Shown here: positions 1-64,000 of the stretch, in pieces
How the letters are laid out: the number at the start of each line of letters is the position of its first letter
Position numbering within the stretch: the first letter of the stretch is position 1
Assembly: GCF_006345805.1 (NCBI RefSeq)
Contig: NC_043002.1
Coordinates: 25,234,001 to 25,298,000 of the forward strand
Source: Octopus sinensis
Lineage: Eukaryota
DNA: 64,000 bases
Reading direction: 5' to 3'
Made by a program: the position numbers and the translations under genes
The notes under the pieces: generated by a model
What the model was told of the DNA's origin: nothing
Seen by the model: the letters and a program-made list of their open reading frames with translations, nothing else
Databases searched by the model: none

Positions 1-361
1 TAGTTTAAGTAGAAAAACTGATCTGACTGGGGCTAGTTTGCCAAGCAATAAGTAACTTTTCTTGGCTCTCTGATGACAAACAGCACCAACAGTGTTGTGA
101 GGCTTGTAGGTAAAGAAAAACAAAATGATTTTAAAAGAAACATAGCAAAATATCGGATCTAGATATCCAATAAGTTATTAATGTCTTCAGAGACAACCAT
201 AAGCATTATTAACAATAATTTAATTTCCTTACATGATTGTAATCTATTTAAAATAAAATATATGAATACAAAAAATATGCTTCACCACATAGAGAAAATA
301 ACTCATTTGAAAAGTTCAACATGCTAAACTGTGCCAAGTGAGCAGCAAGTACACACATAAG

Positions 362-439
<78 letters not shown>

Positions 440-3388
440 GGATTTACAAATGGTAAGGAATAAAGGAAATACAAATTCAGTGAAGATACCATTATCAACT
501 AAAGCAAGTTTAAGGAAATTCAAACTTGGAATTTAATTACAAAAATGTGCCTGTTTGTATGTGCATATATATATGTATGTGAGTGTGTAGAAAGTTGAAA
601 AGGAATACATGAGTTGATATATACGGAAAAAAAGTCAAGGTAGAAAATGCTAAAATAATTTTATAAAAAATATTTCAGTACCATTTAACATCCTACTACT
701 ATCATGGCACTCACACATTCTTCTACCTTGACTTTTTTGCCATATATATATATATATGCACACACAAACTTACATTTGCACACACAATGATGATGATTGC
801 TGGTGTCTATGCAGGTGTTTTTTTTTTTGTAGTTATAAGAGGACATGTACATACTTCCTTATTGGTACTCATTTTGTCAACTGAAGGATGAAAAGGTCAG
901 ATCAACTCTAGTAGTAAAGCCCTAAGCTAGATATTTAACACTACTTGAGTGATCAATAATTTTAACCAACTTTTAATGTACTGATGATGTTAGTTATTGA
1001 AATGAAGTGGCCTTTCTGTAGTTAAACCAGCTGTCACATTGTGACAAACCTTACCAACTTCCCACAGCCTAGGACTCTTCACTTCTCTTAAGCAATTTTT
1101 TTATGGCTCCTAAGAGCTAGAGGTATAGACAATCTCTAGACTCATTAGGTAATATTTATTAAAAAAAAAAGGTAATAGAAATTAAGTAAAATATGGCCAT
1201 GAACCTTATTCATGTGTCAAAGAGACAAGTAAGAAAGAGTAAGGAGACTCAAAACAAAGGCTGATACTGTTAGAAATGGAGATGATAAAGAAGACTTATA
1301 AAGGTTATATATTTATAGAACAGAGAAAATGTGACTGTGACAAATTCATGCTATACTTAATGGAATTAGCAGCACCAATTAATAGATTTACTTCAAATAA
1401 GGACTGAAACTACATTGCTGGTGCAGGTGGTTTCTATGAGGCTGTCTTTTGTTCTCTGCAGTGGGATTGCTTCTTAAGTTAATAACATGCACCAAAGTAA
1501 ATTCAGTGGGATTTGAACTTGGAATCAAGTTAAACACTGTATTGAGTCCATTACTCTACTGTCCAAATTATCTTCACTAACAATATATTTATGAGAAATA
1601 ACTTATTCGAAATAACATGCCATTTCCTCTCTTCTGTATAACGTTACATCCTCATGGCTGAGTAAATAAAGTAAGATTTTAAAAGAATGATATGAGGTAC
1701 AAGACCAGCAAATTTGTGGGGAACATGCACCATTGATCCCAGTACTTGAATGGTACTCCATTTCATTGGCTCTCAGAAGGATAAAAGGCCAGACTTGAAT
1801 TCAGAACATTAAGGGTCAAAAGTAATTCTGCAAAGCATTGTTTTCTGACACTAATGATTATGCCAATAAACACACTGATTCATTTTGAAGAGAGAAGATA
1901 CATTTGCTAGTATTTTATCTATCCAAGGATGATGAAAAGGATGTATAAATAACTGAATGTAGAACTCTGGGGTATTAAACTAGATATTGTGAGCTAAAAT
2001 ATTCACTGAAATGATGATGATGATTTATTACATCTACACAAGGAGGAGGAGGATGAGTATATGCAATCAATGAAGTTGAATTCAATATACGACTTGTACT
2101 TTGCCAACCTTAGAGGAATGAAAGGCAAATTTGACCCTATCAACATAAGAACTCCACATGTAGACAGTAGGAATGAAATATCATATTTAATGCACTGCTT
2201 CAATATTTTTGACACTTCATCACCATTATTATTATTGATTAATGAAATTTTATTCCCAAAGTTATTTTAGTAAATTCTCTTATATTATCTTTTCCTATCT
2301 CATAGTTTAAATTTTTTTAAATGTGGCTTTTTAAATTTCATTAATTTTTAAATTAAACAAAAATATTGAAATGAAAATATAAAATTTTGCAACTTAAAAA
2401 GTTACTCTATGTCCAGACAAAATGTTTTAGTAAATGTTACAGAAAGAATATTTTGCAGTAAAAAAAAATATGTGAAAAAAATAAAAATCAGTGAATCAAA
2501 ATTCAAAGATATACAACATATACAGGAGTAAAATGTAAACTTATGTTAAAATAATACCCAACTGCTAAAACAAACTGATTTCTAACTTTTTATTACTTTT
2601 TATCAATATGTACACAAGCTGAAAATATCTAAGGGATCCAGCAAAGCATAACAAACGAAATCTTCGATGAATCTTGTACATAGTCACTGCTTGTGATGGA
2701 AAAGTCACAACTTCTGATAGATGGTAACCGATTTTGTATCTAGTTTCAAATCTTCAACAGTTTATCAAGCAAAACAAGATATTATCCACTCCTTATTGAT
2801 TCAAGACTGTTGTTGAGTTATTTTTAAAGGAAAATAAGCTGGTAGTTAAGGAATCAATATTCAGATATGATAGTAAAATTATATTCAAGTCAGATAAATA
2901 AAGTTGTAGCTATGTAGCCTGAGAGGAATCAATAGATATGTTACTAATCAATTATAAATAGCAAAATGGCAATGAAAGATTCAAGGAACACTGGGTGCAG
3001 TATGGCTCAATGATTAAGACATTCATAGGCAACTGTAATTTTTATAACTTCAGATTAACCCATACTTAGTGACTGAAACTGGGTAGATGAAAACTGAAGA
3101 ATCTTGCTGAGTGGATTGTACCTGTAATTTAAAAGGTACAGCCTAGCATACTATATCACAATGATTCTACTCTACAATGCTCAGTTATTTTCATTAATTC
3201 GGGAACGGATAATTTGGTCAGCAGAAAAACTGCATCCTCATTGAAAGACAGCAACACCCCGGCTCGAAACGTAAAAGACTTTTTCTATTCCTGAGCGTTA
3301 TACTAATACATCTGTTTGTTTTGTACACCATCTGTCTTCATCTTTTGTTTTTTTCATAAACTCTCCCTATATATATATATATATATAT

Positions 3389-3430
<42 letters not shown>

Positions 3431-5257
3431 TAAGTCAAAATTACAGGACAGCTGCTGAATATGATGTTTCAATATAGTGAGACTATCATCAGAGAACATG
3501 AATCTCATTCTTTTATCTTGAGAAAAACCCTTCGTCATCCTATTTGCAGTTTGAAAATGTTATATTCATCATTACACATTGATAATTTCACCTCATCCTG
3601 ATATATAACACTTATTTTGGAATTACAAATGGAAGGAGGTAATATCTTTCCCAACAACACTAGTACAAGAAACTAAGCCTTCTCAATCAATAACAAAAAC
3701 CAGAGAGTAAACTGTATTTCCAAAGAGTTTCTAACCAAATCAATGCTCTTCTTATATGTATCTAGCAACATACACACAAAAATATACTTTCTCTGAAAGA
3801 TTTGTGAATACATTTTTGGAGAAACAGATTACTGAAATCATTGATTAGTTTCAATTTGGCTACTCTGTATTTTTACCCCTCTAGAGACTCTGCAAGTAAC
3901 ATACAACACAGAAGTTTAGACATTTGTATGTGTTCTTGAAGCATGGAAATTGTACAACTTAACAATCTACATGCAGCTTAATGGACTGACCTAAAGAGAG
4001 TTATGGACCTTTTCCAAGGATATATCTGGAAAGATCACAAACCATGGCCAAGTTACAAATTCAGAGATTTCCAAACGAAACTAAACTGATTTTTTTTTTT
4101 TTTTGATAAAACCTATTCTGATAGGGAACAGATGTGTACTTCACAAGGGACAGGTTTATGTATTGCCACACCACCAATATTATATATATATCCCTCCTGT
4201 ATTGAGAAACAAAAATGATTTTAAAATGATGAGTTGGTTCTGAGTGCTGTTAAAAGGGTGCTTTAATAATGATGTGGAGTAAGAATATTCACAAAAACTG
4301 TATAATTTCCTGGCACTATATATGAAACGATAGTTTCATAGCAATACTTAATATTCATGCAGTTCATGGTAATGTTGAATTATATTATAAAACTATTTGG
4401 ATTCCTGGCTATGTGTAATAATAAAATTTATAAGACTGCACAGTTTCATGGTAGTAATCAAATACAGCTCTATGGCAATATGCAATAATATTTGTGAACC
4501 TGAATAAGTTCAATGAAGCACTCTCTTAAGAAAAACTCAAATTTGATATCTTTCATAAAATAAACCTTAAAGTTGCTTCTTTTTTCTTTATCTTTCCTCG
4601 CTGTTGTCAACAAGGTTGTTATTATATAAAGAATAATAACAACATTGGCAAAAATAAACAAACAAAAGAACAAAGAAAATAAAACAAGATAGAGGGGATA
4701 GTGAACTTAAATTTTACAACAATTACCAAATTAATGAATGGAAAAACCAAAAAAAAAAATAATACTAAATAAATATACTGATGGCATTTTTCTCTCTCTC
4801 TATAAACTTCCAAAGATATGTAATTTATTATAAAACATTGAACAATATCTTACAGGTAGAATTTCAAAAATATTTTATTGAAAAAAAAAAAAAAAAAAAG
4901 GAGAGAATATCCAGAACTGTTGAGTTAGCTGAAATTAAAACAATTCTAAAATATGCAAAAATTAATTTATACATCAAAAATTGACAGTCTACCCTTAGTT
5001 TCACTCATGACTATTCACAACTGTGAAGAAGAAAAAGAGACCTGCAAGATTATAAAGGTTATATGAATGTAACACATGTTACAAAGAGTTGAGTGTTTAG
5101 CATAACTGTAAACTAAATTTCATGACAAGGCAAAACTCAGAATAGACTGTCAACTTTCAATATAATAAACATATCTATCCACTCTCCATATCAGATAATG
5201 TTTGTACTATGTAAAATATATTTCTATTTATATTTCAAAACTCTTACACACACACAT

Positions 5258-5286
5258 TTTTTATATATATATACATATATATATAT

Positions 5287-5329
<43 letters not shown>

Positions 5330-5602
5330 TATACACATATATATATATATATATATATACATATATGTATGTATGAAGTAAAACTTCACATATGGAAAAT
5401 GAAACTGTATAAAAAGATAATATTTGAGAGTTCAAAGATTGAGCTAGCACTACTCTAAAACCACATTTCAGCTGTTCAGCAACACATCACAACCAACAAA
5501 AATACAAGAAAAAAAAATCAAACCACATAGTGAATATATGTGTTAGCATGTGTATGCATGTTTAGGTATGTGTATGAGTATATATATAGATATGCATGTA
5601 TG

Positions 5603-5690
<88 letters not shown>

Positions 5691-5780
5691 TATATATATA
5701 TGTATGTATGTGCATATATACGTGTATATATATATATTATATACATACACACACATATATACACACACACATGCATACCC
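5258..5780. repeat. (TA)n/(TACA)n microsatellite tracts
   Basis: Directly visible. Similar tracts occur at ~366-436, 3368-3426, 7690-7770, 17045-17095, 17590-17850, 40645-40735 and 44810-44885. Confidence 0.95.
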
Positions 5781-6210
5781 ACATACAATCATTTGCACAA
5801 AACAAAAACTTGTTCAAAGAAACACAAAAAAGGAGATGGGAATCATTCCATATTGGTGGATTTTACCAGAGGATAAGGCACAATGGAGATACGATTTACA
5901 GAAAAATTACCCATAACAAACTAGGAATTACCATGGAAACGTATATACACATAGAAAGAAAGACAGAAAGAGAGAAAGAAAGAGAGAGAGAGAGATGTAT
6001 GTCACTGACAACATCTGGAAGGTGCGTTTATTTGGGCAGTTTTGCAGGCGCTAATTATGATCAACGTCTAGGTTGGCAGTGATGAAAAAAAAAAGAAAGA
6101 ACATATGTAGAGGGGGGGTTGTTGTTATTGTTGTTATTGTTTTTAAGATGAGGCATGCTCAACAAGCAGGAGGAACGAAGAATTCATCCCTAGGCCAGAA
6201 ATTCACTTAC

Positions 6211-6234
6211 CGTAATAATCCCATGGTCCCCGAG
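6211..6234 (-). CDS. DYNC1I: Dynein IC 24-nt exon (ARGPWDYY)
   Basis: Acceptor ttgctgacattgaag, consensus donor gtaagt, phase 1 to 1. It ends in DYY, like the AHATDYY segment recalled from Drosophila Cdic/short wing downstream of the TQT site. Confidence 0.75.
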
Positions 6235-7696
6235 CTTCAATGTCAGCAAAGTAAAATGATAGACAAAATCAAAAACAAATGCCACATAAGAAACTAAGTT
6301 GATAAGCTTTTGGTTTAGTATTTTTGCTTTTATAGATATTTCCATATCTTTTTTTAATTCATCTCTAATGAATAAGAGTTTAATTTAATTAGATAAATAT
6401 AAATCTTAAAAATTCTCCTACAACTAAACCCAGTCAACTGTCTTCTTTAAATATATATGTTACAATAAATAACAATAATAATTCCACCAGAGATGGGAGC
6501 ATCCCATCAACAGCCATAATCTAGCTTTCATCATGATTTCAGTACTTTTTAGTAATGTCACTCCCAACAGGGGTGCCTTGTATCCTGAGGCTGCCTGGAG
6601 AATCCACAAAATTCATAAAATATGGCTTATGTGTGTGAGTGTGCGTGCATATGCTTGAAATGAGTTACTATATACGAGATAAGAACACTTAATACTGCTT
6701 TGGTAGAGTTTAATTTAACAACCAAAAGCTATGATTCAAATACTTCAGACAGTTACAATTTATTTCATGGCATTACACTAGGGCATCATTATGCAGTATA
6801 ATATAATTATATAAAACAAATTTTTATGATCCTAGATATTTTAATCCTAGCTTTTAATCATTATAACTTCATACTACTATAAAAATTAGCTTTATTTTCT
6901 TAGCTTTTTATCATATTTTGCAGTATCTATCTATACTTCTCGAGTTTTCCTTATGTACCTGCTTCAGCTATAGACACATGTGATTTCAGTCTATATCTGA
7001 AGAATGAGATTGATAAGAAAGATCAGGAAACAATAGATGAACAAACACAGGTGCTTCCAGAAGATCCAAAAATGTTACATCAAGATTTTTTATAATGTTT
7101 GAGTTGTTCATTTGTACTTATTTATTTTGGCCAGTCATGCAGCATGAAACAGAGATGCAGGCAAGAGCATATGTAAAGGAATTCATTTTTGTAGTTGAAT
7201 ACCTTCACAACCATTCCAAGTTTGTTAAGAATATATAATTACTCATCAAATCGTTATATTCAAAGCAGTGTAATCTCCTGGTTATTTTCAATTATATACT
7301 AATTATTTTCCATTATTTTGTCTTTTTTTTTCTTGTAGACTTATATCAATTTGAATTTATCTTTTACTTTTGTGAATTTTCACATATTACATTTTTTAAA
7401 TGAATGATATTTTTTATATTCTTTCATAAAACCATTTTCATTTTGTTATAAAACTGATTAAAATTTTAAATTAAAGCATAAAGTTTAAAATTTCAAATAA
7501 TAATAATAATGTTTTCTAATAATAAATCATAATTAGCCAATTAAAAACAAATAAAATCCAAGCCCACAAATTTAAATTTTCATTACTTATTTAAATACTT
7601 TGAATAAAAAAATTAAAGGAAAGCAAAATATAGAATATACAATAAGCAAAATGATAAACAAAGCTATATGATTTGTACAATATGGACACACACACA

Positions 7697-7762
<66 letters not shown>

Positions 7763-8025
7763 AAGCACAAACACACAAATATATAAACATCTAGATTAGC
7801 ATGAAAGGTGTGAAGATATGAACGACAAATGCAGATCAAATAGGAAACAATAATCAAATAAGAAAAGTATAATTAAGATATTAATATCATTATGTCCAAC
7901 CATAATGTCATTAATTTTTTGTTCTTGTTGGTATTGTTTTTTTACCTTTCCAATCAGCAACAAAACTAATACACCCAGACTCAAACCATTTTCATAAAAA
8001 CATCTTAACTACAAAATGAAATATT

Positions 8026-8056
<31 letters not shown>

Positions 8057-8109
8057 AGATGATGATGAATAACAGTAATGAATGATGATGATGATAATAA
8101 TAATAGTAG

Positions 8110-8540
8110 TAATGGTTTCAAATTTTGCCACAAGGAAACTACTCTGGGGGAGGGTATGAGTTGATTACATCGACCCCAGTGTTCAACTGGTACTTATTTT
8201 ATCGACCCTGAAAGGATGAAAGGTTAAGTCAACCTCAGCAGAATTTGAACTCATAACGTAGCAACAGGCAAAATACTGCTAAGCATTTCATAATAATAAT
8301 AATAATGAACAATGAAGAATGATAGTTTTAAATTTTGACACAAAGCCAACAATTTTGGGGGAGAGGCTTTAGTCAACAGCATCAACCCCAGTACTTTGCT
8401 GCTACCTTATTTTAATGACCTTAAAAGGACAAAAAGCAAATTTGATCTCAGTGGGATTTGAAATCAGAACATAAAGAGTCAGATTAAATGCAGCAAGGCA
8501 CTTTACCCAAAACTCAAGTGATTCTGCCAATCTACTACTG
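8110..8540 (+). mobile_element. Two tandem copies of an abundant short SINE-like repeat
   Basis: Shared core gattacatcgaccccagt...ggtacttattttatcgacc..aaaggatgaaagg.aaagt..acctc.g..gaatttgaactc. Confidence 0.72.
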
Positions 8541-11499
8541 TAAAATAATAATGTATTAGTCATGTGTACTAAATATTAATCATTCAGCACTATCATTTTC
8601 ATTTACTAACATCCCATATTTTCCTTATAACTCACCTTTTCATTTTCTCTACAAGGTGTATCAGAGTTCCTTCAAGGACCACTCATAACATAATTTTTTT
8701 TTTTTTAAATCATTATCATTTTTTGTTATTTTTAAATGCAGCACCAATAATTTTGTCAAACATTAAGAATGGTCTGGTGTTCTCAGGATATGGCTGCAGG
8801 TATGGCTTTCTATTACTGGTAGATCAGTGATATAATGATGGTAATCACAATAGCTTCTCTCATTGGCACAAGACCACATAACTATAGAAAAGGAGTATTG
8901 TCTTCAGATCAATTCCAGAGTTATAAACTGACAAAGTCCATGCAAGCAGAACTTCAATTTGTTTCATATTTAAGCTTGAAAGTATGGGGTTATTTCATTG
9001 AAGAAGAAATGATAACCGGTAACTTTGTGACATTCATGCCTTTCACAAGCAATACAAGTGATAGCAAGAATTGAAACTAGGTCAATAGGTTCGTTCACTT
9101 CTTTATGATGGTAAGCAGAAATGTAAAGAAATTATTTTTAATATTTTCCCCATTATTACACAACAATAAATTGTTATTAGGTATTCCAAATCAATTTTTT
9201 TAAAAGGAGGACACAGTCTACTTGACAGCAGCTTTCTAGAATATTTCATCAAGAGCTGAAGAATGAAAGATACAGTTGTCTGATGGTTCTGAACTCAGAA
9301 CAATAAAGCTTAAAATATCACAAAATGACCATTCCATTCTGCCTTACCACAATTTCCATTAAATTCACAAACCTAATTAAAAACACTTAAGATTATAACT
9401 GTGAGAGAATCTAATAATGGTAGCTTTAACGAACTCATCTATTGAGTGCTAGTAATAAAATTATAAATTCAATAAGGAACTGATTTTTCTGAAATCAATT
9501 CCTCAGTTCATGTTATATCCACATCAGTGGGGAGTAGGGGTGTATGTGTGTGTGTGTGTGTGTGGATATATATAATGAAATTTGTTTTTTCCAGGACTTA
9601 AATTTTATCTGATGGTTTATTCAAAACAAATTTTATAATAAATTTGACTTTACCTCCAACACAGTCCTTGTGTCAATAAATGTCTTTGTTATTCTTAAAC
9701 TTGTTTCAACTTGCACCTTAAATTAACCTGCTAATTCATACATGACATTAAAGATGATGTGTATACAGATGACTGCCCTCACAGTACCATGTTTATTACA
9801 ACCAAATTAATTTACTGTATGACCATCTTTATGAAACAACTTCCAGAAAAACAAAGAATGTTTGGATATCATTATTATAGCTATATTTAAGTGAGAAGAG
9901 GGCAAATAACACTGAATCTTATAAAATCTACAAGTTCAGTTGAATAAACAATATAACTAACCAGCAAAACAGTAGAAGCTATAAACAGAAATTGTTAGGA
10001 ACATTGCAGAGAAGTTTCTTTTGCAAACAGAAATCTATATTCAATGTATAAATGTGGAGAGGATATAGCTGCTGAGATGACTGCTACAGGTGAGTGCTGC
10101 TGCTCAGTTAAGCAGCCCAAAGAGGATGTGCTAACCTTGAGGACAAAGGTTAGATAGCATATGCTGCAATATTTTAGCCATGTTATCAGAGTTCAGATCC
10201 TCTGTATCCACAGCCTTAAGGCCAGGTAGACGAAAATGACTTGTAGGCAATGAAGATGAAGAGTTGACTGTATCAGAAACACCCTACCGAAAAGGATATA
10301 GCACAGGACAACAGTATATGGCAAAAAGTGATGATGGTGTCTAAAGTCCCTGATCCTTAGATATGAAGATGGGCATATTCATTCATATGTTGGCATACAC
10401 AAAGACAAATCTGTGGATGTAAACTTGCTGAGGAGCCTACTCCAGTGCTAGATGAGAAGGGAACCTTCAGATACAGAAGGAACAAGAACTAAATCATTTT
10501 TATCATTCAACAAAAGGCCATATTTGTGACAAGTAATGCTGACAATAAACTATTGTCTACTATACATAATAAATGTGTAACTTTCCAAATGCAAAATGAT
10601 AGACTTGTTATATTAGAGAATGAACCAGTCCAAATATTGTGACAATATCAGGTTAAAAGTCAGTAAAATTATAATCATAGTTCAACAAAATACTTCCTTA
10701 ACTCAAAGATAATGCTGTATAACTTGGGGAAACAGCAGTACTAGTGTCCAAAATATGACTATTATAAATATCTCTCAATAGATATATTTTGTAATGCAAC
10801 ACATGATTGAAGGCCTGCATCAAATAGTAATCCAAAGATTTTCCTAGTAACTGACATTGTGCAAGCACAGTGAATAAGGGTGCTGTTTAGCCCTAGGTCG
10901 GCCCTGATTGAGGAGTTCTATGATCGAAGGCATTCCAGAACCATGTGTGTGTGTTTGTGTTCAAGTAATGTGCATTTAGAACCACATTATATAGCCTTCA
11001 TCCTATAAGACAGTAATGAAATTTGAGAAATTTAGCAGCTATTTCTAACAGATCAAGTAACCCTACTGAGTATCCCACATTCTCTAGTAAAAGCTAAATA
11101 TAGGAACAACTAAATACATTGTGATGGTGTTAAGTGGCAGATATTGAAATAAGAAAAATAAAAGGACTTTCATGATAGGGTAGGGAGAAATAAATCCTTT
11201 GTATAATATATTCATGTCCACTCTGTAGCAAACTAAATTCAAAAGGTGAGAAAAGTCACAAGAAACAACTTCAGAATCTAACTAGTTTTAATTAACAGTT
11301 GAAGACTGGCAAAGTCAGACAAGATTCTAAACAGGATGTTGAGGATGCAAACCTCTATTTTTCAAAACTTTCAAACAATGGTAATAATTCTTTTTACAAT
11401 AGGACCAATAATAATGATTATAATAAAACCAATAGTAGTAGTAATAATGATAGTTTTAAAAAATTTTCTTTTTATTATGATATATAAAGAGTAATAATA

Positions 11500-12390
11500 A
11501 TGGTTTTTGATTTCGGCACAAAGTCAGCAATTTTGAGGTAGGGTATTGCCCGATACAATTGACTTTAGTAGTAGACTGGTACTTAATTTTATTGATCCCA
11601 GAGGGATAAAAGCTGAGAATATATAAATCCAGACAATAGTCATCATCTTGCTACTATAGGCACAAACCTGAAATTTTACGGGGAAGGAGATAGTTGATTG
11701 CATCAACCCCAGTGCTCAACAGGTACTTATTTTTATCAACCCCAAAAGGATTAAAGCAAAGTTGACCCCACAGAATTTGAACTTAGAACATAAAGATGGA
11801 CAAAATGCATAGGGCATTTTGGCCAATATGCTAATGATTCTGCCAGCTAGCCATATTCATAATGATAATTATAATATTGGCATAAGGCCAGCGATTTCAA
11901 GATAGGGGTTGAGTTGATTACATTGGCCCCAGGGCTAAACTAGTACTTATTTTATCGACCCCAAAAGGATGAAAGGCAAAGTTGACCTCGGCAGAATTTG
12001 AACTCAGAATATAAAGACAGATAAAGTGCTGCTAAGCATTATGCCTAGCATCCTAACGATTCTGCCAGCTAATGATGACTAATAATGAGTTCTGAAAAAA
12101 ATATTGGTTTCATATACTGAAACAAAATGATAATTATTATTTCTAATTTTAGGTTGTTTTTTTCCCCCCCTAATTTTGATTATTTTTAATTTAGGCACAA
12201 GGTTAGCAATTTTGAGGAGAGAAAATTAGTTGATTACATTGATCTCAGTAGTTAATTGGTACTTTTTTTTATCAACCCAATATGATGAAAGCAAAACTGA
12301 TCTTGGTGAGATTTGAATTCAAAAGGTAAAAGGCCATAACCAAAATATTTGTCCAACACACTAACAATTCTGCCAATCTACTGCTCAAAC
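11500..12390 (+). mobile_element. Cluster of about four tandem copies of the same short SINE-like repeat
   Basis: The core is repeated near 11510, 11660, 11880 and 12190, each copy introduced by an AAT-rich tract. Confidence 0.75.
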
Positions 12391-12950
12391 AATAATAATT
12401 TCTAAAAGATATGAAGCTTCAGAGTTTCAGAGGTGACAAAATGCTAAGTTCAGACATTCAAGCCTTCTCCTAATGTGTTGGTAATGCTAAAGAATTACAT
12501 CAGAGGGAGGACAACATGCCTCGGAATTAGTTCATCAAGAACTTAGCACCACAACAGATCTGTATTTTGTCTCTTTTCTTTCCTCACATGTCTGATAAAC
12601 TTACAAGTGAGTATGACCTGGTAACATGTACCATGCTTTTGCTAACTGTTTTAAGTAACTATGTGATCACAGACACTCTCTTGACTCTCCTCTCCTATCC
12701 TTTAATCCAGTATGAACATCAAGGCTGTGACAGAGGGAAAAAGAAACAGACATGATTGGAGCAATACGAAATGCCTTGTTCAAAGACACAACATGCCATC
12801 CAGCCCAAGAATCAAATCTGCAACCTTACAACTATGAACCCAATACCTAACCATTAAGCCATGTGCCTTTTCCTCTTTGTTACACCTTTTGGAAAGATTT
12901 ATCTATCTATCTATCTATCTAAATATATATCAATGATGATGATGATGACA

Positions 12951-12987
<37 letters not shown>

Positions 12988-13243
12988 TATATATTTACAA
13001 AAGAAATTTAAGACTGACTCAACAAATAATACAAAATATACATCTGATTAATAATTAAATATATTACAGTCATACAAATGTTTAAGTACATCAGTCATAC
13101 TGAAATACTTGCACAAAAGGTTTTTAATTATTAATCACTCAGTACCAGTGGTTCCCACTCCTAAGAAATGCTTGATCAATTTTTGCACCCACATAAAAGT
13201 GGGAAAATGAAAATGTAAAATTTCTCAGAGGTTTTTATTTTAC

Positions 13244-13288
13244 TCTTTAAACTGGACCACATATCGTATTGTGGGCGAACAAACTGAA
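13244..13288 (-). CDS. Candidate cassette microexon of dynein IC (VQFVRPQYDMWSSLK)
   Basis: Strong acceptor ttttttctttag, moderate donor gtaaaa, 45 nt, open in phase 1, CpGs retained. Confidence 0.42.
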
Positions 13289-14450
13289 CTAAAGAAAAAA
13301 GTTTTCATTCTGTGCACAAAATCCAAATGTAAATTGAGCAATTAAAACAAACTATATGCAGCAAAATTAATTACAATTGTGAACATAGAAAGGTTAAATG
13401 ATTTTAAGTTCTTGGTATTATCAACACTTAAAATCATTTTTTAGAAGTTGGTTAATAATTTTATTTTAAAGTTATTTTAATAAAGTATTACTTTGCCTCC
13501 ATTTTACCCCACTCCCACCCTTCTGCAATTCTATCTTATATCCCTAGTGTATGGGCACTCTTGATTGAGAACTTGTGATGAAAAAGAAGCATTTTTTAAA
13601 TAAGGGTTTTGAAAGAGAATTCATAAAAACTAAAAATATTTTTTTTTTTAATAATCTGATTTGAAAATATTAACTTTTGAAACCACCTGAACTATATAAC
13701 AATTCTTTCTCTTTTATATGATATAAAATTCCTTCAGTTCACGTTTTATTTTGCTGAATAAAAAAAATGTGACAGCTCAACAAGAAAAAAATTATCAAAA
13801 CAAAACATTAAATATACTATTATGAGGCTTAGGAATGCTGCAAAGTAGTTTTAAATATTAAATCAAAATAAAACTATCATATTTTCTGATAAATTCCTCT
13901 GCCAAAGCAACTGAACAGAATGATACAATGACTGATGAGTAGTATATTTGTGTATAACAAACTTTGGAATGACATGTTTCAGTGATGATTGAATGAAAGA
14001 ACAAAAACAAGATAACAGGTATTCATGCTGAAGAAGCGAATAGTTTCAGGACTGATGTCGGATGCAATGAAATTCATGAAGCATAAAATAGGTAAGTTAT
14101 CATAGCAGCAAACATGTCAAGATCATAGCAGTAGTTGGACATGACACTAGAAAAAAATAATAATAGTTGTTAATAATATTGAGTATACTAACTACTGGTA
14201 TTTTAGAAATAAGTGAGTAATTAATTTATTAAGAGAGAATACTAGATTATGTACAGCATCACATCTGAATAAGAGAATCTAGAAAGAGGGGGAAATGGAG
14301 CATAAGAATTTCACTAGCTAATATATTAATTAGTGAAGGTGAAAAAGTGGAGTCGCCAGCGTAGTCAGTAAGATGAAAAGTGGGTGGGACTGGGGGCAAT
14401 TATGTAAAAAGAAGTTGAAATCCCTGAAATCACATGTAACAGTCACTCAC

Positions 14451-14489
14451 TGTCGTCGTTTTCAAGACGTGCATCCACTTGGGGAAAAT
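14451..14489 (-). CDS. DYNC1I: Candidate cassette microexon of dynein IC (DFPQVDARLENDD)
   Basis: Acceptor gctgctgctttccag, donor gtgagt, 39 nt, open in phase 1 and frame-preserving. CpGs are retained in an otherwise CpG-poor intron. Confidence 0.6.
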
Positions 14490-15209
14490 CTGGAAAGCAG
14501 CAGCAAATTTAGGGGTTACATTGTTATTCGTAATGGTTAACCACAAACAGAAACAGAGTTTCATGAAAATTGTTAAGAAAAATAACAAGTAAAATGGAAA
14601 GAGAGAAAAAATAATTTTCAATAAAAAGGTTCTGCTTCTTTTAAAACAGGAAAAACCTGGTTTATTTCTGCCTTTTCTCTGATGTTCTTTTGGAGCAGGA
14701 AAACGTGATTGAAGATTGAAATCAAACACTAGTTATAAGCAATATCTACTTTTAATTAGAAAAAAATTAAAATAAAATCACAACAAAAGTCCAAAACATA
14801 AGAGACTTACTATCAATGAAATTGCATCTTAAATGCAGAGAACTTAACATCTTAAATTAGACTAAATATTGTTTAATTTTTGATTGATAAAATACGGTAA
14901 AAACAGAGACACCACTACAACTATACTGCCTTAAATAAGTCACTTCATTGGCACCTTCACATACATTGATTTTCTTAGATTAGCTGATAAAGAATTTGGG
15001 GAATTACATAAGAAATTAAAAATATTTTGGTATTGAAATAGAGAATTCACATTAAAGAATTATAAAAATCATTTTAACAGAGAGAATATCAAATGATGTG
15101 AATTCCAAGACTAACACGAGAAAGCAATTCCTTATGAGAATCAGAGAACTTAAAATATCACATTACAATGACATGAGACCACACACACTCTTTTCGAGGG
15201 AGGGTATAA

Positions 15210-15845
15210 TCAATTAAAACAACCCCAGTATTCCACTGGTATTTATTTTATTGAGGATGAAAGGGAAACATGTAAGATTTGAACTGAAAATGTAAAAGGC
15301 CATACTGCAAGGAATTTTGTCTGACAATCTAATGCTATCCATTGTGATGGTGGTTCTACTGTAGGCACAAAGCCAGAAATTTGGGGGAGGAAGGGGTTTG
15401 TTGATTACATTGACCACAGTACTGACTAGCACTTAAGTGTATCAACCTCAGAAGAATGAAAAGCAAAACCAACTTTGCCAGAATCTTCATCTCAATACAA
15501 TCCTACCAATCCACAGCTTGGCACCCTCAAAAAGTGTTTTCTACTATAGCCCCAGGCTAGCCAATGCCTTGCGAGTGAATTTGGAAGATGGAGACTATGT
15601 GGAAATGCACAATATATGTGTGTATGTATATACATATCTATATGCGCAGGACCATGACCCTAATGCCTGACAACCAGTATTAGTTTACTACACCTCAGTA
15701 ACTTAGTGGATCAGCACAAGGGACCAACAGAATAAGAACCAGACTTAAATAAGTACTGGGGTCAATTTGCTTGACTAAACCCCTCAAGGCAGTACCCCAG
15801 CATGGTCACAATCCAATAACTGAAACAAGTAAAAGACAAAGGTAA
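15210..15845 (+). mobile_element. Short SINE-like repeats plus a second SINE family ending in ...cagcatggtcacaatccaataactgaaac
   Basis: Same core as above. The second family's tail resembles the reverse complement of 60975-61020. Confidence 0.6.
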
Positions 15846-17042
15846 AAATAAACTAAAACAATATTCCAAACATCCAAAAATTGTAATCTATTTGCAGGTA
15901 ATATTCTATTGATAGAGTAGATGACAGAAGTGGTAAAATGAATCATTCCAATTAGTTTAAAATACTACAGGGGAAAATGCTATAAAATAACATGTACATA
16001 TATATATACATATATATATATGTTCACATATTAACACACACACATATTTTTGCACGTACACACACATAGTGATTTCCCTGCAATATAACCATAAATTAAA
16101 ATAAAAATCTCTGGAGAGTGAGCTTTTCCAATACGAGCCTCATTAGTTACAAAATGAGAGTCAAAAATTAAAATAAAGTAAAAGTAAAATAGAGAAATAA
16201 ATTGTAATTAAATAAAAAAAGATCAATATTCTTAAAAATATATATATAATCAATCTAGGAGAGAATCCAAAAATTAATTTTTATTAATGCTGAAAGAAGA
16301 AATATATACACCTATATACATATTATATACATACATTCACACACACACATATATATATATATATATAACTGTGTGCACTCACTAGCAAGTTGGAAACATA
16401 CACTCATGCTTACTTGCTTTTTCCAACAGATGATTAACAATATTAAATCTGAAAAAACATTTTATATATATACCACATACATACACATACAGTCACACAC
16501 ACTGTATATACTTGAATAAAATCCATCTTTTGCAAAAGTCATATCTCTTTTTGGAATTTAAAAACCTGAAATTTTCTATGTATCACAAGCAAAAAAAAAA
16601 CAAAACAAAAAAAAAACCCAGTCAATTCTAGTATTTCCAAGTTAGCAGACCAACAGTTGTTTGTCGAGGGATTTTCCTGTATGTATATGTTCTGATAAGG
16701 AAATCAACCCCATCGCCTCCATTGTCTTTTGATGGACGAGTCACATAAATGTTAAGTGATGGATGTCTACAACTCATTAACTGAGAAGCGCTACAATTAC
16801 TATAACATCATTAGTGTGATCCAAAATATAATTTTAGCATCATTTATATAAACTAGATCATATGCATTAACCAGTACAAATCATTGTAATTCATTTTTTT
16901 CTTCTTTTGCTCATAGAAAATAGATTATTTAGAGCCATTACAAGCCCTCAAAAATTACATCCATGTAATAGTTGATCTCTGAAATTTTAGCTCAAAATTT
17001 GATCTAAAAAGCACATTGCATTTTATACAAGTATAAACAGTA

Positions 17043-17088
<46 letters not shown>

Positions 17089-17674
17089 TATATGAAATCA
17101 CACACAGAAAAAGTGATGAAGAAATGAAAAAACAAAATGAAAAGATGAAGTAATCATTTTAACTAAGAAGTCATACTAACCATGCAAAATAAACACGCAC
17201 ACATATATGTACATATATATAGCAAACAAGTAGCATACGAAACAGAGGAAACAACAAACATGTAGCTACACAGTGCATAACAGCTGAACAGTATTGAAAT
17301 GAAGATTATTTTTTTAATGAAAAATTCATTACATAAAGCTCAGGAAGAAATAATGGAAGTAGGGCAAGCTAATAATATCATTTTCTAAAACTGATCTCTG
17401 TTTAAAGGAATTACATGTAGCAGAAAAGAAAAGAATAATGAAATTTGTTAAAGGATTTGCAACATATTTCTGTGTGTGTGATTAAAGTGTTAAAACTTCA
17501 TTATCAACAACACGGTAAGGAATGAGGTGGAGATTGGACAGGGTGGATTTCACTAAACGAGCTATTTTACTCATAGGGAAAGCGCATCAAAGTGTGAGTG
17601 TGTGTATGAATGCATGTATGTATATATATATATATATATTATATATATACGTATACATACATACACACACACAG

Positions 17675-17706
<32 letters not shown>

Positions 17707-17835
17707 ACATATGCATACAGATACATATCTGTATACATATATGCATGTATATACATATATGTATATATAATATAAATAATATATAAATATATGCATATAT
17801 ACATACATATATGTACATACCTACATATATATATG

Positions 17836-18685
17836 TATATATACATGCATATATGGGTACAGGACATCAAAAAAATGTTGAAAACAATGAGAAACGAAAA
17901 CATAAAAACAAAAACAGGGGAACAAACTTTTTTTCAAACAATGAAAAAAACAAACAGAGAAAAGAATATTCTCCTTCTTCAGTTGTCCCCGTTTGATCTA
18001 CTCCACGTTTCAAAGGCAAGGACAAGACACGACTTCATTGAAACAGTCCTTCCCGCAAAGCAAATTAAATAAAATTTGGAATGCGGAGGGTGAAAATGGT
18101 AACAAGAACAGGAGAATGAGAACAAAACAGTAAAATCATACGGTATGGCTGTTAAGCCGAGACGATAGAAAAAATATTTTTGAATGCTAAGAGAATGAGC
18201 TTATGAAGGAAACAGTATAAGCACGTCTTTTCTTTATGAAGGTTGTGGGCAGAAAGACAGATTATCTTTCGTCACGTGTCAGTGACGAGTGAGTCGAGGA
18301 GGAGGGAACGGTGTAGAGGAGAGAAGAATAGGGAAGGGTGGGAGAGAAAACCAGAAAGGATGAAGAAAAAGAGAGGGAGAGAGATAGACAGAGAAGAGAT
18401 AGTAAAGGTAGAAGAGTGCGCATCATAATTATTAGGATAAAACTTACTTGGAAAAGGATGCATGGCGTTCGATCATATAATAATATAAATAATATATAAA
18501 TGTATGCATATATATATACATATATGTATATATACATGAATATATAGGTACAGGACATCAAAAATACGTTGAATACAATGAGAAATGAAAACGTAGAAAC
18601 GAACTGTTTTTCGAACAACGTAAAAAACAGAGAAACAGGATATACATCATAAAGAATATTCCCCTTCTTCAGTTGTCCCTGTTTT
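17836..18685 (+). repeat. Degenerate direct duplication (17836-17990 vs 18520-18685) of an unclassified interspersed repeat
   Basis: gtacaggacatcaaaaa...acaatgagaaa.gaaaac and aaagaatatt..ccttcttcagttgtccc each occur twice. The second copy ends at the LINE poly(A) junction. Confidence 0.7.
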
Positions 18686-18696
18686 GTTTTTTTTTT

Positions 18697-19525
18697 TGCT
18701 GTAGTTTCAGCTCAGAGCTGCAGCCATGCTGATGCACCGCTATTTTGCTACACTGTTATTACTGAGAGCCTCCTTCAATATGTTGCACTTGCTGAAGAAT
18801 GGAGTTTGATATAGCTACCCTCATTTGCACCTCTTGCCTTGATGTAGGTTCATCTGGGACTTTCGACAGGAAGAGGTCCAGCTTTGATTTAAAAATGCCT
18901 ACATCTACTTTGTGCAGGTTCCTCAGGTTGATGCAGTAACTGGTCCTGAAGCACGATGGCTTTGCTGAGATCTTTGGCACTATGCAGTGTCGTCCCATTC
19001 TGGCATTGGTGTAGCTTTCAATGCCAAAATTTGGCACAATTCCTTCCAGGATGTTCTCGACGTATATTACTGCATACCTCTCCTGCCTTCTCTCCAGGGA
19101 ATAGAGTCTTAGCTGTTTCAGCCTTTCCCAGTAGCTGAGCAGTTGCAAAGGGATGATCTTCTTTGTGAATCTTCACTGGAATGCTTCAAGGTCCGCTGTT
19201 AATTTCAGACTGTTGGGTGACCATAGCTGTGAGCAGTAATCCAGGCAGCTGAGGACAAATGTCCTCCAGAGGACCATCACGGTTTCCTTATCTCTGGTTC
19301 TGAATGTTCTTAGGATCCATCCAGCCAGTCCTCTGCACTTTGTCGCCATCCTGGTAATGTACACTTGGAATGAGGTATCATCACTCATGTCAATACCCAG
19401 GTCCCTCACTGATTTAGGCTCTGGGATTGAAATTCCCTGTGGACCAGTTTCATTTTCAGTTTTGTATGCTGGTAGCACAGGGCTTGGAATTTTTCAGCAT
19501 TAAACTGCATTTTATTATCCTCAGC
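18697..19525 (-). mobile_element. 5'-truncated CR1/L2/Jockey-group LINE, RT C-terminus and 3' end
   Basis: Translation VRDLGIDMS...ILRTFRTRD...LDYCSQLWSP...LSYWERLKQLRLYSLERRQERY, with stops and frameshifts. It ends in an A-rich tail near 18690. Confidence 0.88.
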
Positions 19526-19529
19526 TCAT

Positions 19530-20412
19530 CTGTAAATTGAGTCCAACTCCTATTGCAGATGTGCAACATCGCTGGGGTTCTGTATTTTCTGCGAGATTTT
19601 CATATTGTCTGTGTAGCTTGCCAGAGTGGCTATCCAGGTTCTTGAGGGCATATCTTATGGAAAGGATGTGTTCCGATGGTCAGACAATCCATCTGTTGTC
19701 AACACCTATTAAAAGGAGGACTGGGCATGCCGTGGTTGATGATGCACAGACGCGCGTTGAGACTGCAATATCTTGGGCTCTACGTAGACGACAGTGAACA
19801 GGTGTGGTCGCTTTCCTACAACTCGTCTCCATGACCGAACTGCAGTCGTGGATCAAAAAGAGGCCGAGGAAGGGTGAATGGCACTGTGAGTGTCGTGTTG
19901 CTCTCAAGCAACTATGCCGTCCCAGGTCGACCTTGAGTGACTTCAACACAACCAAAGCATTCTATAGGGGATTAGTGGAGGGGAGGTACGACGACGACGA
20001 GCTCAAGGCAAACCTGGACGTCGAAGAGGAATACCTGACCTGCCTGTTTGAGACGACTTTCGGGCCAGGGCCCATGGACAACTTCCAGAGATCCCTGGCC
20101 TGGCAGTGCTACCGAGAAGCGCTACCTGTTCGACATAAGCTCAACAGACACGGCTCGAGATGCAGTCAGAGCGACGAAACTGTTCTGCACGCACTCATAC
20201 AGTGTTCAACAATTTCCGACCTGTGGGCTTATGTCAAACAACTGCTGTCACGTGTGGGACGAGTCGGTTTATCAGCCGAGTCTATCATCAATATTGTCAC
20301 ACCTCTTTCTTTCAAACGGGAAGGAAGAGCTATTTTCATCATTCTTGTGGCTATGACAAAAGAATGTATCTGGTGGACGTGTCTGAAAGGATTGGAGACA
20401 AACACTTTCCTC
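19530..20412 (+). mobile_element. Tx1/L1-group LINE fragment (post-RT region and zinc knuckle)
   Basis: VRQSICCQHLLKGGLGMPW...[13 protein letters not shown]...[16 protein letters not shown], a zf-RVT-like CCHC pattern. Frameshifted and cut off by a minisatellite at 20413. Confidence 0.82.
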
Positions 20413-21060
20413 ATATATGTATACATATATATGCATACATATATATATATACATATATATGCATACATATATATATATACATATATATGCATACATATAT
20501 ATATATATACATATATATGCATACATATATATATATATACATATATATGCATACATATATATATATACATATATATGCATACATATATATATATACATAT
20601 ATATGCATACATATATATATATACATATATATGCATACATATATATATATACATATATATGCATACATATATATATACATATATATGCATACATATATAT
20701 ATACATACATATATATATACATACATACATATATATATACATACATATATATACATATATATGCATACATATATATATACATACATATATATATATACAT
20801 ATATATGCATACATATATATACATACATGTAGTATATATGTATTCATATATATACACATCTATGTATATATGTACATTTATAAAAATATAGAATATTATA
20901 AATATATGTATATGTATGTATGTATGTATATATATATATATACATCTGTATATATATATGTGTGTATATGTATGAATATATATGTGTGTATATGTATATC
21001 AATATATATATATATATATATATTGTGTGTTTATACACACACACACATATATATATAAAG
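20413..21060. repeat. TA-rich minisatellite, units of ~24-26 bp (atatatgcatacatatatatatatac)
   Basis: Directly visible tandem units. It generates the long spurious IYIY/MHTY ORFs. Confidence 0.95.
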
Positions 21061-21368
21061 ACTATGGGCTGGACAACGAGAAAGCTCAAAATGACAAATG
21101 AAACTCCATGGGTGAAATATATTCATTAACCTAATGTACAAATACAAATGTGTTACCTAATATCATCATTTAATTATAAAACCTACTCAACGTAATGACA
21201 CAGAAACATGCATATTCTTCAATCATTAATCTACAAAAGCTAGATCCAATACTCAGCCTTTCTTAGTTTGGTTTTAATATTTGGAGCTACACCTATTCAA
21301 TGATTTCTTTTTTTCAAGGTCTGTAAAAATATTTTAGACTCATACTGGATTATGCTAGCCTAACTCAC

Positions 21369-21410
21369 AGCTTCGTCTGAAGTTGAAAACCTGACCAAGA
21401 AGACCCCAGA
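21369..21410 (-). CDS. Weak candidate cassette microexon (VWGLLGQVFNFRRS)
   Basis: Donor gtgagt. The acceptor ggtcttcag gives 42 nt open in phase 1, but competing nearby AGs give non-multiples of 3. Confidence 0.3.
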
Positions 21411-24400
21411 CTGAAGACCAGTGTACCTTGAAATCAGAAAGATACATATATCTATAGATATTCAAGACATAAAAATTACACTTGTCATAACTATTTACCT
21501 ACTTCACCCATGAAGGCTTTTGCATTCTTTCTAACAAATAACCAAAAGACAGATATTCCTCCTCACACACACTGCACTGTGAAAGAATATATCCAAACAA
21601 AGGTGTGTTTTTATTTATCAGAGTCCATAAAATGTAAAATTACATAACAATAGTTCGTTCTGAAAACATGGAAATGGTTGTTAGATAACTGGTCAATTCA
21701 AGCAGGGGGAAACTTTCACTTTTAAAGAGCTGATAGTGGCCTGTTGTCTTACAGTTGTGCTTTGAAGTATTTGAAGTTTAAATAAATATGTCTGTCTATT
21801 AATCCATTTAACACTTAACACTGAAAAATGACTAAAACTGTAATCGAAGAAATTCTAAGTCTATCAGCCCAAATAATAAAAACAAATGCAATGCTAAGCT
21901 ATTAGCAGTTTTGTCTAAACACTGTTAAATTTTTCCTTTTGCTTGTAATTCAGCTGAGAGAGTTGTAATAGGTTTATATTTTACTCAACTATTTGACTGT
22001 CTAAAAAAATGTTAAGTTTGTCTACACAACCACCACCACTCCCAACTATTGTTTTTTAACATTGTATTTAGCAAAATAGCCCTTTTTGTTTTCATTTGTT
22101 TGCTTGGCTATTTTTGTGTTCTAGGAGAAAAAAATAATGAAACATTGCATTGAACATATATCAGTACAATGGAAGAAAGGATGATGATGATGGTAATGAT
22201 AATGACAATGATGGAAGTAGATTGAATTATCAATGAAGATTAATTTTTAATCCTTCTTAAAGTATAAATAGAAGTGTTTCACCATAGATGCTGATTTATT
22301 ACTTGTAGTGCAAATGAATAACAACTACAACAGCTTTTAAAAAACATGACTTTCTAAAATTATTATTCTAATAGCAGTTTGTCAGGTAAAAAAAACTATA
22401 TAAAAAATTAAATTAACTGAGTATAACACTGGTTTTGATACCAGATGCAAATGAAATTAAAACTAAGAAAAAAAAACCAAGTTTGTTTTTAAAAAGAAAA
22501 ACTGAAAGGTGCAGAAATATAAATGAATGAATTATAGACAATATTAAGCATAAAAACAAGGCAGCTGTATTTTTCTATTTTCAAATATCAGGTATAATTC
22601 TGAACGATGGCCAGCTATGGAAAAGATTATAGTCAGTGAACACCTGACCATCATATATGAACATAGTCATTAGCAAAATATAATTTCGCTTGGTAGTTTA
22701 TAGCAAGTGGAAGAACAATACTTAAAAACAACAACAATACTTAAAAACTGCAATTCTTAAGGCAGAAGAATGTCACAACCTGTACCCTTCATTTTGTTTG
22801 ACGCTTATTTTCTGATGCTTAGAAGGGTCTATCCAAACCAAAACAATAGCTATACTAACTGCCTAAAATTATAGGATGTAGTATTTGTCCCTAGAGCTTT
22901 CCCAGCTCCAAACAGAGTGGTTAATATTCATTGTCCCACCACTGGAGAAAATCTACAGATCCTCACAACAAATCCTTATTCTTGCCAATAAAAAAGGTCT
23001 ACAAGTCATTTAAATTAATAGTTATATCCTCTTAACCCTGCCTCTATTTTTCTCAGTCCATCATTAACATTGGATTTACCAAATTACCTATAACTTTATC
23101 TTCATTTTTTAATCACAAAGTCAGGAAAGAGAAAGGCATTCCAGAGACCTGGCCCAAATACTTGCAAAGAGCAAACTGTTAAAGTCATCAACAACTAAGT
23201 GATGTTAAACTGGGGAAACTGATTAAGACTACTCCCAAATAAGTCTATCACATATTAAGAGTTTATTTGAAGAACCAAATGAACATGTGGAAAACAAATA
23301 GCTTTGACCAACTGTCTTCGTTCATGCAGCCCATGACACTGTCAGTTAAATTTCAATTTTTAAATGCCCAACATCAGTTTTACTAATAGAGAACAATGTA
23401 TGACATATAGAAAGACTGTAAACATGTCCTCCTCTGATACATAAACAAATAACTTATGTGTACAAAAAATTTCTTTAAAATAGGCTGGACACTTGCAATG
23501 GTAACTAAACAAATTGTCCAGTCAGATTAGCCAGGTGGTAGAACTAATTAACAACATTGTGTGTTTTACTTAGCCACAACTACTTCTTTGATCTGAAGCA
23601 CTTGAGAAAACTATTTCCAAAACAGATTTTGCATCAGTACTCAGAGTTTAGCTTAAGTTGTACAACTAATGTTTGCAGTAATGACAGGTGGAGTACTTCT
23701 ACTCGACATTATTAGTACAACTGCATTGAGTTTATTCATCTAAGAAAAAAAAATTGTCTAAATCAGAATATCATATAGAAGTTCTCTCAGCCATCACCAA
23801 TTTCAGACATGATTACAAGATGATAAGCAGAAGGCAGTTCCCAAAGATGTCTCACCAAAAATAGGGCATCTGTAGACAATTACCCTTTATGAACTGAACT
23901 GAAACTGCACCATAACTAAACTAACTCTGGCCTACACCAGCTTCACTATTGTATTCATTATCTATAAATTTCCGTATTTTTCCTTCTCTTTTACCTATCC
24001 AACATAGGAAGCAGCAATACTACAACTAGTATCAACAATAACACCTTCTTCCACAATCTAACTGAATCACTGAAAACAATAATTTAACTTGAAGTTTATG
24101 CATATCAGCAACTAGTCCTAAAAAAAATTCATGTCTTAAGTTTCTCTCTCAGCATATTACAACTAATACTGACATACAGTCCTTGTGGGTTTTACTGATG
24201 GTAGATGCTCTCTATCCTTTCATACTCCTTGTTCAACAACTTCTCATACGGATATTTCCAAACCACTTTTATTTTTATTGCCACAGAGCTGTAAACCCAT
24301 ATCATTGTTTGTATAACTACTTAACTTCTGACAAGATGGGCAACAGTTCACTTTCTAGTAACAGCAATTAAATAGTTCCAACCATACACACATCTTGATA

Positions 24401-24932
24401 TGAATATAAAACAGACTAATACTACAGAGATGTTATTGCATACAACATAATGTACAGATATACAACATATACTATAACAGTCTCAAAAGTAATCCCTAGT
24501 TTGGATAAGGAAATCGAAAGAAAAAAGTTAATAGTTGATAATTAACCAATTGTAAACATCAATTAAGTCATTAATTGACCAGTATCCAATTTATCCTTAT
24601 TTAATCAATATCTAATTTAAATATTGACAGTACCTCATGTTTTCAGAGAAACAATTGCAACATGGGACAGTTTCAATGGGATAGGAGTTAATTGGCTCAA
24701 AGTTTCAAGCTAAGAAATAAGAGGATTACAATAATTTTCGTTCATTTATTGTTTGTAAAGGGTAAACATTTTTTAAAGGGTAAAAGGGATCAGAAAACCT
24801 AGTGTTGCAAATCCTTCACAAGATTACTACTCTGTCATGATCTGAGCAGGGAGATTCTCAAATGCGGCACATTCCAAAAGATGTATAACTGAATAGATTA
24901 CAAGGCATTTATTTTGGAAATGGCTTACTCAC

Positions 24933-24965
24933 TCGATGAAGATCCTTTGCTGCCATATCGGTTGC
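24933..24965 (-). CDS. DYNC1I: Candidate cassette microexon of dynein IC (GNRYGSKGSSS)
   Basis: Acceptor ccactttaccatctgtgtag, donor gtgagt, 33 nt, open in phase 1 and frame-preserving. No homology check was possible. Confidence 0.55.
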
Positions 24966-27776
24966 CTACACAGATGGTAAAGTGGACAGATATGAATTCC
25001 ATAAGACCAAAGAATTGGCTTTCAGACAGTACATTGTTGGAATAACAACATACAAAAAAAATCATTCATAAACAAAACAGAGAAAAAGCGCAAGAGTAAG
25101 TCTTGTGATATTTGAAAGTTCCCTGTAATAGAGAGTTTAACAAATTGAAAGCATTATAAGCAGCTGAGTATAGCAAATAGCTAAGAATTTTTTTCTCTCA
25201 AGAAAGAGAATTGTTTCTTCCAAGCTCTTTCCATATTACTTCTTTTGACCATAAGTATACCAAAAATACCCAAACTCATTATTCCAGTAAGTTTTACCAA
25301 ACTTTAAAGGTCATTCATGATGACTTTTGCAGTGCTCTCATCAAACAACATAAGTTGAACTGTAAGTCTAATTTGAAAATATTCCAAGGTCATGAAGCAC
25401 ACATAATATTAGTGATTCATTTCATTTACATAATGATGATGTAAAAATATGATTAATAGATATTGATACACCATTAAAACAATACATCTAAGAATCTCTT
25501 AACTGATAATTATTCCTCACACATCTTTTTCAAAGCAAGTTTCAGCGAATTCACATAAGACCATGTAAAAAAAAATGTTTATTATCTTATAAAAAAGAAA
25601 ATGTAAAATATAACAAAGATCATTAATGAGAAATATAGTCCAAACCTTGTGCATCGAAAACTATTGAGGTAACACTAGAAACTATGCAGAAAAATAATAG
25701 AATCTTTTAACAGCAACTACACTAAAATTCAAAACTCTCATAGCTGGAAAGCATCTTGAATTTTATGCAATACTACAAATTTCATTACGACAACTAATAA
25801 TCTACAAGTGAATATCTCTCACAAATGAACTTTACCAATAACTTGAAAACACAATTATTTTCAGTAACAGCTAAAATATTTTGGTAAACATTAAAATTAA
25901 AGTCTATTTAATAAATTATACAGAAACTGATCTAAAACACCCAAATCAGTTAACAACTTATACAACAATGTAATTTAATTGCACTTTCCAACTATCTGGA
26001 AATATTGGCTACAATACATCATAAGGACAACTATTTTATCCAATGCCAATTAAATGATGAGTAATTAATTCATCTGGAATTTTACTTTTTATTTGACACA
26101 TTGGTGTTTAATGGGATAACAACAATATTTATATCTACAATTTATAAACCAACTAGCAACTTTATGAAGATCTACTAACCAACAATCTATAAACAGAGAT
26201 TATAAATTAACCAGTGTCTCATATCCTATACAGGCTTGTTTCTTAGTAGCAAAACCAGTCCACCATATATCACAAGAGCAATGAGAGTAAGAGAATTATT
26301 CCTTAATGAGATTACCAAGAATCTGTAAATTGAACTAAGACTGAATTAGTAACAAGACTTATTTACCATTTTTGAAGACAATCCAACCTTATTTGGGTTC
26401 CTAAAAGTATAGAAACAAAAGGACCCACAATATTCCTTAGACTAGAATATAACATGAACAAGTGTATCTCAACAAATTCCCTGAACATTTTATTCATTTA
26501 CCTCCAAACCACAACTAATCGCAAGCAGAAATTAAAAGTTCTTTTGACAATTTTTGAAGGATGACAACAAAAATCAATCCATTTGATTTATTCTTTACAG
26601 AGAACAATCAGAAGCTATGGAGGTAATGTTATTTTATAGTTACAACCAGTTTAGTTTATAAAAAATACTTTTATCGTGTATTTGACCTTATTTAGGTTGC
26701 AATACTATCATCTGGAATAAAACTGAGGAATTGCAACACACACATGCACAAATGAATTTTGTGTTTTACACTGCGCAGAACAGATCAGTTTTTAAAAAAT
26801 AGAAATAAAATACTTGTATTTTTCAGGAAAGTTAAAGCGGAATTCCTAGTAGATAAATTCTGATATTTCACTCAAAGTAGAATAGATAGGAAGCACCAAT
26901 ATAAAAAGATCTTAAATCATGAACACATTTCTCTTTTGATTAATGGATCTTTATCTTTTCTTTTTTTTTTTTTCAATTTATAAAGACTGAATTAAAAAGA
27001 CAAAGGACATAAAAAGGAAAAGTTGGCTATAATAGAAATTCGTACACTAAAATAATCCTAGAGTGCATGCATGTGTATGAGAGTGTGAATGCAATATGAG
27101 TCTGAAGAAGCTATGTTCAAAAACTAAATATGATGAAATTAATATACAAAATAATGTGTAGTTAAAACAAAAAGTGTCAGAAAATAAAGTCAAAATTCTC
27201 AAGTCTTTCACAAATTTCTAACCTGCAACATAAGGAATAAGGAGATTGCCCTGAAGTTATATAAATGAAATAAGTCCTGTGAGTATGCACATACTTGCTT
27301 CGCACAGTGGTATAAACCCATGACCACAATTTAGTTATCAGGAATAAGATTGGGTTATGGACAGCAATAGAATAGGTCTATAACCAATGAAAGCACCACA
27401 TGATATTGATTTCATTGTATCTAATTAAAATAGATATACTTATTCACAAGAAAATACCATCTTGCCACGCTGTTTTGTATGTAAATTGACATAGATTTCT
27501 CAAAATATCAAATTTGAATAAATGTCAGGCTAATTAGATTTTTATTTTTCAACTTCTAGTGCAAAACAAATTAATAAGAGGGTTCAATGAAAGTTAAAAG
27601 CATCAGATCTGGGACAATAATATGTGCAATAAAATCTACAGCTAATATAGAGAAAAGAAAATCAAGCTACATATTAAAATATGAATGAATACAGACTGAA
27701 TATATATATATATATATATCATCATCATCGTTTAACGTCCGTTCTCCATGCTAGCATGGGTTGGACTAGTAATGGA

Positions 27777-27889
27777 ATGCTTACAGCACCTAGGGTTCCC
27801 AAGCGGTCACCCATCTAAGTACTAACTAGGCTCGATGTTGCTTAACTTCGGTGATCAGACGAGAACCGGTGCTTTCAACGTGATATGGC
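27777..27889 (-). pseudogene. 5S rRNA-derived copy, about 7 nt 5'-truncated
   Basis: The minus strand reads gccatatcacgttgaaagcaccggttctcgtctgatcaccgaagttaagcaacatcgagcctagttagtacttagatgggtgaccgcttgggaaccctaggtgctgtaagcatt, a recognisable invertebrate 5S with box A/box C regions. It is single copy, lacks the 5' strand of helix I and has no oligo-T terminator. Confidence 0.88.
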
Positions 27890-28261
27890 TATATATATAT
27901 ATACACACACATACTTATTCAATCACAAAACAACTTCTGTTTCTAGTAGTCAGGTGTACATAGAAATCTGTGATACATTCATCAGTTGCTTACCGTTATG
28001 CATACAACTATAGTAAAGAGACCAATGATAGGTGGAAACAGTTGAAATAGGAATACTTTCAATTCATTGTGCAAATAACATTGCTTAAATCTTTAAAATC
28101 AATATTAAAAGCACAATTTAAAATCATGATACCATAAGTTTTCAGTACAGATGACTACCAAAAAAAGAAAAAGAGAAAGCCACATATATGTGAGATTTAG
28201 CATATTCTGATAGGAAATCATAAACAAAGTCTCACAGCCTAAGCTTTGGAAATTTGAGCCC

Positions 28262-28870
28262 CATCAAATATAATTCTTGATCTTGGCTGTCTACGACAGT
28301 CTACCAAGCGTATCCAAATTCTTCTGCTGAAGGAAGGTGGTATTACCAGCTTGCACTCTGTGCCTGAGTAAAATGGCTCAAGAGCACATCCTCAGATGCT
28401 GTTCAAAAGCCCTGAGTAAGGAGAGCTACTGCTGGCACCATAACCAATCACCAACTACAATAAGATAAGTCATTATAAACATCTCTACCCAATGAAGTAT
28501 ACCATCACTTTTGTTTGGGATGAAGCTAAATTCACTGGGAAGCAAAAGGTGGCTATAGAGAGTACTTGAAGTTCCCAGAAACTACTTCCGCATCACCAAA
28601 CGTGGTGCTGATCTCAGAAGCACTCAAGCAGGTCATCTGATAAGAACTCTTGTTTATTGAGAGGGTCATACTAAGGAAGTCAATGAGGAGGAAGGTATAT
28701 AATGAACTGTTGGAAGAATACCAAAGCAATGGGTGGAAAGTAAGGTGTTGCTCACTGAGGTGAGATACAGTGGTTTCACAATAGCCAGTAAGCATAGAGC
28801 CATCATGTTATCCACCTAAGCAGCGAAAGTTGCTTCAAAGAGGATGTGAATCAATAGGTGTCATCATTGA
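28262..28870 (+). mobile_element. Degenerate HERO-like (RLE) non-LTR retrotransposon C-terminus
   Basis: Patchy translation FLILAVYDSLPS...EHILRCCSKALSKG..CWHHNQ...PNVVLISEALKQVI...YNELLEEYQSNGWK resembles the CCHC plus PD-(D/E)xK region of HERO/R4-type elements. Many stops. Confidence 0.68.
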
Positions 28871-31800
28871 AAGATACGATGTACTTCACAACTGATGAAG
28901 TGTCCATGTGCATCACAAGTTGATGCATGTACACAACATAAAAACAAGACAGAAATACTTTCTGAAAATATAATTTATAAAAAGCTAAAAATTCTAAAAG
29001 GATTTACACAAAGCCAAAATTGCCCTCATAGGAATTTTACTCTAAGATACTTAGTTGATCATAAATCTGCAACTGTAATGTATTGACATTAGGAGCACAT
29101 GTAACTGATAGTTAACTGATGAACAGCATTACAATTAAGCTTTGTAAAATGTACTTTAACTAATATTAATAAGAAAATCAAATTCAGATCAGAGCAGTAA
29201 AAGATTTGATTTCAATTCTTTATATTAATTCCTTGAGATTAACAGAGAATTATCTCACCTATATGTCATGTGGCTTCTCAAGCAAGCAGAAAGAATGGGC
29301 TTTAGCTTTTCATTTTTTTTTTTTTATAATGGCTTGGAAATTCAGTTTTTGTTTTTTTTGTCATTTTATTTCATAAATTTATTTACACAGCTAAAGAATT
29401 GGAAGTATTTAGAAGCAACCTTTATTATAAATTCATTTAGAAGTCCAAGCTATCATGAAAAAAAAAAGTACTTAAAAAATAGTGGTTGCTTACTTGAAAA
29501 CCTCATACACAACTGGTAAAATACTAAAAAGAGACCAAATTGAAACTAAATAAGAGCTTCTGAAGACTAAAGTTATCAGCAAAATGTGATTTTTTTTTTT
29601 TTTTTACTTCTCTTGGAACAAATAAAAGAAATGCAACCAATTCTCAAAACTAAAAATTATTTTCCATAATTTATATTTATTTTCTCTTTGCTTGAAATGG
29701 TGTAGTAATTTTCCAAACAAATTAACTTTTATCATTTAAAATTATACTGAAACAAAGCCTGAGAAATAATGCAGTTCACTAAATAATAAATTTTTTTTAA
29801 AGAATTTAACAATTGTAATTTGAAAATAGAGTAATATCAAAAAATATTATGCCAAGGGATATGATTTTTTTCTTGTAAATTTAATATACTTTAAATCATT
29901 AAAGTAATAAGAAAATCTAAATAAATACACACACAAAGCTATTTCAAAACATCTTAAAAAGAGACATAGCTATATCCAGATTCTCATAGAGTGACTTAAA
30001 TATTATGAGAAGGGTACATGAAGTTACTTGCGTATAAGCCTAAATATTTTTTTGTGTGTGCATCTCTAAGTATGTAATATACATGTTAAGGATGTCATTC
30101 AAAATTTTTTATTCAAATGTACGCTAATGGTTATACATTTTACCAAACAGAAGACAAGGTATGTGATCCAATAACCTGACCCGCAGAATAACGAACAAGA
30201 CATGGAGTAATAACATCAACATTAGCAGATTTTTACCTAACAATCATGGTTCTGTACTAGTATCTAATCAAGCTTAACTAATTTTTATATCAACTTTAAT
30301 ATTCCCATTCAATGAAATAAAATAACAGCATTTTTTTTTCTTAGTACACTCATCATTTTATAGTATTTTCAATGAAGATTTACTCCATGATTAATTATTC
30401 ATTACGGATTTTGTAATTAATACACAGACTGCTAAGTTTCAGAAGAATATTGAGCATCAAGAGTATCATAAAACTAAAACTCTTGGGAAAGGCATGAATA
30501 TCTCATTCCAATTCCCCTCTTCCAATGCATTTTCTCTCTCTATGCACCTGTCTGGAAATTACATTATCTTCAGTCATTGATCTCATAGCTTTTGTTTCAA
30601 AGACCCCACCACATATCTATCTATATATCTACACACACACAATACATATTTGATTTGCTATCAATTATGGAAGATTCTTCTAGAAAAGGTTATTTCCTTA
30701 CAGCCAGATACATCTAGCCATTCTTATATTGTCTTGTTCTTTTTAAACTGATATCCTTTATTTAATGAAATACTTCGTGTTTAGAACAATCCTCTAAAAT
30801 AAAATAAAATTTAATTTTAAAAACACAGGATTCAAACCTAACTAAAAATCTTTCCAACTGAGTGTAAACATGTGTCTGTACAAACTTTTACACACTCACA
30901 CAATACAAATAAATAAGAAATCTCAATGAGTAATCAACATTTTACTTTTTTAAACAGATTTATTTCCACCTCCCTTTCTTTTTTTTTCTTTTGCTATCCA
31001 TGTGTTCTGACATTCTATAAAGTAACAGAGAATGTTCAATGATTTGCATTCCTTCATCAGTGTCTTGCCTATAACCAAAACAATTCTCTTTTGCTCATTA
31101 CTCCAAACTGTAAATAGACCCCATGAATAAGTGCCGTCACCACTATAAGTAACAAGAGCACTGGTTTGTAAACAAGTGTTTTCTTACCTTGCAGTTCTGA
31201 GTTTAAATTTTACTATAGAGCCCCACTAGACTGTCTTTCTCCATAGACACATGAATTTGAAGCTTTCACTAAAACCCTGACCAAACTGTCTTACACAATT
31301 CTATAAGTGATTTGATTTATTTAAATCTATATTAATTAAAGTGTAAGTTACACCAAAATAGTTAAACAGTAAAAATACGATTGCTTGGTTTTTCTGATGT
31401 TAATGTAGAGTTTCAAAAGTATACAAGTGCATCAAGAAGAAAATTTCAAATCACCAGTTAAGACAAATCTAAGCAGGCCTCAAGGTTTCATACAATAAAT
31501 CTCACAAAAGATAATAAAAGTTAATTTTGCTACAAATATCTGTGTTTGCCCTTCCTCAGCAAGAAAAGAAGTTAAATAAAACCAACTGGTTAAAAGGTTT
31601 ACAATACTATCATCTCATATGTCTGATGACAATCAAATGCAACCATACACACACATAATATTGATACATATACAGCATTGATATAAAGTCTCCTCTTTAA
31701 TGCCTGAAAATACTTTAAATGTGTGTAGCCCTGCGGCTACACACATTCATTTATCCTTGATCAGATCTAAAAGCAGACCATCTAGTTGATTGGCACTCAC

Positions 31801-33034
31801 CAGCCACCACAACTGTAAGTCCACAACTTTCAGCACCCTTGGCACATCTACTTTTCATTATCCTTACTACAGTGCCCCAGCCTGCAAACCCACTCTAAAT
31901 CATTTCTCCACACAACTCCCTCCTTGCCTATATTTTCCCACAGAACTTCACACTGAACATACATCGACATCAATTTCACCACGCTAGGACCTAGAAATGC
32001 CATGAATGACACTTTTCCTCAGCTAATTAAATTAGAGAAAAAAGTCCCACTTCCCCTCTAATAACAGAAAAATACTGCAAATACCTAAGACAGAATATTT
32101 CCCTATTCCAATAAATTTTTGAATAGAAACATTGGTATGGAAACACCAATGTCCCCTTACACACACATACACATCTGATACAATCAAAGCTTGAAATTTG
32201 AGGCTAATAATGAATAACATTTAAAAGATTTTTTTTAAATGCAAATAAAATGTGTCCCTTCCAGGAGAGTAGTTAGATAGTTTGAAGGGTTTTTTAAAAT
32301 TCTTTTTTCCTTTTTATTTTTCAAATTTTTTTTTTATATTTCTTTACAATTTTAAACAGACAAGATCGGGAGAAATATTGATCTGATAAAAACCATGTAT
32401 GTGATGTGAATAAGAAGAAAAGAGTGGCTGTTATAATAACTCAAATGAAGTACAACTCAAGGGTACTGTCCATAGTTATTTGAAACAGAGGACATTTGAC
32501 CCAGCTTTGTTAGTAGTTATTATAAGCAAAGTCCAGATAAGGTATACACACCAAACATTTTATTAACAAAAAGAAAATTCACATTAAAAAAAATTAAAAA
32601 CATGAGAATTCAAAAATAATTTTAAAAAATACATAAAATTAATTGAAATATCTAATATTGTTTTCCAGTAAGCATTATATATAAAACTAATAGTAATTAG
32701 AAAACGTTTTAGAAACTTTGTTCCACATTTTAAACCTTAAAGATGATTCTTTTTTCAATAGCTAAATAAATAAATTAAAAATAGTGCCTTAGTTTTACCA
32801 AACAAAATACAAAGATCAGTTAAGAAAATGAATTAGCTTTTATGTCACAGTATTTGTTTTACAACAATCAGGAAGGAAAAAAAAGGACTTAAAATAAGAA
32901 TCTAAACAAAATCAAAATGACTAGACATAAATATTGTAATAACTGACTATTCTAAAACTATGGAAGCATCTAGATAACCACAATTCTAGCTAATATATCA
33001 AGTAAAAGAGGAAAGAAAAGAGTTTGCAACCAAC

Positions 33035-33150
33035 CTTCACGATCTCCTGTTTCAACACTTGTAGTCTGAGTTTCTTTACTGTATGAGACATTCTCTTTTG
33101 GAGCAATGGTCGTCTCTGAAACCTTGCAGATGGACAACTTTACCTTCGGC
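33035..33150 (-). CDS. DYNC1I: Dynein IC coding exon 4 with Tctex1 and LC8 binding sites (RPKVKLSICKVSETTIAPKENVSYSKETQTTSVETGDRE)
   Basis: Contains the KETQT LC8 motif preceded by a Tctex-binding-like segment (compare human [26 protein letters not shown]). 116 nt, phase 2 to 1, donor gttggt. Confidence 0.92.
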
Positions 33151-33519
33151 CTAATGCTACAAACCAAAATAAAACCAATTTATGATGCAAGAGTGACAGA
33201 GCTATGTCAGTATTACAATTGCTGTAAGCAATGCAAAAAATTGTTAGACCTTATATCAAAGAAACAAATGATTTGCATTTGCTTTACACTTAAAAATTAA
33301 TTGTCAAATCTAGGTGGATTACAGCATGTAAAATAAATTATCTTGTCTCAGAAACTAAAATGTCTACAATGGATTGAACTAACAACCCGTGAGTGAGTAG
33401 TTCAATAATTGTCTACACAACCATTTCATTTCTAATTTTGTAAATAGTTAGCTTAATATTTGTTTTGATTTTACAGATGATGTAATCCTTAATCATACAA
33501 CATATTTCCCATTATATAT

Positions 33520-33830
33520 ATCTGGATCTGGAGGAAGGCACAGTACTATTTGCCCTCGCAGATCATCGTCCTAGACAAGTGAGATGCCATTAAGATGGCA
33601 TGCTCTTGAACTTTTGCAAGTCAACATCTGTAGAAAAAACATGAGCAGGAAGAGAATTCCAGATGGCCAGCATTCTGGGAAGAAAAAACTGAGCATAGTA
33701 ATTAATGTGGAACCTTGGAGGGTTGGACACAACAAGGATGAGGAGAGAAGAGACAAACCTGGAATTATTTTCCTCAAGTAATGGATACTCTTCCAACAAT
33801 CATAAACTCTATATTCAAGGATGTCTGATA
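33520..33830 (-). mobile_element. Old CR1/Jockey-like LINE 3' fragment
   Basis: RFHINYYAQFFLPRMLAIWNSLPAHVFSTDVDLQKFKS matches the typical F.PRT...WNSLP terminal motif. Confidence 0.68.
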
Positions 33831-34868
33831 CTTTATTAAAACTCAATACGAAAGCTAATTTCAAAGTTATTTTACACTAATTGCACTAATTTTCAGAAAC
33901 TCTTTGTGATATATGTGTAAGGGAATAGTGCTATAAGTTCAAACCATACTCACTTGACATTTGAGTCATTAGCAATAAGAAGTGTACAAGCAACAACATT
34001 CTCATTATTGTACATTTGTTTTTCCAAGCTCATATAGGTAGGATAGTTCCTTTCCAATACAATCCTACCATTTGTTGCATTCCTTTATCTCCTTTGTGAA
34101 GCTCAGCACTTGTGTCTGTATACCCCTTGATTTTCCTCATCTACAATTTTCTTCTAGATGCATCTTTAGGTACCACATTACCCAACCATTATCATCCATA
34201 CAGATTTCCTATTCATACAATAGTCATCTCTCTTACACATTATATCTAATTCTGTTTATACCCAGTTTTTCTCTCAGCTCATCTGTACCTCATCATCTAT
34301 GCACATTAACATTACATATCTAGTAAATTTTGCTTGATTTATTTCTCTCTAACATTCACACATCCTGGGAAGATGGTAATTTAAAATACACATACTATAG
34401 AAAAAAAATTTAATAACCAAATAAAAACTCCCCTAACAATTTTTTTTTTTTTTGGTACTTAAAGGAAAAAGAACAGTGATCATAACACTTTTGCAAGAGA
34501 TCTGAGACCAGGAGAAAGAGGAGGGGGGAAAAAGACAAACAACATTCATAGGTGAACTTCAGCCTTAGTCTAAATGCCTGCAAGAGATTGGACTCCAATA
34601 AAGATACCCAAAAGTAAGGCGGTGACAAACTGAGAAACGATTTGCCTCTCAAGAATCAGTATAATCCAGTTAAACTTCCAATACAATTTCTAGTTACTCA
34701 ATATCAGTAAGAAAGCCTAGGTCAGCACAATATGGAAGAAGAAAAAAATCACCTTCCCCAAAGTGCTGTCCTGTAGGAGTGAAACTAGAACCACCAATGT
34801 TACATTATGTCCAAATAATAATCTTTTTTATCATTCTGAAGCTAAAACAATGAAAAGAAAACTCTTAC

Positions 34869-34947
34869 CTTCCTCCAGGAATTACCACATTTGTTTGTTC
34901 TGTGTCCTGTATTGTGGGGCTTATACTACCACTTCGACCACCACCCT
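34869..34947 (-). CDS. DYNC1I: Dynein IC coding exon 3, Ser/Gly-rich linker (EGGGRSGSISPTIQDTEQTNVVIPGGR)
   Basis: Acceptor ttttcttttag, donor gtaaga, 79 nt, phase 1 to 2. This is the phase change needed to join exon 2 to exon 4 in frame. Confidence 0.82.
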
Positions 34948-35029
34948 CTAAAAGAAAATTAATATAGAAAATACACCAGATATTAGGCACAGTTTTTGAA
35001 AAGGTTGATCAATAATAATAATAATAGCA

Positions 35030-35550
35030 ATCCTTTCTACTATAAGCATATTTTGGGGCAGGGGGATAATCAATAACATCAATTCCAGTGCTCAACTAGT
35101 ACTTACTTTACTGAGCCCGAAAGGTGGAAAGCAAAGTTGACCTCAATGGAATTTGAACTCAGAAGAAATGCTGTGAAGAATTTTGCCCAGCATGCTCATA
35201 ATAATGATAATAATGTGTAATTTAGGTACAAGGTTAGCAATTTTTTTTTTGGGGGGGGGGGTGATTACATCAATCCAAGTGCTCAACTGGTGCTTATTTA
35301 TTGACCTCAAAAGGATGAAAGGCAAAACCAACCACAATGGAATTTGAACTCTGAATGGAAAGGATGAAAAGCTGCAAAGCACTTTACCTGGCATGCTAAT
35401 GATTCTGTCAGCTTGCCACCTTAATAATAATCCCTTCTACTATAGGCACAAGGCCTGAAATTTTGGGTTAAGAGAGTACCTATTTCATCAACCCCCAAAA
35501 GGAAGAAAGGCAAAGTCAACCTCAGTGGAATTTGAACTCAGAATATAAGG
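35030..35550 (+). mobile_element. Three tandem copies of the short SINE-like repeat just upstream of dynein exon 3
   Basis: The core aaaggatgaaaggcaaagt.gacctca..ggaatttgaactc occurs three times. Confidence 0.72.
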
Positions 35551-38500
35551 CTAGAAAAAAAAAGAATTTAAAATATCACTTAAACCATAGAAACGGAATT
35601 ACTACCAAAAACATCTTAAAAGCGCTACACAATACATAAAATAGTTTTAGAGAAAAATTTACAATTGAATATTACTTTAGACCAATTAAATTGAACTAAA
35701 TTGTTAAACAATACAAAATTGAAAAAATTTTATGCATTTATCAAATAGAATTAAAATTTTCCATGTTTGTATAGTTCTGAAAAACAAGATGAAAAACATT
35801 TCTTTCTTCAGAAGATTACATACAAATCAGAAACAATTTTGATAAAGAACACATTGTCTTCTTTCCAATTTTAGCAGTGCATTTGCCATGCAATAAATGT
35901 ATTTTTGAATAACAATAATCATGCTTTAGATATTTCCCTTGATTACGGATGGAACCACCTCTGATCAAAGCTGCAATAAATATTTTGGAAGTTATGTGCA
36001 ACTAATGTTAATAATAAACAAGCGAGAATATAGTGGGAGAAGGGGGGGAATACATTTTGCTAAGAAAAAGAAAATAGAATGTCAAAAGGGAAGAACATTA
36101 AAAGACATATTTTAATAGATTTTCAGCAATTTTTAATTATATATCAAACATCTTTTAAATTGGTTATTAATTGCTTCTTACTCCTGCTTATCTATACTAG
36201 ATGACAATGAATTTAATGTAGAATTATTTATTTCTTGGTCAGAGAGAACTGATTCTGTGAATAACCAAATACTCTACTACTGACCCAAACATTTACTAAA
36301 TCTTTCAAAAAGGGCACAGTTGGTTTGATATGTTCTTTCATAGCCATAGACTGATCAATACTTTATGAGTAAAACTGGTAATCAGAAACTATAAGCCAAT
36401 CATATGAAGAGAGAGAGAGACTTCTCTTTGTCATAACATTTCTGCTCTGATTAAAAACAAAAATCACCATCCATATGAATGGTTGTCATTTGTTTACAAT
36501 CTTCCATGAAATCATGCCTGGCTACTGAGTTAGTTGTTACTCAAAGGACTGGTGGGGAAATATAACCTTACTTAGAAACAAGTGAAAGTTGGTGACAACC
36601 ATAGAAAAATTTATCTCGACAACTTTCATGTGATCTATGCAAGCATGGAAAAGTGGACATTAAAACAATAAAAAGCAACTTCAAATAAGTTCTCTAAAAC
36701 AAATTTATACTACATATAGGTTCAAGAAGCAAATATGAAACAAGAATGGAATTATCCTCTAATGATAAATAAATAGTGCTTAAGCTTTTAATAAGGATTG
36801 GTATCTTTTCAAAGTTCCTAAATTTCAAACAGGTTACATCTCAAATCTGCAGCTTCTAAGAACTGAAAATTCACGATTCAATGTATTGAGATAAGATACA
36901 GTACATTGTTTAAAAACAATGTGAATATGTGAAAATGCTGAAGTGGACATTTAAATGTATTTAGCCTGTTGGTTCAATGATTACGTAAGCCCCTGGCAAA
37001 ATATTTTGAAGCTTTATTTTCATTTATCTATGGAGAAAGTCACCATCAACAATAACTTGATTAACAGTTGGTGGTGATGACAACCTGAGGTTGAAACAAT
37101 CATTGCATCAACTTTCAAATAAATATGAAACTCCACCCTCAATATTGTATTGAGTACTTCATATGAAAGCTGTCCACTTTTAAGAAGCCAATTCCAACAA
37201 AGATAATACATATATGTCATCATTTTATATCTGATTTTACGTGCTTGCATATGTGATAAATGGCTTATAATCAATCAAAAGTTGATATATGTTATTTTTC
37301 AGACATTTTAACCATAAAATAAAATATCAATTAAAAAAAAAAAAGAAAGTCAATCATATTTATAAATATAGATATAAATTTTTTTTTTTTCAATTGAAAC
37401 AAAAAAAGTTTGTGAAATGAAAAATATTTTATTTTTCAATTTAATATTCAACTTACCACTTGTAGCAAATTATAACTTTTAACAAAGAAAAAGTTGGATT
37501 TCTCCAGCATTTAAAAAGAAAATTCTTGATTTTAATAAGCAAAAGATAAAAAGCATTTCTCTTTTCTTAAAATGTGAATTTCTGAAGCAGCAAAATAGCC
37601 AATAAGATTTATTCAACCTTATTAAAATAGCAATGGGCTTCATTTGTTTAAGTATCATCAACTTAAAGTCTCTTATAAGTTTATTTACAGGTTATGATCT
37701 TAAGACTACTGGTAGTAATTACAAGTCACGGGCAATTAACTATAAAAAAATTCATAAACCTTATATTACTAATTTAACAGGAATTTTAAAAAAATAAGAT
37801 AATATACAAATAATATAATACTTAACATATACAGAAGTTATTTAACTGATTTATAACCCAACTGTTTAGACTCACACATCTCAATAAAAATGTAAATCAA
37901 AATAATTCAGTAAAGTGTTTGTCTTAAATTCAACCAGTCATTTTTTTTTCTTCCAAAATGTAGAAAATATTTGAAAACTAATCATTATCTTCAAAGGATT
38001 TCTAAAATAAAATTCCCAAACCAGGAATATGTAAACACAATGGAAATCTTCTCACAGGAATGGCTCCAAGATGAAGAAAGCATTTGGTTAGACAGAAAAA
38101 CATCTTTAAAATGTTCCAAAAAGAATTATATTTAATAACATATTAATTATTTTGACCGTTGAAGGCCAATTTTTTGGAAGCAAGGGTTTATCAATTGAAT
38201 ATAACATTTATTGATCCTGAAATACAAAGTCATCTCATCAAAATTTGAACTCAGATCAATAAGTTACCAATCTGGTTAAATTAACAGCTAACAAGAGAGC
38301 TTCTACACATTGCTCAACCTGTTAGAAATAGCTACAAAATCTCCCTCAAGTGGCATCTTACTATCTTAAATAAGGAAACATTGGATAATGCATTCCCAGA
38401 TATAGCCCTAGTTCTCATTGCTAGCCATTCAACTATGGAGAAGTGTGGAAGGAAGACCAGTCAAAAGTTTTGGATGAACAAGATCTCAACACTAGCATGT

Positions 38501-40641
38501 CTAACTCTTGTTGTTTTAACCAAATAACATCCGTGTCATACATAAGTGCAGCTTACTTTTACAAACAGCAAGAGCACAGTATAATTAAACCCCAGTACTG
38601 TGTTTGATGCAAGTTTAACTCTTGCTTGTTTAATCAAATACAGAAGAACAGCTTACTGCTGTAAACAATAGGGGCACTATAATTAAATAGCAGCACTGTG
38701 TTAACTTTTGCTGGTTTAATCAAGTAATATAAATGACATGAACAAGAACATTTTACAGTTGTAAGCAGAGGGAGCACTGTATAATTAAAGGTGCTGTCTA
38801 TTTTACAGAGCTGAATTCTAAGTTCCCTAAAACAAAAAAGAACCTGGAAAGTTCAATGGGGAATATTCAACAGCAACCTATCCAACCCACTTTATCAGCT
38901 TTGCCATTGGATGTAGTCCCTCATTTTGATTACAGGATATGCATGTAAGTTGGTGTGCAACAGTCCATTGCATACTGAATTCTCACACAGGAGATTCCAT
39001 AATTACAGCAAAATAGAAGTGGAAATCCTATTTTGAAAAAATGAAGCAAGCAGAATTATGTACCAGGGAGCACATAACAGTGTGGTAATATGGTCAATAG
39101 CCTAACGTATCCATTTGAGGGCCACTTGTAACCATCTTGTTAGATACTCAAGTTCACTATAGACTAACAATTGTAGCAAGAAGAGGGTAGGATTCTGTTA
39201 AGAAATTCTAAGTCAGATTTCTAAATCAGAAACTATGAAGGATGTTGTATGCTTTAACCTTTGGAGTGCTGGAAAGAAGCGACTGTGGTTGCTGTACAGT
39301 TTATTACATTACACTAAAGTATGTGAGCTGTGTCATCAATGAAATAAATTCTCGTTCCCAAGTGTGGTTCATATTTTTTTATCAATCAGATTTAAGTATT
39401 CATTGCTGCCAAATGAATTTTAAACAGAATGTGGACTGGTAATATAGGAAATGGTGATATATGGGACATACCACGTATTTGCAAATGCAACTTTAGTGAA
39501 TTTTAAATGGAAGATGACAGTGTTATATGGCAAGTACCAAATTTTAATTTCCTCCTTTTTTTTTCTGACATATTGATAGTATCAACATGGTAGATTCCAA
39601 TCTGAGAGAGAAAAAGAAAAAGTTACACTATGGTCATAATCTAACTATTAACTACAATAACTCAGAGACTACCAGCTTCTTGAAAGTGGTTGGGTCCTTC
39701 ATGAAGGGGCTGGAAGAATCTGGTAGGGATGTATCATCCAAGGTCAAGTGAAGGAAAAATTTTCACCAGTCAAACAACATTAGGACAACTAAGTTTATCT
39801 AAGAGTTCTAGGACATCATCAACAACTACAATAGGTTGATCAAAGGCCATTAATGAGTAGATGAGTAGATAAGGCCATCAGGGAGAAGTGTTTTGGGATG
39901 AAGGGATACATCACATCCAGCAAGACCCAGGAAAATTGCATCATCTAATCTATTGAACCTTTCATGAGAGGTACAGCATGAAATTCTTGAACAAGAGACT
40001 AAGTCTACTAGTCTGAAAAAATTACTTCAGGATTTGTGAAAATGGAATTATCAAATAGTTGACTAACATTGACTGTCATTAGGAGATTCTAGGCTATACA
40101 ATAGTCCACAACATTAGTCTTTTATTGTATTACATTTAGCAAGGGAATAAGGTAATATGTACATATCACAGGTTGTAACAGTTATATGGAGTGTTAAAGT
40201 ATGTTATAAAGACTCACCAACATATCAGTTGTTAAAAGACCAGGTTTTCAGTAAAAACCTTCCTTCAGAACACTATTCTAATAAGTGGAAATTCTCATTA
40301 CACACACACATTACTATTAACCCAAATATTTACCAAATCTATAGTACCAACCAACACCAGGGAATGAGAGCAATAGCTAAATAAAGGATTTTATAATTAG
40401 GGAAATCTAACAAGTTTAAAAGGAATGAAGTCATAGTTTTTAAAATAATATTAACAAAATACCACATAAGGGAGAATAATAAAAACACATCTAGCATTGT
40501 TTTCTGCACAATAACTTCAGAAATATTAAATTACCATAGCAATTATCTGCCAGACAAACAGTGGTAAGAAACCATTGGAAACCATGTACCCTTTGTGTGT
40601 GTGTGAGTATAAATATAAAGTGTCCCAAAAGTTGTACTAAA

Positions 40642-40673
<32 letters not shown>

Positions 40674-40739
40674 GATAGATATGTATTTATGTATTTATAT
40701 ATATATATATATATATGTAGATATATGTATGTATATAAC

Positions 40740-41055
40740 TTAGAAAGGTTTTGGCCAGTATTGGCCCAGGCCATGTCTAACTTAATAGCACCACCTGGCG
40801 AAGTCTTTCAATTCAGGATTTGGGCACCGAGGCCCATTCAAGCAGAGAGTTATTGTTTGCGGAGACATATCCGGGTGTGGGTGGTTTGTCCTGGACTGTT
40901 TGAAGGAATTTATCCAAAGACTTCTTGAATTTTGTGTGGTCAGTTTCTGTTTTGACGTGTCCTGGTGTAATGTTGAAGAGAGCGGGTCCAATTGAGGTGA
41001 AATAATTGTGCCGTATGTGTATGCATGGAGTTGTGTCTGTGGAGCAAATGTGCAT
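40740..41055 (-). mobile_element. CR1-like LINE extreme 3' end
   Basis: HNYFTSIGPALFNITP...FKKSLDKFLQTVQDKPPTPGY...NSL parallels the C-terminus of the 18697-19525 element (FKSKLDLFLSKVPDEP...NSI). Confidence 0.75.
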
Positions 41056-41535
41056 TACTGTGTGTGTGTATGTGCGTATGTCCATGTGTGTGTAATTGTG
41101 TGCGTGCATGTATGAGTGTGTGTTGTGTGCGGGGGGTATGTTTGGTTATCATTTGTGTGCGTGTGTGCATGCATGTATATGTGTGTGTGTGCGTGTGAGT
41201 TTATGTGTGTGTATGTGTATTTTGTGTATGTACATGTGTGTGACCGAAGGGTTGTGTGTGGAGGTATATGTGCTTTTTTTGCACATGTATGCATGTGTGT
41301 ATGTAGTTGTGTGTGCATGTACAAGTGCATGTGTATGTGTGTGTGGGTACATGTGCGTGGAGTTGTGAGTGTTAGGTATGTGTGCATACATGTGTGTATG
41401 CATGTGTATATGTATGTGTATACTTGTATGTATATATTGTGTGCATGTGTGTGTAGCTGCATATGCCTGTGTGTGTGTAATTGTGTGCATTTATGGGAGG
41501 TATGTATGTGCACATGTGCGAGTGTGTGTATCCTC
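41055..41535. repeat. Cryptic (TG)-rich low-complexity tract
   Basis: Degenerate TGTG/TATG/TGCA repeats lying between the CR1-like end and the Penelope fragment. Confidence 0.9.
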
Positions 41536-41539
41536 GATG

Positions 41540-42290
41540 CATGAACAGGTGGGCAAGATACTGGGACTAGGTTTCAAAATCCTGGTCTCGGCTGCACAAG
41601 CATCAGAGGAACTAGGAGTAGGGGATGGCCCGTTTGGTGTGGAAAGGATGGGAGGAGGAGATGTTGAGGTAGAGGTGAGAATCTGTGGGTTTGAAGAAGG
41701 CAGAGGTGGTGAGAGAGTGGGAGGGGAGGTCAATGGTAAGAGAGATATCAAGGAAGTTAACTGAGGTGTTAGAGATGAAAGAAGTAAATTGGAGAGAAGG
41801 GTGGAAGTTAGAGAGGAAAGAGATGAAGTGACAGAGTTGTTCACAGGAGAGGGAGGTAGCACCTATACAGTCATCTATGTAGCAACCATATAGCTCTGGG
41901 GTCAGCCCGAAGAATTGGGAGGAGAATACTTGGGCCTCAATGTAACCAACAAATAGGTTTGCGAAATTGGGGCCCATTCTCAATCCCACTGCGACCCCAG
42001 ACAACTGTTGGTAGGTTTCTCCAGTGAACATAAAGCAGTTGAGGGTGAGGACAAGCTCTGCCAGACAAAGAAGGGTAGAGGTGCTGGGTGTGGGGTCAGG
42101 GTGACGGTTGAGGAAGTATTGGAGGGCCAAGAGACCATCGTTGTGGGGAATCACTGTGTATAGGGGTTTGATATCAAAGGTAAGAGGAGGTGTGAGGGGC
42201 CGGGAGGGAAGGAAAAGGTATTGAAGAGGCGAAGGGCATGATTAGTGTCGTGTATGTGGGATGGGAGGGCAGCAACTAAAGGGGACAGGA
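41540..42290 (-). mobile_element. Penelope-like element reverse transcriptase fragment
   Basis: IPHNDGL.A...LAELVLTLNCF...YQQLSGVAVG..MGPNFANLF...YIDDC...VNFLDI...KPTDSHLYL..SSSHP is the PLE RT motif series. Confidence 0.88.
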
Positions 42291-42324
42291 TTCAGTCAAG
42301 GTATTTGGAAATATATATATATAT

Positions 42325-42710
42325 ATATATCATCATATCGTTTAACGTCCGTTTTGCATACTAGCATGGGTTGGACAGTTCGACTGGGGTCTGGGAAGCC
42401 AGGAGGCTGCACCAGGCTCCAGTCTGATCTGGCAGTGTTTCTACAGCTGGATGCCCTTCCTAACGCCAACCACTCTTTGAGTGTAGTGGGTGCTTTTTAC
42501 ATGCCACCAGCACAGGTGCCAGAGGAGGCTGGCAACAGCCACAATCAGTTGGTGTTTTTTACATGCCACTGGCACGGAAGCCAGTCAGCGCAGCGCTAGC
42601 ATCAGCCATGTTCAGATGGTGTTTTTTACGTGCCACTGGCACGGGTATCACAACTACAATTTCCATTTGATTTTGATTTTGATGTTGATGTACTTGACTC
42701 AATAGGTCTC
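42325..42710 (-). mobile_element. SINE-like element, same family as 48070-48572, opposite orientation
   Basis: Reverse complement of the same core and tail, with the tail abutting a (TA)n tract. Confidence 0.8.
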
Positions 42711-42753
42711 CTCAAGCACAGCAGGTCACCCTGCAGTCCAAAGCAAGTACAGC

Positions 42754-42784
<31 letters not shown>

Positions 42785-44832
42785 GAGCTAAACATGTCTG
42801 TAAATGTGAGCAGTCTGTGCATAAATACTCAGTTTCATTTATCACTGACATGGGTACAAGACATTTTTGCACAGCCATTTGGCATCACCTATTTAATGTT
42901 GCTGACTTACTTGGCATCAGACATTTTAATACTTCTCTTATTCTCTTCTCACATGCCCCCACTTTCTCTCCCTTTTCTCACTCTATTTGTATGAGCTTAT
43001 TTCTGTGTGCACATGCATGTGTGTGTGTATTTGATTCCAGTGCCAAAACAGGTTGGATGTCCAGTCAACCATGCCAAGTCGTCAGCATCCAAACAGCTGT
43101 GTCCAAATGCTACATTTTGAAGTTCTGATGATATGTTTACATTCCTTGTTGGCATTATGAACTGTTGCTCTGCACCTTCAAATAATTATGGAATAAAAAA
43201 TCCCTTAATTGAAAAAAAAACCAGTGAAGGTTGGTGACAAGAAGAGCATCTGCTGTAAAATCCTACCCCTAAGTCCCCATCTCAACCCATGCTAGATTGG
43301 AAAAACAGACATCAAACAAGTGATCATCATTTAACATCCCTTTTCCCTACTGTCATGGATTGGGTGGTTTTGAGAGGATCTGGTGAACCACAAGGCTCTG
43401 TCAAGTTTCCTGTTTTCTTTATTAAACATAATTTTTGAGCCATATATATATTTATATATATAACACATAAACATACACATGATTCTTTAGGCACAAAGCC
43501 TTTTCTGTATCCCAGTGGAATATCATGGAAGGAGGAAAAGTAAAGTCAAGCTCTGGGTAGTATTTCAACTCAGAACAATGAAGGATTTACCACAAAGCAT
43601 CTAAAGCAGTTTTCTACCACCTGAATCGACTATATTCCCCATTTTCTAGCAAAGGTCTCCCAATGTTATGTATTACATCAGAAGAAAGTGCTAGAAGGTA
43701 AAAAAATATATAACAAACTTTGACTTCATTCTCAGTAATAAAGAAAAAAAATTTAAATGGTTAAGCATTGTGGAGCCAAGAAAAGTTGTATCTGGTGAGA
43801 CCAACAGCATGCTAAAGGAGAAGTTCTGTAGAATTAAATTAGTTACCAAGTCTGTTCCAAACTTCATGAGAGTGGATAGAAATGAAAATATAATAAAAAA
43901 ATAATAATAAAAATAGGACAAATCTGTAATAAATATAAGCAAAGTTAAGAATAAAATTGAAATATTTTTGATAATTATATTATCAGTGAACATACAGAAG
44001 AGAAATTAAAAATAGATTTAGAATAAAGACCAAGACACCACATTCTAATGTAAAAAATTAAATCTTGAGACATCACAAGTAGCTTATTTTTGCAACACTG
44101 AATTTAATAAACAACTATCCCTCACATCATTTAATATTCAATATTTTCTAGGGATTTTTTGTGTTTTGTTTTTTTTAAAGGAAATTGGAAAATGTGTAAG
44201 ATATTAATTCTTGTCTATACCTAGATGCATCTAAAAATGAACTTATGTAAGTAATCTTAACCCATTTGATTTCAACCTCTTGAAACTGCTCCTGATACAA
44301 GCTCCTCATTTTAAAGTTATCTAAATTAAACCTTCCATTATAATTTCGTGTTAGTTTATGTTCCAAATGCCCAAAAATAATTAAATAAATTCATTATTTT
44401 ACAAAATTAACTAAAAGAAAGGCAGCATATTTCAACAGAAATATGGTTATGAAAGGCTTAATCGCCAGCTTGTCTTTTCCCTTCTGACAATACATTCTGC
44501 TGCTATGTTCAGTAAAATAAAAATACCTCCTGTATATATTTATATCATTATTCTCTTATAGCTGTCAGCTTTCTCTGCACAGCCTTAAATGCTTGGATAG
44601 GTTTATTATGAGAATTCTTGATTCAATATATGTATAACATCTGTTGGTGCTATTTTATATATACTGTATATATAAATTAAACAATCTTATAAGAGGTGAA
44701 AAAAAATCAAGAATAGAAGAGCATTTAAATGGAAATTGTGTTTGCCTTAGAGACATTGCACCACAATGGATAATACAGCAAACAAATATCCAATCAAATA
44801 GTGATCATTGTTTTATATATAATTATATTATA

Positions 44833-44885
<53 letters not shown>

Positions 44886-45150
44886 TTTCCTTTCCTAAAT
44901 ACATAATATGTATGCCATTTCTGCATACTTTCATAAGACCAAGAGCAAGTTACTCTATTATTCTTAGTATCATGTGAATGAGACATCTCCCTACTCAATA
45001 CATCAAAACTCTTCTACAGATTTTCAAAGACTTCAAAAATTTTAATTTTTATAAGATTCTAATCTAATGAAAAATCATTTTTCTTGTTGGTTTATAATTA
45101 ATTAAAAATGTTTCCTTCAGAAATCCCAAAATCTTGCTACCGATACTAAC

Positions 45151-45238
45151 CATTTGGTGGTATACCCAAGTCTTGAAGTAAAGCATCAGTTTCAGCTCTC
45201 AGGTCTTGTGGGGGTTTTCCTGGTTTCACTTCTTCATT
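45151..45238 (-). CDS. DYNC1I: Dynein IC coding exon 2 (NEEVKPGKPPQDLRAETDALLQDLGIPPN)
   Basis: Acceptor tctttgttttag, donor gttagt, 88 nt, phase 0 to 1. Resembles the second helix of dynein IC (E-A-E-A-L-L-Q-S-M-G type). Confidence 0.88.
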
Positions 45239-45379
45239 CTAAAACAAAGAGATATTAAACAACAATTTTAAATATCAATAAGAAATTATTTGTATTCACA
45301 TTAAAGAAGAATATTGTAAGTGTATTAATGAAACATTTAATACCAAGACTTAATAGTTTACAGAAATTCTTGTGGGCAG

Positions 45380-46110
45380 TGAGGAATGTGGAGAAAAAAA
45401 CCAAGGAAGATGGTATTGGTCATTTGCTTAACTGTTTCAAATGAATCAAAAGTGAAACATCTGCTATCAAGAGATAAGTGACAGAGTTTCAACTAGTAAA
45501 CCTGAAGAAAGAAAGGGTGAGGGATTCATATATAGAGGAGGCAGACGTAGCGTGACTTGCAAGAGTAAGTATGATCAAATGATCCAATAAGGAGAAAGAT
45601 AGTAATGGAGGGATACAGGCTGGATTTGAAGAGAAGAAACCATGACTGCTTGATGAGTCAGTGTCTCAGTCAAAGATATAAAAGTAGATGAGAGGACTAA
45701 CTGCTGCAAACAGTTCATTATATGAAACTATTTGGCCTTCAGAGTTAATGTAGAAGTATCTGAGTCAGGAGCTTCAAGTAACTGTGAGACAAATTGTGAC
45801 AGATGTCCTTAATAGATGATGTGAGAGAGTCAAAGAACTGCTGATGATTGGAGTAGTTTGGAGAGCAATGGAGAAAATTGTTGAAGTTAGAGGAATGGGA
45901 AAAAGAGGCTTTCAACCATAGTAAATGGAAATCTTTTTTAGTAACAATCAAGTGAGAAGACTCAGTGGTTTCTTTGTAATTTCAGACTGGCTTTTGGAAA
46001 GAAATTGGAATATTCACTGTAACCTTGACAACACAAATTGTAAGCCATTGATCTGGTCCTAGAATGTTGGACCTTATGAGAAATACAGTGTAGACTCATC
46101 ATATGGAAAC
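45380..46110 (-). mobile_element. Degenerate LINE APE-endonuclease region (Jockey/L2-like)
   Basis: LLWLKASF...HCSPNYSNHQQFFDSLTSSI resembles the W.....Y.SPN.S....FFD.L pattern. Heavily decayed. Confidence 0.5.
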
Positions 46111-48069
46111 ATGGACAATAAACTAAGGATAATTACAATGATAATATTATTATTTCTTTATAAGCCACAATGATTCAATTACAGTAACATTATAGTACAA
46201 CAAATAATAGCAAATATAAAAACATTAACAGCTACCTTAGTTCACTTTGACTTTATCACAACAAAATAATGCTAAGTCATAGAGTAAAAGGAACTGCAAC
46301 AAGTGAAGAAAAACTAACTTGACTGATATTTACTTTTTCATAACTACCACAAGGTATTTCTTCTGATGCTCTACCAATTTTGCTACTTAATTTCCTAATA
46401 AATATTTCTAGTTTAGTCACACAGTCAGAAATTTTGAGGGAAGGGAAACAGTCGATTACATTGAACCTAGTACTGGACTGGTTCCATTACTTTATTGATC
46501 CCAGAGAAATGAAAGGAAAAAGTAACTTCAACAGGACTTGAAAACAGAATGAGACAACCGAATAAAGGGATTTTGTACAATACTAACAATCTTGCCAATC
46601 CAGAGCACTTTTGTGAGAGAGGATGTTAAATCAATCAAGTTGACACATGAATATTACAAGTACTCATTAATTACAAAAGGACAAATGGCAAAATCCAACC
46701 ATGACAATGTCTTAAAACACGATGTTTTGTTATAGATTTTTAGAAAGAAATACCATGTTGTGAAGTTCATACTTCTCTCAAAGGTATTAATAGTATAGGA
46801 TATATAACAGTTCCAAATGAGAATTAAAACTATGTTACATACTTAGCTCACTAAGAACTTACCACCTTACTACACCATCTGCCAAATCAATATTTTTAAA
46901 AATAAATTTGTCTGAATAAAAGAGATATGTACAAGAGATGAACAAATTGTGTATTAACTTACAGAGTATAATACCAAAGTAAAGCTGGGATTAAAGAAGA
47001 TTAGGATAATAATATACATGTATTAAGTTAGTTTAGCTGAAATGGCCGATACTAATTATGTTTTCTGCACTTTCTAGTAGAAAAGAAAATTAGCTGTTGT
47101 TGCAGCCCTTACATCAGCCCAGACAGAGCAAGCAGACCTATGATCAAAGACGATCTACCTCTGACAATGTTGTCTTTTATTTAGCTATAAGTATCTAGGA
47201 CTACATTATCAATGTAACTTTTTTCTTTAAGATAGAAGAAAATTTCCCTATTTCCAGTAAACTGAGCTATAACATAGAGACTCCCTTGTTGGCTGATGTA
47301 AAGATGATCTAGGACTTGATGGAACAAAGGAAACTATGTTGGATGTTCAAAGAACTCTTGACATGCAAAAAAAAAAAATGTCTTTATTGTATTGATATTA
47401 CTATTGAAGAGAAGACTAGAAGTATTAAACTTTATTATAATTATGGCACAAGAAAATCCATCAAAAAACTTAATTGAAAGAACAGTGCCAATAATTTCTC
47501 ACATTAAAATGGTGGGTTTTTTTTTTTGTTTTTTTATCAAAACTATTTTCATAAGCAGACTGCTTCAAATTTTGTGGGAGAGTACAGTTAATTATGATTA
47601 TATTGACTCCTATCACAATTCAACTCTGATAATTAACCATTTCCAGATAAGTACCAGTTGAATTCCAAGATCAATATAATGACTAATGATAACTGTTTCT
47701 AACATAAGCACAAAGCCTGACTAAGAGGAAGTCAAATTATACAGTCTCCAGTACTTGATTGGTACTTCATCAATCTGGAAAGAGTGAAAGGATTAGTTGA
47801 CCTTGGTGGAACTCAGAATACTGAGTTGGAACAAATACCACACGGCATGTTGTCCAACACTAACAATCTACCAATCCATCACCCTTAAATAAGTTCTTAC
47901 AGAGGCAAAGGTCAGAAATTTGGAAGGAAGGCCTAATCAATTGCATCAACCCCAGTTTTGAACTGGTACTTTATTAACTCTACAAGGACAAAAGACAAAT
48001 CTGACATATTAATTTCTTAAATTTAGAAGACTATGTTCCAATAGTTTTATTTCCATTTTGTTTGATTTT

Positions 48070-48572
48070 CTTTTTACGTGCCGGTGACACGTAAAAGCAC
48101 CATCCGCTCGTGTTCGTTGCCAGCCTTGGCTGGCCCCCGTGCCGGTGACACGTAAAAGCACCATCCGTTCGTGTTCGTTGCCAGCCTCGGCTGGCCCCCG
48201 TGCCGGTGACACGTAAAAGCACCGTCCGTTCGTGGCCGTTTGCCAGCTCTGTCTGGCCCCGTGTCGGTGGTACGTAAAAGCACCATCCGCTCGTGTTCGT
48301 TGCCAGCCTCGGCTGGCCCCGTGCCGGTGACACGTAAAAGCACCATCCGTTCGTGGCCGTTGTGCCAGCTCTGTCTGGCACCTGTGCAGGTGGCACGTAA
48401 AAAACACCCACTACACTCGCGGAGTGGTTGGCGTTAGGAAGGGCATCCAGCCGTAGAAACACTGCCAAACCTGACTGGGCCTGATGAAGCCTTCCGGCTT
48501 CACAGACCCCAGTTAAACCGTCCAACCCATGCTAGCATGGAAAACGGACGCTAAATGATGATGATGATGATG
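48070..48572 (+). mobile_element. SINE-like element with internal ~61-bp tandem repeats and a (GAT)n tail
   Basis: About 5.5 units of gtgccggtgacacgtaaaagcaccatccg..., then ggttggcgttaggaagggcatcc...cccatgctagcatggaaaacggacg(atg)n. Confidence 0.8.
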
Positions 48573-51476
48573 ACAAATAGATCAGCAGTTCTCAAATGGA
48601 CTAATAGTAGGCTTTCACAACTAAATAGTGAATTATTTTGCTTCCTAAGTCACCCTAATGAGAAAAAAAAATACAGTTTGCAACCAGATAATTCTACATT
48701 CTTTTGCCAATATGTTAGAAATGTTTCAAAAATTGAAAATACAATATTGAAAGTGTTATATAAATAGATGTGTGGTTAAGAAGTTCATTTTGCAATCACA
48801 TGTGTCTTCTGTTATATCTCAGGGCCAATCAATGTCTTATGAGTGAATTTGGAAGATAGACAGAACCTGTGCAAAAGCTCACCGTCTATGTGTGAGTAGA
48901 TATGCATGTATATATATGTACATCTTAATATTTGTCTCACTGATTGACAACTAAGCAGTCTGCAAAGAGACAGATAGAATAAGTACTACACTTAAAAATA
49001 TGTAATTATCTAAACCTGGACATAGCCAGTCTAATGACTGAAACAAAAGAACGGGAAAATTTGTCCACCCCAGCCACTTCTTTTCAATTTTTATGCTAAC
49101 CCACTCCAAGAGAAACACTGAGATAGATCTTATTTGCTAAAAAGGAAAGGTTATATTTAACTGACCAAATACATGGCAGTATTTTACTAGTGATCAGAAA
49201 TCCATATCTGCCGCACCAACTGTTACTGCATAAACAGTACACATTGATTTCTCTCGTAATACTTGTTGCGTTGTAGAAAATGTTAGCTTCACACACACAC
49301 ACACACACATGACTGGTACTTATTTCTTTGACATCCTTCCAGCTGGATCTAAATTCAACAAGCAAACAGAGACACTACTGGGTCACTCGATTTGTTAGTA
49401 ATAACAGTCCACTCTCCCTCATATCACACCATACCGTCTTTCAAAATAGATTTTTAAAAATGAATTGAATAACGTAATCCTAGTTACAATATGTCTGGAA
49501 AATAAAACAGGAGGGACACTACTGTAACGCCTTACTACCTGAAATAATCCCAATAACAACGTTGTCAATATAGAGCTGCATCTAAATTCAGAAGTGTGAA
49601 GTTCCAAATATGACATAGTAACACACAATCATATACTCTCTCTTACCATCTACCTTCCTGTAAGAAAGCAATCGATACATATTAAATCTTTTCTCCTTCA
49701 GAGCTTTCATTATACATACAATATAGACATTTTTAAACGCCAACTGTTGACACTTAAAATGTTTTCTCATCGATATAAGTGTTAACAGAATCAAAAGCAT
49801 TTCAGTATCTTGTTTTGTTTTTATAGCATATCTAGGAATACATGACGAAAGTAAAGAATACGTACACCCGGTGGTAAGGGCTGGGGTTTTTGTTACGCCG
49901 AAAACGGGTGATGTACATATTGTTTATCTCCACCGGAATACATTATCCAGGTAATCTGGCTCTTAAGGTAGTAGGTTGATTTGCGGGTGGGGGTGGGGGA
50001 CTTGGCTGCTATTATGAGCAAGTTGGACAGCCAAGTAAAAGGTCAGTCGTAACTCGTTTATTTGTCTCACTGAGAGGTGGCACGGAAGGAGTCAATCAAT
50101 AGCTTATTCGTTGCTATTTAATCGAACATAGACTGGTGAAAAGTAAAAGGCTGCCAGGGACGCAAAGTTACTACAAAACTAGTGGTCCCTTTGCGTCTAC
50201 AAGTGATCCCGGCACTTTATATATAAAATTACATAGCAAAGAGTCGTTTTGGCCATCAGAGAACGCACAAAAATGTATTTCATGCATTTTTTAATTGTAT
50301 TAATTATTCAATTTTATATGGAATATGAAAAGCTTTCGCCAACTCTTCCACGACCGGGTCAACTGCACAATTTCACACCACCTCTTTACATTCATGCATA
50401 CATATTATACAAGCTGAATGTACAAACTGTACTCAATATATGTCTGAGCCAACGCATAAAAGAGAGAAACTTGGAATAGCAAAAGAGAAAAAAAAATCAT
50501 CAATTTCGAATGACTATATATATATATGATCAATAGTCTGAATTTTATTTGCGCTGCTTCATTTAAAGTTTATATTCCAAAGAATTTTCAGACAGCGATT
50601 TTCTTTAGTAAAATGGGTTGTCTTTTTTATTTATTTATTTATTTATTACATTGACATTAGGGTGCAGCTTTTTTTTTTTTTTTTTTAAGGGAGAGAGTAA
50701 CCATCATGCGTTACCAAAAATGGCATAAAAGAAAGGAGCACTCTTAGAATCGAAAGCGGGTGGCGAACGTAGTTCCCCATGAACTCCGCCTCGCAACCGC
50801 ATCACCTGTCACAAACATAAATTATGTTGATGTCTTACAAACCCATTCCCAACGCCGACAACAGCTGACAACGATAACGGGTTAAAAAAAAATGTTAAGA
50901 TATGCATACAAATACCATTATATGCACAATTTTATATCACGATAGGCTTTAACATCAAAATAAATATTAAATATGGTCACAAAATGCTAAAGAATGAAAG
51001 AGTTGAGCTGTACTCAAAAATAGAAGGCGTTAGCTTTAAAGAAGAACGGCCATAATACTTTTCATTCTCACCCACACACACACATAGAAAAGCATATTTT
51101 CTAAGACAATAAGATATAAATAATTGATTCAATACTAATATACAATTTATATTTATTACATTCACTCATCTCTTTTCTTGCTGATGGATGATAGACAATG
51201 TCGAAGCATTAACTGTATTTGAGAAGAAAAACGGACGGCTGCAACCTCCATAATGAAGCTTAAAAGACAGACGATTTATAAGACTTCATCAATCTTACAT
51301 ACATACATGGAAATTGTTGATGTCTTACAAAGTCAAAAGGCTTCTGTGAATACAGAATGCAATGCTTTAATACAGTATGTCTATCTCAACAGCATTAATT
51401 AAATGGATTTAAGCCGGAATCGCTCCAATCTCCTCGCAGCCGCGACTAAAAAAATAATGACAAATCAAAAGCTTAC

Positions 51477-51575
51477 ATCTTTTATCTTGCGACGTTGCTC
51501 CTTTTCTTGTCTCTCTTTTCTCATCTGCTCTAGACGAGCTTTCTTGCGTTCTAACTCCGCTTTTCGGTCAGACAT
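51477..51575 (-). CDS. DYNC1I: Cytoplasmic dynein-1 intermediate chain, first coding exon (MSDRKAELERKKARLEQMRKERQEKEQRRKIKD)
   Basis: The minus-strand translation matches the N-terminal coiled coil of dynein-1 IC (human MSDKSELKAELERKKQRL...). 99 nt, followed by donor GTAAGC. An acceptor (atcctcacag) lies 14 nt upstream of the ATG, so the exon starts near 51589. Confidence 0.93.
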
Positions 51576-51589
51576 CTTTGTCCGTCAAT

Positions 51590-51663
51590 CTGTGAGGATA
51601 TCAGTGAAGATAATTTCTCAATACCCACCACAGACGTCTCGTCTACAGGAAGACATTACTCAC
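51590..51663 (-). other. Probable 74-nt intron in the dynein IC 5' UTR
   Basis: Donor gtgagt at 51663 and acceptor atcctcacag at 51590, with the AG 14 nt upstream of the ATG. Confidence 0.5.
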
Positions 51664-52418
51664 AAGATGACGTCACTCCCCACCTCTTATTTAATATACA
51701 GAGCTAGCTATACACTAATAACGAAATATAAAATTTAGCATTTCAAGCCAAATATATACTACAAATTATGCACATAATAAACGGTGTACAGATTTTATAT
51801 CTATATAAACATTAAAATAGCGAAAACTTTATTATATTTTGTTATAAAAAAATAAAGGCTTTGAAAACTAAAAAAACAACTTCTATTAAGAATTGGTTAT
51901 TTTACTAATAAAAGTTGTTACTAAATATTCTAAATTATTTTATGGTAAAGCAAAATACATTGCAGAAAACAATATGAAATAAGAAGAAAAAAGAAAATTA
52001 AGCTGCTAGCTCACAAAGGTACAGCTGTTATTATTTGGAGGTCACGTGATTGACGTACGTTTCATAATAAATAAACGAAACGTCAATTTGACCCTCGATG
52101 ACCTTGTCCCACGTGGTTGTAACACAGCAAAGATTTTGCGTGGTCATCTAATATTAACAACGACCACAATAGTAATGCTTTATTGTTTGGGCACAAAGGA
52201 AATTTTGTAAGGGAACCAATAACTGATGCCAGTTCATGAATTGAACTTCACCGTCCTTTGAAGAATGGAAGCAAACTTCATCCCTAGCTTGAATTGACTT
52301 CAGAACAGAAATCTCTAAGCTAGGAACTATTTCCTTAGTATCTAATGTTGCTTTTTAATGATCTGTGATAATTGTACTAATGATAATATAAAATTAAGCG
52401 GAATAATAACTGTTTACT
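51664..52418. promoter_or_regulatory. Putative bidirectional promoter for DYNC1I and SDHAF3
   Basis: Short interval between two divergent genes. Contains the palindromic TGACGTCA (51668-51675), GTCACGTGA (52041-52049), TGACGTAC (52051-52058) and CCACGTGG (52109-52116), and locally more CpG than the flanks. Confidence 0.6.
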
Positions 52419-52598
52419 ATGGCGAGTAATTCAGGACATGTGAGACGTGTAAAAGCCTTGTATAAAGCTATTTTGAAAATCCATCTGGGCCTTCCCATTC
52501 ATTACAGAGCAATCGGAGACCAATATGTTAAAGATGAGTTTCGCCGTAACAAAACTTCAGACACCAAGCAAACAGATATCTTTATGCATGAATGGACG
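52419..52598 (+). CDS. SDHAF3: Succinate dehydrogenase assembly factor 3 (ACN9), exon 1, LYR-motif protein
   Basis: MASNSGHVRRVKALYKAILKIHLGLPIHYRAIGDQYVKDEFRRNK...FMHEWT carries the family signature LYK...H..LP...LGDQYVKDEFRRHK. 180 nt, donor gtaggg. Confidence 0.93.
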
Positions 52599-53689
52599 GT
52601 AGGGTCCTTTTATTCTTGTATGCGTGTATGTTTGTTATTACACGGGCAAAGACAACTGAACGGGGTGCGTAGAAACATAGAATTACGGAGTTTTGACACT
52701 GAAGAAAAGTTTCACCCCCACAAAAAATTGGGTAGTGTTACCTGTACTGATAAGAAAAGGGAAAAAAAAAATTGGGGAGAAAAAAAAAGCTAGAATGGTA
52801 ATTTCAGGTCTATGAAGTGTGAAAAAAAAATCATATGAGGTACAACTACTCTGAATAAATTCATGGTATTTAGATATTTATAATTATTGTTGCTTAACTC
52901 AGAAAAATTAAGCCATTATCTACATAAATAAAAACACCCGTTATGTACATAGTGCACCTGAGCACTGTATACAATAATTTCATTATTATTATTACAAAGT
53001 AATGATGGCATGAAAGTAAAGGGAAATGTTTTTTTCATGGCTTTGTTGGGGAAGGAAGGGCTTGGGCCCTCAAGACGGATAAAGTTAATTTCAAACTGGA
53101 GACCTGGCTCAAATACTTACAACAGAGAAGACTCCATTGAAAGTACCCAAGTACAAGATGGTAATGTTAAAACAGCTAATGAATTAAATCTACCATCCAA
53201 GAATGCAACAGACCCTCCAACAAACTTCTGCAGTTTTTACCTAACAAATTTCCCTCACAAGACTTTAGTTGACCCACAGCTATGTTAGAAGACCTCTGTT
53301 CAGATTGTCACACTGTGCAATCAAACAGAAATTAGAGAATTTCAGTAGATTGTCATCTAGTTTAACATCATGAGCTAATCTTCTGGTATCTTTAGTGTAA
53401 TCTACTCTGTTGCAAACGTTTGAGCCAGGTCTCCAGTCTTAGGATACTTTCTTCTCTCTTGCCCTTCTGAATCCAGAGACCCTGGAAGATATCCTCAAAC
53501 TAGACTGTTCTTCCTTCTTGATTAATGGTAAAAAAAAATTATGCCTTCACCCAATTCTATTGAAGAATAAACTTCTAATTTTTCTCTCCCATCTTACAAA
53601 TGTTCTTAAATTTATATGTTTATTTTCCTGCTAACATAGTTTAGACGAATATATTATTGCTTCCCTTCAGTAAGCAACATCCTCTCCTC

Positions 53690-54560
53690 TCCAACATGGA
53701 CTAATTCCAACAGGGAGATGGATGAAGCTCTGTTACAGTGGAGAGAGCATGGTTTGTCAGTTCCTATTACAGTTGAGGATTGATGGAAATAGAGAGTATG
53801 GGACAATCTGTGTTCAGGTGTTACTTTCAACTCCCTCCTTGATCAATTTTCAAGGTGTTGCCTACTTTTTCTTGTGCAAAATTCTTGGGGGACTCAATTG
53901 ATGCCCTGTCTACTCAGCCTTGATGAGCTCTGCATCTCCATCAGACTCAGAATGGGAGCTGACGTCTGTAGGGGGACTGAGATGTTGCTGTGGTAGGCCC
54001 CTTGATCCCACAAGTCTTCAGAATCTGTCATGCCACTTAAATGCTTGTCGTTTCACTTGTCACACCGAGTTAAACTTAATCATTAAATGAGCCCTAGCTC
54101 AGATTAATATCCCCTCAGTTCTGGAGCCAGTGGGATTATCCAGAAGTGATGGGAAGAGATCAGATGGTCTCACCCTCTGACCCTGGGTAAGATGTAGGTG
54201 CTTCATCTGAGATGCTACAGTCTGTGACTCTTTTGTTCCCTCTCACATCCTGGATGCTGCAGTAAATGGGAGAGTCACTGCTTCCATAACTGAATGGAAC
54301 AAAACCCTGAAGTATCAGGATGTGGCAGTAAACTATCTCTTCCAATATGTGGTATTTCAGACATTTGGAGGGACTGGGCCACTAACACTGAAGTTCTTGT
54401 CATTGTTGGCAGCTAGCCTTACAGAGAAGTTAGGTGATACCCCTGAGGGTGCTTGACTTTTCCAATGCCTCAGCCTCACTATCACCTGTGGTAATGCTGG
54501 CTTGCTTCAGTAAGTTCTGTTGAACCTTGTGTTGTGCAACCCATTGAAGCACTTGGTGCT
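53690..54560 (+). mobile_element. Degenerate CRE-clade (RLE) non-LTR retrotransposon C-terminus in the SDHAF3 intron
   Basis: CH...RF.CHTELNLIIK.AL...IPSVLEPVGLSRSDGKRSDGLTL.PW...DATVCDS...FQTFGG.GP....FQCLSLTI.CGNA matches the CRE pattern LEP.GL.R.DGKRPDG.TL.PW...ETLG..GP...FQR.S.AIQRGNA. Confidence 0.8.
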
Positions 54561-55698
54561 GCATTGATGTTTTTTTCCTTTCTTTTCTTTCTCCCCTTTT
54601 TTTTATTACTTTGTCTTTATTTTGTAAAATATATTATTGAAGCATTGTCCTTCCTACCACTAACCTTTGCCTGTTTTTCCAAGTAAGAGATCTCTTATTT
54701 CATACCTCTTTGAAGGTGTAAATCAGTGGTCCTCAACAAGGGTCTGTATGACCCTTGGAAGTTCATGTAAGATTTTTTTGTTAAAATTAATGTGCAATAA
54801 AATTAGTTATACTTCTACAATGCACAAAATATTTTTAACAATTTTTTTTATACAATTCCTAATAATATTTAATTATAAAAATATCATAGGAATTTTTAAG
54901 CATCGAATGGTTATGAGAATTAATTCAATTAACATTGGAATCAAAAGGATCCACTGGAGAAAAAAACGGTTGAGAAACACTGGTGTGAAGCAAGTAAATA
55001 ATTTGTTGACAGGAGAAGCAACAACAACACTGCTCATAGCTTGTGATTTCCATAGAGCACAAATGTAAATTAACACATGCACACACTTCAGGTGTTATTA
55101 AATTTCAATCAAAAGTTTTAGTTCGCCCAGAGTTATAATAAAAGACACTTGCTCAAGGTGCTGCACTCGGGGACTGAACTTCTCAACAAGTAACAGCTAT
55201 AAAGTTAATGATTGCTAATATACCTAATGTAGTGAATCAGAAAAGTTCTAACAGATTAATATTACACAAGAAGTGAGGAAAGTAAAAAGAAAAAACTCTA
55301 TTAAGCTTAGTGATAAAATTCTGGACAAGGGAGACAACCCTGAAATTTAAATTATAAGTAGAATGAGAGCACAAATGTAATGGAGAATGAGTTTATCATT
55401 GTAAGTACGACAACTGTAAACCTGTTTCAGTTTTGATAGACTTCCTCATCAAAGCTTTCTCTTACCACTACATGTCAAATCCGAGATAACGGAGAAGCAT
55501 AAATAGTCTGAGTGATAAACAACAAAATGATGTAACATCACAAGAATACCTGGAATTGTAGGACTGATTACTCAGGGAAAATAAATAGTTAAGCTTTAAA
55601 CTAAAACAGTGAGCTTCTAATAAAAAATTAACACTCAAAATGAAGACAGGAAAAAAAAACACTTGATTAATGATTGTTTACTTTTCTTTATTTTACAG

Positions 55699-55863
55699 AA
55701 ATATTATGTGACTATAGCTAAACAGCTCAGTCACAAAAATCGCACTGGAGTGATTGGAGAAAATTTGTCCTCAGACTTTTTGGATTGCTTTAGTTCAGAA
55801 CAACTTGGTCAACTCTATGAATTGTTCCAAGAAACACAGAAACCTCTAAAAGAAAAGGAATAA
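55699..55863 (+). CDS. SDHAF3: SDHAF3 exon 2 (KYYVTIAKQL...IGENLSSDFLDCFSSEQLGQLYELFQETQKPLKEKE*)
   Basis: Acceptor ttctttattttacag, phase 0. Contains the C-terminal G..L....L..F..EQ.GQLYEL family motif, with stop TAA at 55861-55863. Total protein is 114 aa. Confidence 0.92.
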   Translation, partial: KYYVTIAKQLSHKNRTGVIGENLSSDFLDCFSSEQLGQLYELFQETQKPLKEKE

Positions 55864-55967
55864 GGAAACATCAATTGATATTTATTGCTTTTTGACAACA
55901 AAAAGTAGTTTTATTTATTTTTTTACAACCAAACATGTTTCCTTATCACCAGTGTTAAATTTTTTAC

Positions 55968-55973
55968 AATAAA
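55968..55973 (+). terminator. Candidate polyadenylation signal of SDHAF3
   Basis: AATAAA about 105 nt after the stop codon. Confidence 0.4.
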
Positions 55974-56229
55974 TCCAAGTGAGTTTCTAGGTGTCAGTAT
56001 GTTTAATTACTGTGAGGAGTGGAAAACTTTGCAGTTTTGTTATTTCTATCATTTAGTCAGGAAGAAAATGTAGTGCCTATGACCCCTTAAAGGCCTCCAA
56101 GACTAGTAAGACAGAGAGAAGAAGGTATCCTGAAATCAGAATCATGGCCTGAATGCATGCAACTGAGTGGACCCTGTTAAATTCACTCAAAGTACAGGTG
56201 TTGATGTTAAACAAGATGATAGATTTAGT

Positions 56230-56450
56230 CTGTAACACAAATAGCCACAACAGGATCTGAACTCAGAATGCAAGCAGTTGGAATAAATGCAAGGTACCTT
56301 GCCTGACATTCTTACATTTTTAGCAGTCCACAACTCTAGATTAGTACTATATTTATCAACTCCAAGAGGATGAAAGGCAAAGTTAACATCAGTGGGATTT
56401 GAACACAGAATATAAGAAACCAAAATAAATACCACAAGGTATTTCATCCA
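56230..56450 (-). mobile_element. Short SINE-like repeat region
   Basis: The core gaggatgaaaggcaaagttaacatcagtgggatttgaac is present at ~56365-56405. It reads on the plus strand and the boundaries are uncertain. Confidence 0.4.
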
Positions 56451-57079
56451 ATTTTCAAACTACAAAAATGAGTCTTCAAAATCCTTATTACAAAATATAT
56501 TTTTTTCCACTTTTCATAGCAACTAAATTTACTGAGGCCTGCAAAAATTCATAGATCAATAGATGTATAAAATTTTGTGGGGAAAGTATCCCAAAACCAG
56601 AATCCTGGTTTGGGGATACTTTCCAAAATTAGAATATTGTTGACACACAGACCTTTAGCTAATATTTTCAAATTCTGGATTTCAGTCTTTAAACTTTCAA
56701 GTTTTGATTGTCCCTATTTTCTATCTTGTCATAGACTTGAACACTCTTTACAGAATAAAAACTTTAAACGCTTTTTAAACTGTTTTTTGTCTTCAGTCAG
56801 TAATGGAATGGATCAAAGCTTTTGACCCATCTCACTTACAATGTCTTCATTATACTCTAATATAACATTTTTATCCACTACCATACTCTTACAACTATAA
56901 GTCCATTCCTCTCATCATAAAATCATCACATTCTCTTTTTATAGACAATTTTGTCATCTTCATTCTACAGTGTATTTTTATGTCTCCACAATGAAAGCAC
57001 TCCACTTTTTTAAATGGACAATTTTTCCTCAGGTGTATACCTCCACATACAAAACATGGGTTTATTTCCTAATTTTTGT

Positions 57080-58001
57080 CATGTTTTTTAGAAAGCACTT
57101 TATCTCTGTTCTAACTATTTCACACTTGTTTTACTTGGAAACAATCTTTATGTTCGATTTCCTCTGTGTCGTTTCTTAATTTGACTATCCTTTCACATTC
57201 TTCTGACACTTGCTGTAGGGTTACATCCTGGTTTTGCTCCAGCTTTGTGAGAATTCTAGTTCTAACTTCTGTGTCCTTTTCAGAAGTAAGTCCCTGTGTA
57301 AAAATCAGGCATTTGAACATATGTAGCATTAATTCGTTCAGCTTAAACTTTTCACATTCTCTGTTAACTCTACCAGTATATGTGATGTGTCCTCATCATT
57401 GTTTTTCTCTATGTTCAGACACTACCAACTTGTATTAAACAATGAACTTTTTTCACTGAAAATTTTACACAATATCTCTATTGTGTCATTAAAGTTTATG
57501 CTCAAAGGTTTTCTTGAGAGTACATAATTACTGTATCATTCATGACGACTTCAATAATTGCAACATTTATTGCTGTAATATTATTTATTGTTGTTGCTTT
57601 AACAGTTGTGTCTGCTGCTTTTGTTGTTGTTGGTGTTATTATTGCAGTTGTAGCTGCTGCTGTTCTTCTTTCAGTTGTTGTTGCTATTTTTGCAACTCAA
57701 ACAAACTGGCCAACAACTTTTCCATAATTCTACAATTTTTTTTCGTGAAATTTGCATAACAAAAACTTTTGTGAGGTTGTTAACTCCTCTTTGAGTTTCT
57801 ATTAGCCCCACATGAATTGGTTTATCCTCATTGAGTTTATTAATTCCTTGTGAGTTGTTTAAATCCTCATTGCCACTGTTATAATCCATTTAATGCTGGA
57901 TTATTACTTTGACCACCTACTACGTACTCTCATATTTCATGTACTTCTCTTTACTTATAGTGACTAAGTTATTCCATTTGTCACCTGGGAGGGGTGTAAC
58001 A
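57080..58001 (-). mobile_element. Gypsy/Ty3 LTR retrotransposon 5' remnant (short LTR, PBS, gag)
   Basis: TGTTACACC start at 58001, ...ATAACA end near 57877, followed by gTGGCAATGAGG (decayed TGGCGACGAG-type PBS). The gag-like FKCLIFTQGLTSEKDTEVRTRILTKLEQ...TLQQVSEECERI lies downstream. Confidence 0.7.
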
Positions 58002-58337
58002 GCTATATATCTATATATATATAAAGCTGTGAAAGTGTGTGATCACTAATACTAGAGAACTACCCAACTAATTTCATTCAAATTTTACTCATGCCTTACT
58101 TAGGGTCCATGCAGTGTCATGGGCCAAAATAATTTTCAACTTCTTGCCAAGTGCGAGTCCAGAGCAATCTCTTATCTCTTACACTATTTCAGTATTACGT
58201 GTCAAAAGTGAAACAATAACATCTCAATTGTAATATCATTTACTTTCAGTTTTAACACTGAAACTATTATCTCACATATATACATGCATACACACACTCA
58301 CACACAATATGTATGTATGTGTGTGTGTATATATATA

Positions 58338-59850
58338 TATATATATTTGGAAGACAACTGGAGGTTTCTACAGGACAACCTGCTGAGAGCCACTGACCAG
58401 ATCTGTGGATGGTGCAAAGTGCCATCTCGACCCAAGGTAACGTGGTGGTGGAACAATGTGGTTGACTGGGCTATTAGACAAAAGAAACAGTCTTGGAGGG
58501 ACTGGAAGAATGGAGGTAGCAGGGAATTGTATCAGACTGCCAGAAGGGAAGCAGATAAGAAAAAATTTGCCAATGTTCTGCGCCATGAGGACCAAAGACT
58601 TGAAGTATTTCATGTTGCAAGACAGTGTGTGAGAGAGAATTGTGATGTGGTAGGAGAGAAGTGTGTTCGCATGGAAGATGGTTCACTTGCACTAAACGAG
58701 GCTGGAAAGAGAGAGGTTTGGAGACGTCACTATGAAAGGTTGCTTAATAAAGAGAATGAATGGGAGAAAGAGAGTTTGCCGAATGTTGACCCAACAGAGG
58801 GACCAGCTATCTGAATTGACAGTACTTTGGTGGTTAAAGCAATCAAGAGTATGAAGGCTGGGAAAGCCCCCGGCCCATCAGGAATCACTGCAGAGATGCT
58901 CAAAATATCTGGCAGTGTCGGCTATAGCATAGTCACCCGTATAGTTAACCAGGTGATACACGAGCTGGTGTAGCAGCACCATAGTCAACTGCTACAAAGG
59001 TAAAGGTGACGCCTTAGATACAAATAATTACAGAGCTATCAAGTTGCTGGATCAGGTAATGAAGGTCATGGAGAGGGTCATAGCCCAACTAATTAGAGAA
59101 AGAGTCAGTTTAGATGAGATGCAGTTTGGGTTCATGCCAGGGAAAAGCACCACTGATGCTATATTCCTGGTAAGACAGTTGCAGGACAAATACCTAGCCA
59201 AAGATAAACCTCTGTATCTGGCTTTCATTGACATGGAGGAAGCCTTTGACAGGGTCCCTCGATCCCTTATCTGGTGGTTAATGAGGAAACTAGGGATAGA
59301 TGAATGGTTAGTGAGAGCTGTGCGAGCCATGTACAGGGACGCTGTTAGTAAGGTGAGGGTTGGCAATGAATACAGTGAAGAATTTCGGGTAGAGGTAGGG
59401 GTCCACCAAGGAAGTAGTTGATAGCTTCTGTTACCTAGGTGTGCTGAAAGTGTAACTGCTAGAGTAAGAATAGCCTGGGCAAAGTTCAGAGAGCTCTTAC
59501 CTCTGCTGGTGACAAAAGGCCTCTTGCTCAGAGTAAAAGGCAGACTGTATGACGCATGTGTACGAACACCCTAGTGGTTGAGGGAACCTGTGGAAGAGGT
59601 AGACCCAGGAAAACCTGGGACGAGGTGGTGAAGCACGACCTTCGAACATTAGGTCTCACTGAAGCAATGACTAGTGACTGAGACCTTTGGAAGTATGCTG
59701 TGCATGAGAAGACCCGGCAGGACAAGTGAGGCCATAACCCGTGGCCTCTACCTGGGATGTAGCCAGCCCATTTATGCATACCTTTCCTTCTTGAGATACA
59801 AAACTCTGCTTGCGAAGACCTGTTGGGGCAAGTGAAATCAGAATCGAAAT
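58338..59850 (+). mobile_element. RTE-clade LINE, internally deleted
   Basis: TWWWN....AI..KK; MK.GKAPGPSGITAEMLK; YRAIKLLDQVMKVMERV...QFGFMPGKSTTDAIF..RQLQ...AFIDMEEAFDRVPR...VGVHQGS. Several internal deletions and stops. Confidence 0.9.
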
Positions 59851-59863
59851 CGAAATCACTCAA

Positions 59864-60190
59864 AAATCAATGGAAATTGTAGTTGTAATACCAGTGCCGG
59901 TGGCACATAAAAGAACCATCCAAACGTGGCCGTTGCCAGCCCTGCCCTGACTGGCCCCCGTGCCGATGGCACGTAAAAAGCAACATATGATTGTGGCCGT
60001 TGCCAGCCTCACCTGGCACGTAAAAAGCACCCACTACACTTACGGAGTGGTTGGTGTTAGGAAGGGCATCCAGCTGTAGAAACACTGCCAGATCAGGCTG
60101 AGCCTGGTGCAGCCTCCTGGCTTCCCAGACCCCAGTTGAACCGTCCAACCCATGCTAGCATGGAAAGCGGACGTTAAACGATGATGATGA
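59864..60190 (+). mobile_element. SINE-like element, same family; a further decayed copy follows at ~60340-60555
   Basis: Same repeat units, ggaagggcatcc core and cccatgctagcatggaaagcggacgttaaacgatgatg tail. Confidence 0.8.
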
Positions 60191-60685
60191 TATGTATGTA
60201 TGTATATAGATGTATATGCATATGTATAAATGTATATGTATAGACTTCAAGAATGCTCCTGATACTTGTACCAGCAGACAAAACAAGTAACATTTACACT
60301 GTTAATATTGAACTATATAAGTCTGTGATTAGGAAGGAATTACGCAGCAAACATAGGTGCTGGTGCCACGTAAAAAGCAGTCGTATCAGTGCTGCGTAAA
60401 AGCACCCAGCACACTCTGTAAAGTGATTGGCGTTAGGAAGGGCATCTAACCGTAGAAACCATGCCAAAAAAGACATGGAGTCTGAACAGCCCTTCATCTG
60501 GTCAGCTCTCGTCAAACCCATGCCAGCTTGGAATACGGACGTTAAATGATGATGATGATTCAATAACTATTTGTATTACTAGTGTAGTTTCTCTTCCTAT
60601 GTAATGATTAAATTTATTGGTAATTGTTCAGTTTGGTTGGATTCACCAACAGATTTGTTCCTTTTACAACACTTGCAGTGCCATA

Positions 60686-60686
60686 A

Positions 60687-60729
<43 letters not shown>

Positions 60730-60753
60730 ATAATAATAATAATAATAATAATA
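60686..60753. repeat. Abutting (ATT)n and (AAT)n tracts
   Basis: Directly visible. The two tracts are reverse complements of each other. Confidence 0.92.
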
Positions 60754-62899
60754 AAATTATTGTATTCCAACAGTAACGCCACCCCGTGTAGTAAAGCCAC
60801 ATGGTGAATTACAATTTTCACATGTATACATATAATTAGTCGATGCCGTGCCAACCACTGAAGAATGTCTCCAGCTTTTCCTAATTGAATGATAGTCCAC
60901 GATTCCTCTAACATCCCCCCCTTAATTTTTATTTATTTTTTAAAATCTAACCAAACTGAATAATTACTAAATTTACTACTATTATTATACTTTTATTTGT
61001 TTCAGTCATTTGACTGCGGCCACGCTGGAGCACCGCGTATTGTTTTCATTTGTAAACAAGGCGTAATTAAAAAGAAAGAAAAAAAAAAAGAAAGAAAGAA
61101 AGAAAGAAACGGTCGACAGATATCAGAGTCACTCAACATGGCGTCGAGCGGGTTTCCTAAACTTAAGCGGCGAATATTTTGTAATAATACTGATTGAACA
61201 TCTCAGGTTTAACATCTGCAATTATGGATGTGATCCTTCTCTTGCTTATTCTTCATCTTATTCCATCTCGTAACGGTGTTGCTTGTCTTCCTTCGCAGAA
61301 TCTTTGTGCCGACGTTACAGATTGTAAGATTTTTTATAACGCATTTTCCTTTTTACAACTTTTGTCGTTAAACTTTTTGAATCTAACGTAAACAATGACC
61401 TCCGGTACAAAACGAAGAGGACCACACAGAAGCAACATACTACATCCTTCACCCAATTTACAAATAATAAATCAATAATATTACTTGAGTGACTTTTAAG
61501 ATTAATTAAATTGAATTAATTGCGGTTCTGTAGTATATTTTATTCTTCTTTGAAACAACTCTTAGAATTTTTGTAGTCATTCGGGAATTTCCAGACAATG
61601 TAGTGTATATAAAATTCTATAAACAATTGAGGGAGCCTGTGATTATTAAAACTAATTAAAATTGATCACTGTTTATAATTTATAAACCATAAAACCATTC
61701 CAACATGTTTCTCCGTTGTGCACTGGAGTTCGTTTATTTTACGTACAGATGTGATAACTTCACTTTATTGTTTATAAAACATACTATAAAATGATAATTA
61801 AGTCAGGTTAATTAATCTCAGCAGTCACAGGCTCCCTACTTAATTACACAACGCATATAGAATTCTTGAATATCTATCGAAATTCTAAGGTGTACCGTTT
61901 TATTGTTAATTAAATGATAATTAAATTAGTTTAATTAATCTTAGAAATCAGAATTTCCTTCATTAAGTAATGACATTTTCACTATATATGAGGTATTCTG
62001 TAATGTCTACAAAAATTGTGTGATGTTTTATTTATAAAGTAGAGAATAAAATGAAACTAAGTCAGTTAATTAAACTTAACAGATATAACTATGTATTTGT
62101 AAATTGAATGAAAAATGCAGCATTTTATTTCTATGTGGTCACTTCTATTTTTATATTGGATGCCAACGTCTATGTACATAGACAACAACTTTTGGAAATT
62201 GATAAGGAATAACGGTCAATATAAAGACCTTCACCCGGGAACAAAAAAAAAAATCCGGCCTGGTCACCCCCCCCCTTCCAGGCTGGTTTATTTATTTATT
62301 TATTTTTTTTTGTTCCCGAGTGAAGGTCTTTATATTTACCAGAATAACCAGTTTTTGAAAATTGATAGGAATAATTTACGCATATATTTTATATTTGTAA
62401 AAATTAACATTATTTGCCGACTAGTGCTGAAGTTTCGGACGGATTGTTTTAAAGAGAGAGAGATTTTTTTTTTTATCTGGGACCCATCCGAAACATGAAA
62501 ACAACTCATTCCGCATTCTAATTTTTTGTTTTACGAGTGTATTATTCTATGTTACTGTGTGTTTATTGTCTTTCTTGTCGATGTGTACATACATACAGCT
62601 GTTCTATTCCAAATAAGATAAAGGCATACCCCCAAATTCTGGTAAATGTGTAGGATGTCGGCGTCATTTTTTTGGGGCATTCTTTCGATATAACTCGACA
62701 AAATCAAAACATTTCATTTCAGGTATTTCCGTGGGTTGTGGAGTTTAGATAGAACGAAATCATACCAGCAATGTCTCATTTTAAACTTGAAGAAAATAAG
62801 CCTTGCATATTTGTTCTCACCTGTTTCATGTGTGTATGTAAAATCTGGAAATTTCCAAGCAGCAAAAGACCTCTAAATGAAGTAAAAACTATAACATAT

Positions 62900-64000
62900 T
62901 CAGAACACTATTTCAGAAAATTATCCCTGTTCAACACCAACGTCAGAATCGCCATCTTCATCTCCTTTGGTTTCCTTCTCTGTTTACCAAATGTCATGAA
63001 TGATCTTGTCTAGTTTTTCTTCTTCAGTGTTGATCTCTGGGACAACAACAGCACCCTCATCTACAGACAACCAGTTCTCGAATTGCTCTTTGGTCAGTCC
63101 AGTAGGCAGTGAAGGCAGGATCAAATCTTCGTTACCATTTATGGCTTCTTTTGATTCTTTGGCCAAAACAAAACCAGCTTTGATCCAACAGTGTTTGATT
63201 GTCTGGCTAGAGACTTTCTTCCAAGCTACGCTTAACATGTACATGGCATCCAAAATGGTGATCCACTTTGCAAAATTCTTGGGCAAAAATGTCACGTGCA
63301 GTGTCTTCCATAACCTCAATGATCTTCTTATGCATTTCATGTCTGAAGTAGGCTTACAAGGTCTTGATTATCCCCATTTCACAGGACTGCAGCACTGATG
63401 TTGTGTTAGGAGGAAGAAATTTTGAAGTGATGTCCTTGAGATCATTGATGACTATATGAGAAGAGCAATTGTCAAGTAGGACCACCACTTGTCTTCCAGA
63501 TTTCTGCGAATGACAATCCTAAGATCTGAGTCCATCTTCCATAGATTTTTTCTGTCATCCAAACATTGGTTGAAAAGTCGTACTGAATCAGAAGCGTTTT
63601 GATATTTTTGAAGCATCTTTCTGATTAAGAACAAGTCTTCTTTGCCTCCATTCATGTTGCAGGTCACTATCAAGGTCACATGGTCCTTTGCCATCTTAAA
63701 GTCCCTCACAGTTTTCTTGCAACTCTTGTTGACATACGTATTTCCTGGTGATGCACGAAAGTAGATCCCAGTTTCATTGACATTGTAGATGTCCTGTGGC
63801 TGATATGATTTCCACAGAAGCTGCATGGTTGTCTCATGAAATTGATGGGTGCCATTGACATCAGCTTCAGCTGCAAAGTATGAAATGTTTAGTTTGTGTT
63901 CTCTGAAGAGAAAAATGTGAACTAGTAAACTACAACGCTTACTTTTTAGAATCATAAAAGAGATTCCATGTCTTTTTTGCCAATGGTGAAACCAACCTTC
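62900..64000 (-). mobile_element. Tigger/pogo-like DNA transposase pseudogene (DDE_1)
   Basis: YQPQDIYNVNETGIYFR...KDHVTLIVTCNMNG and ITILDAMYMLSVAWKKVSSQTIKHCWIKAGF. Frameshifted and runs off the window end. Confidence 0.85.

What the first reader, a model, noticed from the sequence alone, without database searches (positions are those of the whole stretch)
6211..33035. Array of candidate phase-1, frame-preserving microexons in the dynein IC variable region
Seen in sequence: between the KETQT exon (ends phase 1 at 33035) and the DYY exon (6211-6234) are ~27 kb containing several AG...GT segments of 33, 42, 39, 45, 33 and 9 nt. All are multiples of 3 and open only if entered in phase 1. Established: dynein IC isoforms in Drosophila and mammals vary by alternative splicing in the disordered region around the light-chain sites. 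Inference: this locus may encode a combinatorial cassette system next to the Tctex1/LC8 sites, possibly larger than in the model species and easily missed by annotation. Some candidates could be chance matches in AT-rich DNA.
Basis: partly seen in the sequence, partly recalled or inferred. Interest (0 to 1): 0.78.

Follow-up and report, generated by a model that had tools for sequence, protein, structure and literature searches.

The report
Octopus dynein IC microexon cassette array
This is the alternatively spliced linker region of the Octopus sinensis cytoplasmic dynein intermediate chain gene: two of the six proposed microexons are real and already annotated, four look like chance matches, and the huge introns also hold one unannotated conserved 30-nt exon candidate and paired complementary RNA boxes that probably guide exon choice.

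Summary
The window is Octopus sinensis chromosome DNA; the gene, on the minus strand, is cytoplasmic dynein 1 intermediate chain. All six AG...GT segments exist at the stated coordinates. None is open only in phase 1, and 833 comparable segments occur in the interval (about 726 expected by chance).

Two candidates are real phase-1 cassettes: 24965-24933 (GNRYGSKGSSS) and 14489-14451 (DFPQVDARLENDD). Both are in NCBI isoforms of three octopus species and in cuttlefish transcripts, and both are conserved in Argonauta and cuttlefish DNA. The DYY "anchor" (6234-6211) is itself optional.

The other four have no deep conservation. One loses its donor and gains a stop in O. bimaculoides, one loses its acceptor, one lies in a dispersed repeat, and the 9-nt one is uninformative.

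The array is already annotated (at least 38 isoforms; X1 reconstructed exactly) and extends about 21.7 kb beyond the window.

New here:
- An unannotated, deeply conserved 30-nt phase-1 exon candidate at 29523-29494.
- Five pairs of conserved, mutually complementary intronic boxes 7-19 kb apart, which enclose groups of cassettes and probably bridge splice sites.
- A +9-nt variant of the DYY exon that uses a TG acceptor.

The parts
33035..33156 (-). Constitutive KETQT (LC8-site) exon. It ends in phase 1, and its donor is GTTGGT at 33034.
   Evidence: The peptide SIRPKVKLSICKVSETTIAPKENVSYSKETQTTSVETGDRE is present in all isoforms.
32809..32830 (-). Intronic box 1a (CATTTTCTTAACTGATCTTTGT), about 205 nt downstream of the KETQT donor. 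It is the 5' arm of long-range duplex P1.
   Evidence: 96% identical to cuttlefish within otherwise unalignable intron. Reciprocal best duplex partner of box 1b in O. sinensis and cuttlefish. The consensus has 22 pairs.
29494..29523 (-). Exon N: a predicted, unannotated 30-nt phase-1 microexon, ctctttttag|TATTTTACCAGTTGTGTATGAGGTTTTCAA|gtaagc, encoding VFYQLCMRFS.
   Evidence: The island is 87-93% identical to cuttlefish and Argonauta, with AG and GTAAGC kept. The substitutions are R>K, a synonymous Q change and F>L. 30/30 identical in O. bimaculoides. PWM rank 9 of 1021. Single copy in the genome. Not found in any isoform seen or in any cluster representative.
24933..24965 (-). Cassette A, 33 nt, phase 1, encoding GNRYGSKGSSS. 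A reader candidate, confirmed.
   Evidence: Present in NCBI isoforms of three octopus species and in cuttlefish transcripts and proteins. Mapped. Conserved with E 1e-34 to 1e-42.
24803..24821 (-). Intronic box 6a (TTGTGAAGGATTTGCAACA), about 110 nt downstream of the cassette A donor. It is the 5' arm of duplex P6.
   Evidence: Reciprocal best partner of box 6b in O. sinensis. The core is 15 bp and includes one compensatory pair (G.U / A-U / C-G).
21369..21410 (-). Reader candidate, 42 nt, encoding VWGLLGQVFNFRRS. Rejected as a chance match.
   Evidence: Absent from all isoforms. No orthologous hit in Argonauta or cuttlefish. In O. bimaculoides the donor GT is lost and a TGA appears in phase 1.
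17445..17464 (-). Box 6b (TGTTGCAAATCCTTTAACAA), the first element of the intronic hub.
17379..17401 (-). Box 1b (ACAGAGATCAGTTTTAGAAAATG), hub element and 3' arm of P1.
   Evidence: Single copy in the genome.
17283..17301 (-). Box 2a (CATTTCAATACTGTTCAGC), hub element and 5' arm of P2.
   Evidence: Reciprocal best partner in cuttlefish, but only rank 4 or lower in O. sinensis.
16107..16144 (-). Box 3a (AATGAGG..TTGGAAAAGCTCA..CCAGAGAT), the 5' arm of P3. Its partner, box 3b, lies at window -2831..-2868.
   Evidence: The consensus has 27 pairs in three helices.
14451..14489 (-). Cassette B, 39 nt, phase 1, encoding (D/N)FPQVDARLENDD. A reader candidate, confirmed.
   Evidence: The cuttlefish orthologue encodes NYPKVDALLEDND and is present in a Logan transcript (L018). 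PWM rank 1.
13244..13288 (-). Reader candidate, 45 nt, encoding VQFVRPQYDMWSSLK. Rejected.
   Evidence: It lies inside a dispersed repeat with at least 29 other genomic copies. No hit in Argonauta or cuttlefish. PWM rank 118. The O. bimaculoides orthologous site falls in an assembly gap.
6959..6967 (-). Reader candidate, 9 nt, encoding AEA. Unsupported.
   Evidence: The annotated 9-nt insert is DIE/NIE, not AEA. No conservation beyond Octopus. The O. bimaculoides sequence CTGAAGAAG differs at the background rate.
6562..6594 (-). Reader candidate, 33 nt, encoding GSLRIQGTPVG. Rejected.
   Evidence: The acceptor AG is AT in O. bimaculoides. No hit in Argonauta or cuttlefish. Absent from all isoforms.
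6211..6243 (-). Cassette D. The 24-nt form (6234-6211) encodes (A/T)RGPWDYY. The 33-nt form (6243-6211) adds ACATTGAAG, encoding (D/N)IE, through an upstream acceptor whose dinucleotide is TG.
   Evidence: Some isoforms carry ARGPWDYY or DIEARGPWDYY and others skip it, for example X38 with GDRE|DDDTDS. No AG..GT 9-mer encoding DIE exists in the window. The extension and its ctg| boundary are conserved in three genera, and Argonauta has the synonymous ATC.
6152..6170 (-). Tentative box 5a (CCTGCTTGTTGAGCATGCC). It is complementary to the acceptor region of cassette E (GGCTGTTGTCGAGCAG|G, window -5907..-5923).
   Evidence: It is the best partner only in cuttlefish.
6017..6039 (-). Box 4a (CTGCCCAAATAAACGCACCTTCC), about 175 nt downstream of the D donor. 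It is the 5' arm of P4. Its partner, box 4b, lies at window -6268..-6290, downstream of cassette E.
   Evidence: Duplex energy is -41 to -44 kcal/mol in four species. Single copy in the genome.
5464..5480 (-). Box 2b (GCTGAACAGCTGAAATG), the 3' arm of P2.
43848..43862 (-). A 15-nt cassette encoding VWNRL, upstream of the light-chain sites and outside the finding's range.

Best explanation
SHOWN. The interval is the first 27 kb of a 48.6-kb alternatively spliced region of the Octopus sinensis cytoplasmic dynein 1 intermediate chain gene (minus strand). It lies between the constitutive LC8-site exon, whose donor is at 33035, and the next constitutive exon at window coordinate -15530. Every unit here is entered and left in phase 1, so any subset keeps the reading frame. 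The only side effect is that the first residue of the next unit flips (D/N, A/T, G/R) with the carried base. The real units are: cassette A (24965-24933); cassette B (14489-14451); cassette D (6234-6211, or 6243-6211 through a TG acceptor); cassette E (87 nt, -5923..-6009); and three nested acceptors at -15476, -15500 and -15530.

INFERRED. 29523-29494 is a further, rarely used or tissue-restricted 30-nt cassette. Five pairs of deeply conserved, pairwise complementary intronic boxes form RNA duplexes in the pre-mRNA: P1 (1a-1b), P6 (6a-6b), P2 (2a-2b), P3 (3a-3b) and P4 (4a-4b). Boxes 6b, 1b and 2a sit in tandem in a hub at 17464-17283. The 5' boxes sit 110-205 nt downstream of donors (KETQT exon, A, D). 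The duplexes enclose N+A (P1), B+D (P2, P3) and E (P4). My reading is that they loop out groups of cassettes and pull a donor next to a far acceptor. This would allow efficient skipping, since the all-skipped form is the one most often assembled in cuttlefish data, and would set which combinations are made.

At the protein level the cassettes vary the length, the Ser/Pro phospho-site content and the acidic-aromatic motifs of the disordered linker between the LC8 site and the region before the WD40 domain.
For: Gene identity and strand. The contig length of 120,472,873 equals that of the O. sinensis RefSeq isoforms.

Cassettes: peptides read in 55 isoform or transcript proteins and mapped to AG..GT exons. 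A rule-based builder reproduces five known isoforms exactly, and it predicted X1 and X3 of two species, which were then found by exact look-up. A, B, D, E and N are conserved in Argonauta and cuttlefish DNA, while the four other candidates are not. Their splice sites or frame are broken in O. bimaculoides, or they are repeat-derived.

RNA boxes: every conserved non-exonic octopus-cuttlefish island has a complementary partner among the other islands. In unbiased scans of 1617 windows (O. sinensis) and 740 windows (cuttlefish) the predicted partner is the global best, with z from -4 to -7. This holds for P1, P3, P4 and P6 in octopus and for P1-P4 in cuttlefish. Duplex energies are -25 to -44 kcal/mol in 3-4 species. 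Consensus helices have 20-27 pairs. Substitutions fall in loops: 48% of unpaired columns vary against 11.5% of paired ones, p=1.5e-8. P6 has one compensatory pair. The boxes are single copy.
Against: There are no RNA-seq junction counts or structure-probing data, so the splicing effect of the boxes is pure inference. Almost all paired positions are invariant, with only one compensatory change among about 120 pairs, so pairing is not proven by covariation. The paired/unpaired test is partly circular because the structure was derived from the same sequences. Sense and antisense duplex energies do not differ. P2 is not the best partner in O. sinensis. P6 is best in only one direction in cuttlefish. 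Exon N is absent from all 55 proteins seen and from all cluster representatives, and its peptide is unusually hydrophobic for this linker. NCBI isoform combinations may be model-built rather than observed as full-length molecules.
Confidence: 0.8

Rival explanations
1. One reading: all six AG..GT segments are genuine, largely unannotated microexons, which would make the array much larger than annotated.
For: All six have AG and GT and a phase-1 open frame. 21410 and 6594 rank 15 and 24 of 1021 by a crude splice-site PWM.
Against: About 830 such segments occur by chance. The four extra ones are absent from 55 isoforms and from X1, the longest annotated isoform. None has an orthologous match in Argonauta or cuttlefish. 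In O. bimaculoides 21410 loses its donor and gains a stop, and 6594 loses its acceptor. 13288 lies in a dispersed repeat.
Confidence: 0.03
2. The conserved intronic boxes are binding sites for splicing regulators, or DNA-level elements such as enhancers. On this view their pairwise complementarity is incidental, and no RNA duplex forms or matters.
For: The boxes are nearly invariant, with almost no compensatory substitutions. Strand asymmetry through G.U pairs is not detectable.
Against: Five or more independent pairs each find their partner as the global best among hundreds to thousands of windows, in two lineages. Variation concentrates in bulges and loops. One pair covaries G.U / A-U / C-G. 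The order of the boxes relative to donors and cassettes is kept while loop lengths change about threefold: P1 spans 15.4 kb in octopus and 3.8 kb in cuttlefish.
Confidence: 0.15
3. The duplexes are real but serve another purpose. They might promote back-splicing (circular RNAs) of the enclosed microexons, or create double-stranded substrates for ADAR editing, which is extensive in cephalopods.
For: Inverted complementary sequences flanking exons are the classic circRNA-promoting arrangement (established knowledge, not tested here). The duplexes of 15-27 bp flank N+A, B+D and E.
Against: The enclosed exons total only 63-87 nt, which is very small for circles. The duplexes are intron-intron and at least 110 nt from exons, so they cannot direct exon recoding. 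No data here address either process.
Confidence: 0.1
4. The 29523-29494 island is not a coding cassette. It could be a conserved exon-like decoy or regulatory element, for example a splice-site pair that recruits U1/U2AF to aid removal of the long intron.
For: It is absent from all proteins seen and from all cluster representatives. Its flanks are as conserved as the 30 nt themselves. The peptide VFYQLCMRFS is hydrophobic, unlike the other cassettes.
Against: The length is a multiple of 3 and the frame is open in the required phase in four species. AG and GTAAGC are kept over the octopus-cuttlefish split. The four substitutions are conservative or synonymous in phase 1.
Confidence: 0.35

Closest known systems
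Alternative splicing of mammalian cytoplasmic dynein intermediate chains Dync1i1/Dync1i2 (Kuta et al. 2010, PMC2908135) and of Drosophila Cdic/sw (the latter from memory)
   Same: It is the same protein family. In both cases the alternative segments are short, frame-preserving and Ser/Thr-rich, lie in the disordered N-terminal half near the light-chain sites, and are thought to tune phosphorylation and partner binding.
   Different: In mouse the variable region lies upstream of the DYNLT/DYNLL sites and gives about six protein forms per gene. Here only the 15-nt VWNRL cassette is upstream. The main array (N?, A, B, D, D+9, E and three acceptors) lies downstream of the KETQT site and is spread over 48.6 kb. 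It allows 144 combinations, or 288 with N, and at least 38 are annotated.
RefSeq/Gnomon isoforms X1-X38 of 'cytoplasmic dynein 1 intermediate chain 2' in O. sinensis (e.g. XP_036359649.1), O. bimaculoides and O. vulgaris
   Same: Cassettes A, B, D, D+9 and E and the nested acceptors are exactly those models.
   Different: The annotation says nothing about the intronic boxes.
Long-range intronic RNA pairing that regulates splicing: Dscam1 docking/selector sites, locus control region and balancer structures, and srp and other genes (PMC3535345, PMC4691838, PMC12962786; reviews PMC10790352, PMC11802352)
   Same: Conserved complementary boxes lie kilobases apart in one pre-mRNA. They sit next to donors and upstream of acceptors and are conserved over hundreds of millions of years (for the literature; for this locus).
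   Different: The exons here are not mutually exclusive, since A, B, D and E co-occur in X1, and they are not duplicates of one another. There is no single docking site competing for many selectors. Instead there are separate one-to-one pairs, three of which share a tandem hub. The host is a mollusc. My searches found no paper describing this locus.
TG dinucleotides used as alternative 3' splice sites in U2-type introns (Szafranski et al. 2007, cited from memory)
   Same: The +9-nt form of cassette D begins after ...ttgctg|ACATTGAAG, a TG acceptor next to a canonical AG acceptor.
   Different: The spacing is 9 nt rather than the usual NAGNAG-like 3 nt. Usage is inferred from annotated proteins of two species, not from reads I could inspect.

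Membership tests
Cytoplasmic dynein 1 intermediate chain (DYNC1I; Pfam Dynein_IC2 PF11540 plus a WD40 propeller) | N-terminal coiled-coil region, an LC8-binding K/R-x-T-Q-T motif and a C-terminal WD40 domain, with homology to known intermediate chains. | tested here: met
   tblastn with human DYNC1I2 finds collinear exons. The KETQT motif lies in exon 33156-33035. The top database hits are named dynein intermediate chain isoforms and carry PF11540 and WD40 families.
Frame-preserving alternative cassette microexon | Both included and skipped in transcripts or annotated isoforms. | tested here: met
   Met for A, B and D, and for E outside the window: isoforms exist with and without each, and a cuttlefish Logan transcript carries A+B. 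Not met for 21410, 13288, 6967 and 6594, which are seen in no isoform.
Frame-preserving alternative cassette microexon | Canonical splice sites and a length that is a multiple of 3, both preserved in related species. | tested here: met
   A, B, D, E and N keep their AG/GT and their frame in O. bimaculoides, Argonauta and cuttlefish. 21410 and 6594 lose a splice site in O. bimaculoides. 13288 is repeat-derived.
Frame-preserving alternative cassette microexon (exon N, 29523-29494) | Direct transcript evidence of inclusion. | tested here: not met
   No protein with VFYQL/LCMRF words was found among 5.8 billion cluster representatives. Two guessed N-containing isoforms are not in the collection. 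RNA-seq reads could not be inspected.
Docking-site/selector competing RNA structures for mutually exclusive exons (Dscam1 type) | The variable exons are mutually exclusive. | tested here: not met
   Isoform X1 contains A, B, D and E together.
Docking-site/selector competing RNA structures for mutually exclusive exons (Dscam1 type) | One docking sequence is complementary to many selector sequences, one per variable exon. | tested here: not met
   The duplex matrix shows specific one-to-one partners and no shared docking sequence.
Long-range intronic RNA bridge / looping-out element | Two boxes in the same transcript that are complementary well beyond chance. | tested here: met
   The partners are global best hits in scans of 1617 and 740 windows, with z from -4 to -7, and the duplexes reach -25 to -44 kcal/mol.
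Long-range intronic RNA bridge / looping-out element | Both arms are conserved across distant species in otherwise diverged introns. | tested here: met
   The collinear conserved islands shared by octopus, Argonauta and cuttlefish are exons or boxes. The arms are 97-100% identical in O. bimaculoides, against about 92% intron background.
Long-range intronic RNA bridge / looping-out element | Compensatory (covarying) substitutions that maintain pairing. | tested here: inconclusive
   There is one compensatory pair in P6 and a few one-sided G.U changes. All other pairs are invariant in the 3-4 species available.
Long-range intronic RNA bridge / looping-out element | Disrupting the pairing changes splicing, and restoring it rescues the pattern. 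| not testable with these tools
   This needs minigenes, antisense oligos or genome editing.
TG alternative 3' splice site | The intron ends in TG, in tandem with a canonical AG site, and the product is seen in transcripts. | tested here: inconclusive
   The sequence ctg|ACATTGAAG|CTCGG encodes exactly (D/N)IE plus G. No AG..GT alternative exists in the window. The DIE/NIE forms are annotated in two species. The reads behind those models were not inspected.

The most novel reading that the evidence does not exclude
Combinatorial choice among the dynein IC linker microexons would be governed by a multi-helix RNA architecture that predates the octopus-cuttlefish split. Donor-proximal boxes after the KETQT exon, cassette A and cassette D would dock onto a tandem intronic hub (17464-17283) and onto boxes before and after cassette E. 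Alternative, partly crossing helices (P2, P3, P4 and perhaps P5) would then decide which block of cassettes is looped out. That would be a structure-based splicing code for non-homologous, non-exclusive microexons in a mollusc, and it would include a hidden 30-nt exon.
Probability: 0.4. Interest if true: 0.7.

Novelty: new member of a known kind. Interest (0 to 1): 0.5.

Why it matters
The work does give a clean, testable exon map of a region where the dynein cargo-adaptor scaffold is varied right beside its light-chain sites. The modules RGPWDYY, SPKFVYPNLEWDDEF and VLVYDD are shared across molluscs.

The more interesting result is the set of paired intronic boxes. If they act as RNA bridges, they show how 24-87-nt exons are found or skipped inside roughly 50 kb of repeat-rich cephalopod intron. 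They would also extend long-range structure-guided splicing, known mainly from arthropod Dscam-type clusters and a few vertebrate genes, to non-exclusive microexons in Lophotrochozoa.

They are short, single-copy and exactly defined, so antisense or mutational tests are straightforward.

Tried and rejected
1. A separate AG..GT 9-nt exon for DIE/NIE: none in the window. The insert is the 9 nt directly upstream of cassette D.
2. G.U strand asymmetry, to show that the duplexes act in the sense RNA: sense and antisense energies are similar, so this is inconclusive.
3. An A-upstream to B-upstream duplex (-31 kcal/mol in both species): the base pairs differ between species, so it was dismissed as chance.
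4. D-downstream to E-acceptor pairing (P5): the best partner only in cuttlefish, not in the octopus scan. Kept as tentative.
5. A strong duplex (-49 kcal/mol) between exon N and 3905-3835: the partner is conserved only within Octopus and is absent in Argonauta and cuttlefish. Not part of the conserved network.
6. Islands conserved only between octopus and Argonauta (21716-21653, 7265-7156, 7047-7009, 4954-4926 and others): none is exon-like.
7. O. bimaculoides as a fourth species for P1, P2 and candidate 13288: those sites fall in assembly gaps.
8. Look-up of O. bimaculoides isoform X31 for genomic DNA failed because only the longest product is indexed. This was solved by predicting X1.
9. Guessed isoforms with A+B+DIE+D+E+F (693 aa) and B+DIE+D+E+F (682 aa) are not in the collection.
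10. Rfam scan of the window: only a 5S rRNA, and no known RNA family at the boxes or at exon N.

Full report
**Identity of the locus**

The window is G000:C6:25234001-25298000 of a 2.72-Gb, 13,516-contig genome. Contig C6 is 120,472,873 bp long. That is the same length as the contig that carries the NCBI proteins named [quoted passage not shown], so the window is Octopus sinensis.

Exon 1 is at 51575, the KETQT exon is at 33156-33035, and the WD40 exons lie below the window at coordinates -18130 to -28812. I fetched those 30 kb. Mapping RefSeq isoform X1 gives 20 coding exons.

**Check of the observation**

The KETQT exon does end in phase 1.

The statement that they are "open only if entered in phase 1" is false for every one of them. 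The criterion also has no discriminating power:

| Measure | Value |
|---|---|
| AG..GT segments of 9-60 nt, multiples of 3, between 33034 and 6235 | 1528 |
| Of these, open in phase 1 | 833 |
| Expected in Markov shuffles | 726 +/- 41 |

A crude splice-site PWM (my own approximation, not MaxEnt) ranks the segments as follows among 1021:

| Segment | Rank |
|---|---|
| 14489 (B) | 1 |
| 24965 (A) | 7 |
| 21410 | 15 |
| 6234 (D) | 17 |
| 6594 | 24 |
| 6967 | 54 |
| 13288 | 118 |

**What the transcripts and isoforms say**

I read 55 full-length protein sequences. They comprise RefSeq or GenBank isoforms of O. sinensis, O. vulgaris, O. bimaculoides, Argonauta hians and Acanthosepion pharaonis, plus Logan transcript assemblies of cuttlefish. 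After ...TSVETGDRE they differ by the following modules:

- GNRYGSKGSSS
- (D/N)FPQVDARLENDD
- (D/N)IE
- (A/T)RGPWDYY
- (G/R)SSPRFDSSRIGSPKFVYPNLEWDDEFAE
- AFEIINHL
- VLVYDDNGHT

The sequence then continues with the constitutive (D/N)DDTDSVEAS... The two-way choice of first residue is what phase-1 cassettes predict: the carried base is G or A depending on the preceding unit.

Mapping gives:

| Unit | Window coordinates | Note |
|---|---|---|
| A | 24965-24933 | reader candidate |
| B | 14489-14451 | reader candidate |
| E | -5923..-6009 | outside the window |
| Nested acceptors of the next exon | -15476, -15500, -15530 | give AFEIINHL and VLVYDDNGHT; not separate exons |

Isoform X38 joins GDRE directly to DDDTDS. 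The DYY exon is therefore optional, and the fully skipped intron is 48,565 nt.

A small rule-based builder reproduces five known isoforms letter for letter. Its predictions VWNRL+A+B+D+E+F (690 aa) and VWNRL+A+B+E+F (682 aa) turned out to be RefSeq X1 and X3 of both O. sinensis and O. bimaculoides. So the longest annotated isoform is fully explained by known cassettes.

**The 9-nt insert**

No AG-9nt-GT segment in the window can encode DIE. The nine bases directly upstream of cassette D...ttgctg|ACATTGAAG|CTCGG..., encode exactly (D/N)IE plus the G that makes the next codon Ala. The insert is therefore an alternative acceptor whose intron ends in TG. This stretch is conserved in three genera, and Argonauta carries the synonymous ATC.

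**Conservation test**

I obtained the orthologous genes of three species:

| Species | Locus |
|---|---|
| Argonauta hians | L016 |
| Acanthosepion pharaonis (cuttlefish) | L017 |
| O. bimaculoides | L019 |

A, B, D, E and their flanks give strong collinear matches in both distant species, with E from 1e-7 to 1e-113. The four other candidates give nothing better than E=0.16, and those hits are non-collinear.

Against O. bimaculoides, where intron background identity is about 92%:

- 21410-21369 has lost its donor (gtgagt becomes ttgtgt) and gained a phase-1 TGA.
- 6594-6562 has AT instead of the acceptor AG.
- 6967-6959 differs at one of nine bases, which is the background rate.
- 13288-13244 falls in an assembly gap, so it cannot be compared there.

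The 13288 segment lies inside a dispersed repeat with at least 29 other copies in the genome.

I conclude that two of the six candidates are real and four are chance matches.

The collinear map shows a 68-nt island at 29555-29488 that is 87% identical to cuttlefish. It reads ctctttttag|TATTTTACCAGTTGTGTATGAGGTTTTCAA|gtaagc. It is 30 nt long and open in phase 1 (VFYQLCMRFS).

- The AG and GTAAGC are kept in all species.
- The only substitutions are AGG to AAA (R to K) in cuttlefish, and CAG to CAA (synonymous) and TTT to CTT (F to L) in Argonauta.
- It is 30/30 identical in O. bimaculoides.
- It is single copy in the genome.

It is absent from every protein I saw. A word-based search of 5.8 billion cluster representatives with a model isoform containing it found no protein that carries it. 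Two guessed isoforms are not on record. I call it exon N: a predicted, unannotated cassette, with about 60% confidence. The alternative is a conserved exon-like decoy.

**Paired intronic boxes**

Every remaining conserved non-exonic island between octopus and cuttlefish turned out to be the reverse complement of another such island on the same strand.

| Pair | 5' box | 3' box | Span in octopus |
|---|---|---|---|
| P1 | 1a, 32830-32809, ~205 nt after the KETQT donor | 1b, 17401-17379 | 15.4 kb |
| P6 | 6a, 24821-24803, ~110 nt after the A donor | 6b, 17464-17445 | 7.4 kb |
| P2 | 2a, 17301-17283 | 2b, 5480-5464 | 11.8 kb |
| P3 | 3a, 16144-16107 | 3b, -2831..-2868 | 19 kb |
| P4 | 4a, 6039-6017, ~175 nt after the D donor | 4b, -6268..-6290, ~260 nt after the E donor; locally duplicated at -6605..-6627 | 12.3 kb |

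Evidence for pairing:

- In unbiased RNAduplex scans of the whole variable region, the predicted partner is the global best window. This holds for P1, P3 and P4 (reciprocally) and for P6 in octopus, with z from -4 to -7 over 1617 windows.
- It holds for P1-P4 in cuttlefish over 740 windows. The one exception is box 4b, whose best hit is 0.8 kcal/mol better elsewhere.
- P2 is weaker in octopus, at rank 4.
- Duplex energies are -25 to -44 kcal/mol in three or four species.
- RNAalifold gives consensus helices of 22, 25, 27, 26 and 20 pairs.
- Compensatory evidence is thin. Nearly all pairs are invariant, and there is one clear covarying pair in P6 (G.U, A-U, C-G).
- Within the arms, 48% of unpaired columns vary against 11.5% of paired ones (Fisher p=1.5e-8). 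This test is partly circular.
- Sense and antisense energies do not differ.
- The boxes tested are single copy, and Rfam has nothing at these sites.
- Loop lengths differ about threefold between species (P1 is 15.4 kb in octopus, 7.3 kb in Argonauta and 3.8 kb in cuttlefish). The order of the boxes relative to the exons is fixed.

**Proposed mechanism (inference)**

P1 encloses N and A. P6 encloses the intron after A. P2 and P3 enclose B and D. P4 encloses E. Boxes 6b, 1b and 2a form a tandem hub about 2.8 kb upstream of B.

Formation of a helix would loop out the enclosed cassettes and bring an upstream donor close to a downstream acceptor. The chain P1+P2+P4 would shorten the path from the KETQT donor to the far side of E from 39 kb to under 1 kb. 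That would favour the all-skipped form, which is the form found on the most contigs among the cuttlefish assemblies (13 contigs).

P2, P3 and P4 cross one another, so they may act as alternatives. A possible sixth helix would join a box 50-60 nt after D to the acceptor of E. It is supported only in cuttlefish.

**Comparison with what is known**

- In mouse, IC alternative splicing lies upstream of the DYNLT/DYNLL sites and gives about six proteins per gene (PMC2908135). Here the main array lies downstream of the LC8 site.
- RGPWDYY, GSPKF.YP..EW(D/E)DEF and VL.YDD modules are present in abalone, limpet, scallop, mussel and oyster isoforms. The array is therefore old within molluscs and not a cephalopod novelty.
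- The box pairs resemble long-range RNA structures that control splicing in Dscam1, srp and other genes (PMC3535345, PMC4691838, PMC12962786, PMC10790352). They fail the defining tests of the docking/selector system. The exons are not mutually exclusive (X1 has all of them), and there is no one-to-many docking site.
- I found no paper on this locus.

**Verdict**

The cassette system is real but already annotated, and two thirds of the proposed exons are noise. The unannotated exon N and the conserved box pairs are the parts worth follow-up.

Noticed in passing
window 27778-27896 (-): A full-length 5S rRNA match (Rfam RF00001, 101 bits, model positions 1-120) sits inside the intron between exon N and cassette A. 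The cuttlefish gene has a 5S-like copy in a different intron (L017 8710-8817).
   Followed up: partly
window 6235-6243 (-): The +9-nt (DIE/NIE) form of cassette D needs an acceptor whose last two intron bases are TG (ttgctg|ACATTGAAG). The sequence is conserved in octopus, Argonauta and cuttlefish.
   Followed up: partly
L014 = G000:C8694:270001-279000, match at about 3698-5512 (+): An intronless, diverged copy of a dynein intermediate chain (28-43% identity to human DYNC1I2) with several in-frame stops. It looks like an old processed pseudogene or a decayed retrogene, and it shows none of the cassettes.
   Followed up: no
L015 = G000:C11459:30001-38000, match at 3477-4622 (+): An intronless open frame of 631 aa, without stops, that is 25% identical to the WD40 half of DYNC1I2. 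It may be another WD-repeat or axonemal intermediate-chain-like gene.
   Followed up: no
window coordinates -6605..-6627 (C6:25227373-25227395): Box 4b and its surroundings (about 85 nt) are tandemly duplicated in O. sinensis. Both -6228..-6312 and -6565..-6649 match the single cuttlefish copy at 87% identity.
   Followed up: partly
window 3835-3905 (-): This stretch can pair with the whole exon N region, including both splice sites (-49 kcal/mol). It is present in O. bimaculoides at background identity but absent in Argonauta and cuttlefish.
   Followed up: yes
   Followed up: partly
window 18000-20400 (-): A GC-richer stretch (43% against about 30%) holds several high-scoring exon-like AG..GT segments, for example 20108-20040 and 20350-20303. 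It is not conserved in Argonauta or cuttlefish and may be transposon-derived. That origin was not checked.
   Followed up: no
protein P0015 (O. vulgaris isoform X31): This isoform ends in ...YDVGEVGDLLYLLFLFLNVFFFYPCTSI instead of the normal C-terminus. That looks like read-through into the intron after the penultimate coding exon.
   Followed up: no
window 43848-43862 (-): A 15-nt cassette encoding VWNRL lies upstream of the light-chain sites. It is present in many octopus isoforms and absent in others.
   Followed up: partly
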